The notes: a model not told the origin generated them from the letters alone. A stretch of DNA of 33,310 nucleotides from Fibrobacterales bacterium (GCA_051532035.1 JAOPTW010000024.1:1-33310); one strand, 5' to 3'. Shown: positions 1 to 33,310, numbered from the stretch's first letter. Numbers and translations are program-made.

Positions 1-287
1 ACTGCTATTTTAAATTATTATCATATAAAATACTAAAGACAGAATTGAGAATGTGTGCCTTTCTCACTTGTGCCCTTCATGAGTCTGTAGTTTTAATATA
101 TGTTCAGATTCAGTAAAAGCATAATAGATTGCATCTATTTGTCATAATTACATAAACTATACTTACAGTACGTTTAATACTCACTGCAATAATAATTACC
201 ACTTCTGGGGAGTGTAGCCCTGGACGGCAAAACTAAGGTCAAGGCTTGTATTAAAAAAAGGATTATTTCCTCTGTTCAGCTCCCCAC

Positions 288-1811
288 TTACTCTTGAATC
301 AGTAGATACAACCCAGTAGGAAGTGACTGCACCGGTACCACTCCTCCCTCTGCCTCAGACCCTGCATTCACTCCAGACTGCCAGACGGTACCATCGGGTG
401 AAACAATACTATACTTCAGTGTCTCTGGATTAAGCCTAACGACATTCGCCTTACCCTCTCTATAAATAAAAGGCACTGATTGAAGAGTAGGTCTCACCCG
501 TACTCCCTCTTTTAATGGCGCAATGCTCTCTTCTGAACTCATACTCTCCGAAGAAGGTGGCGGCATTTCTATACCCTCACTCGAAGAAGATTCAGGCAGT
601 TCTATATCCTCACTCAAAGAAGAGCTCTGAGTATCATCCATATCAGAAGAGGATTCATGCACCTCCATAGACGAGAGTTCAAGCACTGCTCCACTGGATT
701 GGGCAGGAGTATCAACCATCTCATCACCAATACCGTCACCTACGCCATCACCATCCCAATCAATATTTGGTCTCCCTGTAGGGTCATACGGGTCAGGATG
801 AGAGCTGAGCATTAAATCACGGACCCATTTTCCCGATACCGAAAGGTCATCATCTGTCCACCCACCAAATTCAGAGGCATGGGGCATTACGAAATTGGAC
901 GTTCTATTCGCATCATCAATATCTTTAATACTCCAACTCGCATAACTGATTCTATGATGGTTCATCCAATCGACCCACATATTTGCATGATGTAAATCAG
1001 GAGTATTCGGATAGACAATAGGATTATCCACCCCAAATTCAGTCATAAAAACCGGGAGCCCATTACTTATAGCATGATTAAAATTTCTATAGGCAGGGTC
1101 AGAATCATCAGGCATATTGTTACCTGCATACACGTGTATTGAATACATTACATTGGGGTCAACCTTATAGTCATAGGTCACCCATGCATCTTGGTCGATA
1201 ACCTCATGAGGCTCGGTATCATAAAACCCAGTCCCTGCAATAACCACATTATTGGGATCATTTGCACGAATAGCAACCAGCTGCCCTTCAGTATAATTTT
1301 TTATCTCTCCCCATGAATGATCGAGGGGCTCATTAAAGACTTCATAGATAATATTGGGGTAGTCACCATACTTCTCAGAAAAGTAACTGAAAAATGCCCA
1401 CGCATCATCACCATGATCGGTTGCGTGATGTCCATGCCAATCAATCATCACATAGATCCCTGCATTAATTGCGGCTTGAATAACCAACTCTGCCTGAGGA
1501 ACATCTTCATCAAAATCAAAATAATAGGTTCCGTCACCATCGCCTGCGCCGACGGGTACCCGTAGTACATCAATACGCCATTCTGTAGCGAGCCAATTTA
1601 CAAGCTCAGCATTCCAGTATCTCCCCGACCATTGATTCCAAAAAAGGCTTACCCCTTGGAGCTGTACCGAATTACCGTGCTCATCATGGAGATATCCATC
1701 AATCACCTGTAATTGCCCATGATCGTTAACCGGAGTAGCAGCAGTCGGTCTTACGGATAGTATAAGTACTATTACAGCGAATAAAAGTATACCGGTGTGA
1801 ATACGATGCAT
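288..1811 (-). CDS. Secreted glycoside hydrolase family 5 (cellulase/endoglucanase-like) with Ser-rich linker and C-terminal sorting-like domain
   Basis: Signal peptide; HGQLQV..QLQGVSLFW, IDWH, catalytic YEVFNEP and FMTEFG motifs; SSS-rich linker; C-terminal LPTGLYLL. Confidence 0.92.
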   Translation of the reverse strand: MHRIHTGILLFAVIVLILSVRPTAATPVNDHGQLQVIDGYLHDEHGNSVQLQGVSLFWNQWSGRYWNAELVNWLATEWRIDVLRVPVGAGDGDGTYYFDFDEDVPQAELVIQAAINAGIYVMIDWHGHHATDHGDDAWAFFSYFSEKYGDYPNIIYEVFNEPLDHSWGEIKNYTEGQLVAIRANDPNNVVIAGTGFYDTEPHEVIDQDAWVTYDYKVDPNVMYSIHVYAGNNMPDDSDPAYRNFNHAISNGLPVFMTEFGVDNPIVYPNTPDLHHANMWVDWMNHHRISYASWSIKDIDDANRTSNFVMPHASEFGGWTDDDLSVSGKWVRDLMLSSHPDPYDPTGRPNIDWDGDGVGDGIGDEMVDTPAQSSGAVLELSSMEVHESSSDMDDTQSSSLSEDIELPESSSSEGIEMPPPSSESMSSEESIAPLKEGVRVRPTLQSVPFIYREGKANVVRLNPETLKYSIVSPDGTVWQSGVNAGSEAEGGVVPVQSLPTGLYLLIQE

Positions 1812-2248
1812 GTGTGATCCCCCATTATTTTCCCCTTATTTAAACTATGTTATATTGTGGCAGGGAGATTACAATCAATGGGGTTTTGGGGATCAAATGT
1901 TGACCTGTGGTGACATTTGATGGCGGAATCAGCTGTTTTAGGCTGTAATTGAGGATTTTGTGGTGCTTGTTATTTGTTTGGTGGTAGCTTTTTCTCAAGA
2001 TACTATGAGGGTATAGGGTAATTCCTTTGCGTTTATTGGGAGTCATTATGAAGTCAGTGGGTTATGGATTTTTCAGAAGAGTTTGGGGTTATGGGGGTTA
2101 CATTTCAGTAGCCGATCGTAAGCTCTATGGCGCTGACATATACTTTTAGATGATTAAGCGGGCGTTTTGGTGTGAGACAAGGGGGGGGGAGTCAGGCTCG
2201 CACAACAAACTGCAAATGAAATCCGGAAATCGCAAAGTGTTTTTATAA

Positions 2249-3142
2249 TCAATAATGTTGTGCTGTATTGTCCTTTTTCTCAAGCATTTTCTCTAAAGCT
2301 CGTATCAGCCTCTTTGCTTTTGTATCCAATGGATCTTTAAACAAAATACTTTGATAATCACCAGTTTTTAATTGTCCTATTCCCTTATGCCAATCAATTA
2401 TAGGGGTGACAACAACAAATCCTAAAAAATTGCGGTTGCACAATTCGTCATTTAACTTTGTTAAATTCTTAATTATTGGTACGAGCAGATCTTGATAAGC
2501 CTTAAGGGTATTAAAATTTTTCGATGAATTCATATGTAATTTATTTAAACCTAGCATTCTATCACTGCTGACATATATAATTGAATACTCTTTAAAACCA
2601 TCTGTCTTTTTTTTCAGCTGTTCATATGCTTTTATACAATTTGATCTTAAATTCTTAATTTTCTGAGGGCGTTTACACTCTATCCTTAGATGATGGCCTT
2701 GAAAATCAACTTGTACATCATCCCAACCCTTTAATTCAGCACCAATTTCTAGATAATTTGATGCTACATCAAATTCAAAAAGTATATTACGTGGCTCTAT
2801 ATCCTTGCTACTATCACCTTCATTATAAAGACTCACGCTATTTTCATTTATTTTCCGTAGATCTTTCAAATGTATAATGTGTTTATTATGCTTTTTAAAT
2901 GATTCAAAAATGTTACTAATTTTAAATACATCATGTACTGGCCAAAATAAATCACTCGAATGGTAATCTTTAATAAGTTGATTGGTTTCTGGGTCAACCA
3001 TTCCATCAATATCATCCATACATTGACCTAAATAGTTTAAAAGATTAGCTGATAATTTATGATCTAAAGACTTGATCCAAGTTGATATTTCATCAAATCT
3101 TTTCTTAATCTCAACAACTGTTTTTTGGCTCATATTTAACAC
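2249..3142 (-). CDS. Cassette gene: hypothetical protein with PD-(D/E)XK nuclease-like motif
   Basis: 297-aa AT-rich ORF; RNILFEFDVA...DDVQV...RIECKRP motif; starts ~30 bp after the attC crossover at 3176 (ATG at 3133 is an alternative start). Confidence 0.7.
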   Translation of the reverse strand: MLNMSQKTVVEIKKRFDEISTWIKSLDHKLSANLLNYLGQCMDDIDGMVDPETNQLIKDYHSSDLFWPVHDVFKISNIFESFKKHNKHIIHLKDLRKINENSVSLYNEGDSSKDIEPRNILFEFDVASNYLEIGAELKGWDDVQVDFQGHHLRIECKRPQKIKNLRSNCIKAYEQLKKKTDGFKEYSIIYVSSDRMLGLNKLHMNSSKNFNTLKAYQDLLVPIIKNLTKLNDELCNRNFLGFVVVTPIIDWHKGIGQLKTGDYQSILFKDPLDTKAKRLIRALEKMLEKKDNTAQHY

Positions 3143-3169
3143 TAACGTTTAACTCAGTTCAAATATAAT

Positions 3170-3241
3170 AATCAACGCTCGAAAACGGCAGTGGTGAATT
3201 CCATATATATGGGAATTCATTGATGCCTTTTCTTGTTGTAG
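3170..3241 (-). mobile_element. attC-like site (family A)
   Basis: + strand AATCAAC-GCTC-GAAAACGGCAGTGGTGAATTCC..GGGAATTCATTGATGCCTTTTC-TT-GTTGTAG: AAC...GTT box pair around an imperfect hairpin, 17 bp after the stop of ORF 3259..5262. Confidence 0.85.
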
Positions 3242-3258
3242 CTAGTTTTTCTACTAAA

Positions 3259-5262
3259 TCAAATTATCTCCTCAGACATTCGCCTTTCAACAATACTTTC
3301 TACCATAGCTTGGCGACTAATACTTTTTTTAGTAATCCATGGCTTAGATATTGTGAAAGATGTTATGAACCAAATAGTCACACTAACTGCCAAACCAATT
3401 ATATATGATTGAAAAACATCAGGCTTACCTAAAGAGTCAAGGTTTGAACTTCCATATAAGTAAATGCCTACAGCTGTTAACAACAGGAGCCCAATTGGTA
3501 TTAGGAAATACAAGAAAAGTTTATTTTTGAAAATTTGCCTGTCTATTTTCTCATATTCTTCATTTTCAAACTTAACTTTTATCGATTTTCTCAGTAAACC
3601 TATCTCATCTTTTTGTTTTGACAACTCATTATTGGCCAATTTTAAATCGTTCTTATTATCGTTTAGTTCATCCATTAATTTTAATTTTGAACCCTGAAAT
3701 TGTCTACTTAAATCAAGGCTAATTTCAGCTTCACTTTTCCCTATGCACCTGTTTCTATGAACAGATCTAGCAATATTTAAAAGTTCTTCATCGGGGAGTT
3801 GGTTAATTTGATGCTCAGTCTCTAGCATTTTAGAAAGATCTTCAATTTTAAATATATCTTTATCCGGAACTAAATTTGATCGTATCATTGTAGCAAATAA
3901 ACTTGAACAATCAGATGGATTTATATCCACTCCTCCAGAATCGAGGGCTAGCATGCTTATCAGAGTTTCAAGTCTAATCGCAAATGGCAAATCTTTTAAA
4001 TTAGGTTTTAACTTAGCGTATTCATTAATTGAGAAATCTTGAGTAAGTAAAAAACATTTTTCTTCATTTCGAATATACTCAGTTCCGGCAATTAAACCTG
4101 AATCGTGATTAAGTTGATTGGATGATTTTTCACGCTTAGATTTTTGTTTAAAAATGTCATTTAATTCAGCTTTTTTTTCTGCACTTTCTCTTGCTTCTTT
4201 AATTGTACGTTCTAAAGCTACATCAGTATCAAATACTTCTATTAAATGTTTGTCGTGGATATAATCAGGTACATCCAATACCTCATCAAAAAAGCGAACT
4301 AAATCATCTAAACTGGTACATTTTCTTGAAATTGCAGACTGAATATAATCATCATCTATTTCCTTGAAAACGTCAAAGGAGTATTTTTCAAACAAATTTA
4401 ACACAGTCCCCCTCTTTGCCGATATTGCATTTACATATTCATCTCGGGTTTGATAAAAATAACCAGCCTTAATATTTAAAAGAGAAAAAGTTATATCAAT
4501 CTTTTCAAATGATTCTGAGAATGAGCTGCCCTCTAAACCAATATTCATGAGAATATTTGTATCAAGTACACACTTAGAATTTGAAAATGCTTTTACTGAT
4601 AAATTATCAGCTCCTAATGATGAAGTTACTAATGTTGAAGCAAATGAAGACACTCCAAACTCCCAAAGATATGAATTTACATCAGGTTCATTTGTGGAAA
4701 TAAATGTAAGGAACTTTGATTTTAACTCATCAATATCTTCATTCAAAATCCTTGTATGTTTTCTTGAAGTAGATTTTATTAGATCTGCAATATTTGTATG
4801 GTTGCGTTTGATAATATTTGAGGTGGTATAACATAGGTCTGAAATCCAATCCGCAGTATATGAGTTGAAAAAACTAATTGATATACTTGTTAGCCAGTCT
4901 TTTATTGTTTCTTCGGAATAAGATATAGGACTAAAATATTTACTAATTATTCTTTTCGTACGTTCATCTGATTCATCAATAGCTTTTTTAATTTTTTTTA
5001 TTTTTGAGCTAGAGAGATAATAATCTTTTTTCTTCAGTTTTACATTGTTTTCTTTGACAAGGCCTTCAAGGACATTATTGATTTTACCTATACCCAATTT
5101 GGTTTTGAAAACATTATTAACTTTACTACGTAATTCATCTATCTTAAGGCGATTTCCTTCATTGTAAAGTATTTTAATAATTAATTGACCCAGTGAATTA
5201 TTAGCCAAAGATTGAGAGTTTGTATCTATTTGTAGATATAAAGACTTAAGGTCATTTTTCAT
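3259..5262 (-). CDS. Cassette gene: PIN-like domain protein with coiled coil and 2 C-terminal TM helices
   Basis: VLDTNILM, NHDSGLI and FLLTQDF motifs typical of the PIN fold; two hydrophobic segments near the C-terminus; flanked by attC sites; AGGAA RBS. Confidence 0.75.
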   Translation of the reverse strand: MKNDLKSLYLQIDTNSQSLANNSLGQLIIKILYNEGNRLKIDELRSKVNNVFKTKLGIGKINNVLEGLVKENNVKLKKKDYYLSSSKIKKIKKAIDESDERTKRIISKYFSPISYSEETIKDWLTSISISFFNSYTADWISDLCYTTSNIIKRNHTNIADLIKSTSRKHTRILNEDIDELKSKFLTFISTNEPDVNSYLWEFGVSSFASTLVTSSLGADNLSVKAFSNSKCVLDTNILMNIGLEGSSFSESFEKIDITFSLLNIKAGYFYQTRDEYVNAISAKRGTVLNLFEKYSFDVFKEIDDDYIQSAISRKCTSLDDLVRFFDEVLDVPDYIHDKHLIEVFDTDVALERTIKEARESAEKKAELNDIFKQKSKREKSSNQLNHDSGLIAGTEYIRNEEKCFLLTQDFSINEYAKLKPNLKDLPFAIRLETLISMLALDSGGVDINPSDCSSLFATMIRSNLVPDKDIFKIEDLSKMLETEHQINQLPDEELLNIARSVHRNRCIGKSEAEISLDLSRQFQGSKLKLMDELNDNKNDLKLANNELSKQKDEIGLLRKSIKVKFENEEYEKIDRQIFKNKLFLYFLIPIGLLLLTAVGIYLYGSSNLDSLGKPDVFQSYIIGLAVSVTIWFITSFTISKPWITKKSISRQAMVESIVERRMSEEII

Positions 5263-5283
5263 TTTTTAATTCCTAATTAACTT

Positions 5284-5356
5284 ATACAACGTTTGCGTAC
5301 CAGTATGCATTTATTCCCATCTTTAGGGGAATTATTGCATACTCACGCTGTTGTGT
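5284..5356 (-). mobile_element. attC-like site (family B)
   Basis: ATACAAC-GTTT-GCGT..AGTATGCATTTATTCCC..GGGGAATTATTGCATACT..ACGC-T-GTTGTGT hairpin; the minus strand ends ...CAAAC|GTT as in typical attC sites. Confidence 0.87.
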
Positions 5357-5434
5357 AAAGTAGCTGGGGGTTATTTAGAATTTTCATTTCTATTCTTTTC
5401 CGTGGTCTATTATTAAGGTCATTTACATTTAACA

Positions 5435-7096
5435 CTATGTAAGAGCTAATATTTTCGACCTATTTGTGTCCTGAATTAAATCAACCCTTTCTTTATATAA
5501 GGTACGTATAGCTTTCAATGCTACATCCAAAGACTTGTCCCTGTATTCAATCGCTTGTTCCCATGTTAAATCTTTTACACCATGTACTAGTTTACTTCGT
5601 ATATTATAGTATTCAACAACAAGCTTGTGTAAGGCACTTCTATCCTCCTCAGTTTTTCCTAATAATTTTGCTATGGAGATAGATATTCTAAAACTTAATT
5701 CGGCATTTCCACCAAATAAGTTTTCCCACGCAATAATAGTATCTATAAATCCATCAATAGGATCAATTCGGTTATTTATTGCGGATAGAATTCTTCGAAT
5801 GGCTAATCTTATTTTTTCATCTTTTGTTTTTCTCACTAAATTACACCACATTACCAATTCTTCTCTTTCTTCGTTAGCTTGAAGGATGTGGTGATTTACA
5901 GGTGACCTAGGATTTGAGTTCCATGACAGACTAGCACCATGACTAAATGGGTCAAATACCATAGTCCATGCGCGTGTTATACCAACAGGTGGAGTCCTAC
6001 TACACGCTAATGAAAAACATAACGACAAATTTTCAGTTAGTCTTTCTAATCTAGATCTTGCTTGATCTAATTCTTTTGGCCATTTCTCGTTTTGGTCTGT
6101 ACTATTGAAATTAATTTTATAAGAATAAGTAGATTCAAGAACAAAAGATAGCTGGTATTTTTTTCCGTTAATATTTGTAGTTGGTGACCTATTAGGAGCT
6201 AACTCTGACATCCCTTCAAAAGCTGGTCGTATAATCCCAAAGTCAGTTTCTATGTTTCCAATATCATCCATAGATAAATTGTTAAACCCTAAAAACACCG
6301 GTACTTCTACAACGCCTCCCTTGATACAATGTCGCATAGTAGAAATTGTATATTCTGCCGCATTAGCTAATTCTTCTAAGCTAAAATGACCCCTCATTCT
6401 CATTAATTCAAACGAATTTACTAAAATCATGGATGGTAGGGAAGCTAGCTGAAGACCGCCTCCTTGGCCAGTTGACGCTCTATAAGAGCCATATGTATCA
6501 ATATCATTTTCACCAACCTTATCAAATATTGAAGATATTATTTCATCTTCCATTAACTGTTTGCATAATAATTTGTATTCGGGGAGAGAGTAAATTGTAG
6601 TGCCAATGTTCCTATCTAGCTTATTAAAATAAGATCCATTATTTTTTACAACAATTAAGAACAATGGATATACCATGGAAGCGATTCTATTAATCAATTT
6701 AACTATAGGATCATGATTGTCATAAACCTCAATTTCCCCTCCCATTTGTTCATGCCAAAGATTAAAAAGATGTTTTCCATCAATAAAAATTTTTGGTAAT
6801 CTATGAAATACAGAGAAATCAACATCATTACTATCAATCCCTTGCATTCGCAATTCCCTACATATGTCAATAAACTGATCAAGAATGTTTATTTGGCATT
6901 TAGTAAGGGTGATTTTTGAGTTTAATATATCTTCTGCATTTTCCTCAGATACATTTAGAATATATGCAATTATTCTGTGCCCCATGCTTTTTATAAACAA
7001 TGGGATTTTTACTTCTTCCATAAGTCGTCCTTTAATCAGCTTCGTCAATAACCCCAATTTAAAAATTAATGCTAGTCTCAGGATTAAATTATCCAT
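5435..7096 (-). CDS. Cassette gene: HEPN-domain protein (ApeA-like HEPN)
   Basis: C-terminal IIAWENLFG..ELSFRISI..YYNIRSKLVHG (RxxxxH motif); probable start ATG at 7021 after AAAGGA. Confidence 0.8.
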   Translation of the reverse strand: MDNLILRLALIFKLGLLTKLIKGRLMEEVKIPLFIKSMGHRIIAYILNVSEENAEDILNSKITLTKCQINILDQFIDICRELRMQGIDSNDVDFSVFHRLPKIFIDGKHLFNLWHEQMGGEIEVYDNHDPIVKLINRIASMVYPLFLIVVKNNGSYFNKLDRNIGTTIYSLPEYKLLCKQLMEDEIISSIFDKVGENDIDTYGSYRASTGQGGGLQLASLPSMILVNSFELMRMRGHFSLEELANAAEYTISTMRHCIKGGVVEVPVFLGFNNLSMDDIGNIETDFGIIRPAFEGMSELAPNRSPTTNINGKKYQLSFVLESTYSYKINFNSTDQNEKWPKELDQARSRLERLTENLSLCFSLACSRTPPVGITRAWTMVFDPFSHGASLSWNSNPRSPVNHHILQANEEREELVMWCNLVRKTKDEKIRLAIRRILSAINNRIDPIDGFIDTIIAWENLFGGNAELSFRISISIAKLLGKTEEDRSALHKLVVEYYNIRSKLVHGVKDLTWEQAIEYRDKSLDVALKAIRTLYKERVDLIQDTNRSKILALT

Positions 7097-7135
7097 TCTA
7101 TTTTAGAAATGAATTTTCCTACCCCCAGTTATTTT

Positions 7136-7190
7136 ACACAACTATTTGTGTCAGCAAAAATGCATACTTATCCGCCATTCAATAAAAGGT
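7136..7190 (-). mobile_element. attI-like site copy 1
   Basis: Minus strand ..ATAAGTATGCATTTTTGCTGACACAAATA|GTTGTGTAAA; homology with the copies at 11439 and 25769 ends at GTT; downstream sequence is the inverted match of the R'' side of attC 5284-5356; no hairpin. Confidence 0.75.
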
Positions 7191-7351
7191 AGCAATACTA
7201 ACAATCACCCTCATATCCTAGAAGCAAGCACTAAAGAACCTACTTCATTTCAAACCACCAAGAAGTACACAGCAAAATAAAAACAAAAAGCCTACCCCAC
7301 AATAGCCCAAAAGTACTAGCCCCCCCCTCCACTACCCCATTCTACCCCAAA

Positions 7352-7385
7352 ACAAAAAAGCACCCATCCCGAAAGATGAGTGCTT
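7352..7385 (-). terminator. Rho-independent terminator (duplicate of the PLD operon terminator)
   Basis: AAGCACTCATC-TTTCGG-GATGGGTGCTT followed by a T-run on the minus strand. Confidence 0.75.
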
Positions 7386-7430
7386 GATGATAAAAGAGGG
7401 AGAATAGGGTCCCCCCCTTCTTACAAAAAT

Positions 7431-7613
7431 CTATGTATTAAACCGCTCAATCTCCTCACGACACCCAACAGCAACCTCCCGCTGCCTCGCCCGTGCAACC
7501 GCATTATCCTCAAACACATCACCCACAATAACAATATTCTCATCGTTAGTTCTGTTAGCAGGCTCTGTATAATTAAACGACCCAAAGATAGTGACCGCAT
7601 CATTAATCGCCAT
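7431..7613 (-). pseudogene. Duplicated 3' fragment of the PLD gene (last 60 codons)
   Basis: MAINDAVTIFGSFNYTEPANRTNDENIV...IERFNT is nearly identical to the C-terminus of 11658..12698. Confidence 0.9.
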
Positions 7614-7794
7614 GAGTCTGTACTGACGTTTAACTAGGCCACTTTTTTTAATATGCAGGCATCAATATGCGCCCTATAATACGATTATTTTTATTGCAAA
7701 GAAACGTCAACTTTCCAGAAGTCGGGGGCTCATTAACATTGTCGTTGATCATTTTCTAGGTTTTATTGGGAAATCATTTACGGCTTATTTACAA

Positions 7795-8901
7795 ATGACT
7801 GACAAAGAGTGCGTATTACACATCACAAATGAAATATCCCTTGGCAAATTAGAATCTCAATCACAGCAATATTACAGAAAACATATTCTTTCCATATGGG
7901 CGGACTTTAAAAAAAACCTTTCAAAAAATCATAAATGTTTTTGGAAAGGATGCAATTCTATAAATACGATTTCAGCACATACCATTAGCAATGCAAATTG
8001 TATTCAAGGATTAGCTGATGACACTAATCACATTAGAACTCCAGCTTATCATATTTTCGATCCTGAGATTAAAATAAAGATCATCGGAATAAATAAGTCA
8101 TCTGTATTTCAGGGCTTTTGTGAAACACATGACAACTTGTTTCAGAATATTGATTCTGTTCACGACGTTCCTACGGAGGATCTTGCTAAGTTCCAACCAT
8201 ATAGGTCACTTTGTAAGGAAATATTTGATTATGAACATTATCTTCAATACTCTGAAAAAACTAATAGACACTGGAAAGAGCTCATTAACAATGAGGCCAA
8301 TATTAAATTACAAGAATATAGAAGACTAAATAATAGTGATTCAGTTAACTATATTCAATTTTTTGATGATAGCCACTTGTATCCTGAACAGCATAAGGCG
8401 AGCAATGATTATTTGCATCATTTAAATGACATTAAAGATAATATGGATAGATTTTACAGCGGTAAATTTGAAAGCCAACCCATGTTTAGAGGTGTGACGT
8501 TACCACTCTCGCTACCAGTAGCACTAAGTGGATGGACACAATACCAATTTGATGACAGTAATTCCATATTATTTTCATTGAATGTAATTCCATACGAAGA
8601 AAAAACATTTGTATTTATCACATCTTATAATGAAGAAGCAGAACGCTTTAAAGCAGTTGTAAACGAATGTTTTAAAAATCCTGTTCATACCATTGAATTC
8701 ATAGAACACTTTATGATAAGAGGTACAGATAATTGGTTTTTATCTCCAAGGCATTGGAACCAAATGACTGATGAAGAAAAAGTAGACTTACAAAAGAGCA
8801 TGCATTTCTCACCGCATTTCATTTATCATAAAAAAGAAATCGACCTATTCAAAATGGAAAAGAAAATCTTAAACAATGCTTCTTTCATAATGCCCACCTA
8901 G
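7795..8901 (+). CDS. Hypothetical protein with Zn-binding HNH-like N-terminal region
   Basis: C-x4-C...SAHTIS...FQGFCETHDNLF motif; 368-aa AT-rich ORF. Confidence 0.7.
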   Translation: MTDKECVLHITNEISLGKLESQSQQYYRKHILSIWADFKKNLSKNHKCFWKGCNSINTISAHTISNANCIQGLADDTNHIRTPAYHIFDPEIKIKIIGINKSSVFQGFCETHDNLFQNIDSVHDVPTEDLAKFQPYRSLCKEIFDYEHYLQYSEKTNRHWKELINNEANIKLQEYRRLNNSDSVNYIQFFDDSHLYPEQHKASNDYLHHLNDIKDNMDRFYSGKFESQPMFRGVTLPLSLPVALSGWTQYQFDDSNSILFSLNVIPYEEKTFVFITSYNEEAERFKAVVNECFKNPVHTIEFIEHFMIRGTDNWFLSPRHWNQMTDEEKVDLQKSMHFSPHFIYHKKEIDLFKMEKKILNNASFIMPT

Positions 8902-9061
8902 AACACCTTTGCAAACTAAGAATGAGCTGAGTCGTCCAATCAAAAAGCCGGGTCTCCTCAACCAAAATGTTTCCATATAAAAGTTATACATAAGGTCTAT
9001 CCAGTTCACAGATGTTCATTTACATTAGAAAGAACATAATGAGAGTTCTTAAAACTTTCAG

Positions 9062-10618
9062 TTGCTATATTATCATATTATATTGAAGGAATTAATCATG
9101 TTCGAACACAAAAAACAGTCTAATTCTCAAAAAATTGGTGATTTTGGTGAAGCCGATTTTATAAAATGGGCTACACGAAAGTCAATAAACCTTGCTAAAC
9201 CACTAACAGATTATGGATTTGATTTTCATGGTCATTTGATTGAAGATAACATTGTAACTGGTAAAATGATTAATGTGCAATGTAAATCGAATGAACAAAA
9301 TAAAAAAGATAAAACGTTTGTACTACATAGAAGTGACGCAACATTATACCTTGCTTCAAACCTACCTATATGCATTGCTGGGATGGATGTAGTAAATGAA
9401 GAAATTTTTGCATGGATTATAGATGAAGAACTAGTTAATATGTTGGTTAAGTTCCTAAAGACAACAAATGAAACTATAACTGTGCATTTTAGTCAATTGA
9501 ACCATGCTGACATTATAGCAGAAAAGATATCAGAAGCAACTAAATCTAGCTACATGTCATACATTAAGAACCTGTGCTTAGAACAGATTTGTGGCCCCAA
9601 TGTCTATGTTGAGTCTATGAATTGCGGCAAGTCTTCTCGCATAATATTTCACACAAATTTTTTAACCAACATAGTTAAACCAGAATCTTTATTTGGAAAA
9701 GACGATAACGAAAAACTAGAAGACATAATCAACATAAGTGTTTTAAGTGCACTTTCAGAGCTTAATATATCACATGATGAATTTCTAATTACAGGTGAAG
9801 TTGGTAGAACATTAGAAATTGGTGCTAAACCAGGCTCTCCCACAACAACTGTCTTAATGTACCCATCTGAAGGAAATACATGCTATAGATTTAAAAGTGG
9901 TATATGTATCTGGATCCGAGAGGTAATTAAAAAGAAAAGGAAGTACAGCCATAAAATTGAGGTTACCGCTGAGCATTCACCTTATAACATAGTTTCATGC
10001 TATGAAGATTTTTATGCATTGGAAATAATTATTGCAAGTGGTGAATTATATATAGATGGTAAAGATTATTCCAAAATACTAAATGCAGCCAAACTTCTTG
10101 CATGTTATTTTGAATATATGGAAACAGTTATACTTGCTCATGAAAAAGGAGTGATATCCTTTGAAGGGGTTGACTTAAAAAGCATTGAAACTAGAGGTGA
10201 TTTTATAACAATCGGAGTAATCTCTAAACTTATAACCACAGACAACATGAATAGCATTATACCAGGTATATATCTTACATATACTGAATCTGATAAAGAT
10301 TTTCATATTAATCACACAATCGGGGATGAATTAAAAAGAGCTATTATACCAATGCCATTTACAATTGCAGGCAAAAGTTACATTGGTAATATTACATGTA
10401 CATTTTATTTTGTTTACAATTCAACAAATGAAATTGTGGGTATGCAATTTGACAAAAGAGAAAAATTTGAAGTAAAAGAGGAAAATTCTATTGGAAAATA
10501 TGATTATCCAGAGCTTTGGACTTATAAAAATTGGCCTTCGTTTTCAATGACTTATGAGGCAAGCCATATTAGTGAAATTAAACCAGACAGGAAGCATTCA
10601 ATGATTATTATTGATTAA
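9062..10618 (+). CDS. DUF4365-like (PD-(D/E)XK nuclease) domain protein
   Basis: IGDFGE...DYGFDF...NVQCKS motif; probable start ATG 9098 after GAAGGA. Confidence 0.78.
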   Translation: MLYYHIILKELIMFEHKKQSNSQKIGDFGEADFIKWATRKSINLAKPLTDYGFDFHGHLIEDNIVTGKMINVQCKSNEQNKKDKTFVLHRSDATLYLASNLPICIAGMDVVNEEIFAWIIDEELVNMLVKFLKTTNETITVHFSQLNHADIIAEKISEATKSSYMSYIKNLCLEQICGPNVYVESMNCGKSSRIIFHTNFLTNIVKPESLFGKDDNEKLEDIINISVLSALSELNISHDEFLITGEVGRTLEIGAKPGSPTTTVLMYPSEGNTCYRFKSGICIWIREVIKKKRKYSHKIEVTAEHSPYNIVSCYEDFYALEIIIASGELYIDGKDYSKILNAAKLLACYFEYMETVILAHEKGVISFEGVDLKSIETRGDFITIGVISKLITTDNMNSIIPGIYLTYTESDKDFHINHTIGDELKRAIIPMPFTIAGKSYIGNITCTFYFVYNSTNEIVGMQFDKREKFEVKEENSIGKYDYPELWTYKNWPSFSMTYEASHISEIKPDRKHSMIIID

Positions 10619-10650
10619 TCTATTGAAAATGATAGATATAAACAACTCAA

Positions 10651-11277
10651 CTACTTAGATGAATTATAACGCTCAAATTCCACACCAAGTATCTTTAGCT
10701 TATTTGAAAATGGAATTACAATTAGAGCAATAGTCGCTCCTAAAAGACTAACATCAATTGAATTCAACTCAAAACAGGTAAACTTATGGGCCAGAAATAC
10801 CATAAACACAATTGCCGCAAGTAAAAAACAAATTCTTTGAAACACATTTTGCGTAGTCCGCTTTAAATCAACTGTATCATTTATTTTTTTATTTATGCGA
10901 GATTGTTTTTGAAGGTTAAAATTTAATATATCAAGCGATTCTACTTCATTGCTAATCTCATTTTCTATAAGTTGAACTTTTTCTATATGAAAATATGGCA
11001 TTTCATTAGATGGAAAGACTAAATATGTAGGAATGTCCTTATCTTCCAGCTCTCCTAAAAAAGCTTTTAATTGCTTTTTACCAAACTCTATTGATCTAGA
11101 ATTTTTCTGTGATTTTATTTCAAATAGCTGTATTGGAAGACTACTTTTCAAATCTATAACAACTAGGTCTGCCCTATATTTACCAATCTTATATTCAATT
11201 GATAGACTTGACTCTGGATATCCATGTGATTTAAGATACCCAACAAGATTTAGTAGAACATCTTTTTCAAGTTCCAT
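10651..11277 (-). CDS. Type I restriction HsdR N-terminal-like nuclease domain with 2 C-terminal TM helices
   Basis: GYPESSLSIEYKIGKYRADLVVID...FEIKS; two hydrophobic C-terminal segments; first gene after the attI-like site at 11439. Confidence 0.72.
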   Translation of the reverse strand: MELEKDVLLNLVGYLKSHGYPESSLSIEYKIGKYRADLVVIDLKSSLPIQLFEIKSQKNSRSIEFGKKQLKAFLGELEDKDIPTYLVFPSNEMPYFHIEKVQLIENEISNEVESLDILNFNLQKQSRINKKINDTVDLKRTTQNVFQRICFLLAAIVFMVFLAHKFTCFELNSIDVSLLGATIALIVIPFSNKLKILGVEFERYNSSK

Positions 11278-11432
11278 AAGTAGCTTCCAATTAACTTCAT
11301 TATTTAATAGTAATAATTATTTACGACCACAGAACATTATTGCTTTTCAAAATAGCTTTATTTTAAATACTGAAAGTGATTTCCAATCAAATACATTGAT
11401 TGAATGATTGATTGATAGGCTAGAAACATTTA

Positions 11433-11486
11433 TACCAACTATTTGTGCCAGCAAAACTGCATACTTCTCCACCATTCAATAAAAAT
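11433..11486 (-). mobile_element. attI-like site copy 2 (downstream of the intact PLD gene)
   Basis: Minus strand GGAGAAGTATGCAGTTTTGCTGGCACAAATA|GTTGGTA; homology with the other copies ends at GTT. Confidence 0.72.
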
Positions 11487-11562
11487 CCCCAACATCACAA
11501 TAGCCCAAAAGTACTAGTCACCCACAACAGCCCCCCAAAACCACCACCCCATTCTACCCCAA

Positions 11563-11598
11563 AACAAAAAAAGCACCCATCCCGAAGGATGAGTGCTT
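11563..11598 (-). terminator. Rho-independent terminator of the PLD operon
   Basis: AAGCACTCATCC-TTCG-GGATGGGTGCTT + T-run on the minus strand. Confidence 0.8.
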
Positions 11599-11657
11599 AT
11601 GCATAGGACAGGAGAATGAAAAAATACTAAAAAAACATTATCCCTCCTTACAAAACC

Positions 11658-12698
11658 CTATGTATTAAACCGTTCAATCTCCCCACGACACGCAACAGCA
11701 ACCTCCCCCTGCCTCGCCCGTGCAACCGCATTATCCTCAAACACATCACCCACAATAACAATATTCTCATCGTTCGTTCTATTAGCAGGCTCCGTATAAT
11801 TAAACGATCCAAAGATAGTGACCGCATCATCAATAACCATAAGCTTGTGATGCAGCTTTCCAAGACCACCTTTGTTCCCTATAAGAGAAATAGAAATACC
11901 CGCCTCGGTGAGGTTATGAGTCGCTGCCCATTTTTGATTACCTTGAAGTCTATCGAGTACACCCGTTATCTGAACGCCTCGTTGCTGTGCTGCAATCAGT
12001 GCATCATCAATACCAGAACTTTGAGCAAAGGTAAAGACCGCAAAATCAATCCGCACCTGCGCCTTAAGAATCTGTTTCATAATCTCAAGCTCGGGTGTAT
12101 GATCTGGTGAGAAGAGTGCCCTAATACGAATCCTATCGACACTACTATTTACCGGAGAGACACTTTTCATAATACTCTCCCTGCCAAACCTACCTGATCG
12201 AATCTCATTAAACTCAATACGGAATTGATCTGAGATCGTCTTATTATGAATGACTATCACATGATTGAGGTTTTTAGTTACCCCGGTATCCGTAAAGTTC
12301 GTTGAACCCGTAAGTACTGAGTCTCCACAGATCATAAACTTCTGATGAAAGATGGCACTATTAAAATCAACCTTCACGTCGATGTCTGCTCTGCACAAGG
12401 CACTAAAGAGTTCTCTGTTTATCTCATGGCTTCCCGATGGTTCAAAAGGGGCTGCTTGTTTTCTTGAAGCAAGGAGGTAATTCTGCTCAAGAACTAAGTC
12501 AATGACTACTCCCCGACTGCGTGCCCGTATCAGAGCTTCGGTAATCTCTGTGTTATCAATCTCTTGAACGGCAACACAAAGGTTTTCTCTCGGCTTTGCA
12601 TCATCAATAAACCCGATGATTGGGTTTATTAATGAATCTGGGCCTCCCTGTTCTTTTGGACCTAAATACAGTTTAAAACTGCGTGCACTATAGCTCAT
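11658..12698 (-). CDS. Phospholipase D superfamily protein (two HKD motifs; nuclease/PLD-like)
   Basis: FHQKFMICGD..TGSTNFT and LHHKLMVIDD..FGSFNYT; start overlaps the upstream stop (TAATG). Confidence 0.92.
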   Translation of the reverse strand: MSYSARSFKLYLGPKEQGGPDSLINPIIGFIDDAKPRENLCVAVQEIDNTEITEALIRARSRGVVIDLVLEQNYLLASRKQAAPFEPSGSHEINRELFSALCRADIDVKVDFNSAIFHQKFMICGDSVLTGSTNFTDTGVTKNLNHVIVIHNKTISDQFRIEFNEIRSGRFGRESIMKSVSPVNSSVDRIRIRALFSPDHTPELEIMKQILKAQVRIDFAVFTFAQSSGIDDALIAAQQRGVQITGVLDRLQGNQKWAATHNLTEAGISISLIGNKGGLGKLHHKLMVIDDAVTIFGSFNYTEPANRTNDENIVIVGDVFEDNAVARARQGEVAVACRGEIERFNT

Positions 12699-13843
12699 TA
12701 GTAACGCTCCGCAATTTCAAGATACGGTGGTTGGCTTGCACCAAAGGTGAGGGATATTCCAATAAGCACACGAAAGATATCATCAACCATCCGTACATTA
12801 TAGAGGTCTTGCCCTTTCTCTGCCTTTACAAACAAACCAAGGCCCGAAGGATAGGTAAAGCTCCCAAAGAGTGAAACATTATAGGGAGTAATCTCTGAAT
12901 GATTCGAAGGCAAGTACTGAGCCGAGACCCCGTACCGTAGTTGCGTCATCTCATTAAACATCATAAGGTAGTGATGCCCTGCGAGCTCAAGCAAATATCT
13001 GTTCATAGAGTAAAACTCTGTATCCAGCGTATTAAACCCTGCAATGGTAAACCCAAAGAGCCTATTGATATATCGAGTATACCCAAGAGTCACCTCAAAG
13101 GCGTCTTCTACCATCCCGGTGCCCTCATGGAACCCCAATACCTTCATGAACTTTAATCTGCCCCGTACAAAATTTGTTGAGAACTCTCCACTCCTTCTAT
13201 TCAGTTGATCACTCAGATTCATTGTCTCTAAATTATCGTACAGAGTACTACAGGTTGAGTCTGCATCTTCGGAACCCCCAAAGGTGCACCCTGCTTGACC
13301 ATTAGAATAATGCCCATGTTCGACCACTGGAGTAATAAAACTATTGATACTACTCACGTATCGTGTAGGAGCATAAGAAACAAACGCCCTATAACTCGGC
13401 ATAGTAACCGGCATTGAATTTTTATACAGCATCCGAATATGGGGATCAAAAACAATTGATGCTCTATGGTAGGTAGTGTCTTGATAGATCGTCGGTGATA
13501 GTTGATCTATAATTGGTATGTTCAGTATTGGCCGCGCCTCCATAACTACTTTCTCATTATAATCATTCCCCGTCGGAGTACTCCACCCTATAAATGGAGT
13601 CTCTTCGAGGGTTTGAAATTGAGAAAAGCCAGAACTTGAAAAAAGTAACACTACTATTACCATAACATACCATGCCCCATATAACTGTTTTGGCAAAGAA
13701 GGCGATACAGTGATATCTTCATCTGTACACTCTTCATCACAGAACGTTGAAGTGATAGTAATGTGTTTTCCTCTTTTACATTTTCTTAACGCTATGATAC
13801 TTGCATTGCCAGTGAGTAACGTATTTTCCATCATTACACTCAT
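12698..13843 (-). CDS. Outer-membrane phospholipase A (OMPLA/PldA)-like beta-barrel protein
   Basis: SMPVTMPSY and HGHYSNGQ (HxSNG catalytic motif), amphipathic beta-strands; signal peptide-like MVIVVLLFSSSGFS suggests the true start may be later. Confidence 0.65.
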   Translation of the reverse strand: MSVMMENTLLTGNASIIALRKCKRGKHITITSTFCDEECTDEDITVSPSLPKQLYGAWYVMVIVVLLFSSSGFSQFQTLEETPFIGWSTPTGNDYNEKVVMEARPILNIPIIDQLSPTIYQDTTYHRASIVFDPHIRMLYKNSMPVTMPSYRAFVSYAPTRYVSSINSFITPVVEHGHYSNGQAGCTFGGSEDADSTCSTLYDNLETMNLSDQLNRRSGEFSTNFVRGRLKFMKVLGFHEGTGMVEDAFEVTLGYTRYINRLFGFTIAGFNTLDTEFYSMNRYLLELAGHHYLMMFNEMTQLRYGVSAQYLPSNHSEITPYNVSLFGSFTYPSGLGLFVKAEKGQDLYNVRMVDDIFRVLIGISLTFGASQPPYLEIAERY

Positions 13844-14118
13844 AACACTGAACGGCCCGATTTCTCAAGGCGCTCATCGGCAGCATAGAACTCACTGCCG
13901 TGGGTATACCGAACTTTGAGAATAGAGAACTCATCTTCACTTTTACACAGTTCTTTAATTTTGCTAAAGTTACGGTTGCTGCATTTGGTGAGCCATACAC
14001 TCTCAGAGAGTGCGAGGTTCTTTTGAAAGAGTCCTGATTGTTCCATGGATTGCAGTTTGTCTAATGGACACTGAATCACGGTCAGGAAATCGAAGTTGTT
14101 TGGAATTGTTATATTCAT
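13840..14118 (-). CDS. Hypothetical protein (first gene of a 3-gene operon)
   Basis: 92-aa ORF with ATGA overlap to the next gene. Confidence 0.5.
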   Translation of the reverse strand: MNITIPNNFDFLTVIQCPLDKLQSMEQSGLFQKNLALSESVWLTKCSNRNFSKIKELCKSEDEFSILKVRYTHGSEFYAADERLEKSGRSVL

Positions 14119-14189
14119 AATTTCTCATCTAAGATAGTTGTCTGCGTAACGTCATTGGTTCTTGTCTAGTAAAACCAATAGTGAATAAC

Positions 14190-14224
14190 AAAAAGGGCAT
14201 GAAGTGAGTCTCCATTACCCTTTC
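14190..14224 (-). terminator. Possible terminator
   Basis: AAAAGGG...CCCTTT imperfect hairpin just after the stop of 14261..15196. Confidence 0.45.
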
Positions 14225-14260
14225 TGCTAAGGATAATGATATTCACTGTCACGGTAGATA

Positions 14261-15196
14261 CTATGCTACGTCAGATGCCTCCTCATCAAGTCCAGACTCT
14301 TTTTCAAAATCGGCTTCGCGCCCTTCTTCTTCAAAGTCTATCAGCTCTTCTATCTCTTCTAAACTAAGGTCCCCCTCAGCATTGTCTGCTTTTGTCTTTT
14401 TATTTTTCTGGCGTAAGTATTTGCTATAAAACAGGTCACGTGATTGTTTATCTTCTTCATATACCAGTCTGGCCCACTTGCGAACTAATTTGAGTGACAC
14501 ATACATCAATGTAAGAGCTTTATCTCTAAGAATGCGCGTTTCAGAAAACACATTACCATCCATAGAAGAGCTTTTATGGCGTCTTCCCAATGTAGACCCA
14601 AGCTCTAATGCTTTTTCAAGCTCGACTTCGGTTACCATCATCTCTGCGAGCTCAGGAATCATCTCTTTACCAATTCTACCAAGGTCAAAGAGATCTTGTA
14701 TGGTATCACTGATTCTGTTGCCCCCTGAGATTTTACTCACAATCGCCTTTTTTACTGGATCTTCATCACAAATAAATTTGATACGAGAGAGTAGCCGTTT
14801 TCTCAGTGCCTTTGCTTCTGCATAGAGCTCAGCCCAAGTTGGCCCAGTATCTTCGCCGGAATTGTGATTAATATTCATATTCGCTTGAGTAAAACGAGCT
14901 GATGCTATCCGTCTATAAAAAAGTTCCGCAATCGGATCCTTGAATCCTTCACCCTTAAATAATTCAAGATTACGCATCAGTACCTCATAATACCCTTCCA
15001 CCTCTTGGAGATAGATATCATTAGGTACTGGTGCCACATGATATTTTGTCATCACCGTATTTTTAATGAGCTCATAATCTTCATTGTAAATTGCTCCGTA
15101 GCTTTGAGACATAGTAGCTACTGGAGATTCAGTAGTAGTGTTAGTAGTTGTTGTTTTATTGTTTTTATTTTTAGACGTCATTATATAACGCTCCAT
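14261..15196 (-). CDS. Conserved hypothetical alpha-helical protein
   Basis: P..IYLQE, DTIQDL.DL...GKE and ILRDKA.T motifs recall a family of unknown function I remember from FCB and deltaproteobacterial genomes (recollection, not searched); acidic tail. Confidence 0.8.
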   Translation of the reverse strand: MERYIMTSKNKNNKTTTTNTTTESPVATMSQSYGAIYNEDYELIKNTVMTKYHVAPVPNDIYLQEVEGYYEVLMRNLELFKGEGFKDPIAELFYRRIASARFTQANMNINHNSGEDTGPTWAELYAEAKALRKRLLSRIKFICDEDPVKKAIVSKISGGNRISDTIQDLFDLGRIGKEMIPELAEMMVTEVELEKALELGSTLGRRHKSSSMDGNVFSETRILRDKALTLMYVSLKLVRKWARLVYEEDKQSRDLFYSKYLRQKNKKTKADNAEGDLSLEEIEELIDFEEEGREADFEKESGLDEEASDVA

Positions 15197-15559
15197 TAGG
15201 CTCTATAAGTAGAACCGCCCCTCTTGAGCCAAGAAAAAAGAGGACCAGTTATTCAATACAGATTAAACGCCTCAAAATCTTTTCATGTAACCCTACTGTT
15301 ACATTTTTTTATTTATTTTTTCATTTAGTCTTGAATTATTGCAAAACACTATTTGAGTTATTTGAATAATGAGCGAAACTTTATAGTATACCTATCAAAA
15401 ACCATCAAATTATTACACGTTCACTCCGTCGTACTTCACATATATTTGGAATAATTATTTTGTAGGCTCGGTTACTCCCCTGCAATTCCATAATAATTCC
15501 AGATCTATAGTGATAGTTTCCGCATTATGCAGTCCATCTTTTGATTAACCCAGAACATA

Positions 15560-15970
15560 AGCTGATTCATGCACTACAATTGAGATTCACGCTAAACACT
15601 TTCCCAAATATCTCAAAGACACCGGCACAATTCATTGCGTATAAGACATTATTCGTGTAGTGCTTTACATCTACGCCCTATAATATGACACAACTGCATT
15701 AGATTTGTTGATTCATGCGTTACCATTTTGATTTACGCTGTAGTCATAGGCCATTCACGAGTAACTCTTTTAGATTCACGCACTATTATTGACATTCATT
15801 CACTTAGTATTTTGATTCACGCACTGTAGCCCTGCACTATTCGTGGTATGTTACTGATTATTGCGGAATTATTAGGCTGTACGAGTGAAGTACTATGGAC
15901 TATTGCTTAATTGGTAGGCTCCATTTGTAAAGGGTTATGGACTATTGCAGAATTGATAGGCTTCACGCCT
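15560..15970. repeat. Degenerate ~21-bp periodic repeat (GATTCAYGC core)
   Basis: ATTCAYG-like cores at about 15565, 15585, 15711, 15731, 15753, 15774, 15794 and 15815; TATGGACTATTGC twice, 42 bp apart. Confidence 0.7.
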
Positions 15971-16273
15971 TAGGACAACCTTACCACGAGGGAAAGCTTA
16001 TGGATTCATTGGGAAAGTACATGTATACGGGGCATCAGCTGCGCTTCACGGCACTTATGCTCTACTATATGCCATCAGTGCTTGCTATTTGGTATAGTTA
16101 GGCAGGGACCGTTGCTGTCCGCAAAGGTATCAGGTACTACTATTTTGATTTGGGCTTGGGGTGTCAGTGACTATTGGGTATTGTGTGCCCTACCAGGCAT
16201 GAAGTAATAGGTGATATAGTGAATGGGTGTTGAACCCTGTGCGCTCTGTATTGGAATCTCCAGTGCTACCCCA

Positions 16274-16560
16274 CCCTCACCGGATCACTCGGGCAAAAGC
16301 CACTCCCATACAAAAACCCCAAGAACATGTCCCGAGCTGTACACAGAATCAGGCCTATCCAACTCTCTGCTCCTTCGACCAGATTCTTTATCATGATACC
16401 CCGTATAGCACATGCTATGCCCAGCATCGGCACGTTCCAGTGGTATTTCCTCTATATACTCCATAGAGCCGAGGACGTTGATTATTACATGAGGAAAGTC
16501 GTCCTTGAATGATGTGCTATAGTCCTTTATGACTGATGCATGGTAGGTGAAGCGGGTAAC
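16274..16560 (-). repeat. ~280-bp repeat copy A (begins at attC crossover GTT)
   Basis: Visibly high identity (roughly 90%) to the copies at 18767, 21257 and 29036. Confidence 0.95.
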
Positions 16561-16626
16561 GTTTGTGAAACGGCAGCAGTGAATTTCATCTATATGGAAA
16601 TTTATTGATGGCTTTTCGTGTTGTGT
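16554..16626 (-). mobile_element. attC-like site (family A)
   Basis: GGGTAAC-GTTTGTGAAACGGCAGCAGTGAATTTC..GGAAATTTATTGATGGCTTTTCGT-GTTGTGT; homologous to 3170 and 27917. Confidence 0.85.
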
Positions 16627-16909
16627 GAAGAATTAAATGAAGGCCCTTTGATAGGTAATAAATACAGCCAATTATTACATTTAGCTTTTCGTTCAGCTTC
16701 TTTTGCTTCACCCTCAAGGTCAGGTTGAATTGTATACCAATTAGTATTAAGAATATCGAAATACTTGTTAAAAAATATAGTTCAGAAAGGGCCCTCTATA
16801 TCGAAGATTTGGAGTTTTGGGTGCTTTTACCCAGTAGGTATCGTTTTAATTGCCGCTGATCAATAGGTTAATGTGTTGAATATTGTGCTGGACACTTTTT
16901 TGAATTTTC

Positions 16910-18343
16910 TTGGTATACTATTATGTAGTACTTGGTAAATCGGGGGAACTCATGAAAACTAGAAATTCACTAATAGCAGTAATGGCCTGTATAACTCTGT
17001 GCACACAGGCATGTATCTTTCCTACATCTAACGCGGAATCAGAAGGCACTCTATCGAGCAATATTTCATCCCATGATGGGAATGAATTGTCCAGTTCAAT
17101 AGCACAGGAAACAAATAATGTGTCACTTTCGGGTGTTTGGATTCGTGATGGTAGCGACGATACATTTCGTTTTAATCAAGGAAAGTATATTTACATTGAA
17201 GCTGATCCTGAACATGATTATCAGTGGATTGAATGGGGAGATTATTCAATTGAAAATGATAGTATTGTAATTTTACAGGCGAGTAATACATTGAATGAAT
17301 TTTGCAGTATAAATACCCGTAATAATTCAAGTAGTATAACGTTTAGAAATGGTATAGTTTCTATAGAAATGAATAGTGGCTTGGCCAGTACTTTTTCAAA
17401 AATATCGAACAGTACAACGGTTCCTGCAGTAGGGCCATATGGGATCTGCACCTCTATTGACACTTTATCTGATGACGAATCAGAAGGCACTCTATCGAGC
17501 AACTCTTCGTCAGTTCAAGCTATATCGACCGAGTGTCTCAATCAGCTTTCTGGCGAGTGGGATGAGTATGTAAATAATGAGCTGTCTAGGCAGTATGACA
17601 TTGAAAATGGTGAGTATTCTCTATATAACAACTGGCATTTTTCCCAAGATGGCACTATAGATTCTGCATGGGGTACCTTTTTAGTGCAAGGCGATTCCAT
17701 CTTCTTAGAAGAATCATTATCTCGTGAATATATGGGCGAAGACGTTGATACTTATACTACAGAAAACTATCCGCACTATATAAAAATATTTGAATGTAGT
17801 AATGGGTATATCAAGGGATACTTGATTGAAAATGACACTCTTTTTGAGGGGCGCATTATTGAATTTAAGAGGAGTAGTGAAACCTCCAATGTCTCATCCC
17901 AAGAAAATATCCCACTAATATATTCCAATATAGGGACATTTAACTGTTTAACTTCAGATATGATTCAAGAGGGTAATCAGGTTTATGATGTGTCTATGTG
18001 GGGTGTCGATAGCGCTATGATCTACCAAGAATACACCGATCTTGGGGAGCAATATGTTGATACCGATTATGGAGTATTTAGAAATGATTCCTTATACATA
18101 TACGCTTACAATTGGTCCGACAGGCCTGTAGACACATTGTACTATACATACTCTATGATTGCAGAAGATACACTAGAGCTTTCCATTAGGCCTATAAATT
18201 CAACAACCACGATTACTGTTTCGGTTGATTCAGAAGATGATTTGGTTGATTCAGAAGGTGATGGGTACGTTGAGGAGCTTACTGAATCTGATGAGGTGAT
18301 TAGCTTCAAGTGCCCCAAGAAAACGCCACCTGAAAATAATTAA
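16910..18343 (+). CDS. Cassette gene (inverted): lipoprotein with repeated beta-rich domains
   Basis: Probable start ATG 16952 after GGGGGA; lipobox TQAC; duplicated ESEGTLSSN; LSGVW/LSGEW repeats. Confidence 0.85.
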   Translation: MVYYYVVLGKSGELMKTRNSLIAVMACITLCTQACIFPTSNAESEGTLSSNISSHDGNELSSSIAQETNNVSLSGVWIRDGSDDTFRFNQGKYIYIEADPEHDYQWIEWGDYSIENDSIVILQASNTLNEFCSINTRNNSSSITFRNGIVSIEMNSGLASTFSKISNSTTVPAVGPYGICTSIDTLSDDESEGTLSSNSSSVQAISTECLNQLSGEWDEYVNNELSRQYDIENGEYSLYNNWHFSQDGTIDSAWGTFLVQGDSIFLEESLSREYMGEDVDTYTTENYPHYIKIFECSNGYIKGYLIENDTLFEGRIIEFKRSSETSNVSSQENIPLIYSNIGTFNCLTSDMIQEGNQVYDVSMWGVDSAMIYQEYTDLGEQYVDTDYGVFRNDSLYIYAYNWSDRPVDTLYYTYSMIAEDTLELSIRPINSTTTITVSVDSEDDLVDSEGDGYVEELTESDEVISFKCPKKTPPENN

Positions 18344-18539
18344 TTAACTCGGTACAAATAGCATATGGTAAATTTGCTATTATTTAAAATGGGACTATAG
18401 CAGAATTTGTAGGTGAGTTTAAAGAAAAAAGTTGAGCAATAGCAGTTGATTTGTATAGTTTTTTCGTCTAAAAAACAACTTACATACTGCTATGCTCATT
18501 AAAACTGTTTTTTGGCTGTATGTAGTCCTTTAATTCTTT

Positions 18540-18600
18540 ACACAACTAAAGAAGCACCCAATACTGCAACTTCTCTGATAAAAACACAGGTCCTGAACAC
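18540..18600 (-). mobile_element. attI-like site copy 3 (variant type)
   Basis: Minus strand AGAGAAGTTGCAGTATTGGGTGCTTCTTTA|GTTGTGTAAAGAATTAAA; downstream sequence is the inverted match of the R'' side at 16620. Confidence 0.7.
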
Positions 18601-18604
18601 GTCA

Positions 18605-18728
18605 TTGACCACTCCCTAAGAGCACACTGCAACCTCCCGCTCTCTCCAGTGCAATTGCATAACCCTCAAACACATCAGCTACAATGATAATAACTCATCG
18701 TTAGTCGATGAGCAGCCTCTGTATAATA
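18605..18728 (-). pseudogene. Degenerate PLD 3' fragment
   Basis: GCAACCTCCCGCT..GTGCAATTGCATAACCCTCAAACACATCA..ACAAT..CTCATCGTTAG..GTATAAT aligns to the PLD 3' end. Confidence 0.75.
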
Positions 18729-18766
18729 GCAACAATGCCTTCACACCAACACTCAGCTATTAACCC

Positions 18767-19054
18767 ACCCTTACCGGATCACTCAGGCAAAAGCCACTCC
18801 CATACAAAAACTTCAAGAACATGTCCAGAGGTGTACACCGAACCAGGCCTATCCAGCTCTCTGCCCCTTCGACCAGATTCTTTTTCATGATACTCCGTAT
18901 AGCACATACTATACCCGGCATCGGCACGCTCCAGTGGTATTTCCTCTATATACTCCATAGAGCCGAGGAAGTTGATTATTACATGAGGAAAGTCGTCCTT
19001 GAATGATGTGCTATAGTCCTTTATGACTGATGCATGATAGGTGAAGCAGGTAAC
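18767..19054 (-). repeat. ~280-bp repeat copy B
   Basis: Homology to the other copies ends at TAAC 19051-19054. Confidence 0.95.
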
Positions 19055-19138
19055 GAGTGTTTGGTATCCTTCGCAGAGGTCTTGTTTTTTCCACACCTTA
19101 TGCACAGAATGGATACTATAAGTAATAAATTTTTTCAT
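19055..19138 (-). pseudogene. Truncated, frameshifted lipoprotein cassette 5' end
   Basis: Removing one base after ATGAAAAAA gives MKKLLLIVSILCIRCGKNKTSAKDTKHS (signal peptide + Cys); lies ~55 bp after the attC crossover at 19193. Confidence 0.6.
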
Positions 19139-19186
19139 TCAAATAAAGTTGGTTTTTATCTGTATAACTCTAGACACCTTTTAAAG

Positions 19187-19265
19187 CTGTAACGTTTGGA
19201 CGAGTTGGCAGCGTTTTTGCACTTCAGTGTAAAGAAAAAAAGCCTGCGTGCCTCGGCTGTTGGTG
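19187..19265 (-). mobile_element. attC-like site
   Basis: CTGTAAC-GTTTGGACGAG..GCAGCG..TTTGCACT-TC-AGTGTAAA..CTGCG..CTCGGCT-GTTGGTG hairpin. Confidence 0.8.
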
Positions 19266-19390
19266 GTTCGTAGGAATGGGCATGCCTTGGCATAATGTCT
19301 ATTTGGGAGAAAATAAAATATTTTTGTATGAACGTAAGTAGGGATGCTGGTGTGAATATTTTAACAATTTGTTAATGATTATTAACTTAA

Positions 19391-19870
19391 CTACTCAAAT
19401 GTAAGATACCGAGATTCATAAAAAGAATCATGTACAAAGTGTAGAGAATCAGGTTGTTTTGAGTTACTCTGATTTAGTGATATACCTAATACAAATGGAG
19501 GGGTTATTGAATCGAAATTTATATTATTGTAATCTGTCGTAATTGTAAGCTCACCATTACCTGCTGGTAAAAAATCTGTTGCAATAGGCAAAATGGTTCC
19601 AATAAGGTTTACCAATTTTGATGTTCCAAGACTATCTCCAATTGTAATAGTAAAGTTGTGATTTGACAACCACGAATCACTTTCTTGAAAATAATAGCTT
19701 AGACTAATTCTGAGTGTATCTCCATTGTAAAACTGTTCAGCAGTAGATAAATTGATTGAAATAATTTCGAAGGATGGATCTTGGTCTTGTGTCTCCCTCA
19801 GGTCTTCAGATGTTTGATTTATAGAGCAACTTATTAACATTGTAAATAGTAAACAAATAATTTTTAGCAT
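19391..19870 (-). CDS. Cassette gene: hypothetical lipoprotein
   Basis: MLKIICLLFTMLISC lipobox; AGGAA RBS; lies between two attC sites. Confidence 0.85.
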   Translation of the reverse strand: MLKIICLLFTMLISCSINQTSEDLRETQDQDPSFEIISINLSTAEQFYNGDTLRISLSYYFQESDSWLSNHNFTITIGDSLGTSKLVNLIGTILPIATDFLPAGNGELTITTDYNNINFDSITPPFVLGISLNQSNSKQPDSLHFVHDSFYESRYLTFE

Positions 19871-19898
19871 AAAATATTTCCTAAATAATTTAATTTCA

Positions 19899-19957
19899 AT
19901 ATAACGTCTTGAATTGAGCGGATCACTTGTGATACGGTCTCTAATGAATTGTTATAT
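19899..19957 (-). mobile_element. Canonical 59-bp attC site
   Basis: Minus strand ATATAAC-AATTCATTAGAGACCG..ATCAC-AA-GTGAT..CGCTCAATTCAAGAC-GTTATAT; perfect R''/R' boxes, ends resemble aadA-type 59-be (TAACAATTCATT.../...AATTCAAGCGTTA); contains the upstream ORF's stop. Confidence 0.92.
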
Positions 19958-21038
19958 CGTCAGCTTGGCCGATATATGTCATATATTCAACATCGCGGCA
20001 TATTTCTACCAAAGTCGAAAACTCAGTACCCACATTACCTTCATTACCTTGTCGCTGATTCCTATTATTGTAACAGTATTCTTTCAAAAATTCATTCTTG
20101 CAAGTGTCTTCAAAATTATAACAAGTACTAACATTGGGTCTAAGGTCTCTATATATTCTTCTACTTGAACATTTATCTCCTTTATATACATATTCTTTAA
20201 TCTCGGTAATTGCTGTATCACTAAGATCTATTGTTGTGGTAAAATCAATACCAAATGGCGATATAGTCCAGCTGTTACAGTTATTTTTTATAAATGAAGG
20301 CGGTCTTCTATCATTCGGTCTATAAATATCATCCACCCAACAATTAAATTCTTGCATATAGGTAGTCGTTAAAGAATTATCAGTAAATTTCGCGAATGTT
20401 GATCGCTTAACAGCACTAATTCCGTATGAAATGTGTGTAGCACCCCTATAGCATGATGGATTTAACGAATCTACTACCCCTCTTTCAAATTCTTTCCATA
20501 AACCAATTAGTGTATTGGATTCTCCTATATACCTATCGAAACCGCAATCACTGTAAGGGGAAAACAAATGAAACTCACCATAAACAAGACGATAACTCAA
20601 AGAATAATCTTCTACTAATGGGACAGTATCCAACTCACCATTTGTACATTGATAATATTCACTCTTCAGATTTACAATCGAATCATTATAACTAACGATT
20701 TCATGAATGTTTTTTTGGGAATAGGAATAATCATAAGTTCCATTTTCAAGAACGTAATTATACCGGTTGTAGGCTTCGGTATAATTGACTTGTGCCACAA
20801 AACATTCTGTAGATTTACAGTCACCTGAATCGTTTCTCTGGGCATTAAAATACTCATATTGCGCACCCCAGAAACCAATTTCTGCTTCATTAAGAGCAAT
20901 AACAGTATCTTGTGATGCTGCATTATTATCCGATTGATCATTATTAAAAAGGTCACAATTTAAAACAAGCAAAGAAGACAAAACAAAAAATGAAACACGT
21001 AAATATCGCATAAAATTCCATATTAGATAAATTGACAA
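19941..21038 (-). CDS. Cassette gene: Cys-rich lipoprotein (paralog of 26449..27774)
   Basis: Probable start ATG 21011; LLVLNC lipobox; shared Cys pattern with the 441-aa ORF; stop lies inside attC. Confidence 0.85.
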   Translation of the reverse strand: MSIYLIWNFMRYLRVSFFVLSSLLVLNCDLFNNDQSDNNAASQDTVIALNEAEIGFWGAQYEYFNAQRNDSGDCKSTECFVAQVNYTEAYNRYNYVLENGTYDYSYSQKNIHEIVSYNDSIVNLKSEYYQCTNGELDTVPLVEDYSLSYRLVYGEFHLFSPYSDCGFDRYIGESNTLIGLWKEFERGVVDSLNPSCYRGATHISYGISAVKRSTFAKFTDNSLTTTYMQEFNCWVDDIYRPNDRRPPSFIKNNCNSWTISPFGIDFTTTIDLSDTAITEIKEYVYKGDKCSSRRIYRDLRPNVSTCYNFEDTCKNEFLKEYCYNNRNQRQGNEGNVGTEFSTLVEICRDVEYMTYIGQADDITIH

Positions 21039-21044
21039 TAATTT

Positions 21045-21170
21045 TTCAAATATAAAAATTTCTACTCCACCATGGACGGTGGGTTAACAAAACAAATATA
21101 TTTTCGTTCCTGCATAACAAACTATGCAGTTTCCCAAAGAGATACTCTTGCCCGTCCCTTGATCCCCAAC
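21045..21170 (-). promoter_or_regulatory. Conserved cassette leader with CCACC-N6-GGTGG palindrome and TATATTTG promoter-like element
   Basis: Homologous to 25655-25769; palindrome at 21067-21082; starts with GTTGGGG at 21170. Confidence 0.6.
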
Positions 21171-21256
21171 AAGAATATTCCAATCGTCAATCCAATCAAT
21201 ACGGCAGTTTATTCAGAAAAAGGGAGGGGACTAGAGCCAAAAGAAATCCCCCCCCC

Positions 21257-21543
21257 CCCTCACCGGATCACTCGGGCAAAAGCCACTCCCATACAAAAAT
21301 TTCAAGAACATGTCCAGAGGTGTACACAGAACCAGGCCTATCCAGCCCTCTGCCCCTTCGACCAGATTCTTCTTCATGATACTCCGCATAGCACATACTA
21401 TGCCCGGCATCGGCACGTTCCAGTGGTATTTTCTCTATATACTCCATAGAGCCGAGAACGTTGATTATTGCATTGGGGAAATCATCTTTGAATGATGTGC
21501 TATAGTCCTTTATGACTGATGCATGGTGGGTGAAGTGGATAAC
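21257..21543 (-). repeat. ~280-bp repeat copy C
   Basis: Homology ends at GATAAC 21538-21543. Confidence 0.95.
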
Positions 21544-21636
21544 CGCTCACTTGGACCTTACTCAACCAGTTGAAAAAACAGCACAGACTGAAACAGCATC
21601 ACCATCAGATGAGGATTCACGACCTGAGTAACCAAA

Positions 21637-21667
21637 CAAAAAGGGCCACCCACAAAGTAGATGGCCC
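21637..21667 (-). terminator. Rho-independent terminator of the M6 peptidase gene
   Basis: GGGCCATCTAC-TTT-GTGGGTGGCCC-TTTTT on the minus strand. Confidence 0.8.
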
Positions 21668-21730
21668 ATATATCCCTTAATAACAAGGATGTTCCTGGCT
21701 ATAGGAAATTAATTATCTTACAGTCCGTTA

Positions 21731-24700
21731 TTAAATTTCTTCAACAACAACATTATCAATAACTACATCAGCACTAATAGCACCAAGGTTAAATACAATT
21801 CGAGCATTCATATCAGTTTGATTCATAGTAAATTCATAACTATATGTACTCATTGTTTCTGTAACAGAAGTCTGTGGAATAGAACCATAGTTTGTCCATG
21901 GTGACCCATCAGTTTCAAGGTGCGCACTAATAGTACGCGCCCATGCCGCGCGAGCATCAAAACTAAAACGGTATCTTTTTCCAGACTCTAACGGTATGTT
22001 TCCTTGTAAGAACTGTACATTCCAATCAGAAGTTCCTGCATTTGAAATATTGACACTACATTCATTAGAATTAACAGTAGTATAAGCACTTGCACCTTCA
22101 AAATTTTGAAGTGTCCAGTCATTCGATCCGTTTCCAAAATCACCATTGGTCACAAGATTAACGCTTGATACCTCATCATTGACGGTAATAGATGCAGTCG
22201 CTTCAAATCCACCATAAGTCATGGTCATAGTAAACGTTCCAACTTCAGTTGCATTAAAACTTGCGTATTTAAACCAGCCACCACCAGTGGTAGTAAAGCT
22301 CGGGAGCCCGATTGACATTGTATTACCAAATTGGTCATACCCTGTATAGCTCACCGATACACCACTGTTAATTGTAGTAACGATTGGGCTTACTGCAATC
22401 GAACTGAGCACTGGAGGTTCATCAGCTACTTCAACAACGATCACGTTATCGATAATAACATCAGCACTGCTCCCCCCAATATTAAATGCAATGCGCGCAT
22501 TCATATCAGTTTCACTCATAGTGAATTCTTGTGTGAATTTCTGCATTGATGTTGTTAGAGAAAAAGGCGAAGTATTTGAATAGTTAGTCCATGGTGAACC
22601 GTCTGTCTCAAGCTTAGCTTCAATGGTTCTATTTTGTACAGAACGAGCATCAAAACTAAAACGGTATTTTTTACCAGCTTCAAGAGGAATAGCTCCTTGA
22701 GTAATTTGTACACTCCATGCTGCAGAGCCCCCATCACTAATACCAGCATGTAACTGCTGTCCTGGCGCTCCGAGAGATGAAGTCCCACTACTTGCCCAGT
22801 TGGTTATGCCATTTGCAAAATCACCATTCAACACCATTGAGTATGCTGATCCATCATCTTCTACGGTAATGTTGGCTGTGGTAGAAAACTGTCCATAAGT
22901 CATTGTTACATTCCAGTTGCCCAATTCTTCTGCGTTAAATGTAGAACCAGTAACAGTACCTCCACCATTAACACTTAATACTGGCTGTGATAAAGCGATG
23001 ACATTGCCATCTTGATCATAGCCACGATAAGTAAAATCAGCAGATGTTCCCAACTGAATAGTCATATCATCAACTTCAACTGACGTCAAAGTAGGCGACG
23101 GTTCATTAGTAAGTTCAATAAGTGAAATATTATCCACATGAACGCTTGCGTTACTTCCACCAAGATTGAATACAATACGCGCATTTAAGTCAGTTTCATC
23201 TGCAACAAAATCATGTACATAGGTTCTTTTATTGTAATCAGTTTCAAAGGCTGTGGTTTTAGAATAATTAATCCATGGTGATCCATCTGTTTCAACTTTA
23301 ACTGATATAGTACGGCTACCACCAGAATATACTGTGAAAGCGAGACGATATTGCTTGCCACTCTCGATTGCCAGGTTACCCTGTCTAAACTGTATATTCC
23401 AGTCGTCAGTACCACCCTCTGTAATAGAAATTGAAGCACTGTAATTAATAATGCTCACATCCGCAACTGCTCCACCAGCATTACCCAGTTCCCATCCATC
23501 TGTTGATTGACTAAAATCTCCATTTACTATTTGTGAAGCAGGCAGTGCTACTGCAAAATCAAAACTCATGTTATCTGAGAGACTTGAAATATTGCTCAAA
23601 ACGAGATCGGAATAATCACCGTCCCACCAACGTGCTTCAGGCTGTGTTTTAGCAGAAAAACTACTGTTATTTGCAGCATAGAAAAAGTCTTCAGCTTCAC
23701 CGGAACTACGGTTGTTTTCTAAGTCATACTGGCCATCTGCTTGTACTACAGAGACTTTAAAATGCCTACTAGCCCAACGTTCATTATTACTGTTATTTCC
23801 ATATTCATCAACATGCCAAATAAGTACTCCTTCACCAGGCATAGTCGAATGGCGATTCTCTTGTTTACGCGCTTCAATATAGTAACGCTCTTGAGCCTCT
23901 GCTGCATTTTGATAAATAAAAATATCTGCATCATTATTTGCTTCAACAAAGTGAGTACCTTGGTTTGAAGCAGTCAAGATTTGTGGAGTAATCCACCCCT
24001 CTGAATGTCTAAAATACGGATTAGGATACTTAGGATTGAGATTTCCACTTGAAGACATGAGGTCAAAAGTACCAGTACCGCGTGAGTCAGAATCATAATC
24101 ATAGGTATCAGACCAGCTAAAAAGCATATGCCCATTCTCATGACAAAAAGTACCAAGTGTTAAATAACTACGCATATCCGTAACTTGATAATCCTTTGAA
24201 GATACCCCATTTGCAGTGAAGCCATATACCGTTGAACGGTGTGGCCATAAACCTTTACTCCAACCTGAACTACGATTCCCTGCATAATACAAGTTTATTG
24301 CATCAATGTAGGTATCATTGTCTGAATCAAATTGCGAGAATTCCATCCCCTCTACATCTCTCAGGTATTCAAGTGCTTCAAGAATAAGCTCACGTGCCTT
24401 AGGTCCTGCAGCTTCAGTGTAATTATCATAGTACGATTTTGGATGTATCGCTCTATAGTACGCCGTAACTACATTGGTGTAGTTTACATGACCATTTGAG
24501 ATCTCATAGAAAAAATCATTTACTGATCCATTGTTTCCATTCGCAGAATACCCTGACTGCTGTAAGAAATTACTGACTTCAGATGGTGAGATTGATCCCT
24601 CTTGATCACTAAAATCAACAAGTATCGTAAGACCGAGTACATTCCCCGAAAGTCCATCAGCCGATACCGCCATTTGAGTACCTGCATTTTGGGTCCCTAA

Positions 24701-25120
24701 CGAGCTGGCCGAAAACTCAAGAGTCTGTTCTTCTCTAGCGCGTCGTGCCTTTTGTCTACGAGATTTTTTCGAAAGCTTCAATCCCTTACGGATTACTTTG
24801 CCCTGTTTATTTTTTCGAACAGTAGTACGTTGTGCACGCATTTTGTTCGATTGATCAATATAACGTTCTTCAGTAGGTAAGAATTCACCACCATCTTCTG
24901 ATACGTCTGCGTATACAATCCAGCCATCCGAATCTCTTACCAGTGTATAGCCATCTAATGTTTCTACGCGTTGGTAAAATTCATCACCCCAAACCTTAAC
25001 CGGTACTACCGAACCATCTGGTTGTTTTAGGTTGAATGCTTCACCGTGTGAAGGAGCTGAATATGCCAGTATTGCTGTTAAAAATACTAAGCATAGCGCC
25101 TTTAATCCTAATTGTTTCAT
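21731..25120 (-). CDS. M6-family (immune inhibitor A-like) metalloprotease with three CBM4/9-like modules and Ig-like spacers
   Basis: Signal peptide; QPDG..WGDEF prodomain; LWPH, FCHENGH (HExxH), FDLMS, GVLIWHVDE; three NGDF...W..Q...GK.YR.SF...ARI.FN.G modules. Confidence 0.92.
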   Translation of the reverse strand: MKQLGLKALCLVFLTAILAYSAPSHGEAFNLKQPDGSVVPVKVWGDEFYQRVETLDGYTLVRDSDGWIVYADVSEDGGEFLPTEERYIDQSNKMRAQRTTVRKNKQGKVIRKGLKLSKKSRRQKARRAREEQTLEFSASSLGTQNAGTQMAVSADGLSGNVLGLTILVDFSDQEGSISPSEVSNFLQQSGYSANGNNGSVNDFFYEISNGHVNYTNVVTAYYRAIHPKSYYDNYTEAAGPKARELILEALEYLRDVEGMEFSQFDSDNDTYIDAINLYYAGNRSSGWSKGLWPHRSTVYGFTANGVSSKDYQVTDMRSYLTLGTFCHENGHMLFSWSDTYDYDSDSRGTGTFDLMSSSGNLNPKYPNPYFRHSEGWITPQILTASNQGTHFVEANNDADIFIYQNAAEAQERYYIEARKQENRHSTMPGEGVLIWHVDEYGNNSNNERWASRHFKVSVVQADGQYDLENNRSSGEAEDFFYAANNSSFSAKTQPEARWWDGDYSDLVLSNISSLSDNMSFDFAVALPASQIVNGDFSQSTDGWELGNAGGAVADVSIINYSASISITEGGTDDWNIQFRQGNLAIESGKQYRLAFTVYSGGSRTISVKVETDGSPWINYSKTTAFETDYNKRTYVHDFVADETDLNARIVFNLGGSNASVHVDNISLIELTNEPSPTLTSVEVDDMTIQLGTSADFTYRGYDQDGNVIALSQPVLSVNGGGTVTGSTFNAEELGNWNVTMTYGQFSTTANITVEDDGSAYSMVLNGDFANGITNWASSGTSSLGAPGQQLHAGISDGGSAAWSVQITQGAIPLEAGKKYRFSFDARSVQNRTIEAKLETDGSPWTNYSNTSPFSLTTSMQKFTQEFTMSETDMNARIAFNIGGSSADVIIDNVIVVEVADEPPVLSSIAVSPIVTTINSGVSVSYTGYDQFGNTMSIGLPSFTTTGGGWFKYASFNATEVGTFTMTMTYGGFEATASITVNDEVSSVNLVTNGDFGNGSNDWTLQNFEGASAYTTVNSNECSVNISNAGTSDWNVQFLQGNIPLESGKRYRFSFDARAAWARTISAHLETDGSPWTNYGSIPQTSVTETMSTYSYEFTMNQTDMNARIVFNLGAISADVVIDNVVVEEI

Positions 25121-25654
25121 TGTGCCCTCTGTAATTATTTATATGGTGGCCCAAAGGTACAATGATTCTCGTACAATCGACACATGCCGTTGACTTATAA
25201 ATGAATACCGTACTCAAAACGTACTTGTATTGAATAACGTAAGCGCAGTCAAAACGCAAAAAACACAATACTTGCTTACATGTATTTTTTTAGAAGTACT
25301 CTTAGGAAATGCTTATTCACAGAGGTATATATTGTATCGCTGTTAAACAATGGAATAGAGGGCTCTCGATTTTTAAGATTGTTTACGAAAGATAATGGAA
25401 ATTGTTAATTCCACAATATGTAGCCATTTAATTAACTGTAATGCAGTACGATATGACAATATCTATGGAGATTGTCATATCGGATAAATCTCCAAGTAAC
25501 TCTGATCGTGATCAGGGTTTTTCAAAGTAAAAAATGTAAAATGAGGCTTTAGGCTACATAAACCTATCATAAATATCGGGGGTTTACAATATCACTTAGG
25601 TCATATGCCATGCCTCATTATTTAATGATAGGCGAATTCAGATTAGAATTCGCC

Positions 25655-25769
25655 TATAGTAATTTCACACCACCATGGACGGTGGCCCTTTGTACAAAAA
25701 TATTTTCTCCCCTGCATAACAATGCTGTCTCCCAAATAAACAACTTTGCCCATTCCTATATCCACCAAC
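25655..25769 (-). repeat. Orphan cassette leader (no cassette ORF follows)
   Basis: Homologous to 21045-21170 and inverted-homologous to 19259-19334. Confidence 0.7.
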
Positions 25770-25820
25770 TATATGTGTCAGCAAAACAACACCCTTCTTC
25801 ACCATTCAATAAAAAATCAG
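25763..25820 (-). mobile_element. attI-like site copy 4
   Basis: Minus strand GAAGGGTGTTGTTTTGCTGACACATATA|GTTGGTG; upstream flank homologous to 7143-7320. Confidence 0.72.
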
Positions 25821-25941
25821 TAATGCTCACAATCACTCTCACACCATAGAATTAGGTACTAAAAAACCTACCCCATTTCAAATCACCAAGAAGTAAGCAT
25901 AAAAACAAAACCCCACCCCCACAAAAGCCCAAAAGTACTAG

Positions 25942-26093
25942 TCACCCACAATAACAATATTCTCATCGTTAGTCCGGTTAGCAAGCTCCGTATAATTAAA
26001 CGACCCAAAGATGGCGACCGCATCATCAAGCACCATAAGCTTATGATGCAGTTTACCAAGACCACCTTTATTCCCTATAAGAGAAATAGAAAT
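25942..26093 (-). pseudogene. PLD gene fragment (second HKD region) with internal deletion
   Basis: Aligns to 11746-11897; joined to the attI flank at TCACCCACAA. Confidence 0.88.
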
Positions 26094-26448
26094 ATAGAGC
26101 AATTGAAAATCGATACTTCACACGGAGCAGTTTAATGAGTTTTGTAATTTTGATAATGGAGGCTCAATTGCCCCCAAAAGCTAGCATGGGTGTAGGCAAC
26201 AACCCTGTAAATACATAGTGCATGAATATTTTTTGTGAAATCAGCAAGAGTACCACTCTCAAAACGACATTGGAAAGCTTTGAGTTCCCTATAGCGATAA
26301 GTGAGCCAGGTCAGTTCAATAAACTGCAAATAAAATCCGGACAACATAAATGAATAATTCATGTGATTTACGCAAGATGGATTTCACCTTCAGCTCTTAA
26401 AGTTGGCAGAAGGTTAGAGTGAGGATGAAATGGAATAATATTTATAAG

Positions 26449-27774
26449 CTATTCTTCTGCGCCACAATCACAATCAGGATCGTCACAATCAATTAACCCA
26501 TCTTCATCATCATCTTTCTCATTATCACAGTAATGATCTTCAGTTACCGTAATACCATACCTTAAACATATGCTATCAGGATAACCTCTTTCATCAATTG
26601 AATTTTTACAAAATGGTCGAATCACTTCCGTACGACACACATCTAACTGTTTATATTTTGACCAATCTTCTGTACAATCAAAATCAGAATAGTCCACAAT
26701 ACCTGGCGAAGTATATGTAACGGTGCAAGATTTTCCATCATACTCATACCTTGTTTCTCTCAAAACACCTGTTTCAACTACATTATAAGACTGATAAACA
26801 TTTAAGTCTATATCCACCTCTTCTTGCCAGTTGTTACAATCATATATTATATAATTAGAATCAAGCCCAATACTTGGATTAGACCAGGATATACTTTTAC
26901 TAAAAACGTCATGTGCATAGCAATTAAATGAAAAGCTTCCTTTTATTACCATTTGATTATTTTGAACAGACATTTCCTGGACTGATTTTGTTACTGACAA
27001 ACTTGGGAGCGTATCGGTTTTATGAATAACATTTTCAATACATTCACTTTTGGCGATATCTAAATATCTTTTATTGTCGGATACCATCCAAACACCGTCA
27101 TCAAATGAATTCCCATTACCAATATATTTCTTATATAAACAATTTGAACGATAGTCTCTAAATGTATTATCAACAATTGAATATTTTTTGTCTATATTGC
27201 CAGGTTCGAATATAGTACCTTCTTCTTTGCAAGACTTTCTATTGGTCAATGAATACACACTGTCACTTACTATTTCAATCAATGAAATTTCTTCTAGATC
27301 AATGGTATAGGTATAGTCCTCTTGTTCTTTAATACGTTCGAGCTCTTGCCATGCTTCTAAAAATTCTATATAAGCCGAAACACAAGCCTCATCGGTACAC
27401 GAATCATAATCACTGGCATCTAAATAGGCACTTTTTTTTAACTCAGCATTTTCAAATGCGGCATAAATGTCGCCATTTACATTGACAGGCTTCTCTTCAT
27501 TTGATTCACCATTATTCATTGCACTAGAGTGCTCATAAGAACCACCTAAATCTGTAAATAATTGACTAGATCCTATAGCAGTTATTGAATTAGAAGATTC
27601 ATTATTTGATTCACCATCGCTAATAGAAGAACTCACCAAAGTAGAAGATGATTCTTCATTGATTGCAACATCTGAATCCTCAAAGGGATTGCAAGATGCT
27701 AGAAGTAAAAAAAATAGTGATACAATAACTAAATAATGCATAATGAACCTCAAATACAAAAACACAAGGTTCAA
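26449..27774 (-). CDS. Cassette gene: Cys-rich lipoprotein with C-terminal DDDxDGLIDCxDPDC motif
   Basis: Probable start ATG 27741; LLASC lipobox; Ser-rich linker; acidic Ca-binding-like C-terminal repeat. Confidence 0.85.
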   Translation of the reverse strand: MNLVFLYLRFIMHYLVIVSLFFLLLASCNPFEDSDVAINEESSSTLVSSSISDGESNNESSNSITAIGSSQLFTDLGGSYEHSSAMNNGESNEEKPVNVNGDIYAAFENAELKKSAYLDASDYDSCTDEACVSAYIEFLEAWQELERIKEQEDYTYTIDLEEISLIEIVSDSVYSLTNRKSCKEEGTIFEPGNIDKKYSIVDNTFRDYRSNCLYKKYIGNGNSFDDGVWMVSDNKRYLDIAKSECIENVIHKTDTLPSLSVTKSVQEMSVQNNQMVIKGSFSFNCYAHDVFSKSISWSNPSIGLDSNYIIYDCNNWQEEVDIDLNVYQSYNVVETGVLRETRYEYDGKSCTVTYTSPGIVDYSDFDCTEDWSKYKQLDVCRTEVIRPFCKNSIDERGYPDSICLRYGITVTEDHYCDNEKDDDEDGLIDCDDPDCDCGAEE

Positions 27775-27916
27775 AGGATACTAATTTTCATTATAAAATA
27801 CTAGAGCTTCGTCTTCCCATATTCATTCTCATTGTACTTAATGATTGGTTATCTTGACCCTATCATTTCATAAACTACTGCTATGGAAACTTGGCCTTAG
27901 TGGCGGGAACACTTTC

Positions 27917-27989
27917 CACCAACGTTTGCAAAACGGCAGCTGTAAATCCCATCTTTAAGGGGATTAATTGATGCCTTTTGCTGTTGGGC
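27917..27989 (-). mobile_element. attC-like site (family A)
   Basis: CACCAAC-GTTT-GCAAAACGGCAG..AAATCCC..GGGGATT..TTGATGCCTTTTGC-T-GTTGGGC. Confidence 0.87.
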
Positions 27990-28098
27990 TCAGTAGGTGA
28001 TTATAGATGTTGTTTCACCTAAAAAATTTATTTACAACGGTTTAACCCGTAATTAGGACGATAGAGGGTGGGCACTTTAAATATTACACTTATTTTGA

Positions 28099-28722
28099 TT
28101 AAATATTCGTTGGATTAAAAGACACATTCATTATATCAACGTCTTCTTTATGTAACCCGTATTTTATTACAATATTTTTTAATTCATTATATATTCGATT
28201 ATATGGAACGACCATAAGCATCATCTTGTTATGAATTAAAATTGCGCCTTTCTCAGCAGCCATTAACTCCTGACCCAACATATCTGTTTTATATTTTTGC
28301 TCTAACCACCTATGTTCAGTAAGGTGTCCTTTAAAGTGCGCAGTGAATTCACCTTGTGTCCCATTGATCACATCAACTACATGCCAGTTCCAGTTACTTT
28401 TTGACCCTTCTAATGTTTGATTTAAAGATATCATTTTAATGACTGTTGCCCCCTTAGTAATAACCCAAAAATAAGAAGGCAGTGAAGTGGAAAAATTCCA
28501 GACGTCATCAACTGTTGGTGTTTTAGAGATAAATACTGAAGAATTTGGATTGTGAATATTGTTTAAAATTGTGTAATAATTTTGAGAAATAGAGTACCCT
28601 TCAAAATTTTCGACGTTAAATGAAATTGAATTAAATATAGGATTCCCATTTGAATCAGTTGTATTCCTATGTCCAGCGCACGAAACAAGAAGCATTAATA
28701 CTGCTAACAATAAAATTTTCAT
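28099..28722 (-). CDS. Cassette gene: hypothetical lipoprotein
   Basis: MKILLLAVLMLLVSC lipobox; AAGGA RBS. Confidence 0.88.
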   Translation of the reverse strand: MKILLLAVLMLLVSCAGHRNTTDSNGNPIFNSISFNVENFEGYSISQNYYTILNNIHNPNSSVFISKTPTVDDVWNFSTSLPSYFWVITKGATVIKMISLNQTLEGSKSNWNWHVVDVINGTQGEFTAHFKGHLTEHRWLEQKYKTDMLGQELMAAEKGAILIHNKMMLMVVPYNRIYNELKNIVIKYGLHKEDVDIMNVSFNPTNI

Positions 28723-28855
28723 ACAAGTCCTTGGTTATTATTTATGAATACTGACATAAAACCAAATATAGTAATTAGCGCCACTAGGACGGTGGCGCCA
28801 ACCGATGTAAAGAAATTTCTTCTATTTATCTATTCACTTTCCTATCACCTATTGG

Positions 28856-28915
28856 GCCCAACTACATAAGTACACAATATTGGCTACGTCTCTGGTAGAA
28901 ACACAGGTACTGAGT
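28856..28915 (-). mobile_element. attI-like site copy 5 (variant type)
   Basis: Minus strand AGAGACGTAGCCAATATTGTGTACTTATGTA|GTTGGGCCCAATAGGTGAT; downstream sequence is the inverted match of the R'' side at 27983. Confidence 0.7.
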
Positions 28916-28919
28916 ACTT

Positions 28920-29008
28920 CATTGACCACTCCCTAGGAGCGCACTGCAATCTCCCGCTCTCTCCAGTGCAATTGCATAACCCTCAAACACATCATCTACA
29001 ATGATACC
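28920..29008 (-). pseudogene. Degenerate PLD 3' fragment
   Basis: Nearly identical to 18605-18690; CCTCAAACACATCA shared with PLD. Confidence 0.72.
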
Positions 29009-29035
29009 GCCACATGAACCTCCAGCGCTAACCAA

Positions 29036-29298
29036 CCCTTACCGGATCACTCGGGCAAAAGCCACTCCCATACAAAAATTTCAAGAACATGTCCAGAGGT
29101 GTACACAGAACCAGGCCTATCCAGCTCTCTGTCCCTTCGACCAGATTCTTTTTCATGATACTCCGTATAGCACATACTATGCCTGGCATCGGCACGTTCC
29201 AGCTGTATGTTCTCTATATACAACATAGAGCCGAGGAAGTTGATTATTGCATGAGGAAAATCGTCTTTGAATGATGCGTGAAAGGTGAAGCGGGTAAC
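29036..29298 (-). repeat. ~280-bp repeat copy D (24-bp in-frame deletion)
   Basis: Begins at the attC crossover GTT; lacks 24 bp between two CATCA direct repeats. Confidence 0.95.
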
Positions 29299-29359
29299 GT
29301 AGTAGAGTTTGCAGTAATTCCCTATTAAAAGGAATTATTGCATGCTATGCGTGTTGAAA
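29292..29359 (-). mobile_element. attC-like site (family B)
   Basis: GGGTAAC-GTAGTAGAGTTTGCAGTAATTCC..GGAATTATTGCATGCT..GT-GTTGAAA. Confidence 0.85.
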
Positions 29360-29404
29360 GCAGTTGTCTTTGTATAGGTCTATGTGAAAAAAACTCACCC
29401 ATCA

Positions 29405-30460
29405 CTACCAAGCAAACATCTTCTCTCTATCATACTTAACATCTGCGGGTGAATCTATAATATTATAAATATCTTTGATAGTTATATTTCCCACAAAAGA
29501 CACTTGACCGAAAAACGAATCTCGCAGTGAAGTATGCTGAAGATTATAAAACGCATCTACTTCAACCCCCAAATACCTAGTTAACTGCCAATAAACACCA
29601 CCTCCAAGGCTATTAATAACTCCATTTGTAGGCAGATCTTCATATTGATAACTAATTGAATAATACGGCTTATATAGCGTAAATTTTGATTCAAAAATAT
29701 TATTTACAAATCCTCTTATTATGAATCGTTCTATAATATGTAGCAAGCTTATTTCAAAATACACTTTGGGAATATAATCAGGCAAAAAGTAGTTTGGAAC
29801 TACAATTCTATAATCACCAACCCCTTTATAAATCCTAGATGAATACAATATGTCCCTATACCCATAATCATTCATCATTCTTTTTGTAACCCTTCTTTTA
29901 GATACTTTCAGAGAAGTTGAAACAATTGTTTTATTTTTCATATCTATAATCAAGCTATCATTGAGTTGCCGAGGTTTTAGCATTGAATCATATGTTCGGG
30001 TACCGTGAGGAATATAAATATCCCCCCCTGATACCACCGAGGCTACTAAAGCTAAAGATATGATAGCTATATCTATTTTTTGTTTTCTTTGACTCAGCTT
30101 TTTTATACTATCACTCACCGTATTAAATATTACTGGATCAAGAGCAACAGTTGTCTTTGTATAGATTCTTAATGTATCGGCAAGATTGCGGAGTTCTCTA
30201 GGAATAAATATTTCATCATTATACATATATGACACTACTGATGTATTCATAAAGTCAACGACACTTTCCGCGTCAAATATTTCTATACCAGTTGTATCAA
30301 TTTTTGAATCAATATATATTGCTTTTTCATTTGTAATATATTTAGGTTGAGCATAAGGTGATTCAAGTTTTAAAACCTCATAGTTAACAGATATTGACTT
30401 AGGGAATACCAAATAACTAACCAACAAAATAAGAGCAATTATGTTTTTCATTTTAATCAT
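29405..30460 (-). CDS. Cassette gene: hypothetical secreted/membrane protein
   Basis: Signal peptide, internal hydrophobic segment, beta-strand-like C-terminus; lies between two attC sites. Confidence 0.8.
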   Translation of the reverse strand: MIKMKNIIALILLVSYLVFPKSISVNYEVLKLESPYAQPKYITNEKAIYIDSKIDTTGIEIFDAESVVDFMNTSVVSYMYNDEIFIPRELRNLADTLRIYTKTTVALDPVIFNTVSDSIKKLSQRKQKIDIAIISLALVASVVSGGDIYIPHGTRTYDSMLKPRQLNDSLIIDMKNKTIVSTSLKVSKRRVTKRMMNDYGYRDILYSSRIYKGVGDYRIVVPNYFLPDYIPKVYFEISLLHIIERFIIRGFVNNIFESKFTLYKPYYSISYQYEDLPTNGVINSLGGGVYWQLTRYLGVEVDAFYNLQHTSLRDSFFGQVSFVGNITIKDIYNIIDSPADVKYDREKMFAW

Positions 30461-30506
30461 TTATTAAAGAGTTCATAAAATATAACTACTGCTGACTGGT
30501 AATTGC

Positions 30507-30573
30507 TTTTAACGTAGCAAAGCTTGCAGTAATTCCCCCTTAAAAGGAATTATTGCATGCTAGCGTATTGAGC
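30507..30573 (-). mobile_element. attC-like site (family B) with mutated R'' box
   Basis: Near-identical to 29292-29359, but ATTGAGC replaces GTT on the + strand. Confidence 0.8.
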
Positions 30574-30686
30574 CCAGTAGGTGACAACAGATACTGTCTC
30601 ACCTAAATTTTTTATTTAAATCGGTTTTCACACGCAATTAGGATGATGGGGAGTGACAATTATGTTCTCCCCCATATACCCAGTGA

Positions 30687-32585
30687 TTAATACACGGGAT
30701 CCAGCTTAACAGAGCAGATACTCATCCAACCATTCTTTGTAATGAGCTTAACCATTTTGTTACCATCATCTGTCACCTGTATAGTACCATACGCATTAGT
30801 AAATGCTTCAGTACTACCCGTAGGTTTCATATTTGTCCAAGTATACTTCGGCCACTTGCCAAATTTTAATTGAAACTTTCTATCGCTAGGCGCTCCACTT
30901 GCCCAATGTACTGTTACAGTATAGGTACCTGCAGGAATATAGGTATTGGCCCATTGAGCCCGATATCCTGCCGATGCATTCGTCGTTTGTTTTGTACTGA
31001 ATACGGGACAACTTCCTGTTGCATTTTTAGTCCCCATTCCATACAACGCAGCGTTATCAATTTTTAACAATGCCGTAGTAAAAGCATCAACAGTCTGAGA
31101 CAAAGGAGAATATTTCTTGCTCGCATCCTTTGCACGTATCGAAAATGTATACTCGGTACCTCTCTGTAATTTTTTTACGACAGCATGTGTCTGAGTTCCA
31201 GGGAGCGAATAAGCATACGCACCATTTTTATACACAAGGTACTGTGTCACACCAATATCATCACTTGCTGCATCCCAGCTCAAATACACCTTACCCTGAG
31301 TGGTGTTAGTTACACGCAAGTTTTTGGGTGCAGTAGGTGGGTAAATATCACAGGGATTGCACGGCTGATCTGCATCCTTTTTAGTTGCAAGCTGGTTTCT
31401 GATATAATATCCTTGGAATCCATAGTTCCCATTCATTTCATAGGCAAGTGTACTCAGACTATTATCATGCCACATAGTTGATTGAAAGGCATTATCAAAT
31501 GCCCATGCTGTCCAGCTCACTTTGCGCTTAGGATCATCCATCCAATTGAGCAATCCACTTCGATAGGTGATCACATTAGCGAGACCACCGTTACTACAGT
31601 TATTGAGTGGACACCCAACAGGAGTAGCCATGGTTTTACTGGTAAAGGATTGATACCCCCATTCAGTCATAAAAAGCGGATAGGTATCATCAGCCGAACC
31701 AGTATAGTTTTCTGGGTTAGATGAGTGCCCCGGATACAGGTGGAGTGTATACATAATAGGGTCATAGAGATTATAATCATTTCCCCCATTTATTTCCTTC
31801 ACCTTCTGACTCCACGAAGGAGTCCCTACGATAAGAACCGTTTCTGTAATATCGAGTGTAATTCTCATATGATATAACAGATCCGTCATGACATCATTTT
31901 TAAACCGTGTCCACGACATATCACCACAGCACTGTGCATCAGCATTATTACTGATAGGTTCATTAACTAACTCAAACAAAATATTAGGATTGTCTTTATA
32001 GAGTGGCCCGTATCGCTCCCAAAATGCGAGAGCCACTTCTTTCATTGCCCCAGGCACAGCAATGCCTCCAACCTGAGGGTCTTTCCAGTTGTGCACAAAA
32101 TGGAGATCAAGAATACAATAGACATCCAACTCGGTACACTCTTGGATTGCATCATCGATAACCCCATCCCATGCAACAGGTGAATCACTCCATTTGGGGA
32201 TGGCTTCCCAACCACCTCCTGTAGAGTTATGGTCATTATCAGGATGGACCGGTAGACGCACTACCTTTGCATGAAACCCTTTGGTGTCACCATCCACTGC
32301 AAGTCTAATCGCAGCCCGTATATCATCCCCTACAATGGCAGAATTGAGATCATCATAGTGCGTAGCGGGTGTACGGTTTACATCTGTATAATAGATATCA
32401 GCCATAGAAACCCCTCTCAGCTGTACAACATTGCCTTCAGGGTCACACATCTTATTGCCACACCGTTGCAGTCGCGGTTTGGCTACGACACTACATACCG
32501 CTATTACCACTATGAGTATTAATTGTTTATTTAGACTATTCATTATATCAGATTCCTTAATTAAGTGCTGCGCGATATCAATCAC
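30687..32585 (-). CDS. Secreted GH5 glycoside hydrolase with FN3 and C-terminal CBM6/35-like domain
   Basis: QLRGVS, VVRLPV, ILDLH, FELVNEP, HLYP, FMTEWG, WTAW; PPTAPKNL..WDAASDDIGV..Y (FN3); probable start ATG 32543 after AAGGAA. Confidence 0.9.
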   Translation of the reverse strand: MIDIAQHLIKESDIMNSLNKQLILIVVIAVCSVVAKPRLQRCGNKMCDPEGNVVQLRGVSMADIYYTDVNRTPATHYDDLNSAIVGDDIRAAIRLAVDGDTKGFHAKVVRLPVHPDNDHNSTGGGWEAIPKWSDSPVAWDGVIDDAIQECTELDVYCILDLHFVHNWKDPQVGGIAVPGAMKEVALAFWERYGPLYKDNPNILFELVNEPISNNADAQCCGDMSWTRFKNDVMTDLLYHMRITLDITETVLIVGTPSWSQKVKEINGGNDYNLYDPIMYTLHLYPGHSSNPENYTGSADDTYPLFMTEWGYQSFTSKTMATPVGCPLNNCSNGGLANVITYRSGLLNWMDDPKRKVSWTAWAFDNAFQSTMWHDNSLSTLAYEMNGNYGFQGYYIRNQLATKKDADQPCNPCDIYPPTAPKNLRVTNTTQGKVYLSWDAASDDIGVTQYLVYKNGAYAYSLPGTQTHAVVKKLQRGTEYTFSIRAKDASKKYSPLSQTVDAFTTALLKIDNAALYGMGTKNATGSCPVFSTKQTTNASAGYRAQWANTYIPAGTYTVTVHWASGAPSDRKFQLKFGKWPKYTWTNMKPTGSTEAFTNAYGTIQVTDDGNKMVKLITKNGWMSICSVKLDPVY

Positions 32586-32921
32586 TTATTGTTACACCCC
32601 AGTACAATTTTCCTAGAAATAGTATCCGGCAGCACATCCTGCCACTGCTCATGGTGCAGCAGTACATTAGTTATTCGGTCTCTGTGCCCCTGACACCATT
32701 CAGGCTTACTATACATTCTTCAGGAGAGTATATCCATTACTTTGAATACTGTGAATATCCTTTTACACTTGTGAACACTTTGAGTACATCATTCAAGTCT
32801 CAAAACGGGCATATCCTTTTGGGTACCAATGTGCGTGGGATGTAGGCAGGGGGCGTCATGTATATATGTAATCAACATATACTATTTCAAAAGATTATTT
32901 TTGTTGTAGCTTTTTGGGGTA

Positions 32922-33023
32922 CAATACATCACTCACATTAACAATAGTCTCATCGTTCGTCCGGTTAGCAGTCTCCGTATAATTAGACGACCCAAAGATG
33001 GTGACCGCATCATCAAGCACCAT
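32922..33023 (-). pseudogene. PLD gene fragment
   Basis: ACAATAGTCTCATCGTTCGTCCGGTTAGCAG..GTATAATT..GACCCAAAGATGGTGACCGCATCATCAAGCACCAT aligns to about 11738-11840. Confidence 0.85.
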
Positions 33024-33042
33024 GGTGAATTTTGATACTCAA

Positions 33043-33310
33043 CTAAACGTTAGAGCATGACATCAAAAATGTTTTCAGGTTTTTTGAAGAGTGTTGCAAT
33101 CCCAGTTTTTTACGAATATTTTTCCGAGATGATTCTACAGCTCCATAGCTCGTATTCATTTTTAAAGCGATTTCTTTTGAGCTAAACCCGAGCTGTATTG
33201 ACCGTACAACACTTAACTCATTAGTGGTGAGCGCCAAGAAGGCATCCTCCATATTTGGCTGCTCTACCCCGCTGAGCGTTGTCGCTAATGATTCTATGTT
33301 CTCAATAATA
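33043..33310 (-). CDS. C-terminus of a LuxR-type HTH transcriptional regulator (runs off the window)
   Basis: LTTNELSV...GFSSKEIA..M..S..AVESSRKNIRKKLGL; frame is open to the window edge. Confidence 0.85.
   Translation of the reverse strand, partial: IIENIESLATTLSGVEQPNMEDAFLALTTNELSVVRSIQLGFSSKEIALKMNTSYGAVESSRKNIRKKLGLQHSSKNLKTFLMSCSNV

Follow-up and report, generated by a model that had tools for sequence, protein, structure and literature searches.

The locus described here raises two questions, namely whether the hairpins dispersed among its genes are integron recombination sites and, if so, which enzyme acts on them. The window, that is, the whole stretch of DNA analysed, is the 33,310-nt contig C24 from the genome (G000) of an uncultured Fibrobacterales bacterium, and the original prediction recognised in it eight hairpins bounded by AAC and GTT, read as the attC sites of an integrase-less, dispersed cassette system interleaved with backbone genes. 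All eight elements were recovered in place: six are strong sites, the one at 19187 is decayed and the one at 19899 is a canonical short attC. The observation was thereby confirmed and its interpretation partly supported, as the window most probably contains real integron-type cassette arrays in a hypervariable chromosomal locus, mostly with genus-specific sites of mirror geometry. Its features are listed below, with scores from two models, R2 for the sites of about 70 nt and R3 for canonical attC sites seen on the bottom strand.

1-2158: conserved left flank, 94% identical to contig C115 of the sister genome (G001)
288-1811, minus strand: GH5 cellulase gene within the left flank (Pfam Cellulase, 140 bits)
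2249-3142, minus strand: ORF of 297 aa, no family, left of the first site
3170-3242, plus strand: 70-nt-type site (R2 73.5 bits; fold -13.2 kcal/mol, z -4.4)
3259-5262, minus strand: single-ORF cassette, 667 aa, no family, flanked by two sites (distance to the neighbouring site: 17 nt for the stop codon, to 3242, and 22 nt for the start codon, to 5284; ends GTAG/ATAC, with 3 of 4 positions paired)
5284-5357, plus strand: 70-nt-type site (R2 60.9 bits)
5435-7096, minus strand: cassette ORF of 553 aa, no family, between site 5284 and its partner half-site
7121-7155, plus strand: orphan half-site (outer arm and AAC, coreless), then TA and junction motif copy 1; array end (half-site 7121-7142 matches, in reverse complement, the right flank of site 5284 with a score of 17)
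7139-7155, plus strand: 17-nt junction motif copy 1, exact match
7415-7671, minus strand: truncated copy of the PLD-gene 3' end with its terminator
11436-11452, minus strand: junction motif copy 2, one mismatch, downstream of the intact PLD gene (plus strand reads ...TACC-AAC-TATTTG)
11658-12698, minus strand: intact PLD-family gene with two PLDc_2 stretches (Pfam PLDc_2, 145.7 bits; PADLOC DrmC-like, 50 bits)
16267-16566: 300-nt repeat D1, with further window copies at 18761-19060, 21250-21549 and 29029-29328
16554-16627, plus strand: 70-nt-type site (R2 74.7 bits)
18526-18546, plus strand: orphan half-site, partner of site 16554 (score 16), then TA and a PLD 3' fragment (18566-18689)
19187-19266, plus strand: decayed 70-nt-type site (R2 20.3 bits, E 0.004 in the window; fold z -0.8)
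19267-19390: right-flank module X of site 19187
19391-19870, minus strand: cassette ORF of 159 aa with a lipoprotein-like N-terminus
19899-19957, plus strand: canonical short attC (R3 23.2 bits, E 3e-4, plus strand; bottom-strand geometry on the plus strand), overlapping the stop codon of ORF 19941-21038
21731-25120, minus strand: M6-family metalloprotease with three CBM_4_9 modules (Pfam), variable region (TIGR03296 at 164 bits, cut-off 110.8)
25747-25782, plus strand: orphan half-site (anti-X arm and CACC-AAC; score 15), then TA and junction motif copy 3, one mismatch
25942-26094: PLD 3' fragment near half-site 25747
27917-27990, plus strand: 70-nt-type site (R2 84.6 bits)
27991-28098: right-flank module Y of site 27917, common to 30575-30686 and to contigs C28 and C42
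28099-28722, minus strand: lipoprotein-like cassette ORF of 207 aa, delimited by site 27917 and half-site 28844-28862
28844-28862, plus strand: orphan half-site, partner of site 27917 (score 14), then TA, a PLD fragment (28883-29006) and repeat D1
29292-29360, plus strand: 70-nt-type site, subfamily B (R2 58.8 bits)
29405-30460, minus strand: single-ORF cassette, 351 aa (ends GAAA/TTTT, all 4 positions paired; outward helix 13 nt)
30507-30574, plus strand: 70-nt-type site, subfamily B, right triplet ATT (R2 59.2 bits)
30687-32585, minus strand: GH5-fn3 gene (Pfam), variable region
33027-33035: possible junction ACTC-AAC-TA, matching the prediction at only 3 of 4 positions
33039-33310: conserved right flank, formed by the 3' end of a gene for a LuxR-type response regulator (NCBIfam response-regulator matches), 96% identical to G001:C115

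The six strong sites belong to a structured family of hairpins of about 70 nt with the form YAACG...TGTTG. With its filters switched off, R2 scores them across the window at 58.8-84.6 bits, all on the plus strand, values that arise partly by construction because these sites are among the 12 G000 sites from which R2 was built (one of the 12, C65:567, lacks AAC/GTT and may be no site). Independent support is provided by the sister genome, where R2 finds 35 sites in co-oriented arrays spaced at 0.35-3 kb. In G000, a genome of 5.25 Mb, 6 of the 15 strong R2 sites sit in the 33-kb contig, and intact relatives of the decayed site 19187 occur at C3:19436, C11:136480 and C42:15756. The bare AAC...GTT hairpin is unspecific genome-wide (190 hits against 253 in the reversed-sequence control over the same 0.93 Mb), so the case rests on the family model.

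The hairpin itself is supported by covariation. In the 12-site alignment, 19 of 26 pairs have changed on both sides, and 88.6% of cells are paired, against 71.6% in shuffles, none of which (0/500) reaches the observed value, and 33-52% when the partners are slid; AAC/GTT is kept in 11 of the 12 sites. The minus-strand ends AC-GTT or GC-GTT had been described correctly, save that the right end of site 30507 is ATT instead of GTT. The plus strand folds better than the minus strand at all eight window sites, with shuffle z-scores of -3.2 to -6.4 for the six strong sites, -2.8 for 19899 and -0.8 for 19187. Over 40 sites it is the more stable one in 37, by a mean of 3.3 kcal/mol, and carries on average 2.5 G:T pairs as opposed to 0.1 on the minus strand. 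This bears out the proposal that the plus strand is the folded bottom strand, and agrees with the attC bias given by Nivina 2016 (2.12 kcal/mol in favour of the bottom strand; 1.24 versus 0.39 G:T pairs).

The position of the unpaired bases sets the family apart. In 9 of the 12 aligned sites, the unpaired bases are a bulged C and a spacer of 3 nt, both located on the plus strand's 5' arm, i.e., on the R'-L' arm, whereas canonical attC sites carry their extrahelical bases in the bottom strand's 3' arm, close to L'', as described by Nivina 2016 and as found at the loci L051, L069 and L071. This canonical feature is absent from the 70-nt family and present in site 19899 and in the 116-nt sites of a relative (below); by bulge position alone, it is the minus strand of the 70-nt sites that looks like a bottom strand. 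The two types are also separated by the models. R3, built from 10 sites beside IntI genes in proteobacterial records, recovers 19899, which R2 leaves unmatched at E up to 5, and the 70-nt sites are absent on both strands from the 16 R3 matches listed at E up to 10; a search of Rfam returned nothing relevant. Seven of the eight window sites are not canonical attC, a distinction that the original prediction had missed. The attC-type architecture and the cassette layout that it proposed are supported.

When adjacent sites of G000 and G001 are compared, the four bases that follow GTT are complementary to the four that precede the next AAC at all positions in 15 of 27 pairs and at three positions or more in 22; an outward helix of at least 8 nt is formed in 16. 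Full pairing is seen in 4 of 39 controls within one site and in 10.7% of 1455 non-adjacent combinations, and in an earlier count of end complementarity none of 10000 permutations attained the observed mean; within the window alone it occurs in just one of five adjacent pairs. The halves of the R box are therefore split between the two cassette ends, so that sites in arrays are hybrids, and the stem continues outward past the R box once both ends are joined. Judged from the sequence, this complementarity is the mark that circular cassettes leave when recombination inserts them within the hairpin. Four window sites have partner half-sites at 7121-7142, 18526-18546, 25747-25769 and 28844-28862, with scores that none of 100 shuffles reaches in any case. 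The same holds in a canonical control, the IntI-bearing locus L045, whose two sites yield ATGT/ACAT and where the orphan expected from them, ACAT-AAC, is found at 1303-1309, in the interval that separates intI from the last cassette. The orientation of the cassettes is indicated by a duplicated cassette in G001 (C100:10391 and C89:8314), which retains the same core and right flank while its left flank and the next core differ, and by D1-flanked sites, which have a common left flank up to AAC and unrelated cores.

As had been claimed, the cassettes form several short arrays and not one: there are five or six, each closed by an AAC-TA junction. Three of these junctions, downstream of PLD-gene copies or fragments, share a 17-nt motif, of which G000 holds four copies at one mismatch or fewer (reversed-pattern control, 0): the three array ends and one beside a recombinase gene considered below. 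Under the 4-kb rule that defines CALINs in Cury 2016 (at least two attC within 4 kb, no intI nearby), sites called with R2 and R3 fall into three clusters (3170/5284, 16554/19187/19899 and 27917/29292/30507). None of the five tyrosine recombinase genes of G000 is on this contig, which upholds its CALIN status.

The elements could instead be intrinsic terminators, REP-like repeats or MITEs between genes, a reading that appears very improbable. The hairpins are indeed intergenic and directly follow stop codons, and repeated flank modules are present: modules X and Y are found with several core families, which counts against the cassette reading, and repeat D1, with more copies on C65, C9, C13 and C42, extends in two copies into the left AAC of a site. 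Cassettes are moreover flanked by inverted repeats, as transposons are. These repeats, however, differ between cassettes and always meet at the conserved AAC/GTT beside the core, as a split hairpin does and a terminal-repeat family does not. The strand that folds better is the antisense one, so the mRNA has the weaker hairpin, and no Y1/RAYT transposase was found in G000 (91.75% complete). Complete gene turnover between sister genomes also speaks against this reading.

That turnover is seen at the syntenic locus. Contig G001:C115 retains only positions 1-2158 and 33039-33310 of the window, and the interior (about 2158-33033) has no counterpart there. Since only the flanks are kept, the second (right) GH5, the M6 and the PLD genes are variable content and not the backbone that they had been taken for. 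The M6 gene lies within the segment delimited by site 19187 and half-site 25747-25769, and its top G001 match (70%) is at a different locus; the best match of the GH5-fn3 gene, which is missing from the syntenic contig, is 67% and also elsewhere, while the nearest copy of the PLD gene (82%) is at another locus, adjoining an array. Counter to the cassette reading, a 1.9-kb segment common to G001:C103 and G000:C28 does not break at an R box.

In the preferred explanation, cassettes would be inserted as circles by site-specific recombination in a folded single-stranded hairpin, as in integrons. The plus strand would be the folded (bottom) strand, with the crossover within its 5' AAC, and the linear cassette would comprise the hairpin core, GTT, an outer arm, one or more minus-strand genes oriented toward their own site, the complementary outer arm and AA. 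Each array would terminate at an attI-like junction (AAC-TA...). The clusters would be of the CALIN type, served by a recombinase in trans, with 19899 as a canonical attC and the other seven sites as a genus-specific family with its unpaired bases on the opposite arm.

Many traits agree with CALINs and sedentary chromosomal integrons, such as Vibrio arrays with their host-specific attC repeats, as these are presented by Cury 2016. These include co-oriented arrays of mostly single unannotated ORFs with an imperfect AAC/GTT hairpin, mutually similar and host-specific site families, a G:T-stabilised bottom strand, R-box halves split between cassette ends, an IntI encoded elsewhere in the genome and a content that differs among close relatives. 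Dispersed CALINs, presented as novel in the original prediction, are already described there, and half of CALINs lie in IntI-encoding replicons. In contrast to such systems, besides the mirrored bulges and the failure with the canonical model, complementarity between cassette ends reaches well past the R box of 7 nt, up to 25 nt or longer, and tandem arrays each have their own attI-like junction adjoining a PLD-gene fragment.

As to the enzyme, the label 'integrase-less' applies to the contig and not to the genome, as an IntI gene is located at C27:7927-9015 (TIGR02249, 288 bits in one stretch against a cut-off of 265). This IntI looks damaged: it matches profile positions 85-313 only and lacks about 80 residues of the N-terminal domain, with residues 142-219 of the L045 protein having no counterpart. 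Neither R1 nor R2, with filters off, found a site beside it (C27:1-20000, maximum 13.6 bits), and the locus is not a complete integron, i.e., intI with at least one adjacent attC. Integron integrase genes occur in 3 of the 41 genomes of the order searched (G000, G001 and G002).

It is conceivable, if tentative, that IntI is the enzyme and that these are ordinary CALINs of a classical integron, detached by rearrangement or inserted at secondary sites, and immobile here now because IntI is damaged. IntI is present in both site-carrying genomes, canonical attC sites lie within the same arrays, co-oriented with the 70-nt sites (window 19899 and G001:C3), and AAC/GTT and the bottom-strand bias are those of known attC; both proposed origins, as well as the IntI-encoding replicons above, are given for CALINs by Cury 2016. 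The mirrored bulges and the R3 result stand against it, as does the fact that no 70-nt site lies beside IntI in G000 or G001. G002 has IntI yet a single weak R2 match. Canonical sites inside 70-nt arrays pair poorly with their 70-nt neighbours (1/4 and 2/4 positions), and window junctions read AAC-TA, as opposed to AAC-TC on the IntI side of L045. That locus, from a Fibrobacterales MAG of the same genus-level lineage, is the nearest IntI-bearing relative and is organised in the same way: the minus-strand cassette ORFs diverge from the recombinase gene, the junction lies some 190 nt away from the start of that gene, and the R box is split. Its IntI-adjacent cassettes are all of the 116-nt type, scoring with R3, with TAAC/GTTA boxes and extrahelical G and T on the 3' arm, whereas CAAC/GTTG boxes predominate in the 70-nt family, which shows the mirror asymmetry.

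A second candidate is a genus-specific XerA-like recombinase of 370 aa (G000:C3:16979-18091; G001:C46). The possibility, again falling short of probable, is that the 70-nt sites form a second integron-like system of this enzyme, with a TAG-TTG junction as attI, and that the role of the classical IntI is limited to the canonical attC sites of 116 and 58 nt; the exclusively 116-nt cassettes beside the L045 IntI are consistent with this, and the mirror geometry would argue against canonical IntI binding. In both genomes the gene is divergent from variable plus-strand ORFs trailed by 70-nt sites, and the orphan half-site to be expected from the adjacent site, its outer arm as long as a module, is present 155 nt (G000) or 186 nt (G001) away from where the gene starts; the fourth copy of the 17-nt motif is beside the G000 gene. 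The protein exceeds the cut-off of the XerA family model NF040815 (235.8 bits against 220), and its TIGR02249 match is split into two stretches that skip profile positions 180-237, without the IntI-specific domain; it differs from Xer-type recombinases (XerA/XerC/XerD) in an N-terminal extension of about 100 residues and in heading a variable gene array. Among 61 genomes (G000 and 60 others of the order), close homologues are confined to G000 and G001, the rest being 32-34% identical. Counting against this enzyme, there is one such locus per genome and both genomes are related, the motif beside the G001 recombinase is unlike that of G000 (the G000-type motif of G001 is in the syntenic array), 13 metagenome loci with 32-49% identical relatives showed no arrays, most on short contigs, and R2 gave only weak single hits over 15 such loci. 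Xer dif-like sites are short and double-stranded, of about 28 bp, and not hairpins of at least 70 nt in arrays. To our knowledge, no recombinase without the IntI domain recombines folded single strands in this way, which also counts against it.

Single-strand recombination is, like the identity of the acting enzyme (IntI or the XerA-like protein), inferred from the sequence. With most sites mirror-shaped and an IntI that is encoded elsewhere and looks damaged, a second recombinase may move the cassettes of this contig.

The window carries genuine integron-type cassette arrays built on a new site variant, on a contig that lacks an integrase within a genome that possesses one. All eight AAC...GTT elements of the original prediction are present in it, the window being one entire contig (C24) of a 5.25-Mb assembly in 130 contigs (G000). 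Apart from the one at 19899, they belong to a family of hairpins of about 70 nt; all are named here by their window start. A first covariance model (R1) was built from five sites of this genome, and a second (R2) from twelve sites aligned to R1, one of whose training sequences, C65:567, lacks AAC and GTT and may not be a site. In the twelve-site alignment, compensation with both sides changed was found in 19 of 26 pairs, and 88.6% of the cells were paired, compared with 71.6% after shuffling (0 of 500 shuffles as high) and 33-52% with slid partners. With filters off, R2 returned six sites in the window at 58.8-84.6 bits, all on the + strand and all belonging to its own training set, together with site 19187 at 20.3 bits; 19899 was absent from the list. 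Independent support comes from nine more strong sites elsewhere in the genome and from 35 in a sister genome of the same genus (G001). Long members of the family, of 183-186 nt, carry a large insertion at the hairpin tip (G001:C100:6860-7045; G001:C89:7851-8036 and 10746-10928), which identifies the terminal structure as the seat of length variation, as it is in attC sites.

Searched against 29 integron integrase (IntI) loci of other phyla under default filters, R2 gave no matches at E up to 1, and with filters off its top score on four such loci was 11.9 bits. Rfam returned nothing at gathering scores and nothing at E up to 10 across the whole window, and on small stretches nothing but chance matches to hairpin families, miRNA precursors for example. 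A generic AAC...GTT hairpin scan, considered as a tool for genome-wide counting, produced 190 real matches versus 253 in reversed-sequence controls (0.93 Mb), and was dropped for that use because it is unspecific.

As a yardstick for canonical attC sites, integron loci from many phyla were retrieved with the IntI protein of this genome as query. In the loci L051, L069 and L071, classical arrays lie upstream of intI and divergent from it, and the bottom strand, which is co-directional with intI, shows a bulged G and a T on the 3' arm, extrahelical bases like those described in Nivina 2016. A model of ten such canonical sites, one of them from locus L053, was built (R3). It detects 19899-19957 on the + strand of the window (23.2 bits, E 3e-4), the 116-nt sites adjoining intI in L045, a record titled as a Fibrobacterales MAG and the nearest relative, and four 116-nt sites on G000:C44, and misses every 70-nt site on both strands. 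The window therefore contains one canonical attC and seven members of a non-canonical family, one of them decayed. The four sites on C44 (1006-2731, locus L154), spaced by 430-640 nt, form a classical small-cassette array, far from intI in the assembly.

Cassette behaviour is seen in the split ends. L045 is a textbook integron, with intI on the + strand, which is the bottom strand, and three minus-strand ORFs, each followed by a 116-nt site. ATGT, the 4 nt that follow GTT in its first site, pairs with ACAT, the 4 nt that precede AAC in the second, and the orphan ACAT-AAC predicted from its last site was found at 1303-1309, in the interval from the last cassette to intI. The same test was run on every pair of neighbouring 70-nt sites in G000 and G001 separated by less than 4 kb (27 pairs): 15 were complementary at all four positions, 22 at three or more, and in 16 of the 27 the helix extended outward by at least 8 nt (median 13 nt). 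Within-site controls gave 4 of 39 and non-adjacent combinations 10.7% of 1455, and in an earlier count the observed mean was reached in 0 of 10,000 permutations. Within the window, the sole adjacent pair complementary at all four positions is 29292 to 30507, and reverse-complement partners ending in AAC were located for four right flanks:
7121-7142, partner of the right flank of site 5284
18526-18546, partner of the right flank of site 16554
25747-25769, partner of the right flank of site 19187
28844-28862, partner of the right flank of site 27917
The score of each of these half-sites was reached by 0 of 100 shuffles. Such half-sites are what is predicted if circular cassettes insert through a crossover inside a hairpin.

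X and Y, two right-flank modules each about 100 nt long (window 19267-19390, 27991-28098 and 30575-30686), lie between stop codon and site and are common to sites with different cores; as an inverted copy at the opposite cassette end pairs with them, they probably form the outer halves of the stem of a hairpin that is much longer. The one long segment shared by the two genomes (1.9 kb, 92.6% identity; G001:C103:5208-7117, G000:C28:13616-15516) was considered as a clean gain or loss of a cassette, a reading rejected because its breaks lie about 30 and about 70 nt away from the sites and not at them. In one genome it is a cassette flanked by two sites, in the other it lacks sites, and it may represent the birth or decay of a cassette. 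The stretch was present, as contigs, in only one sequencing run, which may be the source of this DNA; the joints seen there are short-sided or of low depth, can be accounted for by repeats at other loci, and are uninformative on excision.

Regarding the strand that recombines, folding stability favours the + strand at 37 of 40 sites, with a mean advantage of 3.3 kcal/mol, and this strand carries 2.5 G:T pairs compared with 0.1. As in L045, the cassette genes run toward the sites, and the canonical 19899 and its homologous site in G001:C3 are co-oriented with the 70-nt sites. A cassette present in two copies in G001 keeps its core and right flank, while the left flank and the following core differ, and sites flanked by D1, a 300-nt repeat, share their left flank up to the AAC and have unrelated cores. 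Together, these observations locate the crossover at the left AAC on the + strand, in agreement with the strand assumed originally. The bulge position is contrary: 9 of the 12 aligned sites have their unpaired bases near the R and L boxes on the 5' arm of the + strand, a mirror image of the 3'-arm extrahelical bases of canonical attC sites that refolding does not remove.

Comparison with the syntenic contig of the sister genome (G001:C115) shows that window 1-2158 (94%) and 33039-33310 (96%) are conserved, whereas the interior, of 30.9 kb here versus 19.1 kb there, has in common only repeat modules and one 326-nt piece. The right GH5 gene, the M6 protease gene (TIGR03296) and the PLD-family gene, which had been taken for non-cassette genes separating the arrays, all fall in this interior and are thus variable content. 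The cassettes are unusually large and almost wholly devoid of annotation. Many of their products are secreted or are lipoproteins, and the variable part includes genes for glycoside hydrolases and proteases. Array-end junctions read AAC|TA, and in three of them a 17-nt motif is present, downstream either of the PLD gene or of its truncated 3' copies. The repeats and one gene pair of the interior are as follows:
7415-7671, truncated PLD 3' end
7795-10618, + strand, genes of 368 aa (no family) and 518 aa (DUF4365 N-terminal domain, weak PADLOC match)
16267-16566, D1 copy
18566-18727, truncated PLD 3' end
18761-19060, D1 copy
21250-21549, D1 copy
25942-26094, truncated PLD 3' end
28883-29006, truncated PLD 3' end
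29029-29328, D1 copy
32923-33081, truncated PLD 3' end
Each of the five PLD fragments adjoins an array-end junction, and more PLD copies occur on C13, C23, C44, C7 and C89. That the fragments are att repeats of tandem integrative islands was rejected because their truncation points vary from copy to copy. D1, with further copies on C65, C9, C13 and C42, lies between a PLD fragment and the site that follows and has an open frame (119 aa, 18779-19138, no family match) in one copy only. The genes at 7795-10618 occupy a stretch of 29-33% GC between a PLD fragment and the second copy of the junction motif, with no recognisable site near. Among 16 ORFs, PADLOC matches were limited to the PLD gene (DrmC-like domain) and, weakly, the DUF4365 protein.

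Two enzymes are candidates for moving these cassettes, IntI and a XerA-like recombinase. The description 'integrase-less' holds for the contig and fails for the genome, as TIGR02249 identifies an integron integrase at C27:7927-9015 (L001:1471-2559; 288 bits, cut-off 265), with no site found in C27:1-20000 around it. Set against the L045 protein of 454 aa, it has undergone an in-frame loss of about 80 residues (142-219, the N-terminal core-binding region), the remaining two parts being 77% and 86% identical. A full-length IntI is encoded at G001:C108 (372.6 bits). Of 41 genomes searched in the order, IntI was found in three, namely G000, G001 and a further genome (G002), and it was found in none of the 35 genomes of family f4.

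The second candidate is a genus-specific 370-aa protein on G000:C3, which matches NF040815 (XerA type) at 235.8 bits (cut-off 220) and whose match to TIGR02249 skips profile positions 180-237. In both genomes its gene is divergent from variable ORFs followed by 70-nt sites (G000:C3:16979-19515; G001:C46:14354-18954), and the predicted orphan half-sites and an attI-like junction lie 155 nt (G000) and 186 nt (G001) from the gene start. The 17-nt motif beside the G000 gene is one of four copies in the genome at up to one mismatch (control 0). Against this candidate, the motif beside the gene in G001 differs from that in G000, and no arrays were seen near distant metagenome relatives, on contigs that are mostly short. 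Covariation of junction motif and recombinase across the two genomes was not clean. The orthologues are 56% identical, and a search of 59 other genomes of the order gave no close homologue. A tentative and rather doubtful reading is that the genus has two parallel cassette systems: a classical IntI integron with canonical attC sites, and an integron-like one in which a XerA-type tyrosine recombinase without the IntI domain would insert cassettes at a 'TAG|TTG' junction, with folded sites whose asymmetry mirrors that of attC and stems split far beyond the R box. If so, the window would be the largest accumulation of second-system arrays in the genome.

Cury 2016 defines CALIN (an attC cluster without integrase nearby) and In0 and places half of the CALINs in replicons encoding IntI, so that dispersed CALINs, for which novelty had been claimed, are not new. 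Weinberg 2017 is not relevant to these sites. No paper on integrons in Fibrobacterota or Fibrobacterales was found in literature searches, and supplements of integron surveys may list such genomes. With this locus, the range of integron-type gene capture comes to include Fibrobacterales. Integron recombination is generally taken to need a single enzyme family, IntI, and a single site geometry, in which strand choice and cassette orientation are set by extrahelical bases on a fixed arm. Here, natural sites of mirrored asymmetry show clear cassette behaviour, with split ends and complete turnover between sister genomes, and since a candidate non-IntI recombinase heads one array, the features required of the folded site and of the recombinase become directly testable.

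Follow-up and report, generated by a model that had tools for sequence, protein, structure and literature searches.

An attI site is normally present in a single copy beside its recombinase gene. The stretch of DNA analysed here, a contig of 33,310 nucleotides (33.3 kb) from an uncultured Fibrobacterales bacterium that we call the window, raises the question of why five attI-like sites should stand there, each behind a phospholipase D (PLD) gene or a piece of one, when profile and domain searches of the whole contig found no recombinase gene and backbone genes bound it on both sides. We consider it rather probable (roughly 0.6) that the five are extra, integrase-less, double-stranded attI copies of a second, non-canonical integron of this genome, used in trans by a Xer-like recombinase and spread as attI-terminated cassettes.

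Five attI-like sites and the PLD gene

The pattern WTTG-N10-TAGTTG matches exactly five times in the window, always on the minus strand, compared with a mean of 0.24 expected by chance (none of 100 shuffles reached five). Being derived from the sites themselves, it speaks to their uniqueness within the window and is not an independent test. A longer pattern, including the GAGAAGTATGCA-like stretch upstream, found the same five sites only, with 0-2 mismatches. There are two sequence variants, one formed by sites 7142, 11439 and 25769 (variant 2) and the other by 18546 and 28862 (variant 1). A conserved left arm of 30-50 nt is common to 15 sites in two genomes, two of them adjoining a recombinase gene, and across these 15 the homology between copies breaks off at G|TT(G), just where it had been said to stop. 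Left of the crossover lie one to three tandem imperfect palindromes of the GAGAAGTA type, and the PLD-linked site on contig C23 has up to three tandem repeats in this arm. The left arm of attI1 contains accessory integrase-binding repeats, DR1 and DR2. Besides the five in the window array, the genome holds at least six other copies of this site type.

An attC site is built of inverted arms (R''-L''...L'-R') that form an imperfect hairpin with AAC/GTT ends, and this structure is missing from the five sites. No AAC triplet stands 40-200 nt upstream in four of the five and none of them folds end to end (z from -1.45 to +0.60, against -2.1 to -4.2 for five of the seven attC sites of the window), which rules them out as attC. 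The seven attC sites were all recognised by sequence profile, with significant folding in five. The features expected of attI are the lack of an R''/L'' arm, and so of a folded hairpin, and the joining of cassettes at G|TT with first bases that complement their own R''; both were found. At four sites the 7-mer that begins with the G of G|TT is fully complementary (7/7) to the R'' of the attC that follows, namely at 28862 (attC 27917-27989), 25769 (attC 19187-19265), 18546 (attC 16554-16626) and 7142 (attC 5284-5356), one more than the three originally proposed; for site 11439 no attC was found before the next attI-like site. Of the attC-to-attC comparisons that skip an attI-like site, the three not sharing its 7-mer reached only 3-4/7, and the fourth, with attC27950, whose 7-mer is that of site 25769, reached 7/7. 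Five further sites (two adjacent to a recombinase gene, two in the syntenic locus of the sister genome and one PLD-adjacent in the sister) gave 7/7 at four and 6/7 at one. An adjoining integrase gene, usual for attI, is absent from the window. These observations taken together support, as far as sequence can tell, the view that the five sites behave as attI sites marking true cassette boundaries at G|TT, as had been predicted.

The association with PLD also proved to be as described, the intact gene or a 3' fragment preceding every site. The site lies ~75-290 nt downstream of the PLD gene end at all five (219 nt 3' of the intact stop codon at site 11439), and the sixth PLD piece is not followed by an attI-like site. 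The intact protein belongs to the PLD/Nuc HKD superfamily by PLDc_2 matches in two stretches, the PLDc active-site motif and both HKD motifs in the translation. Its DrmC/NucT-like matches in NCBIfam and PADLOC were below cut-off, and no N-terminal signal sequence was evident when the translation was inspected by eye. The gene ends a four-gene operon, A-B-C-PLD, whose three upstream genes occupy 12698..15196 on the minus strand; the structure search gave no fold match at E<=0.001 for the model of A. The operon recurs on contigs C13, C23, C44 and C11 and in the sister genome (G001), and one genome holds three intact PLD operons plus many remnants. We infer that the operon is cargo whose 3' end happens to bear the site, rather than recombination machinery. 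The fragments have diverged from the intact gene (63-91% identity). Among 12 PLD fragments the 5' ends fall at ~10 positions (nt 800-942 of 1041) that have no GTT in common, and for this reason site-specific recombination alone does not explain the PLD truncations.

Table 1. Features of the window (sites are named after the G of G|TT)
Feature	Position	Strand	Evidence and remarks
attI-like site, variant 2	7139..7187	-	pattern 7139-7158, G 7142; pattern searches, site table
attI-like site, variant 2	11436..11484	-	pattern 11436-11455, G 11439; pattern searches, site table
attI-like site, variant 1	18543..18576	-	pattern 18543-18562, G 18546; pattern searches, site table
attI-like site, variant 2	25766..25814	-	pattern 25766-25785, G 25769; pattern searches, site table
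attI-like site, variant 1	28859..28892	-	pattern 28859-28878, G 28862; pattern searches, site table
PLD-family gene, intact	11658..12698	-	346 aa, two HKD motifs, Nuc/DrmC-like; Pfam PLDc_2 E 9e-43
Operon gene C	12698-13843	-	predicted outer-membrane beta-barrel; model, Foldseek OMPLA and autotransporter barrels, E 3.5e-6 to 1e-5
Operon gene B	13840-14118	-	92 aa
Operon gene A	14261-15196	-	all-helical in model
PLD 3' fragment	7431..7697 (also placed at 7434-7697)	-	aa 259-346 with 2 stop codons; followed, down to site 7142, by a terminator hairpin and a G-rich spacer
PLD 3' fragment	~18621..18727	-	from ~nt 898 of gene, fused to D1 gene fragment
PLD 3' fragment	25935..26096	-	aa 267-320, terminator deleted
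PLD 3' fragment	~28943..29006	-	from ~nt 942, fused to D1
Sixth PLD piece	32907..33026	-	aa 286-325, beside conserved LuxR-type flank gene
attC	3170..3241	-	sequence profile; fold z -3.87
attC	5284..5356	-	sequence profile; fold z -4.22
attC	16554..16626	-	sequence profile; fold z -1.24, weak
attC	19187..19265	-	sequence profile E 5.5e-12 and R'' complementarity; fold z +0.60, folding gives no support
attC	27917..27989	-	sequence profile; fold z -2.14
attC	29292..29359	-	sequence profile; fold z -2.88
attC, R'' ending AAT	30507..30573	-	sequence profile; fold z -3.44
D1 repeat	16267..16566	-	3' part of small gene X; starts exactly at attC's G|TTACC
D1 copy	18761-19060		inside intact 119-aa ORF (18779-19138)
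D1 copy	21250-21549
D1 copy	29029-29328
delta-attI-type unit	29298-28862
delta-attI-type unit	27923-25769
delta-attI-type unit	19193-18546
delta-attI-type unit	16560-11439
delta-attI-type unit	11439-7142

The window is syntenic with contig C115 of the sister genome, the flanks being 94-96% identical and the interiors differing in length (30.9 kb and 19.1 kb, respectively) and in content. The sister locus again bears attI-like sites, the linkage of PLD and site is found in that genome too, and different cassettes stand behind orthologous PLD operons that share 93% identity. In one public run, single contigs span sites 7142, 11439 and 18546 without differences; the assembly may itself derive from this run, so they do not count as independent support. 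No recombination was observed, the contigs of the one public run that holds window DNA giving paralogue cross-matches only.

A Xer-like recombinase beside the same site type

A way to approach the enzyme is to look for a copy of the site next to an integrase gene, a check that accompanied the original prediction, and such copies do exist. On contig C3 the same site type lies ~150-190 nt upstream of the gene for a 370-aa Xer-like tyrosine recombinase, and the sister genome has the same arrangement, within the same range of distance, upstream of the orthologous gene on its contig C46. In both genomes the recombinase gene stands where conserved backbone gives way to an array with the same family of attC sites, which is the position, next to attI and attC cassettes, expected of an IntI. 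The two recombinases are 55% identical, compared with 88% over 10 kb of neighbouring backbone. A 16-nt degenerate motif occurs four times in 5.25 Mb, three times in the window and once upstream of the C3 recombinase, and at site 25769 ~36 nt across the junction match the site adjacent to that gene. Upstream of the sister recombinase there are three tandem repeats ending TTTTAG|TTG; within this genome, that stretch matches the PLD-linked site of C23 best (83% over 112 nt). The genome has a single recombinase of the C3 type with only a variant-2 site beside it, though variant-1 sites exist, and the pairing of recombinase and site rests on n=2, the genus being represented by only two genomes in the searched collections.

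The C3 protein is a tyrosine recombinase by its match to NF040815 (235.8 bits, cut-off 220), by the precomputed PF00589 assignment and by the HxxR, H and Y motifs in the alignment. The ~35-aa IntI-specific domain near patch III was absent in the profile, BLASTP and structure-homologue comparisons alike. TIGR02249 reached 186 bits (cut-off 265), its match being split in two with profile positions 180-237 left out; BLASTP against the canonical IntI on contig C27 left gaps at the domain; and IntI4 (2a3v) was matched in two stretches, XerA being a better match and the best solved relative. This domain is linked to attC recognition, as stated in the IntegronFinder paper (PMC4889954). The proposal that an integrase serves the window in trans is plausible, but the partner of the window sites is probably this Xer-like recombinase without the IntI-specific domain, rather than the canonical IntI, which has its own attI and attC.

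Proposed mobilisation of the sites and competing explanations

Five segments of the window have the layout of delta-attI-type cassettes, with an attC or attI crossover upstream of the ORF(s) and an attI-derived site downstream, although no attC was detected in the segment 11439-7142. Given G|TT on both sides, we infer that the segments could move as attI-terminated cassettes. The Xer-like recombinase would insert attC cassettes, in trans, at the G|TT of each copy, and segments made of PLD 3' end, terminator and attI would themselves move when their attI recombines with an attC or with another attI, in the manner of the delta-attI-type cassettes known from class 1 and 2 integrons. Movement in cassette style may then account for the five sites in one array and the further ones elsewhere in the genome, and mobilisation of PLD-end-plus-attI units is our best guess for how they multiplied. 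The idea of a repeatedly duplicated platform fared less well. The divergence of the copies (see above) and the two variants make plain in-situ duplication unlikely, the PLD 5' ends are heterogeneous, and repeated acquisition or mobilisation appears to fit the copies better. The sites also share one array locus instead of each seeding a separate array. More tentatively, with somewhat less than an even chance in our judgement, the genus may have a second integron without IntI, in which the Xer-like recombinase captures attC hairpin cassettes at its own attI, and this attI has escaped on the 3' end of the PLD operon and now seeds or punctuates integrase-free arrays. If so, one trans-acting enzyme would serve many docking sites across the chromosome.

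The copies could also have accumulated by homologous recombination, incoming circular or linear DNA with a PLD 3' end entering the resident PLD gene in a Campbell-like manner, each event leaving one more PLD 3' fragment with its downstream DNA and the attI copies being passengers without site-specific recombination. Along these lines, the fragments always keep just the last 100-240 nt of PLD with differing 5' ends, homology of the orthologous operons is lost at the PLD stop codon, the PLD paralogues are mosaic (82-98% identity per 100-nt window), and on C13 PLD fragments punctuate large cargo, no attC having been detected in the region beyond the PLD gene there. We nevertheless think accretion unlikely. 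It leaves unexplained why the units ending in attI start exactly at an attC or attI G|TT and why four of the five sites have a cassette start matching its own attC, and the divergence of the fragments from the intact gene means that the events would be old or from different sources. A still less likely proposition concerns the enzyme, which might be the canonical IntI of C27, the Xer-like gene being a neighbour without a role, e.g., a backbone Xer. The C27 protein scores above the cut-off of the IntI model (288 against 265 bits) and has the IntI insertion, IntIs accept diverse attC sites according to PMC12901181, and the Xer-like protein is without the domain linked to attC recognition. However, the C27 gene adjoins attI and attC types of its own, different from those of the window, in both genomes, and A2-family attC gave no match with E below 4 on C27. 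Its sister orthologue is in two pieces with a TGA, yet the sister arrays hold different cassettes. Moreover, the Xer-like gene has diverged well beyond its backbone and the adjoining site type differs along with it, and another IntI-like recombinase, on contig C36, has no such site nearby.

That the PLD operon moves autonomously as an element with the site as its right end, the D1-PLD-site units being internal deletions moved by an operon activity such as HKD transesterification, seems very improbable. One full unit of ~5.1 kb (16560 to 11439), two units of 0.45-0.5 kb with both ends preserved (18546-19060 and 28862-29328), a further such unit in the sister genome, and the number of intact operons and remnants all agree with it. 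Against it, the other operon proteins resemble an outer-membrane barrel and a helical protein and not DNA enzymes, D1 comes from the 3' part of a small, unrelated gene and is no dedicated end, the left end of the operon block on C13 and in the sister genome is a different one without D1, and the attI that forms the right end belongs to a recombinase encoded elsewhere. We give hardly any credit to the reading of the sites as degenerate attC or chance secondary GTT sites. IntI-type enzymes can use secondary sites and the G|TT crossover point is common with attC, but four of the five have no R'' partner, none has a hairpin signal, and the conserved left arm described above is common to 15 sites in two genomes.

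Likeness to known systems

The preferred reading, attI copies spread as attI-terminated cassettes, has its closest counterpart in ORFs preceded by attC or attI and followed by an attI-derived site, which IntI1 excises and inserts, as described in PMC12901181. As in these delta-attI-type cassettes, a unit lying within an array ends, on its 3' side, in an attI-derived site in place of attC, and G|TT bounds the unit. The known units are excised and inserted by the integrase, as we propose for those reported here. Here, however, the long left arm is retained (with the tandem repeats on C23), the site goes with one particular gene end, that of PLD, one integrase-free chromosomal array contains it five times and other parts of the genome contain it as well, it is also a landing point for ordinary attC cassettes, and the associated recombinase is not IntI. 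With its seven attC sites between backbone genes and no recombinase in 33.3 kb, the window is also a CALIN, i.e., an attC cluster without integron integrase. The definition in the IntegronFinder paper (PMC4889954) leaves attI out, since for most integrons this site is not known and it is not searched for, while the window holds five attI-type sites.

Genomic islands that target the 3' end of a tRNA or protein gene leave tandem 3' fragments of the target, and here too a complete gene stands together with several 3' fragments of itself, with cargo between them. However, the fragments have no one common crossover point and are found to the left as well as to the right of the intact gene, and the precise boundaries fall at the attI-like G|TT and not within PLD. 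Xer/dif sites are exploited by elements known as IMEX; the recombinase here is Xer-like and variant-1 sites contain a dif-like imperfect palindrome, but the exchange point is ~9 nt outside the palindrome, at G|TT, and the sites it recombines with would be arrayed attC-type sites folded into hairpins. Sedentary chromosomal integrons, such as the Vibrio arrays, have a fixed recombinase gene, a hypervariable array and homogeneous attC sites. The present system likewise has a recombinase at a fixed position bordering a hypervariable array, attC sites that are homogeneous within the genome and cassettes that differ between close relatives; it departs from them in a recombinase without the IntI-specific domain, in a dispersed, multi-copy attI and in the coexistence of a canonical IntI integron as a separate system.

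The attC array and the attI-like sites of the window

The genome assembly (5.25 Mb, about 40% G+C) is distributed over 130 contigs, and the window is the whole of one of them (C24). Its long ORFs are mostly on the minus strand, and downstream of them we found seven imperfect hairpin repeats of 65-79 nt, also on the minus strand, with the layout of attC sites (an R'' ending in AAC, or once in AAT, paired arms and an R' starting with GTT). Six of the seven were first identified through repeat families and folds. A custom sequence profile of the nhmmer type (not the standard covariance model) built from 11 attC sites recovered all seven (E 1e-14 to 7e-9) and matched contigs C28, C42, C12, C3, C11 and further ones as well. 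Folded as single-stranded DNA, five of the seven beat their shuffles (z -2.1 to -4.2), and the remaining two (z -1.24 and +0.60) were not better than theirs. From the attC layout and the folds, the reading strand of the array is therefore the minus strand. Rfam and tRNA scans of the window gave no matches. A covariance model of the attC sites (R1) was discarded for its poor automatic structure (5 pairs), and RNAalifold returned zero pairs from the MAFFT alignment of the 11 sites because this alignment is not structural; nhmmer profiles and single-sequence folds were used instead. Of the known attC sites, only three passed the threshold of a crude scan for AAC...GTT hairpins by constrained folding; as its background overlaps the true sites, the scan was dropped as a statistic.

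The minus-strand pattern of the original prediction, WTTG-N10-TAGTTG, matches at exactly the five places where attI-like sites had been described (named here by the G of G|TT: 7142, 11439, 18546, 25769 and 28862), with a mean of 0.24 in shuffled sequence, and a longer pattern including the GAGAAGTATGCA-like stretch matches the same five only; as both patterns were derived from the sites themselves, these counts show uniqueness and are no independent test. The association with the phospholipase D-type HKD nuclease gene (PLD) also holds, as PLD sequence precedes each of the five sites, while a sixth piece lacks a following site. Between the end of PLD and the site, most copies carry a terminator-like hairpin and a G-rich spacer. 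The attI-like sites are not attC sites. The AAC triplet, looked for 40-200 nt upstream on the array strand, is absent at four of the five, and the sole AAC of the fifth is distant, within the PLD fragment. The region upstream is G+T-rich (15-32 C per 200 nt), and the 73 nt ending at each site fold with z values of -1.45, +0.38, -1.32, +0.43 and +0.60.

At all twelve minus-strand junctions we asked how far the 7-mer starting at the G agrees with the reverse-complemented R'' of the attC that comes next. Complementarity between cassette start and R'', originally claimed for three sites, is complete (7/7) at four of the five (28862, 25769, 18546 and 7142), and the two plain attC-to-attC cassettes gave 6/7 each. 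With an attI-like site between two attC sites, the R' of the upstream attC matched at only 3-4 of the seven positions in three cases; the fourth gave 7/7 because attC27950 and site 25769 carry an identical 7-mer. The cassettes ending in attC 27917, 19187, 16554 and 5284 therefore start at attI-like sites. Site 11439 is an exception to the complementarity rule, because there is no attC between it and site 7142. Other units end in an attI-like site and not in an attC, as listed in the table.

Many cassettes are opened by a module of about 95 nt, composed of two small hairpins and an A/T-rich stretch, which recurs inverted just inside the R'' of the attC of its own cassette, so that long inverted repeats flank the attC. 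The module may serve as a promoter for the cassette or extend the stem of the attC. At about 21165 on the minus strand, after the third copy of the 300-nt repeat D1, it directly follows what may be a sixth attI-like junction, more diverged than the others (...ATATTCTT|GTTGGGG).

Coordinates of the main features (window positions unless another contig or an excerpted locus is named)
Feature	Coordinates	Remark
Unit ending in an attI-like site	29298-28862	
Unit ending in an attI-like site	27923-25769	
Unit ending in an attI-like site	19193-18546	
Unit ending in an attI-like site	16560-11439	
Unit ending in an attI-like site	11439-7142	
Intact two-HKD PLD gene	11658-12698	before site 11439
PLD 3' fragment	7434-7697	before site 7142
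PLD 3' fragment	~18621-18727	before site 18546
PLD 3' fragment	25935-26096	before site 25769
PLD 3' fragment	~28943-29006	before site 28862
Sixth PLD piece	32907-33026	no site after
D1 copies (300 nt)	16267-16566, 18761-19060, 21250-21549, 29029-29328	
~95-nt module	25670-25765	minus strand
~95-nt module	19266-19361	plus strand
~95-nt module	21067-21165	
~95-nt module, locus L040	8246-8345, 9343-9431	
Canonical IntI (TIGR02249, 288 bits)	G000:C27:7927-9015 (locus L024 1928-3016)	own attI and short array, different attC type

Copies beside a Xer-like recombinase

A 16-nt degenerate motif derived from three of the window sites has four matches genome-wide, those three and one on contig C3. The original prediction had proposed to look for a copy beside an integrase, and the one on C3 is found about 150 nt upstream of the divergent gene of a 370-aa Xer-like tyrosine recombinase, an adjacency that supports the attI-like reading. 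The C3 copy is followed by cassettes and then by an attC of the same family as those of the window, with 7/7 complementarity. The sister genome G001, the only other genome of the genus in the collections searched, contains a 55%-identical orthologue of this recombinase, also followed by same-family attC sites (again 7/7). Upstream of it are three tandem imperfect palindromes of the GAGAAGTA type, the last ending in TTTTAG|TTG, and this stretch finds its best match in our genome (83% over 112 nt) at the site that follows the PLD gene of contig C23, which has the same three repeats. Both recombinase genes are located at the border where 10 kb of backbone (88% identical) passes into an array. When 15 sites of the two genomes were tabulated, the common left arm appeared in two variants, and all 15 ended in (T/A)AG|TTG, to the right of which the sequences are unrelated, so that the claimed stop of homology at GTT was upheld throughout. 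A contig scan for further relatives of the recombinase found a close one in only one of 12 loci, that of the sister genome.

The C3 protein passes the NCBIfam model of the XerA type (235.8 bits, cut-off 220) and fails the IntI model (186, cut-off 265), which it matches in two parts, with profile positions 180-237 left out between them; in a BLASTP comparison with the canonical IntI of contig C27 the gaps fall at the corresponding region. Its best solved relative is XerA (3.8e-41), with IntI4 behind and matching in two stretches. The IntegronFinder paper defines IntI by an IntI-specific domain (PMC4889954). Given the gaps against the IntI model and the affinity to XerA, the C3 protein therefore lacks the IntI-defining domain. 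It has four close relatives, all ncbi-sourced (one named as a Fibrobacterales MAG), followed by a group of Xer-like proteins of about 270 aa and about 42% identity, many of them from Patescibacteria.

Genome-wide, a single protein exceeds the cut-off of the IntI model, that of C27 (286.8-288 bits against 265), and there are several lower-scoring tyrosine recombinases. Beside the C27 gene there is a different junction and then a short attC of another type, and the attC profile gave no match on this contig with E below 4. The canonical IntI locus of the sister genome (G001:C108; loci L117 and L118) shows the same arrangement, there with a perfect R''/R' pair of different sequence, and its IntI orthologue, which contains an internal TGA, is split in two. 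Near an IntI-like recombinase on contig C36 an attI-like site was looked for and none was found. There would thus be two separate systems, with the window belonging to the Xer-like one, a pairing that we infer from adjacency in two genomes. The original prediction is confirmed in its observation and supported in its attI-like reading, but we only infer the partner enzyme and the mode of multiplication.

Proposed mode of multiplication of the sites, and the sister locus

The D1 repeat corresponds to the 3' part of a gene for a small protein, of which the 119-aa ORF at 18779-19138 is an intact copy; the reading frame is retained in all four window copies (one has an in-frame 24-nt deletion), and additional copies are found on contigs C13, C9, C65 and C42. 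D1 copies 1 and 4 have their start precisely at G|TTACC in the attC immediately upstream. The full unit 16560-11439 consists, in this order, of D1, 1 kb of repeat-containing non-coding DNA, the operon A-B-C-PLD and the site. In two counterparts of 0.45-0.5 kb (one more is present in G001), D1 and the site are retained together with a PLD fragment. These units resemble the delta-attI-type cassettes of class 1 and class 2 integrons in having an attC or attI crossover upstream and an attI-type site downstream, and those cassettes are excised and inserted by IntI1 (PMC12901181). By analogy, the route that we prefer is that the sites would have spread with units mobilised as attI-terminated cassettes. 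The 5' ends of the PLD fragments fall at about ten different positions (nt 800-942), where a common GTT was looked for and not found, and the PLD paralogues are mosaic. The scattered starts and the mosaicism count against a purely site-specific history, and homologous recombination in the 3' end of PLD probably contributed as well. The one public run with this DNA may be its source; its contigs are interrupted at the repeats, and what it lists as joints are paralogous copies matching one another.

Both ends of the window have counterparts on G001:C115 (positions 1-2158 at 94% and 33039-33310 at 96% identity), with an interior of different content that measures 30.9 kb in the window and 19.1 kb in the sister genome. 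The interior in G001 contains two intact attI-like sites (both 7/7 to the next attC), two degenerate ones, three attC sites, a unit of D1 plus site arm, a PLD fragment lying apart from it and part of operon gene C. The PLD operon of contig C13 is the orthologue of the only intact one in G001 (93%); homology is lost at the stop codon of PLD, and what follows differs in its sites and cassettes. At the left boundary of this block neither an attC nor a GTT junction was found. The block (G000:C13:312359-317433 and G001:C3:136283-141716) starts at the end of a divergent 263-aa gene of no matching family, with left flanks unrelated between the two genomes and paralogues of the gene near PLD fragments on C89 and C44, and may itself be a discrete unit.

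Relation to known systems and cargo

An integron is defined by one integrase gene and one adjacent attI, and integrase-free arrays (CALINs) are usually taken for decayed or orphaned systems. The multi-copy PLD-linked sites are a variant of known systems (integron, CALIN and delta-attI cassette). The integrase-free array of the window has recurring attI-type sites in use as cassette entry points, which would explain how such arrays continue to gain genes. There is also a substantial chance that the cassettes of this system are captured by a recombinase with no IntI domain. In full-text literature searches and in the papers cited here, apart from the delta-attI cassettes, nothing resembling a multi-copy PLD-linked attI arrangement, or an attC array beside a recombinase with no IntI domain, was present. 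If the Xer-like recombinase were the enzyme, the capture of attC cassettes would not be limited to IntI-domain proteins, with a bearing on the origin of integron integrases from Xer recombinases, and software that requires an IntI domain to find integrons would call such systems integrase-less.

PLD is the last of the four operon genes, and the operon is repeated on contigs C13, C23, C44 and C11 and in G001. We considered whether it could encode its own mobility. The model of protein A consists of helices only and drew no hit in a fold search (E<=0.001), and that of protein C is a beta-barrel (pLDDT 63.5, pTM 0.67) matching OMPLA, autotransporter and porin barrels (E 3.5e-6 to 1e-4), so the predicted structure looks like an outer-membrane barrel; an Atlas look-up of protein C gave unnamed clusters and an OMPLA-family lead only. 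Proteins A, B and C match no Pfam, NCBIfam or PADLOC family, and no N-terminal signal sequence was evident on reading the PLD translation. Nothing here suggests recombination functions, and the operon is treated as cargo. The family of protein C has seven members in a large protein collection. PLD homologues (33-60% identity) are common in metagenomes (59 loci), and no A, B or C genes were found beside them (tblastn on the 59 loci, phmmer on the ORFs of 15).

The 1 kb of non-coding DNA that precedes operon gene A contains, at 15560-15830, an 11-nt motif (TTGATTCACGC-like) in about eight copies, partly in a 21-nt or 63-nt register. Defence-type genes are among the cargo between the PLD-linked sites and include one for a DUF4365 protein weakly similar to an Aga-type restriction endonuclease (9062-10618, plus strand) and, after the C13 PLD gene, those for ApeA (HEPN) and a KAP NTPase (locus L025 15018-16250 and 16949-18829). 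Large carbohydrate-active enzymes also appear as cassette cargo in the window, namely a 1129-aa protein with three CBM_4_9 domains and an internal 693-nt tandem duplication (21731-25120) and a GH5 cellulase with fn3 and CBM domains (30687-32585).
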